In this document: piece by piece, positions 1-64,000 of the stretch
How the letters are laid out: each line of letters starts with the position of its first letter
Numbering within the stretch: the first letter of the stretch is position 1
Source of the DNA: an uncultured Planctomycetales bacterium
GTDB lineage: Bacteria > Omnitrophota > Gorgyraeia > Zapsychrales > Fredricksoniimonadaceae
Direction of reading: 5' to 3'
Assembly: GCA_964572155.1 (NCBI GenBank)
Contig: CAZNDZ010000001.1
Coordinates: 846,290-910,289, forward strand
DNA length: 64,000 nt
Notes under the pieces: model-generated
What the model was told of the DNA's origin: nothing
What the model saw: the letters and a program-made list of their open reading frames with translations, nothing else
The model's database searches: none
Program-made: the position numbers and the translations under genes

Positions 1-1
1 C

Positions 2-133
2 ACCTTTAAACAAGAGCGCATCGATGAAGCAGGAAAAGTTATTGGTGACTTCGTGATGATTAAGAACAAGCCATCTTGTTTTCATAAGTTCGTTAAACGT
101 AATGTCCCATTACCGGGATTTTTTGAAGGAAAT
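2..133 (+). CDS. 3' end of an unidentified upstream CDS (partial, continues beyond window start)
   Basis: Open frame from window edge to TAA at 131-133 (…IDEAGKVIGDFVMIKNKPSCFHKFVKRNVPLPGFFEGN*); no recognisable family. Confidence 0.25.
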
Positions 134-137
134 TAAC

Positions 138-1376
138 ATGTATTGGTCTAAATATTTTATTCCCACACTCAAAGAAAATCCGACGGGCACTGAAGCTGTC
201 AGCCATGCCTTAAGTTTGCGCGCGGGTTTGGTGCATATGTTAACCTCGGGGGTGTACTCCTATTTGCCGTTGGGTTATCGTGTCTTATCTAAGGTCCAAA
301 CCATTATCCGTGAAGAGATGAATGCGATTGGTTGCCATGAATTATTGATGCCAGCGTTACACCCGATTGATATTTGGAAAAAAACAGGACGGGATGAGAC
401 GCTTAAAGAAGTCATGATCAGCTTCGACGATAAAAAAGGCCGCCGCATGTGCTTGGGGCCAACGCACGAAGAAATCATCACAACGATTGCCAAAGATTAT
501 ATTCAAAGCTACCGTCAAATGCCTGTTACTTTGTATCAAATTCAAAGTAAGTTTCGTGACGAGATCCGTACCCGTTATGGCATTGTGCGCGCCTGTGAAT
601 TTATCATGAAAGATGCCTATAGCTTTGATACGTCGTGGGAGGGCCTCAAGAAAAACTACGATTTGCAATTAGAGGCGTATAAGAAGATTTTCAAACGTTG
701 TGGCTTAGACGTTTTAGTTGTTGCGGCCGACAGCGGGGCGATGGGTGGTAGTGTCTCCCATGAGTTCTTAATACCAGCACCCATTGGTGAAGATGCCGTC
801 TGGGTTAATAAAAATACCGGTGAGATTATTAAGGATGAAGAAGGTAAGGCTCCAAACGACCCAGCATTTGAAAAGAAAGTTTGTATTGAGCTTGGGCATA
901 TTTTCCAATTAGGCACCAAGTATTCCGATGCCTTAGGAGCATTATTTTTAGATGAACATGGAAAACAACATCCCATGATCATGGGTTGTTATGGAATTGG
1001 TGTTAGCCGATTGCTCGCTGCCATCATTGAAGCCAATAATGATGCACAAGGCATCATGTGGCCAGAAGGTGTGGCGCCATTTGATGTTCAGATTGTACCA
1101 GTGCAAGCGACTGATCCTGTTGCCATGGGATTAGCACAACAATATTTAAAAGAATTGACCGACGTTGGTTTCGAAGTTTTGTTAGACGATCGTGATGAGA
1201 GTGCAGGGCGTAAGTTTAACGATGCGGATTTAATTGGTATTCCGTGGCGCGTTATCATCGGCAAACGCATGTTAGCTCAAGACCAAGTGGAGATCAAGAA
1301 TCGCCGTACAGGTCAAGTGGTGGCTGTCTCAAAGCATCACGTAAAAGAAGAAATGCTCAAACTATGCCCGCGCTAA
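138..1376 (+). CDS. proS: prolyl-tRNA synthetase, compact form without INS editing domain
   Basis: Class II aaRS motifs and ProRS-like N-terminus (MYWSKYFIPTLKE…LRAGL…) aligning with E. coli ProRS start; ORF track 102..1376, start moved to ATG at 138 because upstream CDS ends at 133. Confidence 0.85.
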   Translation: MYWSKYFIPTLKENPTGTEAVSHALSLRAGLVHMLTSGVYSYLPLGYRVLSKVQTIIREEMNAIGCHELLMPALHPIDIWKKTGRDETLKEVMISFDDKKGRRMCLGPTHEEIITTIAKDYIQSYRQMPVTLYQIQSKFRDEIRTRYGIVRACEFIMKDAYSFDTSWEGLKKNYDLQLEAYKKIFKRCGLDVLVVAADSGAMGGSVSHEFLIPAPIGEDAVWVNKNTGEIIKDEEGKAPNDPAFEKKVCIELGHIFQLGTKYSDALGALFLDEHGKQHPMIMGCYGIGVSRLLAAIIEANNDAQGIMWPEGVAPFDVQIVPVQATDPVAMGLAQQYLKELTDVGFEVLLDDRDESAGRKFNDADLIGIPWRVIIGKRMLAQDQVEIKNRRTGQVVAVSKHHVKEEMLKLCPR

Positions 1377-1834
1377 GCTTAGAAGAAATCGCGATTAAGG
1401 TTGAGCAAATAAGTTTGCCGATTTTGGATCGTGCGCACATTGAGTTGGTTGAATTAAGGGTTGTTGGAGCAGTCAATGATGTGCGGTTGGAATTTATGGC
1501 GGATAGGCCGACAGGTGGCATAACCATACAAGAATGTGCTACCCTTAACCGTGCCATTGTTGAGGCCATCGACGCTGATGGGTTTTTAGGTGAGAATTAT
1601 TCGTTAGAGTTTTCGTCACCAGGGTTAGACAGGCCGTTATCGACAGAAAAAGATTTTTTAAGAAATTTAAATCGTCAGGTGCGTGTCATGTTATTCGAGC
1701 GCATTGAGCTTAAGAAAGAATGGGTAGGTAAAATCATTAGGGTTAATAGTCTTGACGTGGTCTTATTAACAAAACAAAAAAAAGAAATCGTTGTGCCATT
1801 GACTGTGATTGAAAAAGCAGTGTTGGTCATCTAA
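1364..1834 (+). CDS. rimP: ribosome maturation factor RimP
   Basis: …ELVELRVVGAVNDVRLEFMADRPTGGITIQECATLNRAI…LEFSSPGLDRPL matches RimP signature (EVSSPGLDRPL); position upstream of nusA-infB as in canonical operon; start chosen at ATG 1364. Confidence 0.8.
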   Translation: MPALSLEEIAIKVEQISLPILDRAHIELVELRVVGAVNDVRLEFMADRPTGGITIQECATLNRAIVEAIDADGFLGENYSLEFSSPGLDRPLSTEKDFLRNLNRQVRVMLFERIELKKEWVGKIIRVNSLDVVLLTKQKKEIVVPLTVIEKAVLVI

Positions 1835-1848
1835 GAAGGGGAATACTT

Positions 1849-2898
1849 ATGGATTCAGAATTGCTGACAATTTTAGAACAATTAGAACGCGATAAAGGCA
1901 TTGATAAAGAAACATTGATCAGCGCCGTCGAGCAAGCTGTTGCCTCAGCTGCCAAGAAGTTGTGGACCGTTGATAAAGAACAAGACGTGACCGTGACCTT
2001 GGATCGCAAGACAGGTAAATTATCTGCGTTTGCTGGAGAACAAGAGATCCATTCTAGCGAATTTGGTCGCATTGCCGCCCAAACTGCGAAACAAGTGGTC
2101 ATTCAAAAGATCCGTGAAGCTGAAAAAGATGTGGTGTTCAATGAATTTAATGTCCGCCAAGGCCAAATCATTTCAGGGGCTGTTTACCGTTTTGAACGCG
2201 GTAACATCGTCGTTGATTTAGGTAAGACCGAAGCGTTGATCCCACGCGGTGAGCAATCAAATAAAGAAGAATTCCGCCAAGGTGAACGTATCCGCGCGTA
2301 TTTACTTGAAGTCCGCAAGGATATCCGTGGCCCACAAATCATTTTATCCCGTTCTAATCCAAACTTTGTGAAGCGTTTGTTTGAATTAGAAGTACCAGAA
2401 ATTTATGAAGGCATCATTGAGATCAAAGCTATTGCTCGTGATCCAGGTGAACGCACCAAGATTGCTGTGTATTCCAAAGATGAGAAGATTGACTGCGTGG
2501 GCGCCTGTGTTGGGATGCGCGGTTCTCGCGTTAAGAACATTGTATTGGAATTACACGGTGAAAAGATTGACATTGTGCGCTATTCAGAGGATATTAAGGA
2601 GTATATTCAGGCTGCGTTGTCGCCTGCTGAGATTTCTCAAATGCAGCTGATTTCAGATGAAAAACGCGTCAATATCATCGTGGATGAAGATCAGTTGTCA
2701 CTCGCCATCGGAAAATACGGTCAAAATGTCCGTTTAGCGGGTAAATTGGTTGGGTGGGATTTAGATATTTATTCAGCCAAGCAATGGGAAGAAAAACAAA
2801 AGAATGCAGACGCTCAAGATACGACGGGTTTAACATCTACAAAGGCAGAAACAAAGCCTGCGGATGAAGATGAAGCCCAAGAAGAAGAGGATGCATAA
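1849..2898 (+). CDS. nusA: transcription termination/antitermination factor NusA (no AR1/AR2 C-terminal repeats)
   Basis: N-terminal NusA domain, S1 and tandem KH domains recognisable (…GACVGMRGSRVKNIV…, …IGKYGQNVRLAGKL…); acidic C-tail; precedes infB. Confidence 0.9.
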   Translation: MDSELLTILEQLERDKGIDKETLISAVEQAVASAAKKLWTVDKEQDVTVTLDRKTGKLSAFAGEQEIHSSEFGRIAAQTAKQVVIQKIREAEKDVVFNEFNVRQGQIISGAVYRFERGNIVVDLGKTEALIPRGEQSNKEEFRQGERIRAYLLEVRKDIRGPQIILSRSNPNFVKRLFELEVPEIYEGIIEIKAIARDPGERTKIAVYSKDEKIDCVGACVGMRGSRVKNIVLELHGEKIDIVRYSEDIKEYIQAALSPAEISQMQLISDEKRVNIIVDEDQLSLAIGKYGQNVRLAGKLVGWDLDIYSAKQWEEKQKNADAQDTTGLTSTKAETKPADEDEAQEEEDA

Positions 2899-2924
2899 AC
2901 AATATTAGGAAGGTAACATAAGTC

Positions 2925-5384
2925 ATGCGCATTGCCGATTTAGCCAAAGAATTAAAGATCACCGAGAAGCGTGTTTTAGATAAGATCAAAGATCTAAAAC
3001 TACGCACCAAGGATGGTTTAGAAATCACCATTGTCGTCGAAGAAATCGTGCGCGATGCTTTTGCCGATGAAGGCATTGGTTCAAAGGTTGTGGAAGTAGA
3101 AGCGCCAAAGAAAACAGTGAAAAAGGCTGTAGCTAAGAAGACGACCACGGCCAAGAAAACAGCTACGACAAAACCTGCTGCCAAAAAGACAGCGGCTTCT
3201 AAGACAAAGTCTGATTCTAAAAAGAAATCACCGATTGTTGAAAAGATCATTGTGGCTAAGTCAGGGCCATTGCCAAAGGTTGATCCTCCAAAACCAGCGC
3301 CAGCACCTGTTAAGGTTGAAGCACCTAAAGTTGAAGCGCCGAAAGTTGAAGCTCCCAAGGTTGTTGCACCAACTAAGCCGGTGGTGGTTGAAGCAGCAAA
3401 ACCTGAAGCTCCCAAAGTTGATGTTTCTAAAATTGTAGTTCCTGCTGAAGTTGTTGCCGTTGATCCATTAAAGAAGAAGGTGCATGAACCATTTGTTACG
3501 GTAAAGCCATTGGCTAAGAAACGCCGTAAGTTTGAGAATGAGACGAGCAGCACAGGTTCTAGAGATCATAAGCCATCCTCGTCGATTGATACAGTGAATC
3601 AAGCCCAAGCAAGTCAAGGCCCGTTGGTTGATGTGGAATTATCCATTCCAATTTCCGTTAAAGATTTTGCCGCGCGCACTAATCAAAAGTTAAATGTTGT
3701 TTTGAAGCGTTTGCTCGACATGGGTGTTTTTGCCAACATCAATCAAAACCTAGGCGAAGAATTGGTTGGAAAATTAGCGACTGCGTTTGGCATTAATATC
3801 ATTAAGAGTAAGACACAAGAAGAGACCGTTGTTGATTTGCATGCGCAAGAAAAAGATGATCCTTCAACGCTCAAACCACGTGCGCCAGTTGTTACCTTTA
3901 TGGGTCACGTTGATCATGGTAAGACATCGTTACTTGACAGCATTCGTTCAGAACGCGTTGCACATGGTGAGCATGGAGGTATTACCCAGCACATCGGTGC
4001 ATATTCCGTCAGTGTTCCAAGTGGCGGGCGTATCACATTTTTAGATACCCCAGGTCACGAAGCATTTACCGCCATGCGTTCCCGTGGTGCACATATCACC
4101 GACATGGTGGTCTTAGTTGTGGCTGCGGATGAAGGCATTATGCCTCAAACCGAAGAAGCCATTGACCATGCACGTGCAGCCAATGTTCCAATCATTGTTG
4201 CGATGAATAAGATGGATAAAAAGAATGCCAATCCTGATAAAGTGAAGAAACAATTGGCAGATCATGACCTAGCCGCTGAAGATTGGGGTGGTAAGGTTGG
4301 GGTCGTCGGTGTTTCAGCGTTGACAGGGGATGGTATCAATGATTTATTAGATCGTATCTTGCTTGAAGCAGAAGTTTTGGAATTAAAAGCTAACCCTGCT
4401 AAAAAAGCATCGGGTATTGTTATTGAAGCGCATATTAGCAAAGGCCGTGGTGCGATCGCGTCCATGATTGTTCAAAGCGGGACATTGCGTGAAGGCGATG
4501 CCATTGTGGTTGGTCCTTATGCAGGTCGTGTGAAGGCCATGTTGGATGATCATCATCGTCCCATCAAACAAGCTGGCCCATCCATGCCGGTTGAAATCTT
4601 AGGGTTATCCGAAGTTCCTGCAGCGGGTGATATGTTCTATGTTGTGGCAGATGAAAAGACAGCGCGCGAAATTGCCGCAACCCGTCAAGAAAAGATCAAG
4701 AATGAAAAATTGTCTGGTACCGCAAAGGTATCATTAGAAGAGTTATATGCGCAAATTCAAGAAGGTCATATTAAAGAAATGCGCGTGTTAATTAAAGGTG
4801 ATGTGCAAGGTTCTTTGGAAGCGCTCAAAGAATCATTGTCCAAGATCCCAACCAATGAAGTTAAATTGCGTTTCATGCATTTAGGTGTTGGTGATGTTAA
4901 TTCATCCGACGTTATTCTAGCGTTAGCATCGCAAGCCGTCATCATTGCCTTTAACGTTGGCATTGACACCAAAGCCCGTCAAGAACTTGAAAAAACACCG
5001 GTCGATGTGCGTCAGTACCGCATCATTTATGACGCGGTCGATGATGTCCATAAGGCCTTGGAAGGTTTACTCGCACCAAAACTCAAGCGTCATTTCGTCG
5101 GTAAAGTCGAAATTCGCAATGTGTTTAAATTAAGCAAGAGTGGTATTGTGGCAGGGTGTCATGTACAAAAAGGTAAGATCCGCCATAAATCACAAGTTGA
5201 TGTGTTACGCAATGGCGCGGTTGTGTTTACGGGTCATTTAAGCAGCTTGAAACGTTTCAAAGATGACGTTAAAGAAGTCGGTGAAGGTTTCGAATGTGGT
5301 ATCACGGTTGCTAATTTTAATGAGATTCAAGTCGGAGACATTATTGAAGCCTTTGACATAGAATCCATTGCACGTAAATTATAA
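2925..5384 (+). CDS. infB: translation initiation factor IF-2
   Basis: GTPase G1-G4 motifs (GHVDHGKTSLLD, DTPGHEAF, NKMD), low-complexity Lys/Ala/Pro-rich N-terminal region, C-terminal IF2 domains. Confidence 0.92.
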   Translation: MRIADLAKELKITEKRVLDKIKDLKLRTKDGLEITIVVEEIVRDAFADEGIGSKVVEVEAPKKTVKKAVAKKTTTAKKTATTKPAAKKTAASKTKSDSKKKSPIVEKIIVAKSGPLPKVDPPKPAPAPVKVEAPKVEAPKVEAPKVVAPTKPVVVEAAKPEAPKVDVSKIVVPAEVVAVDPLKKKVHEPFVTVKPLAKKRRKFENETSSTGSRDHKPSSSIDTVNQAQASQGPLVDVELSIPISVKDFAARTNQKLNVVLKRLLDMGVFANINQNLGEELVGKLATAFGINIIKSKTQEETVVDLHAQEKDDPSTLKPRAPVVTFMGHVDHGKTSLLDSIRSERVAHGEHGGITQHIGAYSVSVPSGGRITFLDTPGHEAFTAMRSRGAHITDMVVLVVAADEGIMPQTEEAIDHARAANVPIIVAMNKMDKKNANPDKVKKQLADHDLAAEDWGGKVGVVGVSALTGDGINDLLDRILLEAEVLELKANPAKKASGIVIEAHISKGRGAIASMIVQSGTLREGDAIVVGPYAGRVKAMLDDHHRPIKQAGPSMPVEILGLSEVPAAGDMFYVVADEKTAREIAATRQEKIKNEKLSGTAKVSLEELYAQIQEGHIKEMRVLIKGDVQGSLEALKESLSKIPTNEVKLRFMHLGVGDVNSSDVILALASQAVIIAFNVGIDTKARQELEKTPVDVRQYRIIYDAVDDVHKALEGLLAPKLKRHFVGKVEIRNVFKLSKSGIVAGCHVQKGKIRHKSQVDVLRNGAVVFTGHLSSLKRFKDDVKEVGEGFECGITVANFNEIQVGDIIEAFDIESIARKL
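3315..3374 (+). repeat. 4 x 15-nt tandem repeat (gttgaagcNccNaaa) encoding (V)EAPK repeats in IF-2 N-terminal linker
   Basis: Direct reading: gttgaagcacctaaa / gttgaagcgccgaaa / gttgaagctcccaag / gttgttgcaccaact. Confidence 0.6.
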
Positions 5385-5388
5385 CATT

Positions 5389-6375
5389 ATGTCCAAACGT
5401 GTTTTCTCAGCCATGCGTCCAACCGGCAAGTTGCATTTAGGCCATTTATTGGGCGCATTGCATAATTGGGTTTTGCTGCAAAAAGAATACGATTGTGTCT
5501 ATAGCATCGCCGACTGGCATGCGCTGATGGGTGAGTATGAAAACCCCAAAGCCATCCGTGCCAACATCGTTGATATGGCCATCGATTGGATTGCCTGCGG
5601 CATTGACCCAAAGAGCAGCATCATCTATGTCCAAAGCGATGTCAAAGAGCATTTGGAATTACAAATGATGCTCTCATGTTTAACCCCGCTTGGATGGTTG
5701 GAACGCAACCCCACCTATAAAGAACAATTGCGCGAAATCACAACCCGTGATTTGCAAACATACGCATTTTTAGGTTATCCCGTCTTACAAGCCGCTGATA
5801 TCTTGTTATATAAGGCTGATGCTGTGCCGATTGGTGAAGACCAATTGCCGCATTTGGAATTATGCCGTGAGATTGGCCGTCGTTTTAATTTCATGTATAA
5901 GAAGGAAGTATTTGCTGATTGCAAGGCCATCATGACAGAGACACCACGCTTGATGGGTACAGATAACCGTAAGATGAGCAAGAGCTATAATAATACGATT
6001 AATTTGTCGCATAAACCCGACGAGATCAATGCCATCGTGTCAAAAATGGTGACGGACCCAAAGCGCATTCGTAAGACAGACGCAGGCCATCCCGATGAAT
6101 GTAATGTCTTTAGTTATTACAAAGATTTAGCTGATAAGTCAACTCAAGATGCTTGCCGTCAATGGTGTACCCAAGCTCAAAAAGGGTGTACGGATTGTAA
6201 GAAAGATTTGGCAGCGATCATCAACGATAAAATTTTAGCGCCCATCTTAGAAAAGCGCAGCGCCTTAGAATCCAAAAAAGATTACATCGAAGACATTCTT
6301 AATGACGGGGCCAAAAAAGCCCGTGCCATTGCCCAAACAACAATGGCCGAAGTCCGCGAGGCTGTTTTTTCATGA
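5389..6375 (+). CDS. trpS: tryptophanyl-tRNA synthetase
   Basis: Class I HIGH-like (GKLHLGH) and KMSKS (KMSKSYNN) motifs; TrpRS-like N-terminus; ATG at 5389 five nt after infB stop. Confidence 0.9.
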   Translation: MSKRVFSAMRPTGKLHLGHLLGALHNWVLLQKEYDCVYSIADWHALMGEYENPKAIRANIVDMAIDWIACGIDPKSSIIYVQSDVKEHLELQMMLSCLTPLGWLERNPTYKEQLREITTRDLQTYAFLGYPVLQAADILLYKADAVPIGEDQLPHLELCREIGRRFNFMYKKEVFADCKAIMTETPRLMGTDNRKMSKSYNNTINLSHKPDEINAIVSKMVTDPKRIRKTDAGHPDECNVFSYYKDLADKSTQDACRQWCTQAQKGCTDCKKDLAAIINDKILAPILEKRSALESKKDYIEDILNDGAKKARAIAQTTMAEVREAVFS

Positions 6376-7115
6376 GCTATAAATTACAGTTAGAAAAATT
6401 TGAAGGCCCCTTAGATCTTTTATTGTACTTGATCAAAAAAGATGACATTGATATTTGTGATATTCCTATATCCGAGATTACAGATCAATATATGGAATAT
6501 ATTGAGATGATGAAGATGTTGGATTTAGACATCGTCGGAGATTTCTTGGTGATGGCCGCGACGTTGTTGCAAATCAAATCCCGCATGCTTTTGCCACCAG
6601 ATCCTTTGGCTGCTGAAGAATCCGTTGATCCACGGGCTGAATTGGTCCAACGTTTGCAAGAATATGAACAATTCAAATTGATTGCCGATGAGTTAAAATC
6701 AAAAGAATCCTTAAGGCAAGATCTTTTTACTCGCACCGTTGATGAAGAAAAGTTAAATCAACTCAAAGAAGAATCGCAAGAAGTGGTCTTTGAGGCCTCG
6801 CTTTTTGATTTGATCAATGCCTTAACCAATGCGCTCAAGAATGTTGGTGAAAAGAAAACATATGACATTAAGTCGGAAGAATATACCGTTGAAGGCAAGA
6901 TTCATACTTTGTTGCATGTCTTAGTCGATAACCCTGAGCTAAGTTTGGTTGAGCTTTTTAGCAAGGCTTCTGGTAAGGCGGAGATGGTGGTTATCTTTGT
7001 GGCCATTTTGGAACTGATCAAACAAAAAGAAGTTGTTGTACTGCAGCGTCGTCATTTCGAAGACATTATCATTAGACGTAATACGTCACACGAACAGCCA
7101 GAAATATCTATTTAA
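6372..7115 (+). CDS. scpA: segregation and condensation protein A
   Basis: N-terminus MSYKLQLEKFEGPLDLLLYLIKKDDIDICDIPISEITDQY… is the ScpA kleisin signature. Confidence 0.8.
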   Translation: MSYKLQLEKFEGPLDLLLYLIKKDDIDICDIPISEITDQYMEYIEMMKMLDLDIVGDFLVMAATLLQIKSRMLLPPDPLAAEESVDPRAELVQRLQEYEQFKLIADELKSKESLRQDLFTRTVDEEKLNQLKEESQEVVFEASLFDLINALTNALKNVGEKKTYDIKSEEYTVEGKIHTLLHVLVDNPELSLVELFSKASGKAEMVVIFVAILELIKQKEVVVLQRRHFEDIIIRRNTSHEQPEISI

Positions 7116-7118
7116 GTT

Positions 7119-8108
7119 ATGGAAGAAATCAAAAGGCTTGTCCTAACGCAAGAAACACAAGAAGACAGCGTGGTGAGTTTGTCGCTACGCCCGTCTAAGT
7201 TTGCTGATTTTGTTGGCCAATCTGATCTTGTGGCAGGATTGCGTGTGGCGGTTGAAGCTGCTCAAAAACGCGGCGAACCTCTAGAGCATATGCTTTTTTC
7301 CGGACCTCCGGGTTTGGGAAAAACATCCTTAGCTCACATTATAGCCCAAGAAATGAATGCCCGCATCACGGTGACCTCAGGTCCAGCCATTGATCGTGCC
7401 GGTGATTTTATTGGGATATTAACAGGCCTTGAAAGTGGCGATATTTTGTTCATCGATGAAATCCATCGTTTAAACAAGAGCATTGAAGAATTTTTATATC
7501 CCGCGATGGAGAATTACAAAATAGATTTCGTTGTTGATAAGGGTCCATATGCTAAGACAGTTAATTTTAACCTAAAACCTTTTACCTTGATTGGCGCAAC
7601 CACCCGCAGTGGTTTGTTAGCCTCTCCCATGCGCGATCGTTTTGGGATTTTTTATCATTTAGATTTCTATAAACAAGAAGATTTGGCGCACATTGTCCGT
7701 GCGTCAGCAACCAAGTTAGGTATCACGATCGATGCAGAAGCTGCCATGGCCTTAGCGTTAAGAGCTCGAGGGACACCACGCATCGCGAATCGTTTATTGC
7801 GTCGCGTTCGTGATTACGCGCAAGTTAAGTCCGGAAAGAATGTCATTGATGTTGCGATCGTTGAACAGACCATGACGGCGTTGGGCATTGATCCCAATGG
7901 TTTAGATGATTTGGATCGTCGCTTAATTAATATTATTAAGACCCAATATTCCGGTGGACCTGTGGGGATTGAAGCATTGGCAGCAACCCTAAACGAAGAA
8001 GCTGATACCATTGTGGATGTGGTCGAGCCATATTTGTTGAAAGCAGGTTTCTTAAGGAGAACAGGTCGTGGTCGAGAAATCACCGATTTGGCCCGTAAGA
8101 TCTCATGA
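7119..8108 (+). CDS. ruvB: Holliday junction DNA helicase RuvB
   Basis: LRPSKFADFVGQ…, Walker A GPPGLGKTSLA, RuvB C-terminal winged helix. Confidence 0.92.
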   Translation: MEEIKRLVLTQETQEDSVVSLSLRPSKFADFVGQSDLVAGLRVAVEAAQKRGEPLEHMLFSGPPGLGKTSLAHIIAQEMNARITVTSGPAIDRAGDFIGILTGLESGDILFIDEIHRLNKSIEEFLYPAMENYKIDFVVDKGPYAKTVNFNLKPFTLIGATTRSGLLASPMRDRFGIFYHLDFYKQEDLAHIVRASATKLGITIDAEAAMALALRARGTPRIANRLLRRVRDYAQVKSGKNVIDVAIVEQTMTALGIDPNGLDDLDRRLINIIKTQYSGGPVGIEALAATLNEEADTIVDVVEPYLLKAGFLRRTGRGREITDLARKIS

Positions 8109-9265
8109 AAAAAATATTTTCAACCATCATATTCTTAAGCGCTGTCGTGGGGATTGTTTTCATCGCAGCGGCCGGAGACAAATCAAAGCCAACGACCGAT
8201 GTTTTGGTGCGCGTGGCCATTGTTCGCGATGCTCGCGAGGTTGACTTAGAAATCAATGGTCCTTACCGTTTAGCAGAGGGTAAGAATAGTCGCGAGTTTA
8301 GTACATCAAGTCGATTGGTTAAAACAACGGTGCGTTTGCTTGATAAAGGCTTCTTTATCAACGGCGATGTTTTTCCTTACGACCGTTTGGTGATTTCACC
8401 TGTAAGGGAAGCTGAGATCAAAGTTAATGAACATCCATTTCGCGGGCAAGTCATTTTGATTCGCACGACGGATAATCGCATTACGGTTGTTAACACCATC
8501 AACATTGAAGACTATATTAAAGGCGTTTTATATCACGAGGTTTCGCATCATTGGCCCATGGAAACGATCAAAGCCCAAGCTGTTGCCACACGGACCTATG
8601 CCTTGTATTCAATTAGCAAGACCAAGGACTATGATGTGACCAATGACATTTACTCCCAAGTTTATGGCGGGCGAGGTTCAGAACGTTACCGCACTGGTTT
8701 AGCAGTAGAACGCACAGCGTCTGAAGTTTTGGTCCTGAATGGAAAAATTCTACCGGCATATTTTCATGCGTGTTGTGGGGGGATGACCGAGGATGCGGCT
8801 GTTTTGTGGAATATTAACTTACCCCCCTTAAAGGGTGTGCCGTGTGTGTTTTGTAAAGAAGCACCGCATATGAATTGGAAAAGAAATATGCGCTTAAAAG
8901 ACATCCAAGATTTGCTTAACAGCCGCGGTTATAAGATAGGGTTGATCAAAGATATTTCTGTCGCTGAACGTGATCGCAGCAATCGTGTCAGGCAATTAAA
9001 GATTGTGGGTAGGGCTGATGAAGTGATCACCATTAAGGCAGAAGAATTAAGAGATTTGCTCGGACCCAATACCTTAAAGGGCAATAATTATGAAATTGAA
9101 ATGAAAGGTTATTTTGTTGACTTCATCGGCCACGGTTGGGGGCATGGGGTTGGCATGTGCCAATGGGGTGCGCGCGGCATGGCCTTACAACAATTTAGTT
9201 ATACCCAGATTTTAAACTATTATTACCCAGGCGCCCAGATCGTCGATTACCACGATGTCCGTTAA
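8105..9265 (+). CDS. SpoIID/LytB-domain protein (amidase enhancer-like), N-terminal signal/TM anchor
   Basis: Hydrophobic N-terminus; SpoIID-family block …EDYIKGVLYHEVSHHWPMETIKAQAVATRTYAL…. Confidence 0.75.
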   Translation: MKKIFSTIIFLSAVVGIVFIAAAGDKSKPTTDVLVRVAIVRDAREVDLEINGPYRLAEGKNSREFSTSSRLVKTTVRLLDKGFFINGDVFPYDRLVISPVREAEIKVNEHPFRGQVILIRTTDNRITVVNTINIEDYIKGVLYHEVSHHWPMETIKAQAVATRTYALYSISKTKDYDVTNDIYSQVYGGRGSERYRTGLAVERTASEVLVLNGKILPAYFHACCGGMTEDAAVLWNINLPPLKGVPCVFCKEAPHMNWKRNMRLKDIQDLLNSRGYKIGLIKDISVAERDRSNRVRQLKIVGRADEVITIKAEELRDLLGPNTLKGNNYEIEMKGYFVDFIGHGWGHGVGMCQWGARGMALQQFSYTQILNYYYPGAQIVDYHDVR

Positions 9266-10265
9266 TTATTTTGATTTATCCGCGTACGATTATCAGCTCC
9301 CAGAAAAACTAATAGCTCAATACCCATTAGCCAAACGCGATGATGCGCGCTTGATGGTGATCAACCGCAAAGATCAGAGCATAACCCATGATACATTTGC
9401 GAATCTCAATCAATGGCTGCCTAAAAAAAGTCTGATGGTTTTAAATGACAGCAAGGTCATTGCGGCGCGTTTGATTGGCCGTAAAAAAGATACCGAGGGA
9501 GAAGTTGAAGTATTTCTGCTAAATCCTACTGACGAAGATCAAACGTTTGAAGCATTGCTAAGGCCACTTAAGCGTATCAAAGAAGGTCAGATTATTGATT
9601 TTGGCAAAGGTCTCGAAGCTGTCCTTATTGATCGTGAAAAACGACTTGTGCGTTTTAATCAAAAAGATGTCCTAAACGTTATAGCCACCCAAGGCCATAT
9701 CCCATTGCCGCCTTACATCAAGCGCGATGATGAACAAAGCGATCGCATCAATTATCAAACCGTTTACGCCAAGCATTTAGGTTCCGTCGCAGCGCCAACC
9801 GCGGGGTTGCATTTTACAGAGCAATTAATGGATCAATTAAAGAATAACGGACATGATTTTGCCAAAGTGACGCTGCATATCAATTACGGGACATTCAAAC
9901 CCGTCGAGACCGACGATATACGCCAACATCCCATGCACGAAGAAATGTATCACGTCGATGCGAATACCTACGAGCGCATCAAACATCATCGCCCCATTGT
10001 AGCTGTCGGCACAACCGCCTGCCGCGTCTTAGAGTCAATCGCACAAGGCCGTCCACTAGAAGACAAGACCAATATCTTCATTTACCCAGGCTACAATTTC
10101 AAATCCATCCAATCTCTGATCACCAATTTCCACTTACCCAAAAGCACCCTGCTCATGTTAGTCAGTGCTTTTGGAGGCTATGATCTAATGCGCCGCGCCT
10201 ACCAAGAAGCCATCGCCAAAGAGTACCGATTTTATAGTTATGGTGATGCTATGTTGATCCTTTGA
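9255..10265 (+). CDS. queA: S-adenosylmethionine:tRNA ribosyltransferase-isomerase
   Basis: MSVNYFDLSAYDYQLPEKLIAQYPLAKRDDARLMV… and …HFTEQLM… QueA hallmarks. Confidence 0.9.
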   Translation: MSVNYFDLSAYDYQLPEKLIAQYPLAKRDDARLMVINRKDQSITHDTFANLNQWLPKKSLMVLNDSKVIAARLIGRKKDTEGEVEVFLLNPTDEDQTFEALLRPLKRIKEGQIIDFGKGLEAVLIDREKRLVRFNQKDVLNVIATQGHIPLPPYIKRDDEQSDRINYQTVYAKHLGSVAAPTAGLHFTEQLMDQLKNNGHDFAKVTLHINYGTFKPVETDDIRQHPMHEEMYHVDANTYERIKHHRPIVAVGTTACRVLESIAQGRPLEDKTNIFIYPGYNFKSIQSLITNFHLPKSTLLMLVSAFGGYDLMRRAYQEAIAKEYRFYSYGDAMLIL

Positions 10266-10294
10266 GAATAGCGTAGATATCACACATAAGTTTG

Positions 10295-10306
10295 CCCCTA
10301 TATAAT
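10295..10306 (+). promoter_or_regulatory. -10-like element (cTATATAAT) about 20 nt upstream of the paralog-1 start; no convincing -35
   Basis: TATAAT at 10301-10306 in the 61-bp queA/paralog-1 spacer. Confidence 0.25.
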
Positions 10307-10326
10307 CTATATGCTATTCTTTCCAC

Positions 10327-13300
10327 ATGTTTAAGAAGCTTTTAGCCCTATTTTTATGTGTATGCATGTGTCCAATCTCTCAGGTACGTGCACAGCCTGT
10401 GGTCTTGCCGGCACTTGGGACGATGGTCAATTTAAGCCCATCCGTTAATCCTTCTGTATTAAAAGGGATTAAAGTTCACTTAGACAATCCTTTAAAATTT
10501 GATTTCATTTTAGATCCAGGCAGTAATAGAGGCGCTACATCAGATGATGCAACTAAGCTGATCAGATATTTTTTAGCGGCTTTAACCACACCAGAAAATG
10601 ATTTATGGGTAAATTTAAGTCCGTATGAAAAAGATCGCATTGTTCCAAATAGCTTTGGTCAAACGGAAATGGGACGTGATCTTTTAGCCCAAGATTATCT
10701 ACTTAAACAACTCACGGCATCGTTGGTTTATCCAGAAGGGGATGTTGGTCGAGAATTCTGGAAGAGAATATACCAAGAATCTCCGAATAAAAATATTCCA
10801 GTTAATACGTTTAATAAAGTATGGATTGTTCCAGACAAAGCAACTATCTTTGAAAATGCTCAATCAGGGACGGCTTTTGTTACTGAATCAAGTCTAAAAG
10901 TTTTAACGGAGCAAGATTACCTAGCGGGTGAAAAGAATGCGTCATCTTCTACGTCTAAAGTTGTCCGTGACATTGTCATCCCGCAATTAACAAAAGAAGT
11001 AAATGAAGGAGCAAACTTCGCGTCACTCCGTCAGGTTTATCAAAGTTTGATACTCGCAACGTGGTACAAAAATAAGATCAAAGATAGTATTCTCAATCAA
11101 GTTTATGCGGATAAGAATAAAGTGTCTGGGATTAATATTGCAAATCCAAATGAAAAGCAAAAGATTTATGAACAATATCTACAAGCTTTTAAGAAGGGCG
11201 CCTATAACTATATCAAAGAGGAAAAAGATCCCATCACCCATAAAGTAACGCCACGTAAATATTTCTCCGGTGGTTTTAATTTAGCCATGACGGGAGTTAT
11301 TAAAATTGATAATAGCATGACAGCGACGCTACGAAATCGGTTGATGCAAATTGCGCGATTAATAACGGTCGGTGTGGTATTAACAGTTAGTCCAGTATCA
11401 ACCACATTAGCTCAAACGTTAAAGTTTCCTACACAAGCCAGTGAAGAAATAAAGTTTAAAGATTGGCAAGTACAACGTTTCTTCAGTCAAGCAACGTCAG
11501 GAGATGTTCAGGCTATTTCAAGGCTTACTGTCCTTAGTAAACGAGGGAATGAGGAGGCCATTGAGGCAATTAGACGATTAATTTATGTCGAAAATACACA
11601 GGTGAGTAAAACAGCGTTGGAAGCTTTTTTGGTGACACCATTAGATGGGGTGGAGCATGAGGTAAAAATTGTTCGCGATGCGATGCGTTTACAACATAAA
11701 GAGGCTAAAGATGCATTATCTCGATTGGTTAAAGCGGGAAATATTGAAGCATCGCAATATTTAATTTTTAATACAGAAATTAAGGATCCTGTTCGAGAAC
11801 AGGCATTTAAGAATTTATTATCTGTATTAACATCAAAGAATGCAAAGACTGTTGAATGGAGAGGTCTAGTTGATGCATTATTAAGATTTTATTCAAATGA
11901 ACCAAACAATGAAACATTGCGTTTAATACTTGAGAACTTAGCACATGAAGGTGATCTTTATAGCACTCTTGTAATAATCAAAAGCAAGTTGATCAGAATA
12001 GATGTAAATAAATTGGCTTTACATGTAATGGATTGGAATGGTGGTGACTCTGTCCTTCTTGATTATTATCAAACTGACCCTTCCGAGAATACGGTAAAGG
12101 CAATCATCAATTACTTATTCTCAACTAAACAAACTTTTCAGAATCTTTTAATTATTTTGAGCGATTTTAATAAAACCAAGGAAATCTTAGAATTGCCAGA
12201 ATATAAAGATAGAGTTCCTGAAAATCCTCGAGTTATTGTTTTACTTGGAGCGTTGGGTCATGAAAAATCATTTGAATTTGCCAAAGAAAATCAACCTGAC
12301 GAACTTAGTCGACTCTATTACTACCGTTTAGAGCTAACGGCAAGAAAAGGTGATGGAGAGGCATTAGATCGACTAGAAGAATTAGCTAGCGATGAAGAAG
12401 AGGCAGACAAAGATGCGTTAGCCATATTAGCGTATTTATCACAACGCAATGATGTGTCAGCAGAAGTAAAAGGGCGCATTAACAATTTTATTGATGACCA
12501 TTTTAAATTATTTGTTCCTATTTTTACTAAGGAGAATTGGCAAGATTATGCTAAAGATCCCAAACATAAGGCCAACATTCAAACACTATTTGAAGATTTA
12601 GAAACCAACCCAAATAGGTTGCTTGCTTTAGAATGGGCTGGTCTTTTGAAGAAAGAGCATGTAGCTCGGCATCCTTTTTCTAAAGAAATATTTGATTCAA
12701 TGCTAAGGAATTGGCCAGATATGCTGAAGATTTATTTTAAGCATAGTGATGACATTCACCCTGTTTTTTCTGTATTAACACAGAAGTGGCCACAGACGGC
12801 AATGTCAAATATTCTGCAACGTGAGCGGTCTGAACTTCAACAGGAGCTCTTGAAGCGTTTAAAAGATAATAATAATTTGGGTGCAATGGCTAATCTTTTT
12901 AAGACGGAAGAAGGAAAGTTGGCTTTTTTATTGCAGGCCTTAAAAGCAGAAAATCCGCAAGCATTGCCATTGCTTAAAAGCTTTGTGGAAGAAAAGCCTG
13001 ATAGAATAGAAACACTATACCACGTTTTTTCGACAGGTCTGGTCGGAACAAGTGTCGATCAATATTTTATACTAAATCCTCAATTAGAAAAAATATTATC
13101 AGGCGTGGACGTAAAGAATTTTAGATTCATCCGTCCTTTTGGCAATTTAGATAGAGAAGAAAGTGATCTGATCTTCATGGGTAATCGAAGCGTGCTTGAA
13201 TATGTATTAAAGGATGCCATTAATTCTAATGATATTGCTAACAAGCTTGTCGATATAGGTCCCCATGTTCCTGAGTCTTTGCTTAATTGGCTTAAGAATA

Positions 13301-14499
13301 TGGACATCACTCCGTATGCTAAAAATAGTGCCCTGCTTCGGATGTTCTTTTTAGTGGGAAATGCTCAAGCAACTAAGCTTATTCAAGACGGCGTATCCAA
13401 ACAAAATAATGATATCTTTGCGCCAGTTAATGTTTTGAATTTGACTGGGTTTGGAGATCCAATGTTTAAATCGCTTAGTTCAGACGCACAGGCATATTTG
13501 GATAAATTACGTAAAGACGGCATGGGTGATTTTAAATCGAATTTACGTAAGTCTGACACTCATCAAAGTAATCATATTTTATTAAAGTTATACCTAGCGG
13601 TTTTAGTAAATATGCAGGAACGTTTTCATCTTTTTGATTTTGAAACCTTTAAGAAAATTTCTACACAAATGATCGGAAGAATGACCCTAACCGTTGATTT
13701 GAATAATGCTAATTCGGGTTTTGAGTTTGGGTATCGTTTAATCTTAAATCTTGAAAGTATTGATGAAATGCTATTTGTTACTGGGCATGAGGTAGCACAC
13801 AATTTATTGTTTGCGATGACTAAAGATAAGATTGACGGCATCAAAGGTGATCCAAACAAGATTTTGCAGTATGGATCCATTCACGAGTATTTTGCAGATA
13901 TGGTGGGGTTTGCTTTGGTCAAAGATACCAAAGCCATAGACAAGATGATGCAACGTAATTTCTTATGTGAATTTTGTGCGGGCTTAAAGACAAAAGAGGA
14001 TTGGAAGGATCCGATGTCTAATGAAAATACAAGAGAAGTGCACTACATTCCTCGTTACAGCAGAGGGGCTTTCTTGTTAATGGCAAAGAATGCTGGCATC
14101 GAACCTGCTAAATTCTTAGCTGCTCAATTTACTGAGAATCAAAACCCAATTCTAGCTTATACCGGCACGTATGAAGATTTTTACCATTATTTCTTTTATA
14201 CATTGGCCTTAGGTCTGAAAGTTAATTATGAATATGATCCAACCCTTAATATTCCCTCTAATATTGAAAAGATGTTATCGCTGGCTAAAAAGAACGCTGA
14301 TAGCGCTCAATTAGGATTAAGTAACACAGGGGGGATTGATTTAAATTCCACGAATCTTAATCTTCAAAATGCTGGCTCTGCCATTAAATTTAATATTGAT
14401 TCTGCAATGTTAAAGCAATTACAAAATGCGGCTGGTTTTACGCCTACCATTACTAGCATGAAGCCGACGCAGGACTTATTACAATTTCTAGGAATATAA
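10327..14499 (+). CDS. giant secreted protein, family paralog 1 (1390 aa): signal peptide, conserved N-module, hydrophobic linker, HEAT-like helical repeats, HExxH zincin-like region, conserved C-tail
   Basis: Uninterrupted 4.17-kb ORF; signal peptide MFKKLLALFLCVCMCPISQVRAQ; HEVAH…SIHEYFAD at 13786-13898; collinear with 17431..21630; N-module and C-tail shared with 32917..34902 and 46994..50179. Confidence 0.8.
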   Translation: MFKKLLALFLCVCMCPISQVRAQPVVLPALGTMVNLSPSVNPSVLKGIKVHLDNPLKFDFILDPGSNRGATSDDATKLIRYFLAALTTPENDLWVNLSPYEKDRIVPNSFGQTEMGRDLLAQDYLLKQLTASLVYPEGDVGREFWKRIYQESPNKNIPVNTFNKVWIVPDKATIFENAQSGTAFVTESSLKVLTEQDYLAGEKNASSSTSKVVRDIVIPQLTKEVNEGANFASLRQVYQSLILATWYKNKIKDSILNQVYADKNKVSGINIANPNEKQKIYEQYLQAFKKGAYNYIKEEKDPITHKVTPRKYFSGGFNLAMTGVIKIDNSMTATLRNRLMQIARLITVGVVLTVSPVSTTLAQTLKFPTQASEEIKFKDWQVQRFFSQATSGDVQAISRLTVLSKRGNEEAIEAIRRLIYVENTQVSKTALEAFLVTPLDGVEHEVKIVRDAMRLQHKEAKDALSRLVKAGNIEASQYLIFNTEIKDPVREQAFKNLLSVLTSKNAKTVEWRGLVDALLRFYSNEPNNETLRLILENLAHEGDLYSTLVIIKSKLIRIDVNKLALHVMDWNGGDSVLLDYYQTDPSENTVKAIINYLFSTKQTFQNLLIILSDFNKTKEILELPEYKDRVPENPRVIVLLGALGHEKSFEFAKENQPDELSRLYYYRLELTARKGDGEALDRLEELASDEEEADKDALAILAYLSQRNDVSAEVKGRINNFIDDHFKLFVPIFTKENWQDYAKDPKHKANIQTLFEDLETNPNRLLALEWAGLLKKEHVARHPFSKEIFDSMLRNWPDMLKIYFKHSDDIHPVFSVLTQKWPQTAMSNILQRERSELQQELLKRLKDNNNLGAMANLFKTEEGKLAFLLQALKAENPQALPLLKSFVEEKPDRIETLYHVFSTGLVGTSVDQYFILNPQLEKILSGVDVKNFRFIRPFGNLDREESDLIFMGNRSVLEYVLKDAINSNDIANKLVDIGPHVPESLLNWLKNMDITPYAKNSALLRMFFLVGNAQATKLIQDGVSKQNNDIFAPVNVLNLTGFGDPMFKSLSSDAQAYLDKLRKDGMGDFKSNLRKSDTHQSNHILLKLYLAVLVNMQERFHLFDFETFKKISTQMIGRMTLTVDLNNANSGFEFGYRLILNLESIDEMLFVTGHEVAHNLLFAMTKDKIDGIKGDPNKILQYGSIHEYFADMVGFALVKDTKAIDKMMQRNFLCEFCAGLKTKEDWKDPMSNENTREVHYIPRYSRGAFLLMAKNAGIEPAKFLAAQFTENQNPILAYTGTYEDFYHYFFYTLALGLKVNYEYDPTLNIPSNIEKMLSLAKKNADSAQLGLSNTGGIDLNSTNLNLQNAGSAIKFNIDSAMLKQLQNAAGFTPTITSMKPTQDLLQFLGI

Positions 14500-14520
14500 A
14501 TTCTTACGCTAGTGAACTCT

Positions 14521-16372
<1,852 letters not shown>

Positions 16373-16385
16373 ACGGAGGTTGTAT

Positions 16386-16748
16386 ATGGTAGCGTCAAAT
16401 TTAGAAAAAACAGTTTCATTTGAAAAAGGTCAGATTCGCGCCGATCTTCCAAAAGTTAGCGTCGGAGATACCATCAAGATGCGCATTAAAGTAAAAGAAG
16501 CTGATAAAATGCGTATTCACCCATTTGAAGGTACGGTCATCAAAAAAGGCGGCCAAGGTATTTCAGCATCATTTACCGTGCGTAAGATTTCGTTCGGTGA
16601 AGGCGTTGAAAGAACTTTCCCCATCAATTCTCCTGTTATTGATAAAATTGAAATTATCAGCAAGGGTTTGATCAAACGCGCGAAATTATATTATTTACGT
16701 GATCGTTTAGGGAAAAGTGCTCGTGTCCAAGTCGACCAAGCCAAGTAA
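16386..16748 (+). CDS. rplS: 50S ribosomal protein L19
   Basis: …FEGTVIKKGGQGISASFTVRKISFGEGVERTFP… L19 signature; GGAGG RBS six nt upstream of ATG 16386. Confidence 0.9.
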   Translation: MVASNLEKTVSFEKGQIRADLPKVSVGDTIKMRIKVKEADKMRIHPFEGTVIKKGGQGISASFTVRKISFGEGVERTFPINSPVIDKIEIISKGLIKRAKLYYLRDRLGKSARVQVDQAK

Positions 16749-17379
16749 TTCTAAAGTTTTCACAGATTATGAAACGCAAGCCAAGCAACACGGCTTGCGT
16801 TTCGTTTTTGGTATCGATGAAGCAGGGCGAGGCCCATTGGCAGGTCCCGTTGTTGCAGCCGCCGTTAGTTTGATTTCAGAAGATTTTGATGTGCGCATCG
16901 ATGACTCAAAAAAACTTAGCGAAGCACAGCGCACAAAAGCCTTTGATGCCATTTTTAAGAATGCCTTTGTTGGCATAGGCATTGTTTCAGAAACCGCCAT
17001 AGATGAATTAAACATTCTAAATGCCTCATTCCACGCCATGGAAATCGCTGTAAAACAGCTATACCGTTATTTGCCCGAAGAAGAAAAAAATCACCCAGAA
17101 TTTAACAGTCGCGTTTTGTTGTTAGTCGATGGCAACATGTTCAAATCCCAATTACCATTCCGTCATCAAACCCTTGTAGGGGGAGATGCCAAATGCTTAT
17201 CCATCGCCTGCGCCTCGATTGTCGCTAAAGTTTACCGCGACCGCATGATGGTCAAATACGACCAGATCTACCCGCAATATGGTTTTGGCAAACACAAAGG
17301 ATATCCCACCGCAGCTCATCGCAAAGCCATCCAAGAGCATGGCATTTGCCACATTCATCGTAAGTCTTTTTGCCCATAA
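16717..17379 (+). CDS. rnhB: ribonuclease HII
   Basis: …LRFVFGIDEAGRGPLAGPVVAAAV… RNase HII catalytic motif; GTG start at 16717 uncertain (no in-frame ATG upstream of motif). Confidence 0.85.
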   Translation: MLVSKSTKPSNSKVFTDYETQAKQHGLRFVFGIDEAGRGPLAGPVVAAAVSLISEDFDVRIDDSKKLSEAQRTKAFDAIFKNAFVGIGIVSETAIDELNILNASFHAMEIAVKQLYRYLPEEEKNHPEFNSRVLLLVDGNMFKSQLPFRHQTLVGGDAKCLSIACASIVAKVYRDRMMVKYDQIYPQYGFGKHKGYPTAAHRKAIQEHGICHIHRKSFCP

Positions 17380-17430
17380 GAATCATTTTATAAATTTGCT
17401 GATATATAGATAATATGTTATCTTTTGTCC

Positions 17431-20400
17431 ATGTTTATTAAGATTATTGCTATAGCTTTAAGTGTTTCATTACTCCCATTTACTCCTGTAAAGGCAGTTG
17501 AAATTGTGTTGCCAAAGCCGGGAGCCATGTTGGCTTTGACGCCTTCTTTTAGCCCAGCTGTATTAAAGGGTATCAAAGTACATGTGAACGATCCTTTAAG
17601 ATTGGAGTTTATAGTTGCCCAAGGAAACGATGATAATCTTGCCCAAGAAGAATCTTCAAAACTTGTAAAATATTTTTTAGCTTCTCTTGCCACACCAGAA
17701 AAAGATATGTGGGTTAATTTAAGCCCATATGAAAAAGATCGTATTGTGCCAAATAGTTTTGGTCAAACCGAAATGGGACGTGATCTTTTAGCCCAAGATT
17801 ATATTCTCAAACAAATAACGGCGTCGTTGGTTTATCCTGAGAATGAAATAGGTAAAGAATTCTGGCGTCGTGTTTATCAAGAAGCTTCAAGAAAATCAGT
17901 CGACATTTCCATACCAATAAATACATTCAATAAAGTTTGGATCATGCCAGATAAAGCAGTAATTCAAGAAAATGTAAAGACAGGAACGGCCTATATTAAG
18001 GAAGCAACCTTAAAAGTGATGTTGGAGGTAGATTATTTATCCACTAAGAAACATGTTGCGGCATCAACTGATTCAGCAACTGAGATCGTAAGGCAGATGG
18101 TGATTCCTCAATTGACTAAGGAAGTCAATGAAGGCGCCCATTTTGCAGGCCTTCGTCAAATGTATCATGCGTTTGTATTGGCGGCATGGTATAAGAGAAA
18201 AATACAAAACAGTGTTTTATCTGGTGTTTATGTCGATCAGAATAAGACCCAAGGCGTAACTATTTCTAATCCTTTTGCCAAACAAGAAATTTATGAGCAA
18301 TATTTGCAGGCTTTCAAGAAGGGGGTTTTCAATTATATTAAAGAAGAAAGCGATCCTGTCACGCATCAATTGATACCAAAGAAATATTTTTCAGGCGGGT
18401 TAACTCTAAATATTTCACAGCGTTTGGAAATTAATAAGGCCATGACTGCTGCTGAAGCTGTAGGCATTATTAAACAAGGTTTAAAGTTGTTAACCATTTC
18501 AGTTGCCCTGACGGGTGCTTTTACGAAGCCTGCTCTTGCTCAAGTAGAGGTAGAGGATCGGCCAGTTTTTGCAAGCAGCAAAGATGAACGTGATTATGAG
18601 TTAGTGATGCGTTTGCAAGAACGTGGATTAAATGGAGAGCTGGCTGCCATTAAACGATTAGAGGTGTTATATAGGGATAATAATATTAGTTTTGCCTTAA
18701 AAGCTTTGGGCAAGATTGCATTCTCAGGCGATGCTCAGAATTCGAAGTCAGCACTAGAGCTTTTTCTAAAATCATCTTTAAGCTCATTGAAAGATTTTGA
18801 AACCCTTCGATCTGCTATCCAATTAGCTCACCCTGAATCAAAAGATGCGTTAATTAAGTTTGTGGAAAGTGGTAATTTAGATGCGTCATTTTATTTGCTG
18901 CGGACCAGTCTTACAGGTGATGTTAAAACAAAAGCTATGCAAAATATTTTAGCTTTTTTAAAGCGACCAGATCGTTTTACTTCTGAAACGCAATGGACAA
19001 CTCTAAGAATAGTTTTATTGGAAGAATTTGGACGAGATAAATCAAATGCACTGATAAAAGAAATTTTACAAGAATTGGCATATCTAGGCACAGCTTCTGT
19101 TTCGTCTCAAGTTATTGAGAGTGGTTTGGTAGAGTTAGATTCTAAAAGGTTGGTTGATAGTGCGAAACGTATGGGGTCCGGGGATATTTCGCTAATGAAA
19201 TATTACCAACATTTTCCAAGTAAAGAATTGTTAAGGAGCATCATTCGGTTTTTATTTGAAGCAGATAGGCAAACATTGAATCTTAGGGGCATATTAGCTG
19301 ATTATAACATCACAAAAGAAATTTTAGAATCGCCTGAATTTAAGGATCGAGAGCCTCCTGAAGGAAATGGCTTTCATAGAGATTCTATATTGATTTTAGC
19401 GGCAGCGGGTCATAGAAAATCTCATGAGTTGGCAGAACAGCATTACTCGGCAGGACTCGTAAAATACATTTATGATCGGTTATATTTAACTGCTTTAAAA
19501 GGAGAATTAGATTCCGTTAGTAAATTAGAAGAGATGGCCCAAGATGATGACAATGCTGCCATTGAGATAATCTATAACATATCACGCAATAAGAGTGCTT
19601 CTGACTTGATTAAACAAAGATTTAAAAGCTATATTGAGGACAACGTTGACCTTTTTAAAGATTTATTTGATAAAGGAACTTGGCAAGAATTTGGCAAAGA
19701 TCCCAAACATAAAGCGATTGTTGATGGGTTATATGAAGATGTGAAAACTGATCCCAAGGTGCTTGTCATTTTATATTGGCTTGGACTTTTAACAAAAGAG
19801 CATATCGCGTACCATCCTTTCTCTCAAGATGTTATTGATGCATTGGGTTCAAGATTAATAGATGGATTAGAATTATATTTTTCTTACGATGAGAACCCAA
19901 ACGAGCTTTTTAGGATTCTAGCTAAAAAATGGGGTGGGTATGTTGTAAGTAATTTAATGCAACCCTTTAGAAATGTCGATAAATTGGAATTAAAAAAGGT
20001 ATTTTTAAAGAGTTTGTCGCGTATGAATATTCTAGAGGCTATGGGTTATTTAAAGGATGATAAAGAGAAGCTTCAGTTGATCGTATATGCTTTGCAAGAA
20101 AACATTCCTGAAGCTTGGGGCATTCTTAAAGAATATGTTCAACATAATCATAATAGGGCGGAGTATTTATATGGGATGTATGTTTCAGGTTTTATATCTT
20201 TTGGAGATGAAGAGAATAAATTTGTAAGGGGCAATATTCAAATCAAAGATATATTGGCAAATGTGGATATGTCGACATTCAAAACAAAGGATTTCTTTCA
20301 AGGATTAGATCCAGAAATATCGCAGTTTATTCGTATTGGAAATCTAAGCATTCTTGATGTGGCATTAAAGCTGGCAATCACAAGACCTAGGGTGGCTGAG

Positions 20401-21630
20401 GATTTACAGCAAATGTCAGATGATTTTCCTAAAAATTTAAGAGATTATATCAAGGATATGAAAGATATTTCTCCGTACAAAAAGAGTGAAAGTTTAATGC
20501 GTATGTTTGTTCTGCTTGGGAACAAACCGGCTATTAGTGAGCTCTTAAAAGGTTTTCGAGTTGAAGAACCTTCGCTAATTAATACTGTTTATTTGGAATC
20601 ATATAATGATCCACGTATTCAAGCGTTCAAGAATTTATCAAGGACAACTTTGGCTGAGGTAAGAGCTCAAAATATCAGTGCCTTTAAAGAGGGCATTAGA
20701 AATATGAGTCCAAAGGAAGGTAATGAGTATATGCTGAAGCTGTATTTAAGTGCGCTTTATGATATTCAGGATCAATTCAACTTATTGGATTTTGAAATAT
20801 TTAAAGAAATTGCGGTGAAAATGATTGCTAGGATCTCTTTGTCGGTAACGTTGAATAATGCGAATTCTGGTTTTGAGTTTGGTTTTAACTTGTTGTTGCG
20901 TTTAAATAGCATTGATGAGCTGCTGTTTGTTTTGCATCACGAGCTTGCCCATAATGTTTTAGATGCAAAATTGTTAGATAGGAAAATCGATCGTTTTAAG
21001 CTTGATCAAAAGAAAAAAGTTCAAGTTGGTTCAATTCATGAGTATTTTTCTGACATTGTTGCATATGCGGCTAGTCAGGACGACAAGAAAGTGGCAAGGT
21101 TATTTGATGATAATTTCTTGTGTGATTATTGTAGGGCTGTGAACTTTTCAGATTTTAAACTTTTGCAAGAAGAAGTTCATGTTATCCCACGTACTTCATT
21201 AGCTTTATTTCGTTTCAAGGCAAAAGCAAAAGGTATTGATACGGCAAAATTCTTTGCTGAGTTATTTAAAAACCATCGTGAGAAAATTCTAAACTACTCG
21301 GGTGATTACACTAATTTCAATGATTATTTTATATACACTCTGGCTCTTCAATTAGGGGTTACATACACATATGATCCAAGCATAAATTTATCCGAGAACT
21401 TGGACAGGTTGTTAGATTTGCCAGTTCCCAATAAAGCCATGGCGGCTATTGATGGGGGGATTGACTTTAATACAGAGAATCTGAACTTAGTAAATCCTTC
21501 AGCAGGCGCTCAAATACATTTCAATGTGTCTGCTGATTTGCTTAAACAGTACAATAATGTTGCAGGTTTTATACCTACCATTAAGGCTGTGCAGCCACTA
21601 GTAGATCTTAATTCTTTTCTGAACTTATAA
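17431..21630 (+). CDS. giant secreted protein, family paralog 2 (about 1400 aa), full-length collinear with paralog 1
   Basis: 4.2-kb ORF; signal peptide MFIKIIAIALSVSLLPFTPVKA; N-module; HHELAHN…SIHEYFSD at 20938-21054; conserved tail …GGIDFNTENLNL…IPTIKAVQP…; start moved to ATG 17431 (track TTG 17425). Confidence 0.8.
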   Translation: MFIKIIAIALSVSLLPFTPVKAVEIVLPKPGAMLALTPSFSPAVLKGIKVHVNDPLRLEFIVAQGNDDNLAQEESSKLVKYFLASLATPEKDMWVNLSPYEKDRIVPNSFGQTEMGRDLLAQDYILKQITASLVYPENEIGKEFWRRVYQEASRKSVDISIPINTFNKVWIMPDKAVIQENVKTGTAYIKEATLKVMLEVDYLSTKKHVAASTDSATEIVRQMVIPQLTKEVNEGAHFAGLRQMYHAFVLAAWYKRKIQNSVLSGVYVDQNKTQGVTISNPFAKQEIYEQYLQAFKKGVFNYIKEESDPVTHQLIPKKYFSGGLTLNISQRLEINKAMTAAEAVGIIKQGLKLLTISVALTGAFTKPALAQVEVEDRPVFASSKDERDYELVMRLQERGLNGELAAIKRLEVLYRDNNISFALKALGKIAFSGDAQNSKSALELFLKSSLSSLKDFETLRSAIQLAHPESKDALIKFVESGNLDASFYLLRTSLTGDVKTKAMQNILAFLKRPDRFTSETQWTTLRIVLLEEFGRDKSNALIKEILQELAYLGTASVSSQVIESGLVELDSKRLVDSAKRMGSGDISLMKYYQHFPSKELLRSIIRFLFEADRQTLNLRGILADYNITKEILESPEFKDREPPEGNGFHRDSILILAAAGHRKSHELAEQHYSAGLVKYIYDRLYLTALKGELDSVSKLEEMAQDDDNAAIEIIYNISRNKSASDLIKQRFKSYIEDNVDLFKDLFDKGTWQEFGKDPKHKAIVDGLYEDVKTDPKVLVILYWLGLLTKEHIAYHPFSQDVIDALGSRLIDGLELYFSYDENPNELFRILAKKWGGYVVSNLMQPFRNVDKLELKKVFLKSLSRMNILEAMGYLKDDKEKLQLIVYALQENIPEAWGILKEYVQHNHNRAEYLYGMYVSGFISFGDEENKFVRGNIQIKDILANVDMSTFKTKDFFQGLDPEISQFIRIGNLSILDVALKLAITRPRVAEDLQQMSDDFPKNLRDYIKDMKDISPYKKSESLMRMFVLLGNKPAISELLKGFRVEEPSLINTVYLESYNDPRIQAFKNLSRTTLAEVRAQNISAFKEGIRNMSPKEGNEYMLKLYLSALYDIQDQFNLLDFEIFKEIAVKMIARISLSVTLNNANSGFEFGFNLLLRLNSIDELLFVLHHELAHNVLDAKLLDRKIDRFKLDQKKKVQVGSIHEYFSDIVAYAASQDDKKVARLFDDNFLCDYCRAVNFSDFKLLQEEVHVIPRTSLALFRFKAKAKGIDTAKFFAELFKNHREKILNYSGDYTNFNDYFIYTLALQLGVTYTYDPSINLSENLDRLLDLPVPNKAMAAIDGGIDFNTENLNLVNPSAGAQIHFNVSADLLKQYNNVAGFIPTIKAVQPLVDLNSFLNL

Positions 21631-21699
21631 ATGGGGTATGAGCTAACTTTTCTATTGCAAATATAGATTTGATTGGTATACTATTGCTTCACTTAACGG

Positions 21700-21737
21700 C
21701 CACAGACTTTATGGCATGAGGTAAAGTCCGTCTGTGG
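21700..21737 (+). promoter_or_regulatory. stem-loop (ccacagac…gtctgtgg with internal cttta/taaag helix) in 183-bp spacer upstream of rpsB; candidate rpsB-tsf leader structure or weak terminator for paralog 2
   Basis: Eight-bp perfect stem plus five-bp inner stem read directly; no strong downstream T-tract. Confidence 0.3.
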
Positions 21738-21813
21738 TTAAACTAAAAAGTCGCGCCTTTACCTGAATGCAAGATAAACCGCCGGCGTGAACAAGAATAA
21801 GGAGTAGTTAGAA

Positions 21814-22551
21814 ATGGATAATGAATTAATCAAGAAGTTGTTGGAAGCAGGGGTGCACTTCGGGCATCAAAGTCGTCGTTGGAATCCTAAAATGAAACGT
21901 TTTATTTTCGGTGAACGCGGCGGGATTTACATCATCGATTTACAAAAAACTGAAGAACGTTTGAATACTGCCAGAGATTTTATCCGCGACATTGCAGCTA
22001 AGGGCGGTAAAATCCTTTTCGTTGGAACCAAAAAACAAGCCCAAGATGTTATCGAAGAAGAAGCCAAACGATGCGAAATGTACTATGTTAAGTATCGTTG
22101 GATGGGTGGTTTATTGACCAACTTAGAAACTGTTAAGAAATCTGTTAAGAAGTTAGTTGATATTGAGAAGATGGAAAGCAACGGTACAATCAACCGTTTG
22201 ACCAAAAAAGAAGCTTCTCTATTAATGAAAGAAAAAGAACGTTTATTACGTGACTTGGGTGGTATCCGTGAGATGCCTGTTGTTCCTCAAGCCATGATCG
22301 TCGTTGACACCAAAAAAGAAGAAATTGCAGTTGCAGAAGCCAACCGTTTAGGTATCCCTGTGGTTGGTTTGATCGATACCAATTCTGATCCAGATAAAAT
22401 TGGTTACCCCATCCCAGGTAATGATGATGCGGTTAAATCAATCAAGTTCATCACCTCATTACTCGTTGATAGTATTTTAGATGGTCGTCGTGAGTTTGTC
22501 GCTGGTAAAAAAGCCCAAGTGGTAACCCAAGCTCAAGAAGTGACTGTTTAA
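21814..22551 (+). CDS. rpsB: 30S ribosomal protein S2
   Basis: …LLEAGVHFGHQSRRWNPKMKRFIFGERGGIYIIDLQKT… S2 signature. Confidence 0.92.
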   Translation: MDNELIKKLLEAGVHFGHQSRRWNPKMKRFIFGERGGIYIIDLQKTEERLNTARDFIRDIAAKGGKILFVGTKKQAQDVIEEEAKRCEMYYVKYRWMGGLLTNLETVKKSVKKLVDIEKMESNGTINRLTKKEASLLMKEKERLLRDLGGIREMPVVPQAMIVVDTKKEEIAVAEANRLGIPVVGLIDTNSDPDKIGYPIPGNDDAVKSIKFITSLLVDSILDGRREFVAGKKAQVVTQAQEVTV

Positions 22552-22577
22552 CATAAAGATTTAAATAGGAGATTCAT

Positions 22578-23039
22578 ATGATGGCAACCTCAGCAGAAGA
22601 TATTAAAAAATTACGCGAAGAAACATCTTGCGGGATCATTGATTGTAAAAAAGCATTAGACCAAGCTCAAGGTGATTTTGCCAAAGCAAAAGATCTCTTG
22701 CGCCAACGTGGTTTAGAAATGGCTGCGAAGAAGAGTGATCGCGTTGCCAAAGAAGGCCGCGTGGAAAGCTATATTCATAACGGTAATAAGATTGGTGTTG
22801 TCGTCGAAGTTAATTGCGAAACCGATTTCGTTGCTCGCAGCGAAGATTTCATCAAGTTTTGCAAAGACGTTGCCATGCACATTGCCGCGATGAATCCTGA
22901 AAATGTTGAAGGTTTACTCGCACAACCATATGTCCGTGATGCAAGCAAAACCATCAAGGATTTATTAAATGAATTAGTGTCCAAGATTGGTGAAAACACC
23001 ATGATCGGACGTTTCACACGTTATAAAGTTGGCGAATAA
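22578..23039 (+). CDS. tsf: elongation factor Ts (unusually short, 153 aa)
   Basis: N-terminal UBA-like …[37 protein letters not shown]… and core …[11 protein letters not shown]…; rpsB-tsf-pyrH-frr synteny. Confidence 0.8.
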
Positions 23040-23055
23040 ACGTTAAGGAGTTTTT

Positions 23056-23775
23056 TTGAATAAAAAACCCGTCTATAAACGCATCTTATTGAAGTTAAGC
23101 GGTGAAGCATTGCTTGGCCGTTTGCAGCATGGCATTGACGCTGAGATGTGCGCATCTTTAGCAACGCAGGTCAAAGAAATCCATGATGCGGGTGTAGAAG
23201 TTGCGATTGTCGTGGGTGGTGGTAATATCTTTCGCGGGCAAGTTGAAAGCGCCCGATTTGGTTTAGATCGTTCTGTGGCAGATTATATGGGTATGTTGGC
23301 AACCGTTATGAATGGGTTGGCTTTGCAAAATGCTTTGGAACAAACAGGCATTCAAACCCGCGTCATGACCGCGATTCAAATGCATGCGGTTGCAGAACCA
23401 TACATTTTGCGTCGCGCCATCCGTCACTTAGAAAAACGTCGCGTTATCATTTTCGTAGCAGGTACAGGTAACCCGTATTTTACAACAGATACAGCGGCCG
23501 CATTACGTGCGACGGAAATCAAGTGCGATGTGATCATGAAGGCGACCAAGGTTGACGGTGTTTATTCTGCAGATCCTAAGAAAGATAAGAGCGCTAAGCG
23601 ATTTGAAAGTTTGAAGTTCATTGATGTATTAAAGAAGAATTTAAAAGTGATGGATGCGACAGCGATTAGCATGTGCATGGATAATTCGATCCCCATCATT
23701 GTGTTTGATTTGTTGCAAAAAGGTAATATTAAACGCGCAGTATATGGCGAAAAAATAGGGACCATCGTTCGTTAA
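23056..23775 (+). CDS. pyrH: uridylate kinase
   Basis: …[13 protein letters not shown]…, …[10 protein letters not shown]… UMP kinase motifs; TTG start after AAGGAG RBS. Confidence 0.9.
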
Positions 23776-23791
23776 TCGTACGGAGGTGCAT

Positions 23792-24352
23792 ATGACAGCT
23801 AAAGAAATTTTAAAAGACGTTGAATCAAAAATGAAAAAGGCCATGGAAACCATGTTGCGTGAGTTTTCAGAAGTTAGAACTGGCCGTGCACAGCCTGCAT
23901 TGATCGACGATATGCACATCGATTACTACGGGACATCAACGCCTATTAAGCAAATTGCGCAAGTATCATCGCCAGACCCACGTCAAATCATCATTCAACC
24001 GTGGGATGCAAATGCGATCAAAGATATTGAGGCTGCCATCCAGAATTCAAAGTTGGGGATTAACCCAAACAATGATGGCAAAGTTATCCGTTTGGTGTTT
24101 CCACCACTGTCTGCAGAACGCCGTGAAGAATTTATCAAAGTGTGCAAAGACATGGCCGAACGTGGCCGCGTGACCATGCGTTCCATCCGTCGTGATGCGA
24201 ATGACAAAGCCAAGAAGATGCAAGGCGAGGGTCATGTGAGCGAAGATGAAAAATTTAAGACAGAAGAAGAAGTGCAAAAGATGACAGATCGTTTCATCAA
24301 AGAAATTGATGTTGTCCTCGAAAAGAAAAGTAAAGAATTACGCGAAGTATAA
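23792..24352 (+). CDS. frr: ribosome recycling factor
   Basis: RRF-like sequence through …RVTMRSIRRDANDKAKK…; ATG 23792 five nt after GGAGG. Confidence 0.9.
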   Translation: MTAKEILKDVESKMKKAMETMLREFSEVRTGRAQPALIDDMHIDYYGTSTPIKQIAQVSSPDPRQIIIQPWDANAIKDIEAAIQNSKLGINPNNDGKVIRLVFPPLSAERREEFIKVCKDMAERGRVTMRSIRRDANDKAKKMQGEGHVSEDEKFKTEEEVQKMTDRFIKEIDVVLEKKSKELREV

Positions 24353-24380
24353 GCTGCTCTTTGTTTAATCAAAATTTGTT

Positions 24381-24453
24381 GACCCACTAGCTCACCCGGT
24401 AGAGCACAACTCTTTTAAAGTTGGGGTACCGCGTTCGAGTCGCGGGTGGGTCA
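24381..24453 (+). tRNA. tRNA-Lys (anticodon TTT)
   Basis: Cloverleaf folded by hand: acceptor GACCCAC/GTGGGTC, anticodon stem CAACT/AGTTG with loop CTTTTAA, T-loop TTCGAGT. Confidence 0.85.
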
Positions 24454-24484
24454 CTTTTTTCTTTTGCTAGTTTGCATGGCTTTT

Positions 24485-24568
24485 GGGCGGGTGGCGGAAT
24501 GGTAGACGCGCATGCCTTAGGAGCATGTGGGGCGACTCGTGGAGGTTCAAGTCCTCTCCCGCCCACCA
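24485..24568 (+). tRNA. tRNA-Leu (anticodon TAG), long variable arm, CCA encoded
   Basis: Acceptor GGGCGGG/CCCGCCC, anticodon stem CATGC/GCATG with loop CTTAGGA, T-loop TTCAAGT. Confidence 0.85.
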
Positions 24569-24653
24569 GGCTTCGTCAAAAGGCTTTCGCGTTTGACTAT
24601 GCCAGGCTGGTGGCAGATGAAAAAATAATTTGAGTTCTTTGAATAATTTTTAG

Positions 24654-24659
24654 TATAAT
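24654..24659 (+). promoter_or_regulatory. TATAAT -10 hexamer ten nt upstream of tRNA-Gly
   Basis: tagTATAATa read directly; no clear -35. Confidence 0.25.
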
Positions 24660-24669
24660 ATTTTTCTAT

Positions 24670-24745
24670 GCGGCGGTAATTCAGTTGGTAGAATGCCACC
24701 TTGCCAAGGTGGATGCCATCGGTTCGACCCCGATCCGCCGCTCCA
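24670..24745 (+). tRNA. tRNA-Gly (anticodon GCC)
   Basis: Acceptor GCGGCGG/CCGCCGC, anticodon stem CCACC/GGTGG with loop TTGCCAA, T-loop TTCGACC, 3' TCCA. Confidence 0.85.
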
Positions 24746-24769
24746 TTAAATTTTCCCCTTGGAGGATTC

Positions 24770-25240
24770 ATGAAAATCACAGAGTTTTTGTGTAAGACAG
24801 CCGTTGTTGGAGATTTGAACGCCACGACAAAACCAGAAGTCATTGCTGAAATGGTTGGTTTACTTGTTGAAGGCGGGGCGATTGATAAAAAACACAAAAA
24901 TAAAGTGATTGACGTTTTGATGGCGCGTGAAGCGTTAGGTTCAACAGCCATCGGACAGGGGATAGCTATTCCTCATGGGAAATCTGATGCAACCGATAAG
25001 TTGGTTGCAGCTTTGGCCATTAGCAAGCATGGCGTTGCATTTGATTCCTTAGACGGTGAACCTGCCAATATTTTTTTCTTGCTCGTTGCACCTGTTGATT
25101 CTGCTGGTCCACATTTAAAAGCTCTTGCCCGTGTTTCACGATTACTTAAAGATAAGTTTTTCCGCGATAGTTTAAAGAATTCAAAAACAAGCAAAGATAT
25201 TCTTGAATTAGTGTCCCGCGAAGATTCGCGGATTGGTTAA
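24770..25240 (+). CDS. ptsN: PTS EIIA-Ntr/fructose-type IIA protein (PtsN-like)
   Basis: EIIA(Fru/Ntr) fold signature …GQGIAIPHGKSD…; ATG 24770 after GGAGG. Confidence 0.75.
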   Translation: MKITEFLCKTAVVGDLNATTKPEVIAEMVGLLVEGGAIDKKHKNKVIDVLMAREALGSTAIGQGIAIPHGKSDATDKLVAALAISKHGVAFDSLDGEPANIFFLLVAPVDSAGPHLKALARVSRLLKDKFFRDSLKNSKTSKDILELVSREDSRIG

Positions 25241-25257
25241 GTTTTTCCTTTGCCATC

Positions 25258-26502
25258 ATGCCAAAAAATAACCTTTCAAAATGGCTTTATCCCGGGATGC
25301 GGGTTAAACGCTGGATGTTTGCCTCCCTATTTGGTGTTCTCGTCGTTGGTTTTGGTTCCATTTTTGCTGTAAGTCAATATGCGTTTGTAAGTCATTTAGG
25401 CATTGTGATCATTGTCTGTGGCATTGTGTTCATTGTACTCGGCATGGGTAAGATGACCATTTCCTTAATCACGTTATTCCTACCCCAACGTGAGCGTGAC
25501 ATTGTTAATATTTTATTCCAACGTCGATACTTAGAGCGAGGCCCAAGGATTGTGGCCATCGGCGGTGGGCATGGCTTATCACATTTATTACTAGGTTTAA
25601 AAGAGTACACATCAAATCTAACAGCCATCGTGACGGTTGCAGACAGCGGCGGGTCTTCAGGGCGTTTGCGTGAAGAATTTAATATCGTAGCCCCAGGTGA
25701 TATTCGCAATTGTTTGGTAGCTTTGGCAGACGCGCCTGCGTTGATGGGCCAGTTGTTTCAATATCGTTTCTCTGAAGGTGAGGGGTTAAAAGGACATAAT
25801 TTTGGAAATTTGTTTTTAACCGCGATGGTCAAGTTAACCGGTGGAGATTTTCAAAAAGCGGTCGAAGAATCTAGTAAAGTTTTAGCTATCCGCGGTAAAG
25901 TTATTCCCTCGACAATACATAATGTTCAATTGGTTGCGGAATATATGGATGGTTCTATCCTAGAGGGAGAAGCACGTATTCCGGATAAGAACATGCCCAT
26001 CAAAAGATTATATTTAAAACCAGATGATGCAAAGCCAACCCCAGAAGCGTTATCGGCCATTGCCGATGCAGATATTGTGGTCATTGGCCCAGGCAGTTTA
26101 TACACGAGCATTTTATCTAATTTAATCATTTCGGGAATGACCGATGCTATTGTAAAATCAAATGCGTATAAGATTTATGTTTGCAATGCCATGACCCAGC
26201 AAGGTGAGACGGGGGATTTCTCAGCAGGAGAACATGTGCGCGCTATCGTCGAGCAAACAGATCCCAAAGTTTTTGATGCCTGCATTGTTAACAATGCGGT
26301 TGTCCCAGAGAATGCATTGGCAAGATATAGAGATCAAGGTTCTTATCCTGTTGCGCCAGATGTGGAGCGCATTAAAGCCATGGGGTATGCTGTTGTGGCA
26401 ACCGATTTATTAAGTGTGGCTGATTATGTGCGCCATGATTCTAAAAAGCTAACTCAAGCGTTGATCAAGTTGATTGAGACGCAACATGTGGTTAAAAGGT
26501 AA
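25258..26502 (+). CDS. YvcK/CofD-like (UPF0052, gluconeogenesis factor family) protein with about 95-aa N-terminal two-helix membrane extension
   Basis: …IVAIGGGHGLSHLLLGLK…TVADSGGSSGRLREEF…PGDIRNCLVALAD… core; hydrophobic helices at residues about 20-75. Confidence 0.75.
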   Translation: MPKNNLSKWLYPGMRVKRWMFASLFGVLVVGFGSIFAVSQYAFVSHLGIVIIVCGIVFIVLGMGKMTISLITLFLPQRERDIVNILFQRRYLERGPRIVAIGGGHGLSHLLLGLKEYTSNLTAIVTVADSGGSSGRLREEFNIVAPGDIRNCLVALADAPALMGQLFQYRFSEGEGLKGHNFGNLFLTAMVKLTGGDFQKAVEESSKVLAIRGKVIPSTIHNVQLVAEYMDGSILEGEARIPDKNMPIKRLYLKPDDAKPTPEALSAIADADIVVIGPGSLYTSILSNLIISGMTDAIVKSNAYKIYVCNAMTQQGETGDFSAGEHVRAIVEQTDPKVFDACIVNNAVVPENALARYRDQGSYPVAPDVERIKAMGYAVVATDLLSVADYVRHDSKKLTQALIKLIETQHVVKR

Positions 26503-26504
26503 TT

Positions 26505-26783
26505 ATGCCGATTATAGAAAAGAAAGTGCTTGTCGCAAATAAAAAAGGTTTACACGCAAGACCTGCGGCCATGTTTGTTCAAATGGTCACTAAGTTTGAT
26601 GTTCAAGTCACCGTTACCAAGAATGGTGAAAAAGTTAATGGGAAGTCTATTATGGGGTTGTTGACCCTAGGGGCTATCTATAATACACCGCTTACGTTAA
26701 CGGTTGAAGGTAATGATGCCGATGCAGCCATGAAGGCATTTGAAGTCTTTTTTAGTAAACAGGAAGAAGAACTTTTACCATGA
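26505..26783 (+). CDS. ptsH: phosphocarrier protein HPr/NPr
   Basis: …NKKGLHARPAAMFVQ… with active-site His context. Confidence 0.85.
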   Translation: MPIIEKKVLVANKKGLHARPAAMFVQMVTKFDVQVTVTKNGEKVNGKSIMGLLTLGAIYNTPLTLTVEGNDADAAMKAFEVFFSKQEEELLP

Positions 26784-28525
26784 GTGAACTTGTCCTTAAA
26801 GGAATCCCAGCAGCCAGCGGCATTGCTTATGGCCCTGCCTTTATTTTGGACAGCCAAGAGTTCATTGTTCCCAAGCGTATCATTTCAGAAGATGAAGTAG
26901 AATCTGAGATTGCTCGATTTCAAGAAGCTTTAGATCAAACCCGCCGAGAAATCATTGATATTAAAAACCGCATTGAAAAAGATATGGGCGCGGCCCATGC
27001 AAAAATCTTTGAAGCACATCTGATGGTTTTAGACGATCCCATGCTTTATGATCAAGTTGCCGCCTCTGTTCGTGATGATAAAGAAAGCGCTGATTATGTT
27101 TTTGCTAAAGTTATCAAAGCTTACACACAGGCTTTGTCTAAGGTGCAGGATGAATACTTGCGCGATCGTGCGACGGATATCAATGATATCGCCAAGCGTG
27201 TCCTTAAGCATTTGATGGAAGAAAGCCGTTGGCATGATTTTGAAAACTTCCAAGGTGAATTAGCTGTCGTAGCGCATGACTTGTCTCCGTCGGATGCGGT
27301 GAGCATGTACAATAAAAAAATCATCGCCTTTGTAACTGACATTGGTGGCCGCACATCGCACACAGCGATTATTGCAAAGTCTTTAGGTGTTCCAGCGGTG
27401 GTGGGATTAAAAGATGCGACTTTACGTATTAGCAACGGGGATACCGTCATCATTGACGGGAAAAAAGGCTTGGTCATTGTTAATCCAAATCCTTCAACCA
27501 AAGAGCTATATGCGAAAGAACAAATCAAGATTGTTGCTGGTTTAGAAAAACTCGATGATTTCAGAGATTTGCCAGCTCAAACATTAGATGGAAAAAAAGT
27601 GACGATGTTGGCTAATTTGGAATTAACCTCGGAATTGCCTTCGATGCGTAAGTACGGCGGGCAAGGGGTGGGGTTATACCGCACCGAATTTTTGTTCATG
27701 AACCGTTTAGATTTACCGTCCGAAGAAGAGCAATTTGAAGCCTATAAAAATGTGGCGCAAAGTTTATCGCCTTTGCCTGTCACGATCCGCACCCTAGATT
27801 TAGGGGGGGATAAATTTATTTCAAGCGTACATATTCCAAAAGACATGGCGCCGTTCTTAGGTGTTCGTGCGATCCGCTTTTGTTTAGAACGTCAGGATAT
27901 TTTCAAAACACAACTGCGAGCTATTTTGCGTGCGTCGGTATTTGGACGTTTGCAAATGATGTATCCCATGATCTCAGGGGTGGGTGAATTACGCCAAGCC
28001 AATGCCGTCTTAGCCCAAGTTAAGGAAAGCTTAACACGCGAGCACATTGATTTTGATCCTGACATGAAAATTGGTGTGATGATTGAAGTGCCATCAGCGG
28101 TCATGACCGCGGATATGATTGCAAAAGAAGCAGATTTTTTTTCAATTGGCACCAATGACTTGATACAATATTCTCTAGCTGTTGATCGGGTCAATGAAAA
28201 AACTGCACTATTGTATGAGCCTGCACATCCTGCGATCTTACGGATGATTCAAAAGACCGTCGATGCTGGTCACAACGAAGGCATTAGTGTCAGTGTATGT
28301 GGTGAAATGGCCAGTGATTTAAGTTTGGCATTCTTACTTGTTGGATTAGGTGTGGATTCGCTGAGCATGTCACCCTCGAGTATCCCAGGGATAAAGAAAA
28401 TGATACGTGGTTTGAAATTTTCTGACATCGCGCATGTGACCATGGAAGCTTTGAGTTTAAGCACAGGAGCCGAGGTGGAGGAATATGTCGGTGCGCAATT
28501 GCATCGACTTTACCCAAATTTATGA
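26780..28525 (+). CDS. ptsI: phosphoenolpyruvate-protein phosphotransferase (PTS enzyme I)
   Basis: …GGRTSHTAIIAKSLGVPAVVG…, PEP-utilising TIM barrel …GTNDLIQY…. Confidence 0.92.
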   Translation: MSELVLKGIPAASGIAYGPAFILDSQEFIVPKRIISEDEVESEIARFQEALDQTRREIIDIKNRIEKDMGAAHAKIFEAHLMVLDDPMLYDQVAASVRDDKESADYVFAKVIKAYTQALSKVQDEYLRDRATDINDIAKRVLKHLMEESRWHDFENFQGELAVVAHDLSPSDAVSMYNKKIIAFVTDIGGRTSHTAIIAKSLGVPAVVGLKDATLRISNGDTVIIDGKKGLVIVNPNPSTKELYAKEQIKIVAGLEKLDDFRDLPAQTLDGKKVTMLANLELTSELPSMRKYGGQGVGLYRTEFLFMNRLDLPSEEEQFEAYKNVAQSLSPLPVTIRTLDLGGDKFISSVHIPKDMAPFLGVRAIRFCLERQDIFKTQLRAILRASVFGRLQMMYPMISGVGELRQANAVLAQVKESLTREHIDFDPDMKIGVMIEVPSAVMTADMIAKEADFFSIGTNDLIQYSLAVDRVNEKTALLYEPAHPAILRMIQKTVDAGHNEGISVSVCGEMASDLSLAFLLVGLGVDSLSMSPSSIPGIKKMIRGLKFSDIAHVTMEALSLSTGAEVEEYVGAQLHRLYPNL

Positions 28526-29277
28526 AAGCACTCATTTTAGCCGCAGGATATGGCACACGTTTAGCCGCCATTGCCAAAGATACACCAAAGCCATTGTTAG
28601 ATGTTGCAGGTAAACCCTTGATCGATTATACCGTCGATAAATTAAAATCCGTTAAAGCGTTAGACGAAATTGTGGTGGTCACCAACAATAAGTTCTTTAA
28701 TGTCTTTTGCAACTGGGCTAAAACGCATCCAGATTTTAAAGTGCGCATTGTTAATGACGGCACCAATGTTCCAGAAGAACGATTAGGTTCGGTGGGGGAT
28801 ATTAATTTTGTATGGAGCCAAGAGAAAGAAAAAGATGATTGGCTGATCATTGGTGGGGATAATATCTTCATCGAAGATTTAAATAATTTTATGACCATGG
28901 CCCGTCAGAAAGACCCTGCGATCACGATTGGTTTGTATGATATTAAGGATATCAAAGGCGCATCTAAGTTTGGTGTGGCGGCCATCGATGCTCAAGATAA
29001 GGTGACATCCTTTGAGGAGAAACCAGCAAATCCAAAATCAAGCCTGATTGTCATGTGCCTATATTATTTCCCTAAATCAACCTTAGGTTTTATTGAAGAA
29101 TATAAAGCTGTGTCCAAGGCATTGGATGCGGCTGGAAGTTATATTGCTTGGGCTTCAGAAAAGAAAAATGTTTATGGTTTTCAATTCGGTGGAAAATGGT
29201 ATGATATCGGAAGTATTGAATCTCTCCAAGAGGCTCAAGAGTTCTTTTCCGCCAAAGGCGGATCAGCCGAAGGCTGA
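28522..29277 (+). CDS. sugar-1-phosphate nucleotidyltransferase family protein
   Basis: MKALILAAGYGTRLAAIAKDTPKPLLDVAGKPLID… NTP_transferase signature. Confidence 0.7.
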   Translation: MKALILAAGYGTRLAAIAKDTPKPLLDVAGKPLIDYTVDKLKSVKALDEIVVVTNNKFFNVFCNWAKTHPDFKVRIVNDGTNVPEERLGSVGDINFVWSQEKEKDDWLIIGGDNIFIEDLNNFMTMARQKDPAITIGLYDIKDIKGASKFGVAAIDAQDKVTSFEEKPANPKSSLIVMCLYYFPKSTLGFIEEYKAVSKALDAAGSYIAWASEKKNVYGFQFGGKWYDIGSIESLQEAQEFFSAKGGSAEG

Positions 29278-29331
29278 AAGCATACAATAAAAAAATAAAC
29301 CCAAATTGTTTTCATAGAAAGGTGGTTTTTT

Positions 29332-30483
29332 GTGAAAGGACGTTATTTATTTACTTCGGAATCTGTTGGTGCCGGACATCCTGACAAAGTTTGCGATAAT
29401 ATCTCAGATGGTGTTTTGGATACGGTTTTAAAGGATGATCCTAAAGGTCGCGTTGCTTGCGAAACATTTTGTACCGCAGGTTTGGTTATTGTCGGCGGGG
29501 AAATTACAACAACCACCTATGTTGATGTTCACAAGCTAGTACGCGAAGTCTTGCTTGATATTGGTTACAACCATCCTAAATATGGTTTTGATGCCAATAC
29601 CTGTTCTATTTTAAATGCGATCAACAAGCAATCTCCCGATATTTCCCAAGGTGTTGATAAGGGTGGGGCTGGGGATCAAGGTATCATGTTTGGTTATGCC
29701 GTTGATGAAACCAAAGAACTTATGCCATTGCCGATCATGTTAGCGCATCAATTGGTGGCTCGTGTGACCGAAGTGCGTGAAAAGAAAATCTTGCCATATT
29801 TAGGCCCAGATTGTAAATCACAAGTCACCATCGAATATGAAGACGATACACCACTTCGCGTCGATGCAGTTGTTTTAGCATGTCAACATACCGAAGAAAT
29901 CTTGGATAAAACAGGCAAGAAGATCACCGAAAAAGCCCGTCAAGATATTATCAAGCATATCGCTCATCCAATTGTTGGTAAATTGATGGATAAAAATACC
30001 AAGTTCTATGTTAATGAAACTGGTAAGTTCGTCGTCGGTGGACCACAATCAGATACAGGTGTTACAGGACGCAAGATCATCGTTGATACGTATGGCGGTG
30101 CGGTGCCTCATGGTGGTGGTGCTTTCTCTGGTAAAGATCCTACCAAGGTTGACCGTTCTGCTGCGTACATGGGCCGTTATGTAGCGAAGAATATCGTCGC
30201 TGCTGGGTTAGCTAAGAAGTGTTTATTGCAATTAGGTTATGCCATTGGCTTCCCACAACCAGTTTCCATCATGGTTGACACTTATGGTACCGGTAAAATC
30301 TCTGAACAACATTTGGTCGCTTTGGTGCGTAAGCATTTTGATTTGTCACCAAAGGGCATCATCGAAACATTAGATTTACGTAAACCTGTTTACCGCAAAA
30401 CAGCTGCCTATGGTCATTTTGGTCGCCCAGGTTTCACATGGGAAAAGACAGATAAGGCCGCGGCATTAAAGAAGGATGCATAA
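29332..30483 (+). CDS. metK: S-adenosylmethionine synthetase
   Basis: …[16 protein letters not shown]…, …[19 protein letters not shown]…; GTG start after AAAGGTGG. Confidence 0.92.
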
Positions 30484-30484
30484 T

Positions 30485-31837
30485 ATGGCAACAGCCACAA
30501 TGAAGGAGCCTAAAAAAGCTATGGCTAAACAAGCAAAAGAATTTAACGATTTCAAAGTCAAAGACATTGCGTTGGCCGCATGGGGTCGTAAAGAGATCAC
30601 CATCGCTGAAACGGAAATGCCTGGTTTAATGGCTTTGCGTAAAGAATATGGTTCCAAGCAACCACTTAAGGGTGCGCGTATCGCTGGATGTATTCACATG
30701 ACCATCGAAACAGCCGTCTTAATTGAAACCTTGGTTGAATTAGGTGCGCAAGTTCGCTGGTCATCGTGTAATATTTTCTCAACCCAAGATCATGCTGCCG
30801 CCGCGATTGCTGCTGCGGGTATTCCTGTGTTTGCATGGAAGGGTGAAACGTTAGAAGAATATGATTGGTGTGTTGAACAAACCATCATCTGGCCTGACGG
30901 TAAAGGCCCTAATATGCTTTTAGATGACGGCGGGGATTTAACCATCATGTTGCATGGTAAATTTTCTAAGCTTCTTAAAGATGTTAAAGGTTTGTCCGAA
31001 GAAACAACGACGGGCGTACACCGTTTATATGAAATGGTGCAAAAAGGCACATTGAAAATGCCTGCCATCAACGTTAATGATTCTGTGACAAAATCAAAGT
31101 TCGATAATTTGTACGGTTGCCGTGAATCTTTGATCGACGGTATCAAACGCGCTACCGATCGCATGATCGCTGGAAAAGTTTGCGTCGTTGCTGGTTACGG
31201 TGATGTTGGTAAAGGTTGCGCCCAATCTTTCAAAGGTTTAGGCGGACGTATCATCATCACAGAAATCGATCCTATCTGTGCGCTTCAAGCATCCATGGAA
31301 GGTTATCAAGTTATGCCTATGGAAGAAGCTGCAAAGATTGGCGATATCTTTGTTACAGCGACGGGATGTATTGATATCATTACGGGTAAACATATGGATG
31401 CCATGAAGAGCGGCGCCATTGTCTGTAACATTGGTCACTTTGATTCTGAAATTGAAGTGGCATATTTGAATAATCGTAAGGACATCAAGAAAATTCAAAT
31501 CAAACCACAAGTCGATGAATATGTTTATCCAAATGGCAAGAAGATCATCATTTTAGCCGAAGGCCGTTTGGTGAATTTGGGTTGCGCGATGGGACATCCA
31601 TCATTTGTTATGAGCACCTCATTTACCAATCAAGTCTTAGCTCAAATTGAATTATGGCAAAATAGCCATAAATATGAAAATAAAGTGTATACATTACCAA
31701 AACACTTAGACGAAAAAGTTGCGCGCCTACATTTAGCTAAAGTTGGTGCCCGTATTGATACCTTAAGTGCTGCCCAAGCAAAATACTTAGGGTTAAAGGT
31801 TGAAGGTCCATTCAAACCAGATCATTATCGATATTAA
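30485..31837 (+). CDS. ahcY: adenosylhomocysteinase
   Basis: …[16 protein letters not shown]…, NAD-binding …[13 protein letters not shown]…; ATG 30485 two nt after metK stop. Confidence 0.92.
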
Positions 31838-31848
31838 AGAGTGATACT

Positions 31849-32820
31849 ATGTCCGAAAAAATAAAGAAAATTGGTGTTTTAACCTCAGGTGGTGACGGCC
31901 CAGGCATGAATGCAGCGATCCGTGCGATTGTACGCTATTCATTGCATTACGGCATTGAAGTAGCAGGGATCATGCGGGGTTACCAAGGACTTTTAGAAGA
32001 GGACATAATTCCACTTAATCATCGCTCAGTTTCTAATATCATTAATCGTGGTGGTACCATCTTGAAGACTGCCCGTTCGAAAGAATTCTCGACGGATGAA
32101 GGTAAGCAAAAAGCCATCGCCAATGCCCGTAAGCATAATATTGATGGCTTAGTGGTTATCGGAGGGGATGGTTCTTATCAAGGGGCAAAACGTTTCTACG
32201 AATTAAGCGGGATCCCAACCATTGGTTTGCCAGGCACCATTGACAATGATTTACATGGTACTGATCAAACCATTGGTTGTGCGACCGCCATCAATACTGC
32301 GCTTGAATCCATCGATAAAATCCGCGACACCGCCCAAAGCATGGAGCGTGTTTTTGTCGTCGAGGTTATGGGAAATAAATCCGGTTATATTGCCATGCAA
32401 GTGGCCTTAGCCGCAGGCGCGGAAGATGTAATTATCCCTGAACGTAAATTTGATTATGAAGGCATGAATCAAGAAATTTTGACAGCTAGCAAAAGAGGTA
32501 AAATAAGTTATATCGTGTTAGTTGCTGAAGGGGCCGCCATGGCCTCTGTGGTTGCAGAAAGCATCACGCGTGCGACTGGCTTGGAATCTCGATATGTTGT
32601 TTTAGGTCACGTCCAACGCGGTGGAACCCCTAGCGGTCCTGACCGCATCTTATCCACACGTTTAGGCGCCGCTGCCGTTGACTTATTAATCAATGGTGTC
32701 TATGGCAAAGCCGTTGGTGTCTTGGAAGATGAAATCAACGTCATCGACCTAAAAGACGCCACCCGTCGCGCACATACGGACATGGACGAGCTCTACCAAT
32801 TGCTCAAAATTCTTACCTAA
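31849..32820 (+). CDS. pfkA: ATP-dependent 6-phosphofructokinase
   Basis: …IGVLTSGGDGPGMNAAIRAIV…, …VVIGGDGSYQGA…, …GLPGTIDNDL…. Confidence 0.88.
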   Translation: MSEKIKKIGVLTSGGDGPGMNAAIRAIVRYSLHYGIEVAGIMRGYQGLLEEDIIPLNHRSVSNIINRGGTILKTARSKEFSTDEGKQKAIANARKHNIDGLVVIGGDGSYQGAKRFYELSGIPTIGLPGTIDNDLHGTDQTIGCATAINTALESIDKIRDTAQSMERVFVVEVMGNKSGYIAMQVALAAGAEDVIIPERKFDYEGMNQEILTASKRGKISYIVLVAEGAAMASVVAESITRATGLESRYVVLGHVQRGGTPSGPDRILSTRLGAAAVDLLINGVYGKAVGVLEDEINVIDLKDATRRAHTDMDELYQLLKILT

Positions 32821-32916
32821 AGTTAAGTTTTAAGGTTGCATTTTGCGACCATAAAGCATTGTTCATAAGCGGTTAATAAATTGGTAAACCTATACTCTAT
32901 AGGGTACACTATATTT

Positions 32917-34902
32917 ATGACGCCACATCGATGGTTTGCCAACATAATGCTTGTGGTATTTTTTCAGGCGATGGTTTTGCCTGTGCCTTTGACACATGCC
33001 CAAGAAGTCGTATTACCTGCCCCTGGTGTGATGGTTGATTTAAGCCCTAGTTTCGTTCCGCCACATTTAGCAGGAATTACCGTTTACCCTAATAGTCCGC
33101 TTAAATTTGATTTCATCATTCAACGTGGTGACACGCCATTATCTGACGAAGAAAAACAAGCAGAATACAAAAAGCTTATCAAATATTTCTTAGCATCGTT
33201 GGCTGTCCCTGATGATAATCAATGGGTTAACTTATCCCCATATGAAAAAGACCGCATTGTTGGTCCTGATTTTGCCAATACAAAAATGGGTAGAGATTTG
33301 CTGGCCCAAGACTACATTCTAAAACAAATAACTTCATCGCTCATTTACCCTGAGAAAGATTTAGGTAAAGGTTTTTGGGATAAGGTATATGCGCAAGCCT
33401 ATAAACAATTTGGTAACACCAACATTCCCGTTAACACTTTTAATAAAGTATGGATTGTCCCAGACAGTGCCGTCATTTTTGAAAAAGGCAATAGTGCCTA
33501 CGTTCTTAAGAATCATTTAAAAGTGATGCTTGAACAAGACTATGTCGCCACCGAACAAAATGCGGTGAGCGCGAATGGCAATAAAGTTGTGACCTTAAAT
33601 GCGTCGACGTCCAACGTCATGCGCGATGTCATCATTCCCGTCTTAGAAAAAGAAGTTAATGAAGGTAAAAATTTTGCGAATTTACGACAAGTTTATAGCG
33701 GGATGTTGCTTGCCGCATGGTATAAGCGGGTACTTAAAGAATCATTCTTAGCAAAAGTGTACGCGGATAAATCAAAATTAAAAGGTATCGATCAAGACCC
33801 TAAAGCAAATCAGGAAATTTATGCACGATATCTTCAAGCGACCAAAAAAGGTGTGTATAACTTTATTAAAGAAGATGTAGATAAGTATACCCAACAAATT
33901 ATTCCAAGAAAGTATTTCTCCGGTGGGGCTGAAGGGTATAAGGATTTTGGAAAGGTGCAGCGGATTAATGACCGAGCTCAAGCCTCTGCTAATCCTTCCT
34001 ATAGACAAATACTAGAGGGCGTTAATGTTGATAATGTAGACATATTATTTGATGATATGTCTCTGCCTGTAGATAATCGATCTGCAAATGTTGTGGATGT
34101 TTTTTCAGGTAATGTCAGTACTTCTGTTAGAGGTGTAGATTTCCCTTTAAAAGTGGTTCCTGAATCTACTGAGCACATAGACATTTTTAGTGGTGCTGTT
34201 GAAAAATCGGTTGGACATGTACAAATTCCTTCGAATGTAATCCAAGACAAAGAACAACAGGATGCACGTTTAGCTAGGGAAATAAGAATGGATCCTTATT
34301 TTTCTGATTTGGATGATATGGGTAAGAATATGGGAATAAATATGCGACGTTTGTACAAATACGACGGGACAACAAATAAAAACACTGTTGATGAAATGAT
34401 AGAAATCTTAGAACGTATTGTAGACGAAGTAGAATTTAAAGGGAGTAAAGATCAAATTGAAATATACCAAGAAGTTGATGAGTTAAGTTCTAAATTTGGA
34501 GAAGGTCGACAACAGAAGTATTTAGGTCTTAAGTTTAAGAAGTTTAGTGTGCATTTTAATACTGAAGCAAATTTAAAAGCATTAGGCGAAAAGACTAAGC
34601 TAATGTTACAAAAGATTATTATGGAGAGAGCAAAATCAAGGCTTGATTATGCGATGATTGGTATACAGGGTGCTACAACTCAAGCAGCTAATAACGTTGA
34701 TGCAGACCAAGCCGCTAATCCCGTGGGTGGTATTGACCTTAATGCTTCTAAATTGAACATGCAAATTAAGCGGGATGGGAATGGGGTTGTTTTGCCTTTG
34801 GCTCAGCAGAATTGGGAAGGTATTGTTATTAATGGTTTGACGCCTGTGATCCTTGAAATTAAACCTGCGGTTGGTTTATCCATTCTAGATATACAAAATT
34901 AA
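32917..34902 (+). CDS. secreted protein, family paralog 3 (about 660 aa): signal peptide, conserved N-module, short divergent middle, conserved C-tail (subtype …IKRDGNGVVLPL…)
   Basis: Signal peptide MTPHRWFANIMLVVFFQAMVLPVPLTHAQ; N-module …WVNLSPYEKDRIV…MGRDLLAQDYILKQITSSLIYPE…NTFNKVWIVPD…RKYFSGG; tail …GGIDLNASKLNMQ…PVILEIKP…; start moved to ATG 32917. Confidence 0.75.
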   Translation: MTPHRWFANIMLVVFFQAMVLPVPLTHAQEVVLPAPGVMVDLSPSFVPPHLAGITVYPNSPLKFDFIIQRGDTPLSDEEKQAEYKKLIKYFLASLAVPDDNQWVNLSPYEKDRIVGPDFANTKMGRDLLAQDYILKQITSSLIYPEKDLGKGFWDKVYAQAYKQFGNTNIPVNTFNKVWIVPDSAVIFEKGNSAYVLKNHLKVMLEQDYVATEQNAVSANGNKVVTLNASTSNVMRDVIIPVLEKEVNEGKNFANLRQVYSGMLLAAWYKRVLKESFLAKVYADKSKLKGIDQDPKANQEIYARYLQATKKGVYNFIKEDVDKYTQQIIPRKYFSGGAEGYKDFGKVQRINDRAQASANPSYRQILEGVNVDNVDILFDDMSLPVDNRSANVVDVFSGNVSTSVRGVDFPLKVVPESTEHIDIFSGAVEKSVGHVQIPSNVIQDKEQQDARLAREIRMDPYFSDLDDMGKNMGINMRRLYKYDGTTNKNTVDEMIEILERIVDEVEFKGSKDQIEIYQEVDELSSKFGEGRQQKYLGLKFKKFSVHFNTEANLKALGEKTKLMLQKIIMERAKSRLDYAMIGIQGATTQAANNVDADQAANPVGGIDLNASKLNMQIKRDGNGVVLPLAQQNWEGIVINGLTPVILEIKPAVGLSILDIQN

Positions 34903-35191
34903 TTCATTGCAAAAAAAACTGGTGACAGCGCCCAATTAAATAAAGTACCAGGTGGTGTTGATCCTGCGATTATTTCTTGCAGGAGGGGAAAGTATATAAT
35001 TATTTTTTACAGCAAGGAATCTTCGTTTTCTAGAAAATTTTGAGGTTACGAAGATTTCTTGAAATAAGATGATATTTCAGGTAATGTTGTTTTAAGTAGT
35101 ATGTAGCATTAAATAAGAAGCCAATCTGCCGTAGTATACCTGCCGCTTCGATTCAACAATCCCTATTGGTAATGATTATTTGAGGAGGAGT

Positions 35192-36214
35192 ATGACTAAG
35201 AAATTAGGAGTTCTTTCTGATATCCGTTTGCTTATTGAGTCAGCTAGGGCCAGGGTTGCTACAAACGTGAACGCTGAATTAACAATGCTTTATTGGAAGG
35301 TTGGAGAGCGTGTACGGCGAGAAATACTCCAAGATAAGCGTGCGGAATATGGACGGGAAACTATCGTGACGTTGTCGCAACAATTAGTTATGGATTATGG
35401 CAGTAGCTTTTCTAATAAGAATCTTCGTCGTATGATTCAGTTTGCTGAAGTATTCTGTGATGAAAAGATTGTCGTATCGCTAATACGACAATTGACTTGG
35501 ACGCATTTTATTGCTTTGATTCCATTAAAAGACAAATTACAACGGGAGTTTTATAGTGAAATGTGCCGTATGGAGCGATGGAGTGTGAGTACGTTACGAA
35601 AGAAAATAGAAGGAATGTTGTATGAACGTACGGCGCTTTCTAAGAAATCAGATTCACTTATACAAATGGAACTAAAACAATTACGTAAGGAAGATAAATT
35701 AACGCCTGACTTGGTTTTTCGTGATCCATATTTTTTAGATTTCTTAAGCTTAAAAGGGGTTTATCAAGAAAAGGATCTTGAAGAAGCTATATTACGTGAT
35801 TTGGAAGCATTTATCTTAGAACTTGGGGTTGGATTTTCATTTGTTGAACGTCAGAAGCGTTTGGTTATTGATGGGGATGATTTTTATTTAGATTTATTAT
35901 TTTATCATCGCACATTGAAACGCCTTGTTGTCATTGAGCTGAAGTTGGAGAGATTCAAACCAGAACATAAGGGGCAAATGGAATTATATTTGCGTTGGCT
36001 TGATAAATATGAACGTAAGATTGGTGAAGAACGTCCGATTGGGCTTATTTTGTGTGCAGGAAAATCAGATGAAACAATAGAACTTTTGGAGCTTGGTAAA
36101 AGTGGCATTCGCGTGTCAGAGTACATCACAGATTTATTGCCAAAGAAGACTTTGGAAAAGAAATTTCATGAAGCAATAAGATTAGCACGTTTAAAGCTTG
36201 AGAATAAGGAATAG
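35192..36214 (+). CDS. DUF1016/YhcG-family PD-(D/E)XK nuclease-fold protein
   Basis: …TWTHFIALIP…DPYFLDFL…GVGFSFVERQKRLVIDGDDFYLDLLFYHRTLKRLVVIELKLERFKPEHKGQMELYLRWLD…; GAGGAGGAG RBS before ATG 35192. Confidence 0.7.
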   Translation: MTKKLGVLSDIRLLIESARARVATNVNAELTMLYWKVGERVRREILQDKRAEYGRETIVTLSQQLVMDYGSSFSNKNLRRMIQFAEVFCDEKIVVSLIRQLTWTHFIALIPLKDKLQREFYSEMCRMERWSVSTLRKKIEGMLYERTALSKKSDSLIQMELKQLRKEDKLTPDLVFRDPYFLDFLSLKGVYQEKDLEEAILRDLEAFILELGVGFSFVERQKRLVIDGDDFYLDLLFYHRTLKRLVVIELKLERFKPEHKGQMELYLRWLDKYERKIGEERPIGLILCAGKSDETIELLELGKSGIRVSEYITDLLPKKTLEKKFHEAIRLARLKLENKE

Positions 36215-36221
36215 TAAATCA

Positions 36222-36257
36222 AGCAGGAAATCTTGCTAGACATTTTTGATTTTTTTG
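36222..36257 (+). terminator. putative rho-independent terminator after DUF1016 gene
   Basis: agcagg-aaat-cttgct stem-loop (one G-T pair) followed by ttttt…ttttttt. Confidence 0.4.
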
Positions 36258-36300
36258 ATATTATTACATCTTCATTTTAATCAATGTTAGGAGGCTTCAC

Positions 36301-37620
36301 ATGTCTCAAATGGTGACGGATATTGATCAAACAGTAAAGCAATTAGTTTTAACCGATAATATTAAAGAGAAGGAAACATTAGCGAAGGCGATTGCTGCTG
36401 AAGCTAAGGCTAAGGGTATTTATTTAGCATCCATCCACGACGTATATATGGCCCGCGGCAAAGGCCAAGGTAAAAACTTTACCGTACCTGCCATGAATTT
36501 AAGATCATTGACCTATTACTTGGCTAAGGCGATTTTTCGTGTTGCTAAACGTCAAAAGGCTGGGGCTTTCATTTTCGAAATTGCCAAGTCTGAAATGGGT
36601 TATACGGGCCAACCACCAATCGAATATGTTGGTGTTATCTTAGGCGCGGCGATCAAAGAAGGTTATGCTGGTCCTGTGTTCATCCAAGGCGATCATTGCC
36701 AAATCAAGGTGAGCGAATTTAAGAAAGATAAGAAGAAGGAAGTTTCTGCGTTAAAAGACATGATCGCAGATTGTATCGCGGCAGGCTTCTATAATATAGA
36801 CGTTGATTCTTCAACAACCGTTGATTTAAGTAAACCAACCTTAACCGAACAACAACGCGATAACTTTGAAGTTGGCGCGGATATTTCGGCATTCATTCGT
36901 AAGATCCAACCAAAGGGCATTCAAGTTTCTATCGGTGGTGAAATAGGCGAAGTTGGCCACAAGAACAGCACCGTTGAAGAATTGGTTGCCTTCGTCGATG
37001 GGTATAATCAAGCCTTGCCAAAGGGCTTGGTTGGTTTAAGTAAAATTTCCGTTCAAACAGGCACATCCCACGGCGGCGTTGTTTTACCCGACGGCACCAT
37101 GGCCAATGTCAGTGTTGATTTTGATACTTTAAAAGCGTTATCCAATGCTGCAGCTAAGAAATATGGCATGGGTGGGGCAGTACAACATGGGGCTTCCACA
37201 TTACCAGATAATGCATTTGGTAAATTCCCAGATGTTGATACCATCGAAATCCATTTAGCGACCAATTTCCAAAATAAGACCTTAGACAGCAAATTGTTCC
37301 CGAAAGATTTGTACGCTAAGATGGTCGAATGGACCAAGGCTAATTGCTTGAGCGAACGCAAAGCCACTGACACTGACGAGCAATATGTGTATAAAGCTCG
37401 TAAGCGTGCTTTAGGTCAATTTAAAAAAGAAATCATGAACTTGCCAGAATCTGTCAAAGATGGCATTTCTGCAGAATTAGAACAAAACTTTGAATTTTTA
37501 TTCAAGCAACTCAACGTCAATGACACCAAGGATTTTGTGACATCGATTGTAAAGCCTGTTGATGTGACCATTGGTTTGCGTGAAACACAAGCTCATTTAG
37601 ACGGTGAAGGCGACGATTAA
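36301..37620 (+). CDS. class II ketose-bisphosphate aldolase family protein (fructose-bisphosphate aldolase-like, long form)
   Basis: …NFTVPAMN…, …VFIQGDHC… parallel E. coli FbaA …ALPAVN…/…HTDHC…; length and insertions differ. Confidence 0.6.
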   Translation: MSQMVTDIDQTVKQLVLTDNIKEKETLAKAIAAEAKAKGIYLASIHDVYMARGKGQGKNFTVPAMNLRSLTYYLAKAIFRVAKRQKAGAFIFEIAKSEMGYTGQPPIEYVGVILGAAIKEGYAGPVFIQGDHCQIKVSEFKKDKKKEVSALKDMIADCIAAGFYNIDVDSSTTVDLSKPTLTEQQRDNFEVGADISAFIRKIQPKGIQVSIGGEIGEVGHKNSTVEELVAFVDGYNQALPKGLVGLSKISVQTGTSHGGVVLPDGTMANVSVDFDTLKALSNAAAKKYGMGGAVQHGASTLPDNAFGKFPDVDTIEIHLATNFQNKTLDSKLFPKDLYAKMVEWTKANCLSERKATDTDEQYVYKARKRALGQFKKEIMNLPESVKDGISAELEQNFEFLFKQLNVNDTKDFVTSIVKPVDVTIGLRETQAHLDGEGDD

Positions 37621-37637
37621 TATAAAGGAAAATTAAA

Positions 37638-38630
37638 ATGGCAAAAGTCTACTACGATAAAGATTGTAATATCAACGATATTAAAAATAAAGTGATCGCG
37701 GTTGTTGGCTACGGTATCCAAGGTCGCGGTCAAGCGCTTAATTTGCGTGATAGTGGTTTGAAGGTTATTATTGCTCAGCGTCCAGGTGGTCCTAATTATG
37801 AGATCGCTAAAAAAGATGGTTTCAAGCCCATGTCCGTCGAAGAAGCGACCAAGCAAGCGGATGTGATGATCATTTTGACCCAAGATCATTTGCAAGCTGA
37901 AATTTACAAGAAGTCAATCGCTCCATATTTGACCAAGGGCAAAGCATTAGCCTTTTCTCATGGGTTTAATATTCATTTTAAATTCATCGTCCCACCTAAA
38001 GATGTGGACGTTTTTATGATTGCGCCTAAGGGCCCAGGTGCCTTGGTGCGTCGTCAATATGAAGAAGGCAAAGGCGTTCCTTGCTTAGTTGCTGTTCATC
38101 AAAATGCAACCGGCAAAGCCTTAAAGATTGCTTTAGCTTATGCCAAGGGTGTTGGTGGTTCTCGTGCAGGGATTATCCAAACCACATTTAAAGAAGAAAC
38201 AGAAACCGATTTGTTCGGTGAACAAGCTGTTTTGTGTGGTGGGGCAAGTGAATTGGTCAAGGCTGGTTTTGAAACCTTGGTTAAAGCCGGTTACCAACCA
38301 GAAATTGCATACTTTGAATGTATGCATGAATTGAAATTAATCGTCGATTTAATGTATGAAGAAGGTATTCAAGGCATGCGTCGACGCGTTTCTGATACGG
38401 CCGAATATGGCGATATGACTCGTGGTCCACGTGTTGTTAATGCACGCACCCGTGCAGAAATGCAAAAGATCTTAAAAGAAATCCAAACCGGCAAGTTTGC
38501 TCGTGAATGGATGGCTGCGAATGAAAATGGCCGTAAGGGCTTTCTTAAGATGCGCAAAGCAGGCGATTCCCACCTTATTGAAAAAGTGGGCGCTCGACTA
38601 CGTGCGATGATGAGTTGGATGAGAAAGTAA
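37638..38630 (+). CDS. ilvC: ketol-acid reductoisomerase
   Basis: …[22 protein letters not shown]…, …FSHGFNIHF…, …EQAVLCGG…. Confidence 0.92.
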
Positions 38631-38670
38631 AAACTATTTAAGCCAAAAGAAACGCATTCGTATATAATTT

Positions 38671-38705
38671 AAGGGCGGCTTCGATAGCCGCCCTTAGTAT
38701 TTTTA
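38671..38705 (+). terminator. rho-independent terminator after ilvC
   Basis: Perfect 10-bp stem aagggcggct/agccgccctt, 5-nt loop, then tatttttagg. Confidence 0.6.
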
Positions 38706-38715
38706 GGAGCTTTAT

Positions 38716-40245
38716 ATGAAAAACGACAAAGTATATATTTTTGATACCACCTTGCGCGATGGTGAACAAGCGCCAGGCGCCACCATGACCCAGAAGGAGA
38801 AGTTGGAAATTGCCTTTGGTTTGGAGCGTTTGGGTGTTGATATCATTGAAGCAGGATTCCCGATTTCCTCAAAAGGGGATTTTGATTCTGTTTTGGAAGT
38901 TGCAAAGCATATCAAGAAATCCTATGTTTGCGGCTTGGCAAGATCTATAACCAAGGATATCGATGCGGTCATCGATGCGGTAAAACCTGCCAAACATAAA
39001 CGCATCCATATTTTCTTGGCAACATCCAAGATCCATTTGGAACACAAATTCAAGAAAAGCCAAGACCAGATTTTAGACATGGCCATCGCGGCCGTGCGTT
39101 ATGCTAGAAAACGCATGGATAATATTGAATTCTCGCCGGAAGATGCCTCAAGAACCGAGAAGGAATTTTTATACCGCGTCTTGGAAGCTGTTATCAAAGA
39201 GGGTGCAACCACCGTCAATATCCCAGATACCGTTGGATATTCAACGCCTGCGGAATATGGTGCGGTGATCAAAGGCATTTGCGATAATGTGCCAAACATC
39301 AATAAAGCGATCATCTCAACCCATTGCCATGATGATTTAGGTTTAGGGGTGGCAAATTCTTTGGCAGGGGTCTTAAATGGCGCTCGTCAAATTGAATGTA
39401 CTATTAATGGCATTGGGGAGCGTGCAGGCAATGCGTCCATGGAAGAAATTGTCATGGCCATTAAAACCCGCGCGGATTATTTTAAATTAAACACACAAAT
39501 TAAGACGGAAGAATTCTACCGCATGTCACGCATGGTCAGCAAAGCAACAGGCTTCTTAGTACCACCCAATAAAGCCATCGTTGGATCAAACGCTTTCCGT
39601 CACGAGTCAGGCATTCATCAAGACGGCATGTTAAAAGAACGCCGCACCTATGAAATCATGAACCCAGAAGATGTGGGTGTTCCCAAACATGAAGGTTTAG
39701 TGTTGGGTAAACATTCTGGCCGTCACGCGTTTTCCGACCGCTTAAAGCGTTTGGGTTTTAAATTAAACGAAAGCGGCATCGATGCGGCTTTTGTACAATT
39801 CAAAGACTTGGCTGATAAGAAGAAAGAAATTTACGACGAGGATTTGATTGCGATCGTTGAAGATAATGTCACCCAAAATAAAGAAACCATCCGTTTAAAA
39901 AATTTGGTTTACACCAGCGGCAGTCATGTGAAGCCAAGTGTTACGGTGACCTTGGATATTAAAGGAAAAACCGTTGTCAAAGAATCAACAGGTGATGGTC
40001 CGGTTGATGCATGTTATAAAGCCATTGCAACAGCCACCAAGATCAAGGCTTCTTTGTTGGATTACAGCATCCAGTCTGTGAGCCAAGGGGATGATGCCCA
40101 AGGAGAAGTTAGGGTTAAAATCAGCGTCGATGAAAAGACGGTGTTAGGGCGCGGGGCGAGCACAGACATCATTGAAGCCTCAGCCAAGGCCTATATTTAT
40201 GCGATCAATAAAGCCTTGATGAATAAAGAGCGGATGAAGAAATAA
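38716..40245 (+). CDS. leuA: 2-isopropylmalate synthase
   Basis: …IFDTTLRDGEQAPGA…, …HCHDDLGLGVANSLAGVLNGARQIECTINGIGERAGNASMEE…; C-terminal regulatory domain present (509 aa). Confidence 0.85.
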   Translation: MKNDKVYIFDTTLRDGEQAPGATMTQKEKLEIAFGLERLGVDIIEAGFPISSKGDFDSVLEVAKHIKKSYVCGLARSITKDIDAVIDAVKPAKHKRIHIFLATSKIHLEHKFKKSQDQILDMAIAAVRYARKRMDNIEFSPEDASRTEKEFLYRVLEAVIKEGATTVNIPDTVGYSTPAEYGAVIKGICDNVPNINKAIISTHCHDDLGLGVANSLAGVLNGARQIECTINGIGERAGNASMEEIVMAIKTRADYFKLNTQIKTEEFYRMSRMVSKATGFLVPPNKAIVGSNAFRHESGIHQDGMLKERRTYEIMNPEDVGVPKHEGLVLGKHSGRHAFSDRLKRLGFKLNESGIDAAFVQFKDLADKKKEIYDEDLIAIVEDNVTQNKETIRLKNLVYTSGSHVKPSVTVTLDIKGKTVVKESTGDGPVDACYKAIATATKIKASLLDYSIQSVSQGDDAQGEVRVKISVDEKTVLGRGASTDIIEASAKAYIYAINKALMNKERMKK

Positions 40246-41129
40246 TGGTCTACGAACCTCCGAGCATATACGGCATTATCGGTAATCCTTTGACGCATAG
40301 CTTGTCGCCGCTCATGCACAATGCGGCATTTAAAGCGCTGGATGTTAATGCGGTTTATAAACTTTTTCCGTTAGAAGACGCTGAAGAGCTTAAATTGTTT
40401 ATGGAAGATTTAAAGGAAGAGAATAATCCGATCTTTGGGCTCAATGTCACCGTCCCTTATAAAGAAGCGGTGATGCCCTATGTCGATACGGTTGATCCAT
40501 TTGCCAAATTAGTCGGGGCTGTTAATACGTTGGCCATTACCAATGAGCGCAAGATCATTGGCCTTAATACTGACGGGCCTGGCTTTTTAAGTCATTTACA
40601 GGAATTAAAGTTTGATCCAGAAGGCAAACGCATTGCCATTTTAGGTGCCGGTGGCACAACGCGCGCCATTTTAACGGTGTTATGCATGATTCATCCTCGA
40701 CCAGAGAGTATTAAGATTTTTAACCGCACGCCGGATAAAGCGGTGAGATTGGTCGAAGAATTGGGCACTCGCATGGATGCTAGTTTAATTGAGGTGGTTG
40801 GCAATACGGAAGATTTGAATATTGAAATTGCGGATTTGCTTATCAATACCACATCGGTTGGCTTAAAGGGAGAGACGTCGCTGTTGATCGATCCTCAAAG
40901 CATTCATCCTGATATGTTGGTTTACGATGTCATTTATAATCCCGCACAAACGTCATTGCTCAAAGCAGCGAAAGCTCAAGGTGCCACGGCTGCCAATGGC
41001 TTGGGGATGTTGTATTATCAAGGTGTCTTGGCATTCACGCATTGGGCGGGCATGGACATCGATCCAAAATATAAAAAAATCATGCGCCGCGCGCTCGAAG
41101 AAGGGTTAGATAAACAACTCCATGGTTGA
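40245..41129 (+). CDS. aroE: shikimate dehydrogenase
   Basis: …YGIIGNPLTHSLSPLMHNAAF…, …ILGAGGTTRAI…. Confidence 0.85.
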   Translation: MVYEPPSIYGIIGNPLTHSLSPLMHNAAFKALDVNAVYKLFPLEDAEELKLFMEDLKEENNPIFGLNVTVPYKEAVMPYVDTVDPFAKLVGAVNTLAITNERKIIGLNTDGPGFLSHLQELKFDPEGKRIAILGAGGTTRAILTVLCMIHPRPESIKIFNRTPDKAVRLVEELGTRMDASLIEVVGNTEDLNIEIADLLINTTSVGLKGETSLLIDPQSIHPDMLVYDVIYNPAQTSLLKAAKAQGATAANGLGMLYYQGVLAFTHWAGMDIDPKYKKIMRRALEEGLDKQLHG

Positions 41130-42117
41130 AGCCATCATTTTTGTGTTTGGTGCTATTATCGGTAGTTTCCTTAATGTGTGCATTGTGCGCATGCCCCAAG
41201 AAAAATCCATTGCTTTCCCGTCGTCACATTGTGTTTCTTGTCAGCACCCAATTGCATGGTTTGACAATATCCCATTAATCAGCTGGATGGCCTTAGGCGG
41301 TAAATGCCGTCATTGCAAAGCCAAGATATCTTTTCGATATTGGTTTGTTGAATTGTTAACAGCCTGTGTCTTTGTTTGGTTTTACAAAAGTTTTGGCCTG
41401 CAGTTGGTTTTGTTGCCATATTTATTTATGGCCGGTTGTTTTATTGTTGCGACCATGGTTGATTTAAAGCATCGCATCATCCCCGATGAAATCAGCATCG
41501 GCGGCATGTTTGCGGGCATAGCCTTTAGCGCTTTGATCCCTACATTGCATATGAAGGAATTTAATAATGTTGCCTTGTCCGGTTTTATTGCAGGTTTGAT
41601 TGTTTTGATATGTTTATTTCTCATCTTAATTTATCCAATATTCTGCAAACATTTGATTGAAGAAGAAGGATCGAATGATGACAGGGAAGTTAAGATCTTA
41701 GTGTTGTGTTCTTTGCTTGTCATTGCAGGGATTAATTTTTTTGCAGCGCAAATACCAGCGGTAATATTGCCCTATGCTTTAAGTTTGAGCTCAGCCTTGT
41801 CAGGTTTTATCATAGGCGGCGGCGTGATTTATGTGATGGGTTTGATGGGGGATATTATTTTCAAGAAAGAGAGCATGGGTGGTGGAGATGTCAAGCTCAT
41901 GGCCTTGATTGGTGCATTTTTGGGATGGAAATTAGCGGTATTAACATTCTTTATCGCGCCATTCTTCGGTGCCATCGTCGGTATTATTGAGAAAGTTCGC
42001 ACCAAAGACAGCACCATTGCCTACGGTCCATTTTTAGTTGCAGGGGCTTTGGTCAGTTTATTTTATGGCGACGCCATTATTAGTTGGATACTGCGAGGAG
42101 GTATTTATGGTTATTAG
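41122..42117 (+). CDS. prepilin (type IV leader) peptidase, A24 family
   Basis: N-terminal zinc-binding CxxC…CxxC, multi-TM, …GGGDVKLMALIGAFLGW… catalytic Asp motif. Confidence 0.8.
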   Translation: MVEAIIFVFGAIIGSFLNVCIVRMPQEKSIAFPSSHCVSCQHPIAWFDNIPLISWMALGGKCRHCKAKISFRYWFVELLTACVFVWFYKSFGLQLVLLPYLFMAGCFIVATMVDLKHRIIPDEISIGGMFAGIAFSALIPTLHMKEFNNVALSGFIAGLIVLICLFLILIYPIFCKHLIEEEGSNDDREVKILVLCSLLVIAGINFFAAQIPAVILPYALSLSSALSGFIIGGGVIYVMGLMGDIIFKKESMGGGDVKLMALIGAFLGWKLAVLTFFIAPFFGAIVGIIEKVRTKDSTIAYGPFLVAGALVSLFYGDAIISWILRGGIYGY

Positions 42118-42481
42118 AACAACATTGATACTATTAGCTATTGTTGTGGGGTGTTTTAATCAAGCAGGGGCTACACCACCGTCAGGCATTAAGTTAACCT
42201 ATGATGTAGAAAAACAAGTCCTGCATATTTCAGCAGCGCATCCATCTGAAAATATGGGGAAACATTATTTAAGACGCATTGTGATTTATAAAAACGATCA
42301 AGAGGCGGATGCACTTAATTTATCGCGACAAAAGATACCTGCCGGTTTAGAGGAAGATGTTAGTTTGGCGGCCCAAGGTGGGGATAAATTGTCGGTTGAA
42401 ATTTTCTGTTATAAGGGCGGCTCAGGGAAGGGTGAGATGACGATACCAAAAGAGGAAACTGAGGAAAAAGAAGCAAAATGA
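42107..42481 (+). CDS. small putative lipoprotein (hypothetical)
   Basis: GAGGAGG RBS before ATG 42107; signal with lipobox LAIVVGC; Glu/Lys-rich tail; no family recognised. Confidence 0.5.
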   Translation: MVIRTTLILLAIVVGCFNQAGATPPSGIKLTYDVEKQVLHISAAHPSENMGKHYLRRIVIYKNDQEADALNLSRQKIPAGLEEDVSLAAQGGDKLSVEIFCYKGGSGKGEMTIPKEETEEKEAK

Positions 42482-42990
42482 GCGCTCTTAAAAAGAACAT
42501 TGTGTTGGTTGGCATGATGGGTTCTGGAAAATCAATGATAGCCAAAGCCCTTGCAGAGCAGTTGAAGGTTAAATCTTACTCGACAGATGATCTCATTGTA
42601 CAGAAAACCAAAATGAAGATCAGAGAGATCGTCGCTAAAAAAGGTTGGGATTACTTTCGTAAGGTGGAACACGCGATCGTTCGTCGCGTTGCCTCAAAAA
42701 AAGGTGTGGTCATCGATTGTGGCGGCGGCGTTGTCTTGAATCCTGAAAATTTGAATTTGTTGCGTCTTAATGGTACGATAATTTTTTTAAAAGCATCGCC
42801 AGCGGTGATTTATAAGCGGATTAAAAATGATCCAAATCGACCTCTGGTGCACCAAGCGGACAACCCCATGGCCGTGATTAAGATGCTCTATAAACAACGT
42901 TACCCCCTGTACAGCCAAGCTGACATTACCATAAACGCTTCACGTCCTTCCATTGCCGGCCCGGTTGCACGAATTCTTAAAGCGATATAA
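42478..42990 (+). CDS. aroK: shikimate kinase
   Basis: Walker A …LVGMMGSGKSMIAKALA…, …VIDCGGGVV…. Confidence 0.8.
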   Translation: MSALKKNIVLVGMMGSGKSMIAKALAEQLKVKSYSTDDLIVQKTKMKIREIVAKKGWDYFRKVEHAIVRRVASKKGVVIDCGGGVVLNPENLNLLRLNGTIIFLKASPAVIYKRIKNDPNRPLVHQADNPMAVIKMLYKQRYPLYSQADITINASRPSIAGPVARILKAI

Positions 42991-42992
42991 AC

Positions 42993-44087
42993 ATGACCCA
43001 ACAAGAAGCTTTGCAAGTGCTTAATGCCATCCCAGGCTTAGGCGCGGTGCGCATTTTAGCGCTGATGAAACATTTTGGGGATTCCGTCGGTGTATTACAA
43101 CAGTCATATGACGGTTTGATTGAAAGCAACATCGTGCCACGCAATGTTGTTGAAAACATTATTCATTTTTCTAAGGACAAGTTTTTATCAGTTGAATATA
43201 ATCTAGGGCGTCAAAATGAAATTTCGATTGTCACCATCCTTGATGATGATTATCCAAAGATGTTACGGGAAGTCCCAGGGGCACCGGTTGTTCTTTATAT
43301 AAAGGGTCAAAAAGCATTATTGCATAGCGCCTCGGTTGCGATGGTTGGCTCGCGGGCGTATTCATATTATGGAAAAGCTCAGGCCGGACGTTTTGCTGAA
43401 AGTTTCGCCCAAGCGGGTCTGGTGGTGGTCTCTGGCATGGCGCGCGGCATTGACACATTTGCCCATCAAGGTTGCTTAAAAGCGGGGGGTTCTACCGTTG
43501 CTGTCTTAGGATGCGGCTTGAATCATCTGTATCCTAAAGAAAATAAACAGTTACAAGAGGATATTGCAAGGCAGGGTGCTGTTGTTTCCGAAATGCCACT
43601 GGATACACCGCCCATCCCAGCCAATTTTCCCAGACGCAATCGCATCATCACGGGTTTAAGTTTGGCGACTGTGGTCATCGAGGCGGGTGAAAAAAGTGGG
43701 GCTTTGATCAGTGCAGGGTATGCGTTAGAGCAAGGGCGTGAGGTTTTTGTTTTGCCTGCCAATATTGATTACCAAACTGCAAAGGGGAGTAATCAATTAT
43801 TAAAAGAAGGTGCGCAGGTGGCATTAACCCCAGCCGATGTGTTGGAAGTGTTTAAAGATCAACTTACACTTCATTTTCCTGAGATTACGCCAACGGATGC
43901 ACCAAAGCAAAAATTAGATGAGCTCGAGGCTAAAGTATATAAAATCTTAACCACAGAGCCGATGCATGCAGACATGCTGGCAGAAAAAACAAATTTGCCA
44001 ATTGGTCAAATCGCTCAAGTTGTGTTACATTTGCAGTTAAAAGAATTAGTTACGGAACTCCCAGGCAAATATTTTATAAAGGTATGA
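42993..44087 (+). CDS. dprA: DNA processing protein DprA (Smf)
   Basis: …VAMVGSRAYSYYGKAQA…VVSGMARGIDTFAHQGCL… Rossmann-like DprA core and C-terminal winged helix. Confidence 0.85.
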   Translation: MTQQEALQVLNAIPGLGAVRILALMKHFGDSVGVLQQSYDGLIESNIVPRNVVENIIHFSKDKFLSVEYNLGRQNEISIVTILDDDYPKMLREVPGAPVVLYIKGQKALLHSASVAMVGSRAYSYYGKAQAGRFAESFAQAGLVVVSGMARGIDTFAHQGCLKAGGSTVAVLGCGLNHLYPKENKQLQEDIARQGAVVSEMPLDTPPIPANFPRRNRIITGLSLATVVIEAGEKSGALISAGYALEQGREVFVLPANIDYQTAKGSNQLLKEGAQVALTPADVLEVFKDQLTLHFPEITPTDAPKQKLDELEAKVYKILTTEPMHADMLAEKTNLPIGQIAQVVLHLQLKELVTELPGKYFIKV

Positions 44088-44088
44088 T

Positions 44089-46071
44089 ATGGCAAAATCT
44101 CTAGTAATCGTCGAGTCTCCTGCAAAAATTAAAACGATCAGCAAGATCTTAGGCACAAAATATAAAGTCACTGCATCCATGGGTCATTTGATTGATTTAC
44201 CCAAATCAACTTTGGGTGTCGACATCGATCATGAATTCTTGCCGAAGTTTATTGTGGTTCGCGATAAATTCAAGACCATGACCAAGCTTAAAAAAGAAGC
44301 TAAGGAATGTGAACAAATCTTTATAGCAACTGACCCTGACCGTGAAGGTGAAGCCATTGGTTGGAATTTGATCGAGCATGTGGCCAAAGATAAAAAAGTC
44401 TTTCGTGTCGTATTCCACGAAATCACTAAAGACGCTGTTAAGAAAGCTTTTGAACACCCAAGAGAATTTGATCGTAAGAAAGTCGATGCCCAAAATGCCC
44501 GTCGCGTCTTAGACCGTATCGTGGGTTATCAAATCAGCCCTTTATTATGGAAGAAGGTAGGATCCCGCTTATCTGCAGGCCGTGTTCAGTCGGTTGCTTT
44601 ACGTCTGATTGTCGAGCGTGAAGAAGCCATACGCACCTTTGTCCCGCAAGAATACTGGCAGATTGCTGTTGATTTGCAAAAGAAGGGGATTAAAGATGTT
44701 TTGACGGCTGCTTTAGAAAAGATCGACGGTAAGAAACCTGAACTTGTTAACGAATCACAGTCAAAAAATATTGTCGGCGAAATCAAACAACAAAAGTTTG
44801 AAATCACCGCGATTAATAAAAAAGAAGTCCGTCGCAATGCGCCAGCGCCATTTATCACGTCCACCTTACAACAAGAAGCGTTCGGTAAGCTAGGTTTTAA
44901 TGCGTCGCGCACCATGATGATCGCCCAAGAATTATACGAAGGTATTGAAATTGGCGACGAAGAACCTGCGGGTTTGATCACCTACATGCGTACCGACTCA
45001 TTTAATTTAGCAGCAGAGGCCATTGATAAAGTTCGCGAACATATTAAGAAAGAATATGGCCCTAAGTTCTTGCCAGAGACTCCTAACAAATTTAAATCCA
45101 AAAAAAGTGCGCAAGAAGCGCACGAAGCCATCCGTCCGACGGATATTATGCGTCGACCGGATCAATTAAAAGATTTCTTAACGGAAGATCAATTCCGTTT
45201 ATATAATTTAATCTATAAACGTTTTATCAGTTGTCAAATGACACCGGCGGTATTCGAACAAACCAAGATTGAAATCACAGCTGGTCGTTTTCAATTTGGT
45301 GCCAATGGTTCTATTTTAGCCTTCGACGGATATCTGGCTGTGTATAAAGATAACGACGAGGAAGAAGTCTTGAAGTTAGATGCCTCGATGTATGCCAAGG
45401 GTGATCCATTGCAATTGGTAGAAGTAAAGCCGTCACAACATTTCACCAAGCCGCCTGCCCGATACTCGGAAGCTAGTTTGGTTAAGGCCTTAGAAGAACA
45501 TGGTATTGGCCGACCATCCACCTATGCGTCGATCATCTCAACCTTAGTTGCCCGCAACTATGTGCTGCGTGACCGCGGGTATTTTACCGCTACCGAACTT
45601 GGGATTAAGATCTGTAATTTATTGATCGAATATTTTAAGATCGTCATGGACATTGGCTTTACCGCCAAAATGGAAGAAGAGCTTGATTCGATTGAAGATG
45701 GCACCTACGATTATGTCAAAGTTCTAACTGACTTTTGGGGGCCGTTTAAAGTGGAATTAGAATTTGCCAATGCCAATATTCAAAAGACTCATGACACAAC
45801 CGGAAAACCATGTCCTAAATGTGGCGCGCCGTTGGCTGTTAAGTGGGGACGTCGTGGGCGCTTTATTAGTTGTACTAAATTTCCAGAATGTAAACATGCC
45901 GAGAGTTATGCTGTTGGCCATAAATGTCCTAGTGAAGGGTGTGATGGGGAATTGGTTGAACGCCGCTCAGGGCGTGGCGCAACATTTTATGGTTGCAATA
46001 AATTCCCAGAATGTAAATACATCGTCAATAAACTTCCTAAAAACGACGTGGTGCAACCCGTGGGCGCATGA
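44089..46071 (+). CDS. topA: DNA topoisomerase I (compact, two C-terminal zinc ribbons)
   Basis: TOPRIM …LVIVESPAKIKTISK…, catalytic region …GRPSTYASII…, C-terminal C4 zinc ribbons (CPKCGAPL…, CPSEGCDGEL…). Confidence 0.92.
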   Translation: MAKSLVIVESPAKIKTISKILGTKYKVTASMGHLIDLPKSTLGVDIDHEFLPKFIVVRDKFKTMTKLKKEAKECEQIFIATDPDREGEAIGWNLIEHVAKDKKVFRVVFHEITKDAVKKAFEHPREFDRKKVDAQNARRVLDRIVGYQISPLLWKKVGSRLSAGRVQSVALRLIVEREEAIRTFVPQEYWQIAVDLQKKGIKDVLTAALEKIDGKKPELVNESQSKNIVGEIKQQKFEITAINKKEVRRNAPAPFITSTLQQEAFGKLGFNASRTMMIAQELYEGIEIGDEEPAGLITYMRTDSFNLAAEAIDKVREHIKKEYGPKFLPETPNKFKSKKSAQEAHEAIRPTDIMRRPDQLKDFLTEDQFRLYNLIYKRFISCQMTPAVFEQTKIEITAGRFQFGANGSILAFDGYLAVYKDNDEEEVLKLDASMYAKGDPLQLVEVKPSQHFTKPPARYSEASLVKALEEHGIGRPSTYASIISTLVARNYVLRDRGYFTATELGIKICNLLIEYFKIVMDIGFTAKMEEELDSIEDGTYDYVKVLTDFWGPFKVELEFANANIQKTHDTTGKPCPKCGAPLAVKWGRRGRFISCTKFPECKHAESYAVGHKCPSEGCDGELVERRSGRGATFYGCNKFPECKYIVNKLPKNDVVQPVGA

Positions 46072-46928
46072 ACGCATACATAGTCAAATACCTGTCGTTT
46101 TTAGAAATTGAGAAGAATTACTCTCTACACACCATTTTAAATTACCGCCTTGATCTTGAAGAATTCGCCAAATTCGCCGGCGATGTTGCGGTCAGCTCAA
46201 TCGAATATACAACCCTGCGTCGATTTTTAGCGCACATGCGCGAATTAAAATTAAAGCCGCGCAGTGTGGCCCGTAAATTATCAAGCCTGCGATCATTCTT
46301 TAAATACCTGCAACGCGAAAAAGTCATATCCAAGAATCCAGCGGCCTTGCTTGTGACCCCAAAGCTAGATAAGCCCTTGCCACATTTTTTAAGTGAAGCC
46401 GAAGCGGTGCAATTAATAGAAGCCCCAAAGAGTGATTTAAAAGCAGACCCTAGGGATAAGGCCATTTTTGAAGTGCTTTACTCGACGGGCATGCGTGTTT
46501 CAGAATTGGTGGGGTTGGATGTGGACGACGTAGATTTTATTAGCAACATCGCCCGTGTCATGGGTAAGGGCAAGAAAGAACGCATTGTGCCTATTGGCGA
46601 TACTGCTTTAGAAACGTTAAAAAAATACATCGATACAAGGCCGCATCAATCAAAAGCCATGTTCCTTAATAAGAGCGGCACTCGATTAACCGATCGCAGT
46701 GTTCGCAACATCATCAATAAGTTCATCCTGAAAGAAGCCATGCGTCAACATGTCACCCCACACATGTTTCGCCACTCCTTTGCCACGCATCTTTTAAACA
46801 GGGGGGCTGATTTACGTTCTGTCCAAGAACTTTTAGGCCATGTCAACCTTTCCACCACTCAAATCTACACTCATTTGACCACAGATAAGCTAAAAAGCGT
46901 CTACGATAAAGCCCATCCAAGGGCCTAG
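46068..46928 (+). CDS. tyrosine recombinase XerC/XerD family
   Basis: …RHSFATHLLNRGADLRSVQELLGHVNLSTTQIYTH… catalytic R-H-R-Y box. Confidence 0.88.
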   Translation: MNAYIVKYLSFLEIEKNYSLHTILNYRLDLEEFAKFAGDVAVSSIEYTTLRRFLAHMRELKLKPRSVARKLSSLRSFFKYLQREKVISKNPAALLVTPKLDKPLPHFLSEAEAVQLIEAPKSDLKADPRDKAIFEVLYSTGMRVSELVGLDVDDVDFISNIARVMGKGKKERIVPIGDTALETLKKYIDTRPHQSKAMFLNKSGTRLTDRSVRNIINKFILKEAMRQHVTPHMFRHSFATHLLNRGADLRSVQELLGHVNLSTTQIYTHLTTDKLKSVYDKAHPRA

Positions 46929-46948
46929 GCCTCCAAAAGGGGGTCGCC

Positions 46949-46977
46949 TTGACAGTCTATATATAATATGGCATACT
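46949..46977 (+). promoter_or_regulatory. candidate sigma70 promoter for paralog 4: TTGACA-17 nt-CATACT
   Basis: Perfect -35 at 46949-46954, 17-nt spacer, 4/6 -10 at 46972-46977, 16 nt upstream of ATG 46994. Confidence 0.35.
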
Positions 46978-46993
46978 TTACCCAGAAAACGTT

Positions 46994-49900
46994 ATGAAAA
47001 GCCCATTTGCCAAAATTGCCAATTTTACTGTTTTGCTTACATTTTTTGTGAGCACGCTTTCTATTTCTAAGCTTCAGGCTGGGGAAGTCGTTGTGCCCAT
47101 TATGCCAAAGCCGGGGACCATGGTTAGTTTAAGTCCAATCTATAGCCCTGCGTTTTTAAATGGGGTTGTGATCCATGAAGACAATGCGCTTCAATTTGAT
47201 TTCTTGATCCACAAGGGTGATGGCAATTTAGACCTTCCTCAAAAAAATGAAGAATACACCAAGCTCGTCAAATATTTCTTAGCATCCTTAACTATCCCTG
47301 ACAGCGACCAATGGGTTAACCTTTCACCCTACGAACATGATCGCATCATCAAAGATAATTTCGGCAAAACAGAAATGGGCCGCGATTTATTAGCCCAAGA
47401 TTATTTGCTCAAACAAATCACCTCGTCATTGATGTACCCTGAAAGCGGTTTAGGTAAAGAATTCTGGAACAAGGTTTACGAACGCGCCGCCCAAGAATTT
47501 GGTAACGTACAGGTTCCTGTTAACACCTTCAATAAAGTTTGGATTGTCCCAGATGAAGCGCTAGTCTACGAAAGCGGCAATACCGCCTACGTCGTTAAAA
47601 GCCATTTGAAAGTCATGTTGGAAGAAGATTATTTATCTTTAGAAAAACATTCTGCTGTAACCGAAGAGCCAAACAAGGTGCATGCGATCTCATCAAAAAT
47701 GATCCGAGAAATCATCTTGCCTGCCCTAGAAAAAGAAGTCAACGAAGGCAAAAACTTCGCCCAATTACGCCAAATCTTCTCAGGCATGGTGCTAGCCACG
47801 TGGTATAAAAAAGCGTTAAAAGAATCCATGCTCGGCAAAATCTACGCCGACAAAGCTAAAGTTATCGGTGTCAATCAAGACCCAACCAACAACGAAAAAA
47901 TCTACCAACAATACCTAGTCGCCTTCAAAAAAGGCGTCTACAACTACATCAAAGAAGACGTCGACAAATACACCAAACAAATCATCCCAAGAAAATATTT
48001 TTCAGGTGGGTTTGAGAAGAAGGATATCAAAGTTAAAACTACAACAGTTTCATCACAAGCCATGGCTTCAGTGGTTGATCCTCAAACAGATTTAGCAATG
48101 ATCAGATTAGATGCTCCTGATGCGGCGATGGCTGGTGATGGGAATGCTAAAATTAATGGCGGAGATTATGCTTTTCGAAAAGTTGTATTCGAAGAGCTTT
48201 CTGATTTAGGAAAAGATTTTTATGGTGTTGCAGGTGATGTGATTGATGTTGAGGCTAGGGTGGTTGAAGAGGGGGCTAAGCCCAGTATTAATGAGCCTAT
48301 TCTTGTTCAAAAACTTTTGGCATTAGAAGAGAAAGCAAATAAAAGCAAAGTCCCATTAAGCGTAAATGCTCAAAAAGCAATAGGTTTATACGGACAAATT
48401 CAAGCATTAGCTAAAACCAATTTGCCACCAAGCGATATTAAAGCGTTAAGTCCAGTTGCTAAAGAATTGAGTGCAAAGTTAGACGGAGAACCAAAGAAAA
48501 TTTTAGATCGAGTTTTGAGAATTTTAGGTCTTGATTCGGCGATGAATGCAAATCTGACACCGTCAGATCGACTTTATAATGATTTGAAGATTTCCTATAA
48601 GGGCATAGAGGTTGGGAAGACTTTACCTTTGACTGATGAGACGTTGAAACGAATTATAGAAACGGTGAAACCACTGAGCCCTACTCAAAAAGGTATGTTG
48701 GCTGTAGAGATGATGCGGGTTTACGCCGGAAATGAACAGAAAATTATTTCCGCGCTAGGTTTAGATAAAGCGATGTTGGGTGATTTTTTTAAGAAATTTA
48801 AGGATCGATTGATATATGGTGGATTGGATGACACTCCTGAATTAGATACTGGCGATAAGATTGGCGATAAGAAGGGAGCTATAAATGAAGTGGCTAAAGC
48901 ATATGGCTCTTCGTTTCCTTCGCAAGTTGAAGTAGCAAAGGTTATTAGATACGATCCAAAGATGCCAGTTTCACCTGAGTTAAATAAAACTTTTAAGGCT
49001 TTCGAGATGGTCGGAGGTCTAGAGTTTTGGCAAAAATTTGAAGATAGGATTAATAGGAAAGAATTACCTAATCCATTAATGATCGATGGTTTGGTTGGTC
49101 GGGAAGTAGATTTATTAGTAAAAGGTGCAGATGGTAAAGAAGAGATAATTACTCGTAAGATTTTAGGATATCAACCTAAGTCACTTAAAGAAGCTGATGG
49201 GTATATAATCAATGTTCAAGAAATAGTTTCAAAGAATGGTGAGATTGTTAGAAGGTCTGGGGAAATTGGAGCAGCAACGATTTTGCAGATTGTTGATAAG
49301 GGTGGAGCTATTAAAACCTCTACTATAAACAACTCCGTAAAGATATTAGTTGCTAAAACTCTTCTTGATCCCAACAATTCCGAAGGTGTTTGGGAAAAAG
49401 ATGACCCAACGACCGGTGTCCTTCGATTAAAGCAAGGTGTGGATATTAAGAGTGTTATAAAACAATTGCCTCTAGAATCAAATAATTTAGATGCACTAAA
49501 AACTCTAATTGATGCAGTAGAACCTAAAATAATCTATGAGATAAAATTTGGGCAAGTTATTGATATATCTTCGTTAGGACCACAGCCTAAGATTGTAAAC
49601 AGAAGTGCATCCAATAATGATGAACTACGATTGAATGATAAGGTTCTATTAACTTCAAATAGGACGGTGGCGCCACCTATAGCAACGCCAGATAAACCTT
49701 TATTAGATTATTTGCCGTTATTATCAAAAGGTTGGGATTATTCCATTAAATTTGTTGTAGATGGTCATGTTGAGAATGGACAAAAATATATGGGGCGAGA
49801 AGGGGATGTTTTTATTTTTGAGCCTATGCCTGGTATTCAAATGAGATATGCTTCTTCAAGAATTAAAGAAATTAAAGATGTTGATGGAAATCTTGTGTGG

Positions 49901-50179
49901 CCAGTAAGAGGTTTGGTTGATTCTAATAAGGCAATGATCTCTAAAGGAAAAGATTTTAACAAGGGTGGTATTGATTTGAATGGGGCTAATTTGAATTTTG
50001 AGATTAAGAGGGATGGGAAGGGTGTTCCTTTGCCTTTGCCTCAGCAGGATATGGAGTTGTTGAATAAGATTCAGGGGTTTGTGCCGACTATCATAGAGAT
50101 TAAGCCGGTTACTACTTTGCCTATGTTCAGCCAATTGCACGAAAATTCTACGTCTCAAAATCTCGCCAGTGCGTCTTAA
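46994..50179 (+). CDS. giant secreted protein, family paralog 4 (1061 aa): signal peptide, conserved N-module, long divergent middle, conserved C-tail
   Basis: Signal peptide MKSPFAKIANFTVLLTFFVSTLSISKLQAGE; N-module …WVNLSPYEHDRII…MGRDLLAQDYLLKQITSSLMYPE…NTFNKVWIVPD…RKYFSGG; tail …GGIDLNGANLNFEIKRDGKGVPLPLPQQ…VPTIIEIKP…. Confidence 0.75.
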   Translation: MKSPFAKIANFTVLLTFFVSTLSISKLQAGEVVVPIMPKPGTMVSLSPIYSPAFLNGVVIHEDNALQFDFLIHKGDGNLDLPQKNEEYTKLVKYFLASLTIPDSDQWVNLSPYEHDRIIKDNFGKTEMGRDLLAQDYLLKQITSSLMYPESGLGKEFWNKVYERAAQEFGNVQVPVNTFNKVWIVPDEALVYESGNTAYVVKSHLKVMLEEDYLSLEKHSAVTEEPNKVHAISSKMIREIILPALEKEVNEGKNFAQLRQIFSGMVLATWYKKALKESMLGKIYADKAKVIGVNQDPTNNEKIYQQYLVAFKKGVYNYIKEDVDKYTKQIIPRKYFSGGFEKKDIKVKTTTVSSQAMASVVDPQTDLAMIRLDAPDAAMAGDGNAKINGGDYAFRKVVFEELSDLGKDFYGVAGDVIDVEARVVEEGAKPSINEPILVQKLLALEEKANKSKVPLSVNAQKAIGLYGQIQALAKTNLPPSDIKALSPVAKELSAKLDGEPKKILDRVLRILGLDSAMNANLTPSDRLYNDLKISYKGIEVGKTLPLTDETLKRIIETVKPLSPTQKGMLAVEMMRVYAGNEQKIISALGLDKAMLGDFFKKFKDRLIYGGLDDTPELDTGDKIGDKKGAINEVAKAYGSSFPSQVEVAKVIRYDPKMPVSPELNKTFKAFEMVGGLEFWQKFEDRINRKELPNPLMIDGLVGREVDLLVKGADGKEEIITRKILGYQPKSLKEADGYIINVQEIVSKNGEIVRRSGEIGAATILQIVDKGGAIKTSTINNSVKILVAKTLLDPNNSEGVWEKDDPTTGVLRLKQGVDIKSVIKQLPLESNNLDALKTLIDAVEPKIIYEIKFGQVIDISSLGPQPKIVNRSASNNDELRLNDKVLLTSNRTVAPPIATPDKPLLDYLPLLSKGWDYSIKFVVDGHVENGQKYMGREGDVFIFEPMPGIQMRYASSRIKEIKDVDGNLVWPVRGLVDSNKAMISKGKDFNKGGIDLNGANLNFEIKRDGKGVPLPLPQQDMELLNKIQGFVPTIIEIKPVTTLPMFSQLHENSTSQNLASAS

Positions 50180-50219
50180 TTGGTATATTTTATTTGAAAA
50201 CTAAGCTAATGGGTGGTAT

Positions 50220-50237
50220 CCTTGTTATAGAACAAGG
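50220..50237 (+). promoter_or_regulatory. perfect 7-bp inverted repeat CCTTGTT-atag-AACAAGG abutting the vapB RBS: candidate antitoxin operator or RBS-sequestering hairpin
   Basis: Read directly; 3' arm runs into AAGGAGGA RBS; ATG at 50246. Confidence 0.4.
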
Positions 50238-50245
50238 AGGATGTT

Positions 50246-50503
50246 ATGACCATTGGTGAATCAAAAATTACTACAAAAAGACAGATAACTTTGCCGCTAA
50301 AACTTGTCCAACGATTGAAATTGAATCCAGGTGATCCCGTGATTTTCGAGGAGAAGGATGGGCATATTGAAATCACCACGCGGACGAAGTTTACCATTCA
50401 TGATTTTATCAAGAAATATCAGGGTAAGGTTAAGATCAAATTGACGGATGCAGAGCTTAAAAAAGCTAGAGAAGAAGTTTGGGGGAAAATGAGAGATTCA
50501 TGA
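50246..50503 (+). CDS. AbrB/MazE (SpoVT-AbrB fold) family antitoxin
   Basis: …ITTKRQITLPLKLVQRLKLNPGDPVIFEEKDGHIEI… swapped-hairpin DNA-binding motif; 85 aa; ATGA overlap with downstream PIN gene. Confidence 0.65.
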   Translation: MTIGESKITTKRQITLPLKLVQRLKLNPGDPVIFEEKDGHIEITTRTKFTIHDFIKKYQGKVKIKLTDAELKKAREEVWGKMRDS

Positions 50504-50889
50504 AAATCGCCATTGATACAAATATATTGATTAGATTAATTGTATTAGACGATGAAAGCTATGTGAAGAAAGCTTCTGATTTGATTCTGAGTCATGATTA
50601 TAAAGAAATTCATGTTTGCTGTGGGGCAATGATTGAAGCGTATTATGTGTTAACAAAGCGGTATGGTTTAAGTGCAGACGAAGCTAGGAAAGCATTTATT
50701 GATCTCTTAGGCATTGAACAATTTAATTTTGAATATGAAGACTCAATTCGACTTGCTTTGGCAAAGAGTACCAAAGGTTTGAGTTTTTTTGATGCGTTGA
50801 TTGGAGAGATTGGCGCGACAAAACATATAAAGACGTATACTTTTGATAAAGATTTAAAATCAGATAAAAATTTTGTTGTTCTGCGCTAA
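50500..50889 (+). CDS. PIN-domain ribonuclease toxin (VapC-like)
   Basis: MKIAIDTNILIRL… N-terminal PIN acidic motif, …FFDALIGEIG… distal Asp; 130 aa. Confidence 0.7.
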   Translation: MKIAIDTNILIRLIVLDDESYVKKASDLILSHDYKEIHVCCGAMIEAYYVLTKRYGLSADEARKAFIDLLGIEQFNFEYEDSIRLALAKSTKGLSFFDALIGEIGATKHIKTYTFDKDLKSDKNFVVLR

Positions 50890-50940
50890 AACACCTCCTT
50901 TTTTATGGCTTGTTTACTGGTTTAATAGTACAATACGTCT

Positions 50941-52197
50941 GTGTTTATACTCTACGAACTAGTCTTTTTCCTCTATTGTATTACCTATGCGCCGTTCTTG
51001 AAATTGACTGGGCGTTGGCATGAGGGGTTTCGCCAGCGGTTGGGGCAATTTACGCCGGATGAAGCGGCGAAATTAGGGCGCACGCGCACCATTTGGATAC
51101 ATGCGGTGAGTGTCGGTGAAGTGGCGGCGGCAGCGCGTTTTATCGAGCAAATCCGTGATCAATGGCCTGGCATTGGGATTGTCTGCTCAGTGACGACCGT
51201 TACAGGTTATGAGTTTGCTCAAAAGAAACTCGGGCATGCGGTCACAGTTATATTCTCGCCGGTTGATTTTAGCTTGGTCACGGCTAAGATTGTCAACATG
51301 ATCAAGCCCAAGGTTTATATTTCGATCGAGACCGAAATATGGCCTAATCTTTTCAAAGCATTAAACAAACAAAAAATTCCCATCGCTTTAGTCAATGGCC
51401 GTATTTCCGATAAATCTTTTGGACAATATCAATTAGTTAAGGGCATGCTTAAGAAAGTCTTGGGCTATGTCACCATCTTTGCCATGCAAAGTCAGCAAGA
51501 TGCTGATCGCATTAAAATTTTGGGCGCACCGGCGGATCGCGTGTGGACGGTTGGTAATATTAAGTTTGATGATTTACCTAAGGTCGAAGATGCGCAAATC
51601 CATGTCTCAGGTTTTGCACCTAAGGGACCATTATGGATTGCAGGTAGCACACATCCCGGAGAAGAAAAGATTATCTTAGACGTCTTTAAAGCGGTCAAGG
51701 CCAGATATCCTGATTGGGAATTGGTCATTGCGCCACGCCATATCGAGCGCACCATGGAAGTGGCTGATTTAATTAAGAAGGCGGGTTTTAATTATTCTTT
51801 ATTTTCTCAATCACGCATGAGCCGTTACGATCCCAATGCGGTGATTATTTTAGATACCATCGGTCATTTGCGTAGTTTATATTCCCATGCATCATTGGTG
51901 TTTGTGGGTAAGAGTTTGTGTGTGGGTGGTGGTCATAATGTGATCGAGCCGGCTTTCTTTTCAAAGCCCATCATTGTCGGCGAACGCATGGAAAATTTTC
52001 GTGATGTGGTCGGTTATTTTAAGAAAGCCCAAGCCATAGTCATGGTCAAAGACGCAGCCGAACTTGAAAAAGAGGTTGAGGCTTTAATGGGGGATGATAA
52101 GCGCCGCTATGAATTAGGTCGACGAGCAAGGGCGGTGATTGACGGCAATCAGGGGGCAGGCTACAAAATCCTGCAGTTAATCGCGCTATGTCTGTAA
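50941..52197 (+). CDS. waaA: 3-deoxy-D-manno-octulosonic acid (Kdo) transferase
   Basis: …IWIHAVSVGEVAAAARFIEQ…, …ISIETEIWPNLF…, …VGKSLCVGGGHNVIEPA… parallels E. coli WaaA along the full length. Confidence 0.88.
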   Translation: MFILYELVFFLYCITYAPFLKLTGRWHEGFRQRLGQFTPDEAAKLGRTRTIWIHAVSVGEVAAAARFIEQIRDQWPGIGIVCSVTTVTGYEFAQKKLGHAVTVIFSPVDFSLVTAKIVNMIKPKVYISIETEIWPNLFKALNKQKIPIALVNGRISDKSFGQYQLVKGMLKKVLGYVTIFAMQSQQDADRIKILGAPADRVWTVGNIKFDDLPKVEDAQIHVSGFAPKGPLWIAGSTHPGEEKIILDVFKAVKARYPDWELVIAPRHIERTMEVADLIKKAGFNYSLFSQSRMSRYDPNAVIILDTIGHLRSLYSHASLVFVGKSLCVGGGHNVIEPAFFSKPIIVGERMENFRDVVGYFKKAQAIVMVKDAAELEKEVEALMGDDKRRYELGRRARAVIDGNQGAGYKILQLIALCL

Positions 52198-53246
52198 GTC
52201 GATATGTTTATAGATTGATGACCGATGATGCGCAAAGTTTTTTTGATCATGCCATTAAGTTTTTCTTATGGTTGATGAGTTTATTGTATGGGGCTGTGGC
52301 GAAACTTAGGCGCTATGCGTATAAGGCTAGGCTATTGCCGTCGTTTCGTAGTCCGAAACCTGTTATCAGTGTTGGAAATATTACTTTAGGCGGGGTTGGT
52401 AAGACACCGCTAGTGATTGCCATTGTGCAAGCTTTGCAAGCGCGCAATATACGTGCGGCCGTGTTGATCCGAGGGTTTATGCCCAAAGATGCCTTGTTTA
52501 GCGATGAGGCCTTGATGTTAAAAGAGTCGCTGCAGGGTGTGCCCATCATCACGGGGGCGAATCGCCGTCAAGCCATCGAAGATTGTTTAAAACATCACGC
52601 CGTCGATGTTTTTGTCTGTGACGATGCCTTTGGCCATTTGCAACTTCAGCGTGATCTAAATATCTTGGCCATCAACGCAAGCAATCCTTTTGGTAATGCA
52701 CAGGTTATTCCTCGAGGGATATTGCGTGAGCCATTGTCAGCGCTTAAAGATGCAGATATGGTTGTCCTAACCAAAACCGATGCGCCACATGTCGATTTAG
52801 ATGGTATACAGCAACGATTAAAAGCATTGATACCAAGTGTCATGGTTGCGGCCTCAGCGCACGTGCCCAAAGCATGTGTGGAAATATTTGATAAAGCGCA
52901 TGTTGATCTAGAACATTTTAAAGGCATCTCCGTCGTCGGGTTTTGTGGATTAGGCGATACCAATGCTTTTAAACATAGTTTAAATACTGCAGGGTTTCAT
53001 GTGATCAATGTTTTTGGTTTTATGGATCATCACGTGTATAGCGAAGCAGATATGATGATGGTGCGTAAATATGCCCTCGATCATCAGGTGCAAATGATTG
53101 TAACCTCGCATAAAGATGCGGTGAAGTTAGCTGGTTTTAAAAATATTTGGGATGGTTTTAAAGTGTATTATTTGAAAGTTGATCTGGAAATTACTCATGG
53201 CAAAAATTTCTTCCTTGAAAGAATCATGTCTGTTATCCGTCATTAA
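52188..53246 (+). CDS. lpxK: tetraacyldisaccharide 4'-kinase
   Basis: …PVISVGNITLGGVGKTPLVIAIVQAL… P-loop typical of LpxK. Confidence 0.85.
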   Translation: MSVSRYVYRLMTDDAQSFFDHAIKFFLWLMSLLYGAVAKLRRYAYKARLLPSFRSPKPVISVGNITLGGVGKTPLVIAIVQALQARNIRAAVLIRGFMPKDALFSDEALMLKESLQGVPIITGANRRQAIEDCLKHHAVDVFVCDDAFGHLQLQRDLNILAINASNPFGNAQVIPRGILREPLSALKDADMVVLTKTDAPHVDLDGIQQRLKALIPSVMVAASAHVPKACVEIFDKAHVDLEHFKGISVVGFCGLGDTNAFKHSLNTAGFHVINVFGFMDHHVYSEADMMMVRKYALDHQVQMIVTSHKDAVKLAGFKNIWDGFKVYYLKVDLEITHGKNFFLERIMSVIRH

Positions 53247-55182
53247 GGTGTCGGCGGCTATATTTCGTTCGCTTCCCTTTACCCTGTCCTTAGCGATTGC
53301 TCGCGTAATTGGAGGGATGTGGTTTTATATTTTGTCTAAGAAACGCCGCATCATTTATGGGAATTTAAAAGCAGTATTCTCAACGGTCAAAACGCCTCAA
53401 GAAATCATCCACCTGACACAAGATAATTTCAAATTTGTGACGCAAAGTTTTGTCGATTTGATGTGCCTGCCTAAAATTAAAAAGGAAGGTTATGACAAGT
53501 ATGTGCAGTTTGAGGATCACGCCGTTGTCAAAGATGCCTTAGCCCAAAAAAAAGGTGTTATTTTCTTAGCCATTCATTCGGGCAATTGGGAGTTGGCAAG
53601 TCTCGTCGGTAGTTCGTTGGGGTATACCTATAATGTGGTTGCGAACGAACAATCAAAGACACCTAGGATCGATGATTTGCTTAATGTTTATCGTTCGATT
53701 GCAGGGGCAAAGATCATTGCGCCAGGGACAGGGGTGACGCGGGATATCATTCGCGCCTTACAAAATAATGAGATCGTTTCATTGGCTTTAGATCAAGGTG
53801 GTAAGGATGGAACGCCAGTTGAATTTCTTGGTAAGACAGCGTCAATGTCGACGGGAGCCTTGCGTTTAGGTTTAAAATATCAGACACCTGTTTGTCCCGT
53901 GTGGATTGTTCGTAATCCTGATGGTCGCCATACGTTGCGCGTTTTTAATCCGCTTGATTTAACTGGTTTGGAAGATACGCCAGCTGGATTAAAGCAGGCG
54001 CTTACCATGGCGGTAAAAGTTTTCGAGCCAAAGTTAAGGGAGCACCCGCAAGAATTCCTATGGTTTAATAAGCTATATAAATATTCTACGCAGAGTTATG
54101 TCTTAATCCTCGATGATGGCAAGACCGGTCACTTGCGTCAATCACAAGCCGCTGCAGCGGCTTTAACATCAGCACTAAAGAATCAAGGTAAGGCGGTAAG
54201 TGTTAAGTCCGTTCCCGTTGAGTTTCAAAATTCCCTCAAAGCAAAGTTATTTGCGTTATATACAGGCATACTATCGTTGACGGGTTTAGACGCCAATGAA
54301 GGCGAATTAGCATTCTTTTTGAAACCTGCGTCGTATACCGCGTTGCATAAAGAGCGAGGAGATTGGATCATTTCTTGCGGATCATCAACAGGTGGGATTA
54401 ATTTCTTTTTAAAGCGTTGCTTTGATGTGAAATCGATTTGCATATTAAAAGCGGGTTTGGTTGATTGGCGGCATTTTGATTTGGTTGTGGCTCCTCAACA
54501 TGATAAGAAGGATCAACGGGAGAGTCCTAAAGTTATTTATACCAAAGCCGCGTTGAATTTGATTAACCCGTCGTATTTAAAAGAGCAAGAAGAGCAATTG
54601 CTGCATCAATACTCGCATCTAAAGAATAATGTGCGTTTTAAGATAGGCGTCTTGATTGGTGGTAATACCAAGGGTGTTGAGTTTGACGAAGGACAAATGC
54701 GATTGCTAGTCAATAAGATTAAAGAAGCGGCAAGTCATTATAATGCAGATATTCTTATTACGACATCCAGAAGAACGCCTCCCGAGGTTGAAGCGGTGAT
54801 TGCTAAGGAGTTAAAGAATTTTGACCGAACAGCCTTGTGCATTATTGCCAATGTTAATAATTCTGCTTATGCGGTTGGCGGCATTTTAAGTTTAAGTGAT
54901 TTGTTGATTGTTTCAGGTGAAAGTATTTCCATGGTTTCGGAGGCGTTGGCGTCGGGAAAGCGAACAATCGTTTTTAAGCCGGGTGGTTCCTATGATGACA
55001 AGGGGTCATTAGATAAATTTGATCGTTTTGTCTTGAGCTTAAGCGATCAAGGTTTTATCCTAGCTTGCTCGATTAGAGAGATGTCGAATGCCATGGCCAA
55101 GATGATGAGTAATAAAATCACGTTAAAATCGTTACAGGATAATGCGCTCGTGCAAAAGGCATTTGAACGCATGCTTCAATAA
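53197..55182 (+). CDS. two-domain protein: N-terminal lipid A biosynthesis (LpxL/LpxM-family) acyltransferase fused to C-terminal ELM1/DUF1022-like domain
   Basis: N half …VIFLAIHSGNWELAS…EFLWFNKLY… (HxGNWE acyltransferase motif); C half …ITTSRRTPPEVEAV…, …SGESISMVSEALASGK… resembling ELM1-family TSRRTP / SVSMISEA blocks as I recall them; start ATG 53197 assumed. Confidence 0.7.
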   Translation: MAKISSLKESCLLSVIKVSAAIFRSLPFTLSLAIARVIGGMWFYILSKKRRIIYGNLKAVFSTVKTPQEIIHLTQDNFKFVTQSFVDLMCLPKIKKEGYDKYVQFEDHAVVKDALAQKKGVIFLAIHSGNWELASLVGSSLGYTYNVVANEQSKTPRIDDLLNVYRSIAGAKIIAPGTGVTRDIIRALQNNEIVSLALDQGGKDGTPVEFLGKTASMSTGALRLGLKYQTPVCPVWIVRNPDGRHTLRVFNPLDLTGLEDTPAGLKQALTMAVKVFEPKLREHPQEFLWFNKLYKYSTQSYVLILDDGKTGHLRQSQAAAAALTSALKNQGKAVSVKSVPVEFQNSLKAKLFALYTGILSLTGLDANEGELAFFLKPASYTALHKERGDWIISCGSSTGGINFFLKRCFDVKSICILKAGLVDWRHFDLVVAPQHDKKDQRESPKVIYTKAALNLINPSYLKEQEEQLLHQYSHLKNNVRFKIGVLIGGNTKGVEFDEGQMRLLVNKIKEAASHYNADILITTSRRTPPEVEAVIAKELKNFDRTALCIIANVNNSAYAVGGILSLSDLLIVSGESISMVSEALASGKRTIVFKPGGSYDDKGSLDKFDRFVLSLSDQGFILACSIREMSNAMAKMMSNKITLKSLQDNALVQKAFERMLQ

Positions 55183-57269
55183 TGAATATACTTCAAATCC
55201 TCCCAGAGTTAAATGTCGGCGGTGTTGAGACCGGAACGGTTGATTTTGCCAAGTACATGATTGCGCAAGGTCATCGGGCGGTGGTGGTGTCTCACGGCGG
55301 AGCCTTGGTTGATGAATTAGACAAGATCGGCGCCACGCATTATGCCTTGCCGGTGCATAAAAAGAATTTATTTAGTATGATTTCTTCGGTTAAGCAATTG
55401 ATAGAAATCATTAATAAAGAAGATATTCAAATTGTTCATGCACGGTCGCGAGTTCCGGCATGGATTGCTTTTTTTGCCTGTAGGAAAACAAAAGCCTCTT
55501 TGGTGACAACCTGTCATGGGTATTACACCGCACATTTCTTTAGCAGTGCCATGGGTTTTGGCAAGCGCGTGATTGCAATCTCCGAGGTGATTGGCCGACA
55601 TATGGTGCATGATTTTGGCGTGCCAGCAGACATTGTGCGCATCATCCCTCGCAGTGTTGACTTATCGAAATTTATGATTGAGCGCGCGGATAAAGCTGTG
55701 AATGCCCCAAAAGTTGTGACCATGATTGGCCGCATCACACCACTTAAAGGACATCCATATTTCTTAAAAGCCATGTCCCAAGTGGTGCGCCATATGCCCA
55801 ATGTGAAAATTCAAATCATTGGCGATGCGCCACCTAAGAAAAAATCATATAAAGATGAATTGGTCATGTTGAGCAAGCGTTTAGGATTGTCAGCGCATGT
55901 TGAATTTTTAGGCAATCGTCGGGATATCCCACAATTATTAGCGCATAGTGATTGTTTGGTATTATCAACCATCACCCAAGAAGCGTTTGGTCGGGTGATC
56001 TTAGAAGCGCAGGCCGCGGGCGTTCCTGTTGTGGCCACCAAGGTCGGAGGGGTGGTTGAAATCATCGACGATGGTAAAACCGGTTTATTGGTTATGCCCA
56101 AAGATCCAGATGCCATGGCCAAGGCTGTCATGCGCATCTTGCAAGATCCGCAATTATCAGAGCGCATGGTAGAGCAATCTCAAAAACGCATTGATGAACG
56201 TTATACGATCAAGCACATGGCCGATGCCACCTTAAATGTCTATAAAGAGGTGCTTGACTCAAAAAATATTTTAGTCATCAAGTTAACGGCGCTGGGAGAT
56301 GTGGTTTTGATCACTGCAGCCCTCAAAGCACTTAGAGATCGATTCCCCAATGCCCGCATTCATTGTTTAACATCACCCGACGGGGCAAGTGTGTTGCAAC
56401 GCTGTCCCTATATTAACAATGTGATTATTTTTGATTTAACGAAGAAAAATTTAAAGTCCGTTTGGGAGCTTGGCAAAGATTTAAGAGGCTATCGTTTTGA
56501 TGAGGTCATTGATTTTCAAAATAATCGCCTGAGCCACACATTGTGTTTTTTAAGTTTTGCCAAAACAACTTTAGGGTATGACAATGGCAAGTTGTCGTTT
56601 TTATTGTCACTGCGCATCAAGAATGATACGCCGCAGATGCCGCCGGTTGAGCATCAGTTTAAATTGCTAAAAGCTCTAGGTATACATTATCAAAAAAATG
56701 TGCGCCTTGAGTTGTGGCCTTCACAGCGTGAACAGGACTATGTGCAAGGTTTGTTAGACGGGGAGTGGTTGGGTAATGTCAAAGACATGGTTGGGATTAA
56801 TATTGCAGCCTCAGCCCGATGGTCGAGCAAGAATTGGCCGGTCGATCACATTGTTAAATTATGTGATCATTTGTCGGCTAAGAATATTCGCGTGTTCTTA
56901 ACGGGCCAGCAAAAAGATAAAGGCGTGGCACGTTTGATTGTTTCTAAAGCCAAGTCAAAGCCGTCGGACTTTACAGGGAAAACCAATATCATGCAATTGG
57001 CAGCCTTGGTGTCCCGTGCAAAAGTTTATGTCAGCGGTGATTCTGCTCCGTTGCACGTGGCAGCAGCGATGAAGGTTCCGGTGGTGGCTTTGTTTGGTCC
57101 AACTGATCCTAAGCGCCATATGCCGCCGGTTGATCGTGGGGTTATCATTCATGAGCATATGAAATGTTCCCCGTGTTATAGCGGTGAATGTAAGATCAGG
57201 ACGCATGCGTGCATGAAGCAAATTAGCGCTGATCATGTTTTATCTAAGATCAAGGAATTGATGGCATGA
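55182..57269 (+). CDS. two-domain glycosyltransferase: N-terminal GT4 (RfaG-like) fused to C-terminal GT9 heptosyltransferase-like domain
   Basis: N half …ILQILPELNVGGVETGT…, EX7E block …FGRVILEAQAAGVPVVATKVGGVVEII…; C half …ILVIKLTALGDVVLITAALKALRDRFPNARIHCLT…, …YVSGDSAPLHVAAA…. Confidence 0.75.
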   Translation: MNILQILPELNVGGVETGTVDFAKYMIAQGHRAVVVSHGGALVDELDKIGATHYALPVHKKNLFSMISSVKQLIEIINKEDIQIVHARSRVPAWIAFFACRKTKASLVTTCHGYYTAHFFSSAMGFGKRVIAISEVIGRHMVHDFGVPADIVRIIPRSVDLSKFMIERADKAVNAPKVVTMIGRITPLKGHPYFLKAMSQVVRHMPNVKIQIIGDAPPKKKSYKDELVMLSKRLGLSAHVEFLGNRRDIPQLLAHSDCLVLSTITQEAFGRVILEAQAAGVPVVATKVGGVVEIIDDGKTGLLVMPKDPDAMAKAVMRILQDPQLSERMVEQSQKRIDERYTIKHMADATLNVYKEVLDSKNILVIKLTALGDVVLITAALKALRDRFPNARIHCLTSPDGASVLQRCPYINNVIIFDLTKKNLKSVWELGKDLRGYRFDEVIDFQNNRLSHTLCFLSFAKTTLGYDNGKLSFLLSLRIKNDTPQMPPVEHQFKLLKALGIHYQKNVRLELWPSQREQDYVQGLLDGEWLGNVKDMVGINIAASARWSSKNWPVDHIVKLCDHLSAKNIRVFLTGQQKDKGVARLIVSKAKSKPSDFTGKTNIMQLAALVSRAKVYVSGDSAPLHVAAAMKVPVVALFGPTDPKRHMPPVDRGVIIHEHMKCSPCYSGECKIRTHACMKQISADHVLSKIKELMA

Positions 57270-58348
57270 ACATCGTTCTCTTAGCCAATCACTTTAATAC
57301 CGGCGGGATCACAACCTATATCCTAACCTTGACCAAAGGCTTGATTGCCAAAGGGGATAAGGTTTGGGTTGTTTCATCCGGCGGGGATTGTGAAGATCAA
57401 TTGAAGCGTTTAGGTGCTGTTCATGTGCACATGGATATTAAAATAAAGTCAGAAGCTCACCCAAAACTTTGGTTGGCCATCCCTGCGTTAAAAGAGCTCA
57501 TTAAAGATAGTCACATTCATGTGTTGCATGCTCAGACAAGGGTTACGGCCGTGATGGCCTCAGTGGCTGCTCGATCGACGGGAATTTCATTTATCACCAC
57601 GTGTCATGGTTTTTTTAAGCCACGATTCTTTCGTCTCATGTTTCCTTGTTGGGGTAAAAAGGTTATCGCGATTAGTGCGCCTGTTAAAGAGCATTTGGAA
57701 TTTGGATTTAATGTTGATCCTAAACGCATTGCCTTGATTCCCAATGGGATTGATAGCACCGCATTTGCACCGCTCAGTCCAAAGCAACGTGATATCACCC
57801 GAGAAGAAAAAAATATTACCGGAAATCCTGTCATAGGCATCATTGCCAGATTATCAACCGTTAAGGGCATTGATGTTTTGATTGCTGCCATGCCAACCGT
57901 ATTGCAACAATTTCCAAATGCATGCCTCTGGATTGTGGGGCAAGGGGATCAGGAAGCGTATTTAAAAGAATGTGTGTTAAAGCGCGATCTATCAGCGCAT
58001 GTAAAGTTTTTGCCGGCGGTGAATCAAACGGCAGCACTGTTGCCTCTCTTTGATGTTTTTGTCATGCCGTCGCTGCAAGAGGGTTTGGGTTTGTCGGTCA
58101 TGGAAGCACAGGCCAGTGGCGTACCTGTTGTGGCCTCAAAGGTGGGTGGTTTGGTTGATTTGATTGAAGATGGTAAAACAGGATTCTTAGTGCCTCCAAG
58201 TCAACATCAGGATTTGGCATTAAAGATCATTGAAATATTAAAAAACCCTGCACATGCACAAACCATGGCCAATGCCGCACGATTGCGCATACAAACATTG
58301 TTTAGTGCAGAACATATGGTGAATCTAACGCGGGCTTGTTATGAATAA
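57266..58348 (+). CDS. glycosyltransferase family 4 (RfaG/WaaG-like)
   Basis: …IVLLANHFNTGGITTY…, EX7E …EGLGLSVMEAQASGVPVVASKVGGLVDLIEDG…. Confidence 0.8.
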   Translation: MNIVLLANHFNTGGITTYILTLTKGLIAKGDKVWVVSSGGDCEDQLKRLGAVHVHMDIKIKSEAHPKLWLAIPALKELIKDSHIHVLHAQTRVTAVMASVAARSTGISFITTCHGFFKPRFFRLMFPCWGKKVIAISAPVKEHLEFGFNVDPKRIALIPNGIDSTAFAPLSPKQRDITREEKNITGNPVIGIIARLSTVKGIDVLIAAMPTVLQQFPNACLWIVGQGDQEAYLKECVLKRDLSAHVKFLPAVNQTAALLPLFDVFVMPSLQEGLGLSVMEAQASGVPVVASKVGGLVDLIEDGKTGFLVPPSQHQDLALKIIEILKNPAHAQTMANAARLRIQTLFSAEHMVNLTRACYE

Positions 58349-59306
58349 TATTTGCGTGTTTAATGTTAATTGGTTGGGCGATGCGGTTTTTTCATTACCT
58401 GTTTTTACCGCATTGAGAAAAGCCTATCCACAGGCGCGCATCACCTGTGTTTGTGTGCCGCGCGTTGCCGAAGTGGTTAAGTTTTCATCGGACATTGACG
58501 ATGTGTTGATTATGGATGAGAAAGGCGCGCATTTTTGGCCTTGGCAAAAGTTAGCATTCATCTTGCATTTACGTTCTCTTAATTTTGACACAGCCTTTGT
58601 TTTGCACCCGTCGCTATCAAGGGCAATGATTGTTTGGATGGCGGGGATTAAGCGTCGCATAGGTTTTTGCAAATGGCCAAAGCTCATGACAGAGCATGTG
58701 CCCAATGACCCAATAGGCGTGCATCGCATGGATCATTATCTAAAAGTCGTTGAGGCGGCAGGTATTAAGGTTGTTGACCGCACCTATCATTTGCAACATT
58801 TGACAGATGACGTTTTGGTGCAGGGCAAATATGTGGTCTTTAATACAGGAGGCAATTGGGATTTGAAGCGTTGGCCGCGAGGGATGTGGGTTGCTTTAGC
58901 GTCGGTATTTAAATCCGAAAATGCCCGCGTCGTCTTTACCGGATCAATGCATGATTTTGAAGATGCACAATATGTCATTGATCGCAGCGGTGTTGATGGG
59001 GTCAATCTTTGCGGTAAAACAAGTTTAGGGCAATCCTTGTCGGTGTATGCTAATGCCAACGTTGTTATTTCTGCAGATTCAGGACCATTGCATTTGGCGC
59101 AAAGTGTGGGGGCCAAGGTCATTGGATTGTTTGGGCCAACACGCCAAGAAATCACTGGTCCAAGGGGAACGAGCCCGTCACGCATTTTATTTCATGACAT
59201 CGGCTGCAATAAGACGCCGTGCTATCACTTGAGTTGTTTGGATAATGTATGTATGAAAGGTATTCGTGTCGACGATGTCGTCAAAGCTTATAAAGAACTT
59301 GTCTAA
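58341..59306 (+). CDS. ADP-heptose:LPS heptosyltransferase family (GT9)
   Basis: …ICVFNVNWLGDAVFSLPVFTALRKAYPQARI…, …ISADSGPLHLAQS…. Confidence 0.8.
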   Translation: MNNICVFNVNWLGDAVFSLPVFTALRKAYPQARITCVCVPRVAEVVKFSSDIDDVLIMDEKGAHFWPWQKLAFILHLRSLNFDTAFVLHPSLSRAMIVWMAGIKRRIGFCKWPKLMTEHVPNDPIGVHRMDHYLKVVEAAGIKVVDRTYHLQHLTDDVLVQGKYVVFNTGGNWDLKRWPRGMWVALASVFKSENARVVFTGSMHDFEDAQYVIDRSGVDGVNLCGKTSLGQSLSVYANANVVISADSGPLHLAQSVGAKVIGLFGPTRQEITGPRGTSPSRILFHDIGCNKTPCYHLSCLDNVCMKGIRVDDVVKAYKELV

Positions 59307-60348
59307 TATTTTAATCGTGCGCACCGACCGCATCGGCGATGTTGTTTTAACAACACCGGTGTTTAAGGCTTTGCGTCAATCCTATCCGCATGCCCGCATT
59401 ACGGTGTTGGTAAGCCCTGCCACGCGAGATTTGGTTGAAGGAAATCCTTATATTAATGAAGTGCTGGTTGATGATCGTCAAGAGCGTCATAAGGGGTTGA
59501 TTGGTTCATTGCAATTAGCGCGTGATATCCGCAAACGCAATTTTGATGCCGCGATCATTTTTCATACCAAACGCCGTTATAATCTGACATGTTATTTAGC
59601 GGGTATTCCGATAAGGATTGGTTATAAAAATGATAAATGGGCATGGTTATTAACGGTGCCTGTGAAGGACACGCGGGCGCAAGGTCAAAAGCATGAGGTG
59701 CGTTATTGCTTGGATTTATTACAAACCTTGGGACTCGAGCATATCACGCCTGAAATTTTTATCCCAAGTCAAAAGTCAGCTGAAAGTTGGGCTGTGCAAT
59801 GGTTTATTGAACAACATTTAACCGCCGGCGGCGTGATTGCCATTCACCCAGGTGCATCGGATCCAACCAAGATTTGGCCTGCAGAACGTTTTGCTGAGTT
59901 GATCAATGCGCTGCAGCAGCATTATGCGTATGCGATTGTTTGCATTGGCGGAAAAGAGACAGCTGCGACGGTGGCTATGATTAAGAAATTAGTTAAAGCT
60001 CCGGTATATGATTTGTCCGGTCAAATCAGCGTCGGGCAAATGGCTAGTGTGCTACGCCGATGCCGCATCTTGATTTCCAATGATTCCGGTCCCGTGCATG
60101 TAGCGGCGGGTGTGGGCATACATGTCATTAGTTTGTTTTTACGTGACCAACCTGGGATTAACCCACAGCGATGGGCGCCCTTTGGTCCGCTCGGGTATAT
60201 TTTGACCAATAAGCCACACGAGATGGTTAAGGTCGATGCTAAGTCAAAAATGCAGTCGGGTAAATTAGACTCGATCACGCCGCAAGAAGTTTTGGCGACG
60301 GTTGAGCGCATTTTATCCGGCGAACATCAATCGGTATTTTATTGGTGA
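59266..60348 (+). CDS. ADP-heptose:LPS heptosyltransferase family (GT9), second copy
   Basis: …ILIVRTDRIGDVVLTTPVFKALRQSYPHARI…, …ISNDSGPVHVAAG…; start may be a downstream ATG. Confidence 0.8.
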   Translation: MSTMSSKLIKNLSNILIVRTDRIGDVVLTTPVFKALRQSYPHARITVLVSPATRDLVEGNPYINEVLVDDRQERHKGLIGSLQLARDIRKRNFDAAIIFHTKRRYNLTCYLAGIPIRIGYKNDKWAWLLTVPVKDTRAQGQKHEVRYCLDLLQTLGLEHITPEIFIPSQKSAESWAVQWFIEQHLTAGGVIAIHPGASDPTKIWPAERFAELINALQQHYAYAIVCIGGKETAATVAMIKKLVKAPVYDLSGQISVGQMASVLRRCRILISNDSGPVHVAAGVGIHVISLFLRDQPGINPQRWAPFGPLGYILTNKPHEMVKVDAKSKMQSGKLDSITPQEVLATVERILSGEHQSVFYW

Positions 60349-60403
60349 TTTATTAAGAAACTTTGTTATACTGTCTTTGTTGTTAAATCGTAGAAAGGGT
60401 AAT

Positions 60404-61081
60404 ATGAATTTTCAAGATCCAGAATTATGGCGTTCCTTAGGTTTATTAATGCATGCACATCCATGGCACGGCGTGACCGTGGGTGAAGAAGCGCCTAATT
60501 TGGTTAATACCTATATTGAAACTGTACCATCCGACACCGTCAAATACGAGATCGATAAGATCAGTGGATTTTTGAAAGTTAACCGTCCACAAAAATATTC
60601 TAGCATTTGTCCGACGTTATACGGTTTTATCCCGCAAACATATTGTTCTGAAAGTGTTGCCCAATTATCCCAAGACCGTACCGGCCGTGCATCCGTTACA
60701 GGGGATGGGGATCCTTTAGATATTTGTGTCTTAACAGAAAAAGTTATAAGTCATGGAAATATCATTGTCCGTGCAATTCCCATCGGTGGTTTTCGTATGA
60801 TCGATGGTGGTCAAGCGGATGACAAGATTATAGCGGTTATGCATGGTGATGGTCTTTATAGCCAGTGGCAAAATATTGAAGATTGCCCACGGGCGTTCAT
60901 TGACCGTTTAAAACATTATTTTTTAACATATAAGGATTTGCCTGGTGCGCAAGAGCGTTTGTGTGAAATAACGCATGTGTACGGGCGTGAGGAAGCGTTG
61001 GAAGTCATTAAGCGTTCACGTGAAGATTATCGTCGGAAATTTGCGCGCATCGAAGAAATGATGACATCGTTACTCTCATAA
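60404..61081 (+). CDS. ppa: family I soluble inorganic pyrophosphatase
   Basis: …GDGDPLDICVL… PPase signature D-x-D-P-x-D; ATG 60404. Confidence 0.8.
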   Translation: MNFQDPELWRSLGLLMHAHPWHGVTVGEEAPNLVNTYIETVPSDTVKYEIDKISGFLKVNRPQKYSSICPTLYGFIPQTYCSESVAQLSQDRTGRASVTGDGDPLDICVLTEKVISHGNIIVRAIPIGGFRMIDGGQADDKIIAVMHGDGLYSQWQNIEDCPRAFIDRLKHYFLTYKDLPGAQERLCEITHVYGREEALEVIKRSREDYRRKFARIEEMMTSLLS

Positions 61082-61101
61082 TTCTTTAAGTAGGTCGTTG
61101 A

Positions 61102-61989
61102 TTGTTTACAGTACATATTGATCCCATTGAACTTCATGCTTGGCAAGGGTGGCGGCTAAAAAGCGGCCCCTTGAGCCTCGTTATTATTCCTGCCATCGGC
61201 GGTCGTATTTTATCCGTTCGTTTCGAAGGTAAAGAATTATTATATGCCCCCAAAGATTTGGCGGGCCAAGTCTTCGACTTTTCAACCACAACCGATTTAA
61301 ATGCCCAGAAAAAAGAATTGGGTTTTCGAATTTGGGGTGGGGATAAGACGTGGGTTGCGCCTCAAGCATCGTGGACGGAAGGCGTTCCGCCACTTGAATT
61401 AGATGCTGGCACATATGCCCTGACGTGGGAAGAGCAAACCGCAGTCATGACGTCTCCTGTATGTCGTGAGACGGGCTTACAAATTGTCCGAAAAGTTAAG
61501 ATCGATAAAGAAGCCATTGTTTATCTTGAAGAAGAATTTCACAATAAGACAGATCAGCCGATTTTAAAAGGCATTTGGAATGTCACGCAAGTGCCACGTC
61601 CATGTGAGTTTTTTATCCCTGCACGCAAAGGTGCATTTCGTTCCTATCATCACGAAGATAAAACATTACCAGAAATGAAATCGTTCTTTAAAGAAGAACA
61701 TGGATGGACGGAAATTTTTTGTCATCAGCCCATGCTGTTTAAATGTGGAGGGATACCGACGGAAGGCAAGGTGTTAATTAAAATGCCTTTGGGTGGTCCT
61801 AAAGAAATTGTTTGGCTCAAATCTTTTGCCTTGGATCCCCAAGCAACCTATGCGCATCGTTCCGCGGTTGAGATTTTTAATGCTGATACAGCAGATTATG
61901 CTGAAGTTGAGTTGCATGCACCTTTGGTTGAGATTAAACCAGGTGAACATATCAGTTTTGCACAGCAGTGGCATTTTAAGAAACTTTAG
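61102..61989 (+). CDS. hypothetical protein (no family confidently recognised)
   Basis: 295-aa ORF with coding-like composition and tight spacing to neighbours. Confidence 0.4.
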   Translation: MFTVHIDPIELHAWQGWRLKSGPLSLVIIPAIGGRILSVRFEGKELLYAPKDLAGQVFDFSTTTDLNAQKKELGFRIWGGDKTWVAPQASWTEGVPPLELDAGTYALTWEEQTAVMTSPVCRETGLQIVRKVKIDKEAIVYLEEEFHNKTDQPILKGIWNVTQVPRPCEFFIPARKGAFRSYHHEDKTLPEMKSFFKEEHGWTEIFCHQPMLFKCGGIPTEGKVLIKMPLGGPKEIVWLKSFALDPQATYAHRSAVEIFNADTADYAEVELHAPLVEIKPGEHISFAQQWHFKKL

Positions 61990-62059
61990 GCTTGCTCAAG
62001 TTTCTGGGCGAGGGTAGAATATATCAAATTCGATGTTAAATTTAGAAAGAGGATGATCT

Positions 62060-62434
62060 ATGGCAAAGCAAGACAAAAAGAAGATCTTAGTTGTTGATGA
62101 TGATCCTGCAATTGTTAAGTTGGTTAAAAGCATTTTAGAAGGCGAAGGTTTTGAGGTTGAAACCGCCAATGATGGCATTGATGCATTGGTTAAAGTTAAA
62201 GAAGTAAAACCTGACTTAATGGTCTTAGACATCATGATGCCAGAACTTAATGGTTATGATGTTTGCCATAAAATTAAATTTGATTCTCCTTATAAAGAGA
62301 TCCCGATTCTTCTCTTAACATCCCGCGATCAAGAAATTGATTCCCGCATTGGTCAAATGATGGGCATTACGTATTTACAAAAGCCACTAAAAAGAGAAAC
62401 TTTCTTAAGCGAAATTAAGAAACTCATTAAGTAA
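62060..62434 (+). CDS. stand-alone response-regulator receiver domain (CheY-like)
   Basis: …KKILVVDDDPAIVKL…, phospho-acceptor context …LMVLDIMMPELNGYDV…, …LLLTSR…. Confidence 0.8.
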   Translation: MAKQDKKKILVVDDDPAIVKLVKSILEGEGFEVETANDGIDALVKVKEVKPDLMVLDIMMPELNGYDVCHKIKFDSPYKEIPILLLTSRDQEIDSRIGQMMGITYLQKPLKRETFLSEIKKLIK

Positions 62435-62436
62435 GC

Positions 62437-63180
62437 ATGAAGCGACTAGTTGTAGTGTTTTTAAGTTTGAGCATCGCGCTTGGCGGCATATGCAATGCGG
62501 CCGTGTCTTCTCAATTTTCCAAAAATAATCCCGACATTCAAAAGTACGAATATGCCCGCAGCTTTATTGCGTCGCTGACCTATATTAAAGCGGTGCATGA
62601 GCGTTGGCACAAATCAAGCCCTACCAAAGATTTTAAAGGCGCTAAAGATGTGACACTGATGCGCGGGTTCTTGTCGTATTTGATCAAAGACAATGCCGAT
62701 TTGCGCATTGCTAAGAATTATTTGGCGCCATATTTAGAATCAAAAAATGCGTTGATACGAAAATCAGCTGACATGTTTATCATGGGGTGCATCACGGTCA
62801 TTGCGATTAATGATAAAGAGAAACAAATTTGGGATCAGTGGAATGCGGTTAAGGCCAATGGTTTGGGCACACGCAAAAATGAGACGGCTTTCTTAGACGC
62901 TCAAGAAGATTTGGCATTAAAACGCAAAGAAGCGTTTAAGAATATTATCCAATCAAGCGCGTTGCTTACAAAAATTTTACGCAGTGCCCAAAATGAGAAT
63001 GAAAAGGGCAAGTTGCTTGCGATCAATGACATTCAACGTAAGAAATTAATCAAATCTTTAGACGAGGTAGGACGCTCCAATTTAGATTGGGGGCTGAAAC
63101 CTGGACAAACATTCCAAGAAGCATCAGTTGCATTGCTTCGTGAAATCCTAGAAGACCCTATTTATAAATCCCTCCCATGA
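62437..63180 (+). CDS. secreted hypothetical protein
   Basis: Signal peptide MKRLVVVFLSLSIALGGICNAAV; Lys-rich; no family recognised. Confidence 0.45.
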   Translation: MKRLVVVFLSLSIALGGICNAAVSSQFSKNNPDIQKYEYARSFIASLTYIKAVHERWHKSSPTKDFKGAKDVTLMRGFLSYLIKDNADLRIAKNYLAPYLESKNALIRKSADMFIMGCITVIAINDKEKQIWDQWNAVKANGLGTRKNETAFLDAQEDLALKRKEAFKNIIQSSALLTKILRSAQNENEKGKLLAINDIQRKKLIKSLDEVGRSNLDWGLKPGQTFQEASVALLREILEDPIYKSLP

Positions 63181-64000
63181 GCCATGTTTTAGATTCAACC
63201 CAAGTACGGGTGGTCAAAGCTTCTGCAGGAAGCGGTAAGACCTACGCGTTAGCCCGTCGGTATGTTCAAATCCTTTTGCTAAGTTCGACTCAGACCCCGC
63301 AAAGTTTAAAACATATCCTCGCGATCACATTCACCAATAAAGCTGCCACACAGATGAAAGAACGTATCATTGCCTTGGTTAAACGGATCGCGCTTGATCA
63401 ATTAACGGATGCTCAGGTTGATGATATTCTAAAGCCCATTGGCATGACCCGCGCCCAAGCCCTCAAAGCTGCAGGGGTGGTGATGGATGACATCATCCGC
63501 TATTATCATTATTTCAATGTTTCTACCATTGATAGCTTTATGAATACGTTATTATCAGGTTGCGCCTTTAAAATGAATTTGTCCGCACGTTTTAAGATCA
63601 AGCGCAACGCGGCCCAATATCTGCTCTTGAGCCTAGATGCCCTGATTGATCAAGGGGCTAAAGATAAAGACACGCGCATCCTCTTTGAGCGATTCATCAT
63701 GCAATACTTATTCCTCGAGAATCGCAGCAATTGGTTTCCTAAGCAAGATCTCATGGATGTCATGCTTATTTTGTTTAAGCAGCAAAACACCTATCAGCGA
63801 CCATTGCTTAAGTTTGACGTTAGCGATAAAGATATCCATAGCCTAAAGCGCCGCTTCATTGATTTGGTTGGTGACTTGTGTCCGTTGCTGCCACAAGGTG
63901 TGGATAAGCGCTTTGTGAGCGCCTTGCAAGATTTTCATACGGAGCATCCTAAAGGCTTTGATGTCGATCATTTGAGTCGCTATTTTGGTCGCACTGAAAT
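63177..64000 (+). CDS. UvrD/AddA-type superfamily 1 helicase, N-terminal part (truncated at window end)
   Basis: ATG 63177 overlaps preceding TGA; …VVKASAGSGKTYALARRY… Walker A, …ITFTNKAATQMKERI… motif Ia; open frame to 64000. Confidence 0.6.
   Translation, partial: MSHVLDSTQVRVVKASAGSGKTYALARRYVQILLLSSTQTPQSLKHILAITFTNKAATQMKERIIALVKRIALDQLTDAQVDDILKPIGMTRAQALKAAGVVMDDIIRYYHYFNVSTIDSFMNTLLSGCAFKMNLSARFKIKRNAAQYLLLSLDALIDQGAKDKDTRILFERFIMQYLFLENRSNWFPKQDLMDVMLILFKQQNTYQRPLLKFDVSDKDIHSLKRRFIDLVGDLCPLLPQGVDKRFVSALQDFHTEHPKGFDVDHLSRYFGRTE

Follow-up and report, generated by a model that had tools for sequence, protein, structure and literature searches.

In this study, which was based on a computational analysis of a 64-kb window (the whole stretch of DNA that was analysed), we found that four of its genes, P1 to P4, represent an undescribed protein family of very large size from the Omnitrophota, tiny bacteria that depend on a host. 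Its members carry a variable middle (the cargo), of which there are hundreds of different enzyme- or toxin-like kinds, between a conserved N-terminal module (the head) and a conserved C-terminal tail. We lean towards the view that these proteins are Sec-exported modular cargo carriers for interaction with a host or prey, in which the head and the tail would be shared handling modules, and the family is probably the exported arsenal of the cell. All four open reading frames (ORFs) were confirmed on the plus strand (10327-14499, 17431-21630, 32917-34902 and 46994-50179). Their products of 1390, 1399, 661 and 1061 aa, respectively, are large rather than giant, as the preliminary description had called them. 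The mechanical ORFs of P2 and P3 open at an upstream TTG (17425 and 32881), and the ATG starts at 17431 and 32917 agree with the family alignment. P3 has an exact match among the database proteins (P0165, 661 aa, 100% identity). Three parts are common to P1-P4: a signal-peptide-like start, an N-module of ~290 aa and a tail of ~58 aa. The N-module was present in all four as had been proposed, but its length after the signal peptide is ~290-310 aa and not 330 aa. Its pairwise identity is 50-60% (tblastn, E 1e-103 to 1e-137), the tails match each other at E 1e-4 to 1e-15, and the similarity of both ends, when checked by alignment, is far beyond chance. In the multiple alignment, the N-module has ~130 invariant columns and closes with RKYFSGG, while the tail opens with GGID(L/F)N and follows the motif GGID.N..L.......G.....G..P.I....P. 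The earlier division into two subtypes was also confirmed: P1 and P2 (subtype A) are collinear from end to end with 44% identity, and P3 and P4 (subtype B) have the IKRDGxG tail variant in common. No further copies were found in the 64-kb window, 21% of which consists of family genes in a genome of 1.3 Mb. The features are as follows (nucleotide positions in the window):

10327..14499 (+): P1 gene, subtype A, 1390 aa, flanked by queA and tgt
10279..10326 (+): P1 promoter-like block abutting the ATG, without a Shine-Dalgarno sequence
10327..10392 (+): P1 predicted signal peptide, aa 1-22, ...VRA|Q (sequence reading and heuristic)
10393..11274 (+): P1 N-module, aa 23-316, ends KYFSGG (alignment; AF2 model, pLDDT 74.8)
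11275..14328 (+): P1 variable cargo, a helical region and a C-terminal metalloprotease-like domain
11278..11289 (+): P1 boundary motif NLAM, aa 318-321 (motif scan)
13786..14043 (+): P1 thermolysin-like active-site motifs HEVAH, E1187xxxD1191 and H1239 (PDB profile matches all M4, E 0.024-2)
14299..14310 (+): P1 boundary motif DSAQ, aa 1325-1328
14329..14496 (+): P1 C-terminal tail, type A (GGIDLN...GFTPTI...)
17431..21630 (+): P2 gene, subtype A, 1399 aa, flanked by rnhB and rpsB
17387..17430 (+): P2 promoter-like block abutting the ATG, without a Shine-Dalgarno sequence
17431..17496 (+): P2 predicted signal peptide, aa 1-22, ...VKA|V (heuristic)
17497..18399 (+): P2 N-module, to KYFSGG at aa 323
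18400..21453 (+): P2 variable cargo, collinear with P1
18433..18444 (+): P2 first boundary motif NKAM, aa 335-338
20938..20952 (+): P2 HELAH zinc-binding motif of the thermolysin-like domain
21430..21441 (+): P2 second boundary motif NKAM, aa 1334-1337
21454..21627 (+): P2 C-terminal tail, type A
32917..34902 (+): P3 gene, subtype B, 661 aa, flanked by pfkA and a YhcG/DUF1016 nuclease gene
32880..32916 (+): P3 promoter-like block abutting the ATG, without a Shine-Dalgarno sequence
32917..33000 (+): P3 predicted signal peptide, aa 1-28, ...THA|Q (heuristic)
33001..33927 (+): P3 N-module, to KYFSGG at aa 337
33928..34725 (+): P3 variable cargo
33970..33981 (+): P3 boundary motif DRAQ, aa 352-355
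34645..34656 (+): P3 boundary motif DYAM, aa 577-580
34726..34899 (+): P3 C-terminal tail, type B (GGIDLN..LNMQIKRDGNGVVLPL...)
46994..50179 (+): P4 gene, subtype B, 1061 aa, flanked by a XerC/D-type recombinase gene and a MazE/PIN pair
46949..46993 (+): P4 promoter-like block, TTGACA-17-CATACT preceded by TG, 16 nt 5' of the ATG
46994..47080 (+): P4 predicted signal peptide, aa 1-29, ...LQA|G (heuristic)
47081..48010 (+): P4 N-module, to KYFSGG at aa 339
48011..49963 (+): P4 variable cargo
49964..50176 (+): P4 C-terminal tail, type B, with a short extension

Searches with the N-module returned 8,384 clusters (50% identity) at E<=1e-3 and 6,794 at E<=1e-30, and across the family clusters the module is always N-terminal. 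At least 589 family loci were present in species genomes, and the best 80 of these all lie in Omnitrophota MAGs with no more than nine copies per MAG. Every named match to the family is likewise from Omnitrophota, with several copies per genome. As far as these named hits show, the family appears to be confined to this phylum, which agrees with the lineage specificity that had been suggested. A phage origin was rejected, since the head was found on only 3 of 2.9 million IMG/VR contigs. The literature on Omnitrophota and searches for the motif strings of the family yielded no description of it. In an unbiased sample of N-module proteins, both ends were present in 125 of 146 (86%) and the tail sits at a median of 8 aa from the C-terminus, which makes conserved ends with variable cargo a rule for the whole family. 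Headless tails in the 80 loci were either 5'-truncated ORFs or placed directly downstream of a head-only ORF; head-only proteins of ~350 aa also occur. Moreover, the distances between heads correlate with those between tails (Mantel r=0.80, permutation maximum 0.054), and a head with a 6-residue loop goes with a type A tail in 112 of 112 cases.

Neither the head nor the tail matched Pfam, NCBIfam, PHROGs, PADLOC, PDB sequences or the fold libraries, and thus the earlier impression that both modules are new to the known families held. For the tails of P1-P4, Pfam and NCBIfam gave no match at E<=1, and the tail profile matched nothing in the PDB. The isolated P1 head was modelled by AF2 as an alpha/beta structure (pLDDT 74.8) with a closing hairpin of low confidence. 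That the tail is a repeat of part of the head was rejected (hhalign probability 1.2%). The signal-peptide start that had been read in all four proteins was supported by a heuristic that required a basic n-region, a hydrophobic 10-mer and a small-x-small site together; P1-P4 all show these hallmarks, as do 222 of 240 members of the family. Neither membrane-spanning nor sortase-type features mark the tail: over the last 80 aa, the hydropathy maximum of 19-residue windows is 1.04 at the median, and only 5 of 216 members reach 1.6. Double-glycine (C39) cleavage at KYFSGG and GGID would be speculation; the -4 and -7 positions misfit the leader consensus.

The middles between the head and the tail are hypervariable across the family, and approximately 85% of the cargos have no recognisable domain. 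The recognisable ones, always placed between head and tail, include Fic, deaminase, PLD, kinase, phosphatase, methyltransferase, receiver and metalloprotease domains, and because of these cargo types, exported effectors or enzymes seem to be indicated more than surface adhesins. Further domains in relatives are HTH, DnaJ, HATPase, ABC1 kinase, TPR and LysM-like. The HExxH motif occurs 41 times in the middles compared to 4.1 +/- 2.1 in shuffled sequences, a 10-fold enrichment. P1 and P2 have the motifs HExxH...ExxxD...H in invariant form, and these can be aligned with Mcp02 and pseudolysin. When their protease region was searched against PDB profiles, the best matches were all M4 peptidases, yet with E-values of only 0.024-2, while against Pfam there was no M4 match and only a weak match to M48 (E=0.14). 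The cargo of both proteins appears to carry a thermolysin-like zinc metalloprotease domain. It shares HExxH, (N/H)ExxxD and a downstream His with the thermolysin-like secreted metalloproteases of M4/clan MA(E), but the likeness lies under the significance level of the Pfam M4 models (best PDB E 0.024) and the domain forms part of a helical cargo of 1,000 aa. In P3, aa ~443-590 were modelled by AF2 with moderate confidence as a small alpha/beta domain and a long helix. The P4 cargo had no homologs among ~400 family proteins or in the PDB. The analysis also revealed a new motif at the module boundaries, [DN]xA[MQ], which was observed 787 times compared to 101 +/- 10 in shuffled sequences (7.8-fold) and was present in 97% of the members, where it lies 17 aa behind KYFSGG and 19 aa ahead of GGID (medians). 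Its codons vary between occurrences, and the P4 cargo contains five copies (starts at nt 48089, 48119, 48533, 48764 and 49925). We infer that it is a candidate processing or recognition site that would free the cargo.

The observation that each copy stands alone among housekeeping genes was upheld for P1-P4 and for the neighbourhoods of 80 loci. The genes downstream are tgt (P1), rpsB (P2), the YhcG nuclease gene (P3) and the MazE/PIN pair (P4), and the commonest neighbour gene was found in only 6 of the 80 loci. A dedicated neighbour or immunity gene was rejected, as no immunity gene lies 3' of P1-P4 and no downstream gene recurs across the 80 loci. The secretion or surface system that had been proposed was not borne out either, because no translocon, sortase-like enzyme or conserved partner gene adjoins the family genes in these loci, and a new secretion system for the family may only be inferred. 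Each gene would be an autonomous transcription unit, scattered among housekeeping operons, with a promoter-like block near the ATG and no Shine-Dalgarno sequence. A sigma-54 promoter, considered for the TGGCA boxes upstream of many members, was rejected because the GG-to-GC spacing misfits. The GC3 of the family genes is low (0.24-0.30 vs. 0.42), which may reflect low expression.

The layout of the family recalls several known systems. Like the T9SS cargo of Bacteroidota, its members combine an N-terminal Sec signal and a conserved, extreme C-terminal module with very diverse cargo, and both occur as many paralogs per genome with genes scattered away from the machinery. However, the tail is ~58 aa long compared to 70-100 aa for the T9SS CTD, the tails of P1-P4 did not match the CTD models Por_Secre_tail, TIGR04183 and TIGR04131, T9SS cargo has no common N-terminal domain comparable to the head, and the organism belongs to Omnitrophota and not Bacteroidota. 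No T9SS genes were found among the annotated genes of the 64-kb window. The proteins also differ from TpsA of the T5bSS, as there was no Pfam TPS (haemagglutination activity) match, the head is modelled as alpha/beta and not as a beta-helix, and housekeeping genes rather than a TpsB transporter gene lie next to the family genes. Polymorphic toxin systems (CdiA, Rhs, MafB and others) were reportedly described by Zhang, Aravind et al. in 2012. Both they and this family join a conserved trafficking part to swappable toxin or enzyme domains and have a short junction motif (VENN in CdiA, [DN]xA[MQ] here), and the cargo of the relatives overlaps in Fic, MafB19-like deaminase, PLD and metallopeptidase motifs. 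In contrast, their variable part is C-terminal, whereas here it lies between two conserved ends (the tail is last in 125 of 146), no immunity gene follows P1-P4, export would use a Sec signal and the trafficking domains are unrelated. The LapA/SiiE-type RTX adhesins are similarly bipartite, with a conserved N-terminal module and a ~60-aa C-terminal signal around a variable body, the former for retention and the latter for type I secretion. They lack a Sec signal and have RTX repeats, while this family has Sec hallmarks and no RTX (HemolysinCabind) match, and their body is made of adhesin repeats rather than enzymes. For the sortase and exosortase signals (LPXTG, PEP-CTERM, GlyGly-CTERM), no NCBIfam match was found, in addition to the low C-terminal hydropathy.

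According to the explanation that we favour, the order of parts would be a Sec-type signal peptide, the ~290-aa head, a [DN]xA[MQ] linker, the cargo, a second [DN]xA[MQ] linker and the ~58-aa GGID(L/F)N tail. LPS genes were found in the window and point to a diderm organism. Because of the sequence hallmarks of a signal peptide, the unfolded chain would be brought via Sec to the periplasm of this LPS-bearing cell. One conserved machinery would then read the head and the tail so that the proteins are sorted, passed through the outer membrane, retained at the surface or delivered; this handling role is suggested by their strong conservation compared to the free middle, their obligatory pairing and the co-variation of the subtypes. 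The cargo would act outside the cell or within the host or prey, in P1 and P2 as a thermolysin-like zinc protease and in the relatives as Fic, deaminase, PLD, kinase, phosphatase, methyltransferase and similar domains, and could be freed when [DN]xA[MQ] is cut or recognised at the module boundaries. Receiver, HTH, DnaJ and HATPase cargo is typically cytoplasmic and could argue for a role inside the envelope of the producer and not for delivery. Omnitrophota have been described as ultra-small and host-dependent or predatory bacteria with Tad, T4P and T2SS-like systems (PMC10066038; 10.1101/2023.11.21.568195). A more specific proposal, which we put forward tentatively as conceivable though not expected, is that the head and tail are halves of a bipartite export or delivery signal for an Omnitrophota-specific envelope machinery with at least two co-evolving variants (A and B), and that cleavage at [DN]xA[MQ] frees the effectors into the host or prey. 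If this were true, it would amount to a new pathway of protein secretion or delivery, and an entire phylum would have its main virulence arsenal in this family.

It is unlikely that the family is instead a variable surface coat or adhesin, whose head anchors in the envelope and whose tail inserts in the outer membrane or makes lattice contacts, with the middle displayed for host attachment or antigenic variation as in S-layer or variable surface proteins. The signal peptide, the conserved ends, the many paralogs per genome and the TPR or LysM-like cargo of some relatives would suit such a role, as would the supposed attachment of Omnitrophota to hosts (PMC10066038), but catalytic and regulatory domains dominate the recognisable cargo, no Ig-like, cadherin, lectin or other adhesin repeats were found among 200 members, and the features of the tail described above do not fit.

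We consider it distinctly improbable that the head and tail are halves of one structural unit, folded in cis or joined head-to-tail between subunits, from which the cargo protrudes as an inserted loop of a polymer or scaffold. Flagellin is built in this way, with a core formed by its conserved ends and a variable middle that is left exposed. The obligatory pairing and strong co-variation of the ends are consistent with such a unit, although shared descent or a shared partner explains the co-variation equally. The low confidence of the last hairpin in the model of the isolated head, as if a partner were missing, might point the same way, and the cargo can dwindle to almost nothing, as in P0056 (438 aa). 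However, a profile-profile comparison of the tail with the head showed no relation, and the full-length AlphaFold model of P3 with 41 paired homologs left the tail undocked, at a quality (pLDDT 51, tail ~35) that is too low to count as a test. Even less probable are enzymes that are exported via Sec and then remain periplasmic or attached to the inner membrane without any delivery, the head being a docking domain for, e.g., peptidoglycan or a membrane complex. The Sec hallmarks and the lack of an outer-membrane secretion component linked to the genes agree with this, but Fic, nucleotide deaminase, receiver, HTH, ABC1 kinase and SAM-methyltransferase domains need cytoplasmic substrates or cofactors, and spending 21% of the window on the family in such a small genome suggests an outward-facing role. 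Finally, chance similarity or an artefact of assembly or annotation has virtually no probability and is already refuted by E-values as low as 1e-137 inside the window, thousands of independent homologs and identical proteins that recur in independent assemblies.

Omnitrophota are distributed globally and are thought to be predators or parasites of other microbes. Work on them has so far centred on giant genes and pili. If the family consists of Sec-exported cargo carriers, two easily recognised modules would tag thousands of candidate effectors or exoenzymes and offer a searchable handle on how these bacteria act on their hosts. The family would define a predicted secretome for the phylum. It would also supply candidates for a sorting signal and for a processing motif, both directly testable, and structural studies would gain two orphan domains, of which one lacks a known fold. 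Moreover, it may be a source of new enzyme and toxin domains.

All four open reading frames (ORFs) named in the preliminary description are present in the window, and both alignment and tblastn confirmed that their ends are homologous.

The four paralogs in the window, with the promoter-like blocks ahead of them and their neighbours
10327-14499, + strand: P1, ORF of 1390 aa; promoter-like block 10279-10326; neighbours queA and tgt
17431-21630, + strand: P2, ORF of 1399 aa counted from ATG (mechanical ORF start, TTG at 17425); promoter-like block 17387-17430; neighbours rnhB and rpsB-tsf-pyrH-frr
32917-34902, + strand: P3, ORF of 661 aa counted from ATG (mechanical ORF start, TTG at 32881); promoter-like block 32880-32916; neighbours pfkA and a YhcG-type nuclease gene
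46994-50179, + strand: P4, ORF of 1061 aa; promoter-like block 46949-46993; neighbours a XerC/D-type recombinase gene and a MazE/PIN pair

When the four proteins were aligned, a densely conserved N-terminal block that ends in RKYFSGG (the head) and a common C-terminal block, GGID(L/F)N...G(F/L)xPxI....P (the tail), were found on either side of a variable middle. In tblastn of each module against the window, the heads were 50-60% identical (E 1e-103 to 1e-137), the tails matched at E 1e-4 to 1e-15 and no fifth copy was detected. The end-to-end collinearity of P1 and P2 and the IKRDGxG tail variant common to P3 and P4 were recovered as described. The shared N-terminal module is real and measures about 290-310 aa, compared with the approximately 330 aa that had been proposed, and the proteins, which had been called giant, are better termed large. 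Together, the four genes occupy 21% of the window bases. P3 is identical to a database protein on a 1,344,502-bp NCBI contig that carries at least one further paralog, and the window therefore derives from an Omnitrophota genome of small size (~1.3 Mb).

Word-indexed searching with the P1 head as query gave 1,391 proteins, and those that were named were all annotated as "hypothetical protein" of Candidatus Omnitrophica or Omnitrophota. An exhaustive search of 1.84 billion cluster representatives with the head profile yielded 8,384 clusters with a cutoff of E<=1e-3 and 6,794 with one of E<=1e-30; the head was N-terminal in every match, in proteins of 435-2,816 aa. At least 589 encoding loci were found in one-genome-per-species contigs, and the best 80 of these came without exception from Omnitrophota metagenome-assembled genomes (MAGs), some of which are ENA bins with a placeholder "Planctomycetales" label, with at most nine loci from one MAG. 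In IMG/VR, the head occurred on only three of 2.9 million contigs; these (L084, L085 and L086), classed as viral, carry one member each, with 52-53% identity to the P1 head. No description of the family was found in the literature, including PMC10066038, 10.1101/2023.11.21.568195 and 10.64898/2026.06.07.730766, or by text searches for its motifs. The profile searches of the modules that had been suggested assigned no family: P1-P4 had no significant domain match in Pfam, NCBIfam, PHROGs or PADLOC, and neither the head nor the tail profile matched PDB sequences. The AlphaFold model of full-length P3 was poor (pLDDT 51, about 35 in the tail). The tail as a repeat of a head segment was ruled out by hhalign. 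Neither module matches a known family or fold, and the family is real, very large and undescribed, with two orphan modules. The lineage-specific secretion or surface system that had been proposed is partly supported: its Omnitrophota-only named matches and its novel modules stand, and the dedicated system itself stays putative.

Across the family, the architecture is constant and the pairing of head and tail is obligatory. Of the 146 best representatives of the unbiased head search, 125 (86%) carry the tail at their C-terminus, where a median of eight residues follow it, and the remaining tail-less proteins mostly resemble truncated gene calls. In the 80 loci, every tail that lacked a head was in an ORF that a contig end interrupts or that immediately follows a head-only ORF. 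The latter arrangement was seen in several MAGs (loci L030, 2520-7235; L048, 5905-9701; L073, 5908-8852; L024; L080); the two ORFs share a frame with one intervening stop in L030 and lie in different frames in L048 and L073. Such pairs could be pseudogenes, sequencing errors or cases of recoding. The two modules also co-vary: pairwise head and tail distances were strongly correlated (Mantel r=0.80; maximum over 300 permutations 0.054), all 112 heads with a six-residue loop had a type A tail, and heads with a four-residue loop mostly had a type B (KRDG) tail. P1 and P2 represent subtype A, and P3 and P4 subtype B.

The middles are bounded by a short motif, [DN]xA[MQ], which occurs 787 times in the middles of 247 members, compared with 101 +/- 10 after shuffling. 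Of the members, 97% carry it (median three per protein); it clusters at a median of 17 residues past KYFSGG and 19 ahead of GGID, and is followed by small residues. Its density is 4.5 per 1,000 aa in the family versus 0.9 in the housekeeping proteins of the window, and its codons vary, so selection acts at the protein level. Each of P1-P4 has one copy right after the head and one right before the tail, and the type A tail consensus includes it as DPAML. P4 has two further internal copies, which may separate sub-domains. We infer that the motif is a candidate processing or recognition site.

Between these boundaries, the cargo regions of different members are essentially unrelated. The P4 middle has no homolog among approximately 400 family proteins or in the PDB, and that of P1 matches only P2 and three weak hits. 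A Pfam-recognisable domain was found in about 15% of members, always between head and tail. In the 120 relatives closest to P3, these were response-regulator receiver, SAM-methyltransferase, HD, LMW phosphatase, DnaJ, HATPase_c and TPR domains; in 80 unbiased members, they were methyltransferases, HATPase_c, ABC1 kinase, PLD, peptidase M48, HTH, receiver, phosphoribosyltransferase, HAD, Fic/DOC, cytidine/MafB19-like deaminase, PP2C, pentapeptide repeats and glycosyltransferase. HExxH was enriched ten-fold in the middles, where 36 of 231 proteins have 41 copies between them (shuffles 4.1 +/- 2.1). In the C-terminal cargo part of P1 and P2, HExxH, ExxxD and a downstream His are all invariant, and the best PDB matches of its profile, albeit weak (E 0.024-2), are all M4 (thermolysin-like) peptidases. 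These motifs and matches lead to a zinc-protease reading, in which P1 and P2 are probably exported zinc proteases on a long helical stalk.

At the N-termini are a basic n-region, a hydrophobic core that is short, and a small-x-small site, which lies a few residues ahead of a conserved LPxPG; by our heuristic, 222 of 240 members show all three signal-peptide hallmarks, and a lipobox is absent. The window encodes Kdo transferase, LpxK, lipid A acyltransferase and heptosyltransferases, which makes the organism an LPS-bearing diderm, in which Sec export alone would place the family proteins in the periplasm. The tail, in which no transmembrane-like segment was found, is therefore no signal of the sortase or exosortase type. 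Two LPS-related genes (53179-55182 and 55182-57269) are fusion-like, one joining a lipid A acyltransferase to an ELM1-like (PF06258) domain and the other a GT4 glycosyltransferase to a GT9 heptosyltransferase. A prepilin peptidase gene (A24; 41122-42117), amid the aromatic amino-acid genes aroE and aroK, agrees with reports of type IV pilus and T2SS-like systems in the phylum.

The most recurrent neighbour family was found in at most six of the 80 related loci, so no dedicated partner or immunity gene adjoins the family genes. All window paralogs and many relatives are preceded by a conserved promoter-like block, made up of TTGnnn or TGGCAA, then a TATATAG-rich spacer, then (C/T)ATACT, that ends 6-16 nt upstream of the ATG. 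An SD-like tetramer was found in 16% of family genes versus 56% of control genes (Fisher p=5e-8), and 43% versus 11% had a -10-like box at 4-17 nt upstream of the ATG (p=1e-6). The genes therefore have the appearance of autonomous units with little or no leader, which suggests that their mRNAs are leaderless or nearly so. The family genes are also markedly GC-poorer than the housekeeping genes around them: GC was 0.35-0.37 in the middles versus 0.44 in housekeeping genes (GC3 0.24-0.30 versus 0.42), which could reflect expression level, mutation bias or foreign origin.

P4 is the only paralog flanked by a XerC/D-type tyrosine recombinase gene (46068-46928) and a MazE-antitoxin/PIN-toxin pair (50246-50889) with a canonical AAGGAGG ribosome-binding site, and its surroundings may be a small mobile or variable island. 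Behind P3, after a 277-nt spacer, a YhcG/DUF1016 PD-(D/E)XK nuclease gene (35180-36214) breaks the run of glycolysis genes from pfkA to fba. A regulatory-type PTS set (EIIA-2, HPr and Enzyme I; 24701-28525) surrounds a CofD/YvcK-like gene in this reduced genome, and no sugar permease was seen. The tsf ORF (22578-23039; 153 aa) matches the EF-Ts profile over no more than its first 77 positions out of 204, and either encodes an unusually short EF-Ts or has a mis-set boundary. The strand bias of the window is extreme, as all 31 ORFs of at least 300 aa lie on the + strand. Cumulative GC skew rises monotonically across 1-64000, P1-P4 coincide with skew peaks, and 83% of neighbour ORFs in related loci are co-oriented with the family gene.

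The simplest account that fits all observations is that the family consists of modular cargo carriers exported by Sec, and we consider it somewhat probable. Interaction with an invariant cellular machinery, which would serve sorting, outer-membrane passage, retention or delivery, would keep head and tail constant, and the middle could be replaced freely. A displayed surface coat or adhesin family is unlikely, as the cargo types speak against it, and a split structural domain that polymerises seems more doubtful still. The same cargo speaks against periplasm-resident enzymes, a reading about as improbable. Among known systems, T9SS cargo, in which diverse proteins carry a Sec signal and a conserved C-terminal domain, and polymorphic toxins, in which a demarcation motif and swappable enzymatic domains accompany a conserved trafficking part, are the closest in working, and LapA-type adhesins share the bipartite N-plus-C logic. 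However, the family belongs to none of these, because CTD, TPS and RTX models did not match its proteins, the variable part is internal rather than C-terminal as in polymorphic toxins, no immunity gene follows and the tail has no membrane anchor.

As cargo carriers, the proteins would be exported, cross the outer membrane, be processed at the boundary motif and act on hosts. This account fits the literature on Omnitrophota, where they are described as ultra-small cells that depend on hosts or are predatory (PMC10066038; 10.1101/2023.11.21.568195; 10.64898/2026.06.07.730766). The cargo repertoire resembles known effector and toxin arsenals, and it is this enzyme- and toxin-like cargo that gives the family its high biological interest.

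Follow-up and report, generated by a model that had tools for sequence, protein, structure and literature searches.

Two large proteins encoded in the window (the whole 64,000-nucleotide stretch of DNA that was analysed), P1 and P2, are probably Sec-exported proteins in which a gluzincin-fold domain (clan MA, subclan E; about 270 aa) stands ahead of a conserved C-terminal tail, as one of many modules set into a common, phylum-specific scaffold. Judged from its sequence, this domain would constitute a new and tiny family of clan MA(E) that is neither M4 nor M48, because it has no significant Pfam, NCBIfam or PDB sequence match. Approximately five relatives of the domain exist among roughly 15 billion proteins.

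Architecture of P1 and P2

All features described here lie on the forward strand. The P1 gene (10327..14499) encodes 1390 aa arranged as a signal peptide, a conserved head, a helical middle, the gluzincin-like domain and a conserved tail. P2 (17425..21630; 1401 aa) has the same architecture and is 44% identical to P1, and an ATG at 17431 may be its true start. P1 is flanked by queA and tgt, the latter starting 37 nt after it, and P2 sits between rnhB and rpsB, with rpsB following it. The GC content of P1 is 0.364 versus 0.428 in the rest of the window. A check for competing reading frames found no long ORF on the opposite strand, where the biggest is 84 aa. A protein identical to P1 (P0002) is present in the library of 1.84 billion representative proteins.

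P1 begins with a Sec-type signal peptide, MFKKLLALFLCVCMCPISQVRA (10327..10392), with its hydrophobic peak at aa 2-23 and a probable cleavage site after VRA. The same n-h-c layout is found at the N-termini of P1 and its three paralogs in the window (P2-P4), immediately preceding a conserved (Q/E)xVVLPxPGxMV, and these signal-peptide-like N-termini predict that P1 and P2 are Sec-exported. The conserved head follows (10393..11274; aa 23-316, ending in YFSGG), which is common to P1-P4 and to more than 1300 Omnitrophota proteins. The variable middle of P1 (11419..13503; aa 365-1059) looks helical-repeat-like on visual inspection, with motifs such as GNxEA. It is known from P1, P2 and the closest P2 ortholog (L001) only, and tblastn of the P1 middle against 79 Omnitrophota family loci recovered that ortholog alone. 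Between head and middle lies an internal hydrophobic segment (aa 339-363) that is borderline as a transmembrane anchor in P1, while its P2 counterpart falls below threshold. The gluzincin-like domain occupies 13504..14316 in P1 (aa 1060-1330) and 20656..21453 in P2 (aa 1078-1343); the two copies are collinear and 47% identical. Both proteins end in the tail that is common to P1-P4, a 56-aa GGIDLN...GFTPTI...FLGI sequence at 14329..14496 in P1 and a GGIDFN... version at 21454..21627 in P2. None of the four paralogs, scanned at full length, has a significant match in Pfam or NCBIfam.

The putative zinc site

The original prediction placed an HExxH motif followed by a conserved Glu in the two largest paralogs, and both motifs are where they were claimed to be. 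In P1, 13786..13898 translates in frame to HEVAHNLLFAMTKDKIDGIKGDPNKILQYGSIHEYFA, which includes HEVAH (13786..13800; H1154, E1155 and H1158) and EYFAD (13885..13899; E1187 and D1191). In P2, 20938..21054 translates in frame to HELAHNVLDAKLLDRKIDRFKLDQKKKVQVGSIHEYFSD, with HELAH at 20938..20952 (H1172, E1173 and H1176) and EYFSD at 21040..21054 (E1206 and D1210). Two details of that prediction must be amended: the gap between the second His and the Glu, given as about 24-25 residues, is 28 residues in P1 and 29 in P2, and an end at 13898 cuts the Asp codon of EYFAD after two bases, as the codon ends at 13899.

The flanking blocks that had been named as conserved (NNANSGFEFG, NFLCxxC and YTLAL) are likewise present and collinear in P1 and P2. 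NNANSGFEFG (13702..13731 in P1; 20854..20883 in P2) is a candidate substrate-binding edge strand and is identical in P1, P2 and L001. Its Ala is invariant in all five aligned sequences, and the aligned place in the family member L008 reads ENAFADF. The CxxC pair (CEFC, 13966..13977, in P1; CDYC, 21121..21132, in P2) supplies the sole cysteines of mature P1 and is kept in P2 and L001, but it is missing in the relatives P0003 and P0004. Farther downstream is a conserved His, H1239 in P1 (14041..14043) and H1252 in P2 (21178..21180), which lies 46-52 residues past the Glu in intact sequences. A His occupies this aligned column in P1, P2, P0003, P0004, L008 and L012, and also in L001 once its frameshifts are corrected.

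An AlphaFold2 model of P1 aa 1060-1334, built on five sequences, reached a pLDDT of 83.2 and a pTM of 0.84. A folded domain of about 250 aa had been proposed, and a model of about 270 aa at pLDDT 83 supports it. An earlier run with three sequences, on a longer and partly different stretch (aa 1000-1334), was poor (pLDDT 57). In the model HExxH lies in helix 86-113 (pLDDT of the block 89), as expected for MA(E) gluzincins, with the motif present in all homologs. The Glu of ExxxD, the candidate third ligand, lies in the next predicted helix, 117-139 (pLDDT 89-93), and the downstream His is at the start of helix 181-196. The model contains only two strands, each of three residues (61-63 and 74-76), the second approximately 20 residues ahead of HExxH, and the preceding 60 residues are helical. 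We provisionally scored this model as having the zincin fold of the solved gluzincins; its Foldseek matches in the PDB and BFVD are non-significant, none falling below E 0.1. AlphaFold may itself take guidance from the HExxH and ExxxD motifs, so that fold and sequence do not count as fully independent evidence.

Comparison with the M4 and M48 peptidases

When the family profile was aligned with thermolysin by hhalign (E 1.5e-4; thermolysin sequence verified against 1kei_A), HExxH fell on H142/E143/H146 and IHEYFAD on INEAISD, which contains E166 and D170. This register, together with the conservation of HExxH and the predicted fold, argues for the gluzincin arrangement that was originally suggested. 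The resemblance to thermolysin and the M4 family (and to M36 fungalysin) lies first of all in the order of HExxH and a Glu within an (N/H)ExxxD helix. In addition, the NNA of P1 and P2 precedes HExxH by 27 residues, much like N111-N112-A113(-F114) of thermolysin, and the conserved His some 50 residues farther on may be placed like His231; both are candidate structural equivalents.

By analogy, we hypothesize that Zn2+ would be held by H1154 and H1158 (H1172 and H1176 in P2) together with E1187 (E1206) on the next helix. E1155 (E1173) would serve as the general base that activates the zinc-bound water, giving the domain a presumed peptidase activity. D1191 (D1210) of ExxxD would take the part of thermolysin Asp170 in supporting the first His, H1239 (H1252) would stabilise the transition state in the manner of His231, and the NNANSGFEFG edge strand would bind the substrate backbone. 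Such an enzyme would most likely act outside the cytoplasm of the producer, its target being either the producer's envelope or a host or prey cell.

There are also differences from M4. The spacer is 28-29 residues instead of the 19 of thermolysin, and HEYF(A/S)D stands at 28-29 residues where the M4 motif NExxSD comes 20 residues after HExxH. The beta-rich N-terminal lobe of about 130 residues appears in the model to be reduced to the two short strands, with helices upstream. P1 and P2 lack an FTP/PepSY propeptide, and in these 1400-aa proteins the domain comes late in the chain, close to the C-terminus, with a helical region before it and the conserved tail after it. The Peptidase_M4 and M4_C profiles gave no match at E up to 1 for the whole proteins or up to 10 for the domain, and phmmer and hmmsearch against all PDB sequences found nothing relevant. 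Membership of M4 was rejected because its profile scores fail.

No Pfam family other than M48 (Ste24, HtpX, BepA) shows a signal for the domain. PF01435 matches four of the five members over the HExxH helix, all sub-threshold (best E 0.0019); for the P1 domain the score is 17.0 bits (E 0.0055), on a stretch of 23 residues, where the gathering cutoff stands at 20.3 bits. In M48 the third-ligand Glu comes some 60-80 residues past HExxH, whereas in P1 and P2 it is found at 28-29. Membership of M48 was rejected as well, on a score below the cutoff that covers 23 residues only.

A small and divergent family

An exhaustive HMMER search of the 1.84 billion representatives returned only P1 itself, P0001, P0003 and P0004, and all of them carry HExxH. 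A word index of 5.8 billion proteins, queried first with the domain and afterwards with the five-sequence profile, returned P0001 only. In the five-sequence alignment (21-47% identity) just eight columns are invariant, and half of these are the H, E and H of HExxH and the Asp of ExxxD. Homologs lacking HExxH would have counted against the original prediction; we looked for them, and the motif is kept in every detectable homolog. P0004 reads GLNEAFGD at the second motif, nearly the GAINEAISD of thermolysin, with its NEAFGD at a spacing of 22. The spacer between HExxH and ExxxD ranges from 6 residues in P0003 and 8 in L008 up to 29, and the shortest of these seem too short for canonical gluzincin geometry.

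Searching the ORFs of the wider family with the domain profile (hmmsearch) gave marginal matches only, to L008 and L012. These two Omnitrophota members of the family appear to carry divergent modules of this kind (E 9.5e-5 for L008 and E 4.5e-3 for L012). With tblastn of the P1 and P2 HExxH domain against the 79 family loci, L001 alone was recovered. In the literature searches, neither this family nor any Omnitrophota metalloprotease was found described.

One module of a head-and-tail scaffold

P1 and P2 belong to a scaffold family of more than 1300 Omnitrophota proteins, in which variable middles are enclosed by a head (about 300 aa) and a GGIDLN tail (about 60 aa). The tail is present in 41 fetched loci and in nearly all of 75 complete family members. 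The head has no Pfam or NCBIfam relative and, with its profile also run against the PDB, no sequence relative there. Two further paralogs in the window, P3 (32881..34902; 673 aa) and P4 (46994..50179; 1061 aa), have the head and tail of P1 and a different middle with no Pfam match, and a motif scan agrees with the earlier statement that they lack HExxH. The proposal of a common delivery scaffold with different cargo thus holds as a description of architecture, with shared ends and swapped middles; a delivery role may be supposed.

Elsewhere in the family the middles include M48 peptidase, GGDEF, radical SAM, methyltransferase, Zeta_toxin and ART domains, among others, as well as ART-PolyVal, AvrB_AvrC, PLDc_2, eCIS_core and HD. 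A genuine M48 module is found in L065 (E 3.4e-11), and eCIS_core matches another member (E 6.8e-5) and, weakly (0.37), the HEFAH module of L028. The HExxH module resembles the zincins of polymorphic toxins, polyvalent proteins and eCIS in being one slot of a modular, fast-diversifying exported family, whose members carry Zeta_toxin, ART-PolyVal, AvrB_AvrC, PLDc_2 and eCIS_core. P1 and P2 match none of the Tox-MPTase, MPTase-PolyVal and eCIS_core/DUF4157 profiles of Pfam. In contrast to those systems, the variable part of the scaffold is in the middle of the protein, between conserved head and tail, and not at the C-terminal tip. No immunity-like gene adjoins P1 or P2, whose neighbours are those named above, and no secretion or injection apparatus is linked within the window or adjoins any paralog.

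Exported multi-enzyme proteins of at least 10,000 aa have been described from Omnitrophota (bioRxiv 10.64898/2026.06.07.730766; West-Roberts et al., bioRxiv 10.1101/2023.11.21.568195). As those accounts present them, they share with P1-P4 and relatives the phylum and the plan of a signal peptide ahead of a series of enzyme domains that normally belong to the cytoplasm, among which methyltransferase, HATPase_c, HD, response regulator, radical SAM, HEAT/TPR and peptidases are listed (bioRxiv 10.64898/2026.06.07.730766). They differ in size, as P1-P4 and relatives span 0.7-3.5 kaa. In a term search of the main text and in section 8 of bioRxiv 10.64898/2026.06.07.730766, the conserved head and GGIDLN tail were not found, and no thermolysin-like module is described for the very long proteins.

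We tentatively propose, as a possibility rather than an expectation, that the family forms an Omnitrophota-wide exported modular effector system in which head and GGIDLN tail act as the export, anchoring or delivery scaffold and the zincin is one cargo. Under this proposal transfer into a host or prey cell would be implied, since many of the family enzymes could work only in a cytoplasm. The Omnitrophota producers are ultra-small and probably host-dependent bacteria.

Possible self-processing or decay

The modular setting would also allow a different role for the domain, namely that it cuts P1 and P2 themselves and frees the helical middle from head or tail after export. Self-processing has been proposed for the zincin modules of phage and plasmid polyvalent proteins, and some scaffold relatives do combine several unrelated enzyme modules in one chain, including ART-PolyVal and eCIS_core, as is typical of polyvalent or injected proteins. 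P1 and P2 have no other recognisable enzyme in the Pfam scan, and the domain always comes directly before the conserved tail (P1, P2, P0003, P0004 and L008). We nevertheless regard this role as unlikely. No cleavage site is known, and most family members lack any protease module, so processing is not a general requirement of the scaffold. Moreover, autoprocessing zincins are usually minimal, and a full, two-lobed, thermolysin-like domain (about 270 aa) that includes a conserved edge-strand motif would exceed them.

The evolutionary record bears on whether the domain is active at all. Comparison of P2 with its ortholog gives a pN of 0.23 and a pS of about 0.8, a saturated value at which dN/dS is not properly quantifiable, although it is well below 1. 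This points to purifying selection, as read from these sequences, over most of the divergence between the two. The earlier claim of such selection stands to that extent, yet the domain changes much more quickly than the genes around it, with approximately 62% amino-acid identity to the ortholog versus 79-99% for those genes and a dN 3-10 times theirs. The ortholog in L001 contains four 1-nt frameshifts beside some 20 intact neighbouring genes, and P1 is absent from that genome, which suggests that the protein is dispensable or that the L001 copy is decaying.

This rapid change, the frameshifted ortholog, the missing P1, the extremely small family and the implausibly short spacers of P0003 and L008 could all be accommodated if the domain were a dead or decaying zincin remnant that serves as a structural or binding module of a fast-evolving surface protein. 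We think it improbable that P1 and P2 are such pseudo-proteases. In dead zincins the Glu of HExxH or a ligand is usually the first residue to go, whereas H, E, H, E, D and the downstream His are all intact in P1 and P2 at 47% domain identity, and pN is far below pS. Least credible of all, and rejected here as largely refuted, is the view that there is no zincin domain and that HExxH and ExxxD arose by chance in a helical protein and were kept because P1 and P2 are recent duplicates: HExxH alone does turn up in 2.2% of shuffled P1 sequences of unchanged composition, and the sequence libraries offer no significant family match, but the composite HExxH-x(6,30)-ExxxD occurs in only 0.17%, HExxH survives in homologs at 21-25% identity with so few columns invariant, and hhalign recovers the thermolysin register.

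Implications

Thermolysin-clan zinc metalloproteases are classic secreted virulence and nutrition factors. Our preferred reading remains that P1 and P2 are exported proteins with a gluzincin-fold module, and a domain that escapes every profile library, and whose few relatives are scattered among billions of proteins, would be the founder of a new family at the MEROPS level. It would also offer a first functional handle on the Omnitrophota scaffold family, whose more than 1300 members are all annotated as ‘hypothetical’. The combination of a signal peptide, an invariant head, a swappable enzyme and an invariant tail suggests a phylum-specific means of enzyme presentation or delivery, which bears directly on the way these uncultured nanobacteria interact with their hosts or prey.

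A thermolysin-like motif in P1 and P2

The four paralogous signal-peptide proteins of the window share a head domain and a GGIDLN tail, and two of them, P1 (10327..14499, + strand, 1390 aa) and P2 (17425..21630, + strand, 1401 aa), carry near their C-termini an HExxH motif and a downstream glutamate where the original prediction had placed them. Translation gives HEVAH...GSIHEYFA in P1 (H1154/E1155/H1158 and E1187...D1191) and HELAH...GSIHEYFSD in P2 (H1172/E1173/H1176 and E1206...D1210). The glutamate is indeed spaced from the second histidine, by 28 residues in P1 and 29 in P2, although the distance had been estimated slightly too low. The flanking blocks NNANSGFEFG, NFLCxxC and YTLAL are collinear in the two proteins, as had been claimed, and a sequence scan bears out the absence of HExxH from P3 (32881..34902) and P4 (46994..50179), which have the same head and tail. 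No competing ORF lies on the opposite strand at P1 or P2.

Rarity and conservation of the domain

Pfam and NCBIfam scans gave no significant match for the domain, the best Pfam signal being Peptidase_M48 at 12-17 bits across 23 residues, under the cutoff, and PDB sequence searches found no relative. A word-indexed search of 5.8 billion proteins returned a single relative, P0001, and an exhaustive HMMER scan of 1.84 billion cluster representatives returned four proteins: P1 itself, P0001, P0003 (1264 aa, E 1.8e-9) and P0004 (1450 aa, E 3.4e-4). The last two have the head and GGIDL tail of P1 and P2. P0003 reads HETTH...GELLAD and P0004 HEQGH...GLNEAFGD, the latter block being nearly identical to the thermolysin signature. 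Divergent modules of the same type occur in two GTDB Omnitrophota loci, L008 (HEIGH, with ENAFADF before it; hhalign E 9.5e-5) and L012 (HELGH...RELVAD; E 4.5e-3). A five-sequence alignment, at 21-47% identity to P1, retains just 8 invariant columns, among them the two histidines and glutamate of HExxH, the aspartate of ExxxD and the alanine of the NNA block. A further histidine (H1239 in P1, H1252 in P2), ~46-52 residues past the glutamate, is kept in all intact sequences.

Predicted fold, mechanism and classification

With a three-sequence input AlphaFold2 produced a poor model (pLDDT 57); the five-sequence input gave a confident one for P1 aa 1060-1334 (pLDDT 83.2, pTM 0.84). In this model a long helix (model residues 86-113) carries HExxH and the next one (117-139) the Glu and Asp of ExxxD, with two short strands upstream (61-63 and 74-76, the second being FEFG) and a helical lobe downstream. 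A Foldseek search of the model against PDB and BFVD found nothing significant. Aligned by hhalign to thermolysin (a sequence identical to 1kei_A), the family profile places LFVxxHExxHN on DVVAHELTHA and GSIHEYFSD on GAINEAISD (E 1.5e-4, 37 columns), and because of this register the proposed ligands and catalytic residues correspond to thermolysin H142, E143, H146, E166 and D170. Conservation, model and register together uphold the gluzincin interpretation, with a predicted zinc site, and it is very probable that the domain has a gluzincin fold and that its active-site motif is intact.

We propose that the domain is an exported, thermolysin-type zinc endopeptidase. On the same three lines of evidence, Zn2+ would be bound by H1154, H1158 and E1187, E1155 would act as the general base, and D1191, as its thermolysin counterpart suggests, would orient H1154. 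By analogy, H1239 may stabilise the transition state and NNANSGFEFG may form the substrate-binding edge strand. We consider it likely that the domain is an active peptidase working in this way; that it is instead a self-processing module, the same motif acting on the protein that carries it, is unlikely.

The domain shows the defining features of clan MA(E) that were tested. Profile tests for membership of M4 and of M48 both failed and the beta-rich lobe of M4 is absent; we therefore regard it as a new, very small family.

A CxxC pair (CEFC, 13966-13977, in P1; CDYC, 21121-21132, in P2) supplies the sole cysteines of the mature proteins, ~27 residues past the proposed glutamate ligand. It is kept as CNYC in L001, the closest related contig (syntenic, from metagenome JGI 3300056831, Ga0558120_11481), which has a P2 ortholog, but not in P0003 or P0004, and its region is the lowest-confidence stretch of the AlphaFold2 model (pLDDT 67-76). 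Its role may be to form a disulfide bond or to bind a second metal.

Selection and possible decay

Genes neighbouring the P2 ortholog in L001 have 79-99% protein identity to their window counterparts, whereas the ortholog itself (L001 6934-11132) has only 60-77%, and P1 is missing between queA and tgt. Four single-base frameshifts interrupt the ortholog, and two or more of these fall in runs of G (GGGG, GGG), whereas all of the ~20 housekeeping genes around it are undamaged. Either the gene became a pseudogene recently or the assembly is wrong locally. Between P2 and this ortholog the protease-like segment has a pN of 0.23 against a saturated pS of ~0.8, which indicates that purifying selection acted on the domain through most of their divergence. 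This much of the original prediction stands, but the domain evolves several times faster than neighbouring genes, and its copy in the L001 lineage may be undergoing decay, or may reflect misassembly.

HExxH and ExxxD are separated by as few as 6 (P0003) and 8 (L008) residues and by as many as 29. The shortest versions, HETTHHWKGVGELLAD in P0003 (aa 1029-1044) and HEIGHNLLPNIASEFGAD in the L008 ORF (aa 1130-1147), appear to leave no room for the helix-loop-helix geometry of canonical gluzincins; they may have degenerated or may recruit a different ligand. In L008 another candidate, HLLGELMG, is found at the normal spacing from HExxH. A pseudo-protease is quite improbable. A chance motif is very improbable indeed. 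Composition shuffles of these proteins yield HExxH in ~2% and HExxH-x(6,30)-ExxxD in ~0.2%.

Genomic setting

The window is a stretch of core chromosome whose genes are all on the + strand, as are 47 of 48 ORFs of at least 150 aa; the minus-strand ORF (2837..3553), which overlaps the infB ORF, is unlikely to be a gene. All 2-kb bins but one have positive GC skew. Gene names were read from Pfam hits, except L19 and EF-Ts, taken from the syntenic L001 gene calls. Upstream of P1 lie, in order, a class II aminoacyl-tRNA synthetase, nusA, infB, a Trp/Tyr-type aminoacyl-tRNA synthetase, scpA, ruvB, spoIID and queA; between P1 and P2, tgt, trmD, L19 and rnhB; between P2 and P3, rpsB, tsf, pyrH, frr, PTS genes, metK, ahcY and pfk; between P3 and P4, a YhcG nuclease, fba, ilvC, leuA, aroE, a prepilin peptidase, aroK, dprA, topA and xerC/D; and downstream of P4, kdtA, lpxK and LPS-core glycosyltransferases. 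Three tRNA genes (Lys-TTT, Leu-TAG, Gly-GCC) occupy 24381-24745, and several LPS genes are apparently fused, one joining a lipid A acyltransferase to an ELM1-like domain (53179-55182), the other GT4 to GT9 (55182-57269). Each paralog is a single insertion, alone among housekeeping genes, and no immunity-like or secretion gene adjoins any of them. Their GC content (P1 0.364, P2 0.358, P3 0.378, P4 0.386) is clearly below the 0.428 found in the rest of the window.

A constant scaffold with variable middles

All four N-termini have a typical Sec signal peptide followed at once by a conserved (Q/E)xVVLPxPGxMV. The ~300-aa head domain (10393-11274 in P1, 17494-18390 in P2, ~32960-33900 in P3, ~47080-48000 in P4) ends in PRKYFSGG and is far more conserved than the remainder of the proteins, with ~90 invariant columns over 13 sequences, in stretches such as WVNLSPYE.DRI, TEMGRDLLAQDY.LKQ, NTFNKVWI.P and KEVNEG.NFA.LRQ. 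It has no relative in Pfam, NCBIfam or PDB sequences. GTDB genomes hold 124 relatives, and the 79 loci fetched belong to MAGs that bear the labels Omnitrophota, Omnitrophica or 'uncultured Planctomycetales', or a generic bacterial one. At E < 1e-10 the head matches more than 1300 proteins, none with a source name that gives a real function. This distribution places the organism of the window in the Omnitrophota. Directly past the head, P1 has a hydrophobic segment, LMQIARLITVGVVLTVSPVSTTLAQ (11341-11415; Kyte-Doolittle 1.73), that looks like a second signal peptide or transmembrane helix; weaker equivalents, terminating in ALAQ or VHAQ, are present in P2, P0003 and P0004 and missing from P3 and P4.

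The C-terminal tail of ~56-70 aa (14329-14496 in P1, 21454-21627 in P2, ~34720-34899 in P3, ~49960-50176 in P4) follows the pattern GGIDLN..NLN....G..I.F......L......GF.P.I..I.P...L..FL and was found by tblastn at 41 loci. In the form GGID[LFM] it terminates nearly all 75 complete family members among the fetched loci (700-3500 aa). It contains no hydrophobic anchor. Possibly the tail acts as an unfamiliar type of sorting or attachment signal.

Between head and tail, the P1/P2 middle region with its protease-like domain recurs among the fetched loci in L001 only. In the middles of 72 members, Pfam scans detected methyltransferases, HEAT and TPR repeats, GGDEF (E 3.8e-45), response-regulator receiver, radical SAM with B12-binding, PLD-like (PLDc_2), HATPase_c, HD, histidine phosphatase (His_Phos_1), ART-PolyVal, PPDK and PEP-utilising domains, ABC1 kinase, HIT, AvrB_AvrC, Zeta toxin (Zeta_toxin), eCIS_core and, in L065, a true Peptidase_M48 (E 3.4e-11). 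The L028 protein (10013-16315, 2100 aa), which may be the family member matching eCIS_core, has three HExxH modules, HEYVH and two near-identical HEFAHTLTT repeats; in L061 and L073, HEFSH near aa 1184 has a membrane-like, hydrophobic setting that resembles M50 site-2 proteases. The scaffold thus bears at least four different kinds of HExxH module.

The proposal of a common scaffold with different cargo therefore holds as architecture, head and tail being constant and the middles varied. That the scaffold 'delivers' its cargo we infer from the signal peptides and from cargo types whose activity would require a cytoplasm. Normally cytoplasmic or toxin-like cargo (L013, L065, L028 and other L002-L080 loci) sits oddly beside Sec signal peptides. 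For Omnitrophota proteins of at least 10 kaa, a preprint describes a domain repertoire similar to that of the family middles (bioRxiv 10.64898/2026.06.07.730766); the head and tail were not found in its main text, by term search, or in its section 8.

The domain represents a new and divergent family of metalloproteases, not a novel principle. It offers an entry point into a large family of unannotated, possibly effector-like proteins in an uncultured phylum.

Follow-up and report, generated by a model that had tools for sequence, protein, structure and literature searches.

Four large genes in the 64-kb stretch of DNA analyzed here (the window) end with the same short C-terminal module. This raises the question of what the module does, and whether it represents a new type of sorting or anchoring signal, as was proposed from the sequence alone (the sequence-only reading). 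The module was examined together with the proteins that carry it, their relatives in protein and genome databases, and their genomic neighborhoods.

Two conserved ends in the four window paralogs

The segment 14323-14499 on the + strand translates to NTGGIDLNSTNLNLQNAGSAIKFNIDSAMLKQLQNAAGFTPTITSMKPTQDLLQFLGI*, which is the tail of paralog 1. A six-frame scan with the pattern GG[IVL]D[LFIM] gave exactly four matches in the 64 kb, all on the + strand. They start at nt 14329, 21454, 34726, and 49964, located 56–71 codons upstream of the stops of four large ORFs (Table 1), and each of the four paralogs contains the motif once. Alignment of the four tails exhibited 13 invariant columns (GGID, N, LN, G, G..P.I, P, and L), which bears out the existence of a C-terminal tail of about 55 aa common to all four. 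The “NLN triplet” that had been listed among its invariant positions is only partly so; LN is invariant, while the first N varies, giving KLN in paralog 3. The tail consensus reads GGIDLNxANLNLQIKRDGxGVPLPLxQQDxxQLxxIxGFxPVIIEIKPAxxLPxxSEL and is followed by paralogs 3 and 4. A minority subtype (…QNAGxxIKFxxDxAMLKQLQNAxGFxPxI…) is represented by paralogs 1 and 2, and also by three retrieved entries (P0056, P0086, and L026). Many of the invariant residues of the tail are G, D, N, R, Q, or P. A hydropathy scan detected no hydrophobic segment in the tails of the four window proteins or of 177 of the 188 family members, and neither a TM helix nor a basic cluster was found.

The sequence-only reading regarded the four proteins as otherwise divergent, which does not hold. 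A signal peptide and an N-domain of approximately 330 aa are also common to all four, and alignment of the N-domain gave about 100 invariant columns with the landmarks WVNLSPYE, MGRDLLAQDY, NKVWIVPD, EVNEG, and YFSGG. The N-terminal, signal-peptide-like hydrophobic segment was identified by the hydropathy scan in 4 of 4 paralogs and in 141 of 188 relatives. The middle parts, termed cargo here, cannot be aligned among the paralogs except between paralogs 1 and 2. All four genes thus fit the definition of signal peptide, N-domain, variable middle, and C-terminal GGID(L/F)N…G(F/L)xPxI…P tail. DNA identity between the paralogs is 62–78% for the N-domain and 77% over 93 nt for the tails of paralogs 3 and 4; the four paralogs are old copies, not recent repeats.

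Table 1. Positions of the four paralogs and their parts within the 64-kb window.
Feature	Position (nt)	Strand	Remark
Paralog 1 ORF	10327-14499	+	1390 aa
Paralog 1 signal peptide (aa 1-23) and N-domain	10327-11331	+	final YFSGG at nt 11260-11274
Paralog 1 cargo	11332-14328	+	internal signal-peptide-like segment aa 339-363, nt 11341-11415; HEVAH at nt 13786-13800
Paralog 1 tail, GGIDLN…GFTPTI…KP…FLGI	14329-14496	+	minority subtype (QNAGxxIKF…AMLKQLQNA)
Paralog 2 ORF	17425-21630	+	1401 aa
Paralog 2 signal peptide and conserved N-domain	17425-18468	+	
Paralog 2 cargo	18469-21453	+	homologous to paralog 1 cargo; HELAH at nt 20938-20952
NKAM motifs flanking paralog 2 cargo	18433-18444, 21430-21441	+	
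Paralog 2 tail, GGIDFN…GFIPTI…QP	21454-21627	+	minority subtype, like paralog 1
Paralog 3 ORF	32881-34902	+	673 aa; public gene call P0090 (661 aa) begins at 32917
Paralog 3 signal peptide and conserved N-domain	32917-33933	+	AF2 pLDDT up to 95
Paralog 3 cargo	33934-34725	+	DYAM at nt 34645-34656, 27 aa upstream of the tail
Paralog 3 tail, GGIDLN…IKRDGNGVVLPL…GLTPVILEIKP	34726-34899	+	majority subtype
Paralog 4 ORF	46994-50179	+	1061 aa
Paralog 4 signal peptide and conserved N-domain	47000-48061	+	
Paralog 4 cargo	48062-49963	+	five (D/N)xAM motifs
Paralog 4 (D/N)xAM motifs	48089-48100, 48119-48130, 48533-48544, 48764-48775, 49925-49936	+	last one 13 aa upstream of the tail
Paralog 4 tail, GGIDLN…IKRDGKGVPLPL…GFVPTIIEIKP	49964-50176	+	majority subtype; 20-aa extension

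The four paralogs fill 13.6 kb, or 21% of the window, whose GC content is 41.6%. Going along the window, the first is flanked by queA and tgt and the second by rnhB and rpsB; the third follows pfk, and the fourth lies between an xerC-like gene and the kdtA/lpxK LPS cluster. The remaining ORFs of at least 150 aa number 42, all on the + strand but one, and those scanned encode housekeeping functions; a prepilin peptidase gene is located at 41122-42117. The LPS genes indicate an organism with two membranes. Paralog 3 is 100% identical to the public entry P0090, as is paralog 4 to P0250. These two are recorded with the same 1,344,502-bp contig as P0192 and P0200, which are further paralogs, so the genome contains at least six.

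Family size and pairing of the tail with the N-domain

A tail profile (alignment A3), searched against 1.84 billion proteins, matched 5,385 cluster representatives with E ≤ 1e-3, of which 2,678 reached E ≤ 1e-10. Other proteins ending in the motif, for which the sequence-only reading had advised a search, therefore number in the thousands. The match was at or near the C-terminal end in 150 of the 150 matches listed, for protein sizes of 68–2,843 aa, and in the genome loci it ended 0–21 residues before the stop, mostly 1–5. Each organism name given by the source for the protein matches was Candidatus Omnitrophica or Omnitrophota. The genome and metagenome loci were retrieved by majority-subtype patterns only and are hence biased to that subtype; the 80 genome loci comprise 48 from Omnitrophota/Omnitrophica, 30 from “uncultured Planctomycetales” TPA bins, 1 from Ca. 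Elulimicrobium, and 1 from a “bacterium”, with up to 7 loci coming from one assembly. Pfam, NCBIfam, PDB, and the searchable literature contain neither the N-domain and the tail nor the (D/N)xAM motif described below. A literature search for “GGIDLN” and for Omnitrophota papers gave no mention of the family, and a PDB sequence profile search returned only low-complexity matches, to the middle region. The family is a very large, undescribed set of modular exported proteins, whose named matches are mostly from Omnitrophota. Members of this phylum are widespread, uncultured, and ultra-small, and presumably live in dependence on other cells or as their predators. The shared tail might be ascribed to chance, compositional resemblance, or a gene-calling artefact, which was rejected on the basis of the 13 invariant columns, the 2,678 matches at E ≤ 1e-10, and the conservation in 160 independent loci; we regard its probability as negligible.

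The tail was found to be tied to the N-domain. Of the retrieved proteins that are 450 aa or longer, 167 contain both ends, 20 the tail only, and 1 the N-domain only, so that 167 of 168 N-domain-bearing proteins possess the tail, while the N-termini of the 20 tail-only proteins look truncated. The 160 genomic and metagenomic loci contain 187 tail-bearing ORFs, consisting of 120 with the N-domain, 39 truncated at the locus start, and 28 with the tail only. Thirteen of these 28 are located directly behind an N-domain ORF, with one in-frame stop or frameshift between them, and most of the others lie near contig starts. Most of the tail-only cases are truncated or broken genes. An ORF at 1162-2445 of one locus (L031) is a possible genuine member without the N-domain.

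Two candidates were rejected in this part of the analysis. The first search gave matches of 57–142 aa only, which resembled stand-alone small tail proteins but proved to be fragments; one of them (L005) is a nanopore contig in which the N-domain is split over several frames, and another (L004) is cut by the contig end. The other candidate was a programmed read-through of TAG codons that separate the N-domain from the tail. It came into consideration as the first three in-frame stops seen were all TAG, before a larger set gave TAG three times, TAA three times, and TGA once. Since there is no stop-codon preference, the stops are probably pseudogenes or sequencing errors. Both ends are inherited together, near-obligately, around interchangeable cargo. 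Because the tail is near-obligately paired with the N-domain, it does not look like a general sorting tag.

Comparison with known secretion and sorting systems

The tail could nevertheless be a true secretion or anchoring signal for an outer-membrane translocon, sortase, or protease, in the manner of the T9SS CTD, with the N-domain performing a separate job. Its position always at the extreme C-terminus, its strong conservation across thousands of proteins with unrelated cargo, and the presence of Sec signal peptides in a two-membrane organism are in line with this explanation. The tail and the family were compared with the closest known systems. The CTD of T9SS substrates in Bacteroidota (Por_Secre_tail, TIGR04183/PF18962) is also located at the extreme C-terminus, is strand-rich, and accompanies a Sec signal peptide and highly variable domains. 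However, it is a β-sandwich of 70–100 aa found on unrelated N-terminal architectures, whereas the GGID tail consists of about 55 aa with three strands, does not fold alone, occurs almost always with one N-domain, and belongs to a different phylum. The four full-length proteins gave no match to TIGR04183/PF18962 in Pfam and NCBIfam even at E ≤ 1, and no T9SS component was present among the 42 annotated window genes.

Sortase-type signals (LPXTG, PEP-CTERM, GlyGly-CTERM, and MYXO-CTERM) similarly place a short C-terminal signature on many paralogs per genome. They are composed of a motif followed by a TM helix and a basic cluster (cf. the tripartite signals in bioRxiv 10.1101/2023.06.07.544157), whereas the GGID tail has neither helix nor basic cluster. 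The NCBIfam CTERM models (PEP-CTERM, GlyGly-CTERM, and others) gave no match, and no sortase-like neighbor was found in the loci examined. Type I (RTX-type) substrates lack an N-terminal Sec signal, whereas the four paralogs and 141 of 188 relatives start with a signal-peptide-like segment, and neither the GGxGxDxUx nonapeptide repeats/HemolysinCabind nor any other repeat was matched in the four paralogs. Autotransporters, inverse autotransporters, and two-partner secretion also use a conserved terminal module to serve a variable, Sec-exported passenger. In such type V secretion one end is conserved, whereas both are conserved in the GGID family; there was no Pfam match to a 12–16-strand β-barrel translocator (PF03797/PF11924), and no barrel was predicted. 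In each membership test run for the T9SS CTD, sortase-type signals, type I substrates, and autotransporters, the tail or the family fell outside. Lineage-specific polymorphic secreted families (PE/PPE, LXG, and Rhs/CdiA-type toxins) are likewise large sets of paralogs that combine one conserved trafficking domain with many exchangeable modules, enzymatic or binding, including cytoplasm-type domains; their variable part is the C-terminus, whereas the GGID family carries internal cargo and a conserved C-terminal cap.

The gene set that had been expected to co-occur with the tail genes did not appear among their neighbors in the 80 loci. The commonest families next to the tail genes are generic ones (response regulators, helicases, and ABC ATPases), present in at most 7 of the 80 loci, and no conserved neighboring machinery was detected there.

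Structure models and coupling between the tail and the N-domain

In the AF2 model of full-length paralog 3, the tail strands were located at aa 617–619, 626–631, and 653–662. The N-domain was mostly helical with two hairpins. The pLDDT of the tail was moderate (66–86) in both models. No compact fold was obtained for the tail modeled alone.

Mean-field DCA was performed on 216 concatenated N-domain and tail sequences, for which Meff was only about 147. The five strongest inter-domain couplings amounted to 2.09, 1.98, 1.59, 1.56, and 1.52, ranking from 6th to 25th of all pairs, while shuffling the tails among the sequences lowered the inter-domain maxima to 1.22 and 1.10. The same pairs gave 2.17, 1.93, 1.76, 1.74, and 1.73 in the largest clade alone, as compared with shuffled maxima of 1.53 and 1.43. 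The strongest coupling was a triad composed of N101 (A/T in FLASL[AT]IPD), N195 (K/S at the tip of the long hairpin), and T93 (L/F of G[FL]xP), which is in the A-K-L state in 89 and in the T-S-F state in 132 of 283 sequences. This triad was replicated in 67 sequences sharing below 90% identity with the first set; z was 13–14, as compared with a maximum of 10.7 among random column pairs. Several weaker pairs failed to replicate, and the two-state signature could be partly phylogenetic. A tree-based test of co-change between the N-domain and the tail was discarded as uninformative; it is confounded by long branches, on which changes pile up to make many pairs “significant”. Owing to the phylogenetic confounding and the non-replicating pairs, contact between the two parts is graded as suggested, and the covariation points to co-evolution of the tail and the N-domain.

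These observations bear on the signal for a translocon, sortase, or protease considered above. Against it stand the apparent co-evolution with the N-domain, the non-compact tail without a recurrent neighbor gene, the lack of a TM helix, basic cluster, or HMM match, and the restriction to proteins with one N-domain, which is unlike every sorting signal known to us. One would further have to explain why such a signal failed to spread to other proteins. The sequence-only reading was thus right about a real, strictly C-terminal tail on exported proteins, but this tail is confined to N-domain carriers, and no machinery was found for it among the neighboring genes. Carriers other than the N-domain proteins and co-varying machinery, whose absence was to count against a sorting signal, were largely lacking among the retrieved proteins and the loci scanned. 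We consider this explanation rather unlikely.

The tail could alternatively be an independent, non-covalent module that tethers the protein to an envelope component or to a surface ligand of a host or prey. SLH, LysM, and dockerin modules bear a functional likeness only to such a tether. A small conserved terminal module with the invariant G, D, N, R, Q, and P residues on exported proteins would suit this role, and attachment to other cells has been proposed for Omnitrophota (PMC10066038; bioRxiv 10.1101/2023.11.21.568195). However, the tail does not fold alone and has no similarity to known binding domains, and tethering leaves the restriction to N-domain carriers unexplained. We hold it to be improbable.

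Cargo modules and the (D/N)xAM motif

The median length of the middle region in the family is 560 aa, the extremes being 32 and 2,184 aa. Precomputed Pfam matches of the cargo include class I methyltransferases, HD, LMWPc, HATPase_c, Metallophos, Peptidase_M3, PrmA, Response_reg, DnaJ, cNMP_binding, LysM, TPR, HEAT, and WD40. The HEVAH and HELAH sequences of paralogs 1 and 2 are of the HExxH type, with a weak match to Peptidase_M48 (E 0.14). An internal hydrophobic segment resembling a Sec/Tat signal peptide was found in 57 of 188 members (~30%), as exemplified by NRRQALGLGAAALGAALVPRLALAGA of P0127, which suggests that whole pre-proteins have been captured as cargo.

The motif (D/N)xAM is enriched 18–19-fold in the family, and scrambled controls stayed near 1-fold. 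The family proteins contain 375 copies of D.AM, where 19.7 would be expected, and 120 of N.AM, for which the expectation is 17. In the independent set of genome loci, the family gave 197 against 11 expected, while the neighboring genes gave 19 against 18.9; the other 42 window proteins contained one D.AM against 2.0 expected. The motif clusters 0–70 aa past the N-domain and 0–30 aa ahead of GGID, and half of the internal signal-like segments have it within 60 aa upstream, as compared with 9% for random positions. Its flanks are not conserved. A DNA-level signal, such as a recombination site or an internal translation start served by a ribosome-binding site, was rejected because synonymous positions vary, and no purine-rich or ribosome-binding signal was present upstream of the motif. 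The lack of DNA-level conservation and of a ribosome-binding signal indicates that selection acts on the peptide. We know of no counterpart of this punctuation in polymorphic secreted families.

A cut at the motif upstream of the tail would make the latter a pro-peptide-like piece, serving as a chaperone or inhibitor of the cargo or being released as a peptide. The motif is family-specific and selected at the peptide level, and 168 proteins gave 84 cases in which it precedes GGID by 0–30 aa; it is placed in this way in paralogs 2, 3, and 4 as well. All of this would be expected for such a piece. About half of the members, however, have no (D/N)xAM near the tail, and no single chaperone or inhibitor would fit cargo of such variety. 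A pro-peptide-like role is hence judged to be very doubtful.

Proposed role of the two ends

The reading that we prefer, though tentatively, is that the tail is the end-piece of a bipartite carrier working with the N-domain, and that (D/N)xAM is a processing or recognition site. The architecture is a Sec-type signal peptide, the ~330-aa N-domain, one or more cargo modules split by (D/N)xAM, and the ~55-aa tail. Three β-strands of the tail (GGIDLN, LNLQIKR, and G(F/L)xPVIIEIKP) may dock onto the N-domain of the same or a neighboring chain; strand addition, in cis or in trans, is the probable mode. The joined ends would then constitute one carrier that holds, presents, or delivers the cargo outside the cytoplasm. 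Donor-strand complementation in chaperone-usher and type V pili, where a terminal strand completes the sheet of a partner, is an analogy for this presumed mechanism only; such systems have no sequence or fold relationship to the tail, and no usher or chaperone genes were found.

An extension of the split carrier, which we consider unlikely, is an exported polyprotein system that captures pre-proteins, releases them by a protease at (D/N)xAM, and represents the effector repertoire of host-dependent nanobacteria. The cassettes would keep their own Sec/Tat signal peptides, and the protease acting at (D/N)xAM would be either dedicated or self-contained. In the same phylum, the giant proteins called “Archaeovorins” exceed 10,000 aa, contain signal peptides/TM segments together with HATPase_c, receiver, methyltransferase, and TPR domains, and have been proposed to undergo post-translational cleavage (bioRxiv 10.1101/2023.11.21.568195, 10.64898/2026.06.07.730766). 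Like the GGID family, they mix export signals with cytoplasm-type domains; the same two papers make no mention of the N-domain, the GGID tail, or (D/N)xAM.

The present proteins are of a kind already known, in which a secreted family of modular build has expanded and its conserved ends serve in trafficking or as a carrier. Their domains have no detectable relative. Two traits are unusual, namely that the C-terminal cap is coupled to the N-domain and that (D/N)xAM punctuates the cargo. The family comprises thousands of diverged members, with a very wide range of enzymatic and signaling modules behind a signal peptide. If the carrier ends and the processing motif are as proposed, it would be the main exported-effector repertoire of the phylum. 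The motif would also provide a simple rule for module boundaries that could be applied to giant proteins, whose cleavage points are an acknowledged gap, and the N-domain together with the tail would offer a handle on the export and assembly machinery.

Linker Motif and Tail Subtypes

The linkers of this family, in which a hypervariable cargo lies between the N-domain and the C-terminal tail, were marked by the four-residue motif (D/N)xAM across the retrieved proteins, the loci and the window. Its D.AM form was enriched 18-19-fold in the family and its N.AM form about 7-fold, while no such enrichment was found in neighbouring genes or other window proteins. The positions bunched directly past the N-domain and directly ahead of the tail. 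Comparison of family members revealed no conservation in the flanks of the motif or in the DNA encoding it. The motif is a candidate site of processing or recognition. The tail itself was divided into two subtypes, of which the majority form, LQIKRDGxGVPLPLxQQD, was present in paralogs 3 and 4 of the window. The minority form, QNAGxxIKFxxDxAMLKQLQNA, which carries D.AM within the tail proper, was present in paralogs 1 and 2, in the retrieved proteins P0056 and P0086, and in one gene of locus L026.

Positions of features in the window (paralogs 1-4), in retrieved family proteins (P) and in other loci (L)
Feature	Member or locus	Position	Strand	Basis or remark
Tail, minority	Paralog 1	14329-14496	+	
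Tail, minority	Paralog 2	21454-21627	+	
Tail, majority	Paralog 3	34726-34899	+	
Tail, majority	Paralog 4	49964-50176	+	
Tail, minority	L026	263-1471 (gene)		
(D/N)xAM	Paralog 1	11278-11289, 14398-14409	+	motif scan
(D/N)xAM	Paralog 2	18433-18444, 21430-21441	+	motif scan
(D/N)xAM	Paralog 3	34645-34656	+	motif scan
(D/N)xAM	Paralog 4	48089-48100, 48119-48130, 48533-48544, 48764-48775, 49925-49936	+	motif scan
Tail-like start	Paralog 1	within 11260-11310	+	GGFNLAM…
Tail-like start	Paralog 2	within 18385-18444	+	GGLTLNISQRLEINKAM
Tail-like start	P0258	aa ~390-410		ALAMQNGGIDRASVVLNL; scores as second tail stretch
HEVAH, cargo	Paralog 1	13786-13800	+	HExxH motif
HELAH, cargo	Paralog 2	20938-20952	+	HExxH motif
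Internal signal-peptide-like segment	Paralog 1	aa 339-363; 11341-11415	+	hydrophobic segment
In-frame stop	Split genes	L053 7515-7517, L066 3156-3158, L082 1402-1404, L094, L099, L115, L121		
428-aa ORF	L031	1162-2445		
Further paralog P0200 and genes upstream of it	L166	8256-9696 and 10001-12286		
15-nt repeat (D8)	IF-2 gene	3315-3438		(V/P)EAPK-like units

Split and Incomplete Members

In seven family genes of other MAGs, one in-frame stop codon separates the N-domain from the tail. Recoding at these stops is disfavoured, as no codon was preferred among the seven (three TAG, three TAA and one TGA), and the split genes are therefore read as probable pseudogenes or errors. In the ORF of locus L031, the tail is of a divergent minority type and (D/N)xAM occurs four times, but an N-domain and a signal peptide are absent; the start of this ORF adjoins the end of the preceding family gene. 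It is the sole plausible N-domain-less member among the sequences examined.

Genomic Setting and Taxonomic Range

Family genes occupy 13.6 kb of the 64-kb window, nearly all genes of which lie on the + strand. Throughout the window (1-64000), paralogs 1-4 were inserted singly among core housekeeping genes with short intergenic gaps, their neighbours being queA and tgt, rnhB and rpsB, pfk and a YhcG-like gene, and an xerC-like gene and kdtA. Towards the N-terminal end of IF-2, its gene also contains a periodic repeat that looks like an ordinary low-complexity linker. Thirty family loci were derived from TPA bins titled "uncultured Planctomycetales", and L080 (DYOU01000048.1) carries the label Ca. 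Elulimicrobium sp., placed by NCBI in the Patescibacteria group; either such bins are mislabelled or the family extends past Omnitrophota. P0200, a further paralog whose record gives the same 1.34-Mb contig as those of paralogs 3 and 4, lies directly downstream of genes for an ECF sigma factor, a zf-HC2 anti-sigma factor and an LTXXQ (CpxP/Spy-like) protein, and it may therefore be linked to envelope-stress regulation.

Cargo Modules and Their Possible Origin

The top non-significant Foldseek matches of the paralog 3 model (me8f029a4815c) included several ClyA-type alpha-pore-forming toxin components, namely SmhA, AhlB, MakE and Cry6Aa (E 0.8-5, probability <=0.03), a resemblance of the predicted structure that is too weak to use. 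The homologous cargoes of paralogs 1 and 2 each contain a zinc-metalloprotease-like HExxH motif and may form a protease module; their match to Peptidase_M48 was weak and below threshold (E 0.14). An internal hydrophobic segment resembling a Sec or Tat signal peptide, such as NRRQALGLGAAALGAALVPRLALAGA, was detected in the cargo of 57 of the 188 family members (about 30%). P0127, P0122, P0129, P0106, P0177 and P0258 carry one, as does paralog 1. Half of these segments have a (D/N)xAM no more than 60 aa upstream of them. These findings suggest that entire pre-proteins have been captured as cassettes. Furthermore, some members exhibited a tail-like start immediately past the YFSGG that ends the N-domain. 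This hints that an ancestral …YFSGG-IDLN… sequence was continuous and that cargo was inserted into it.
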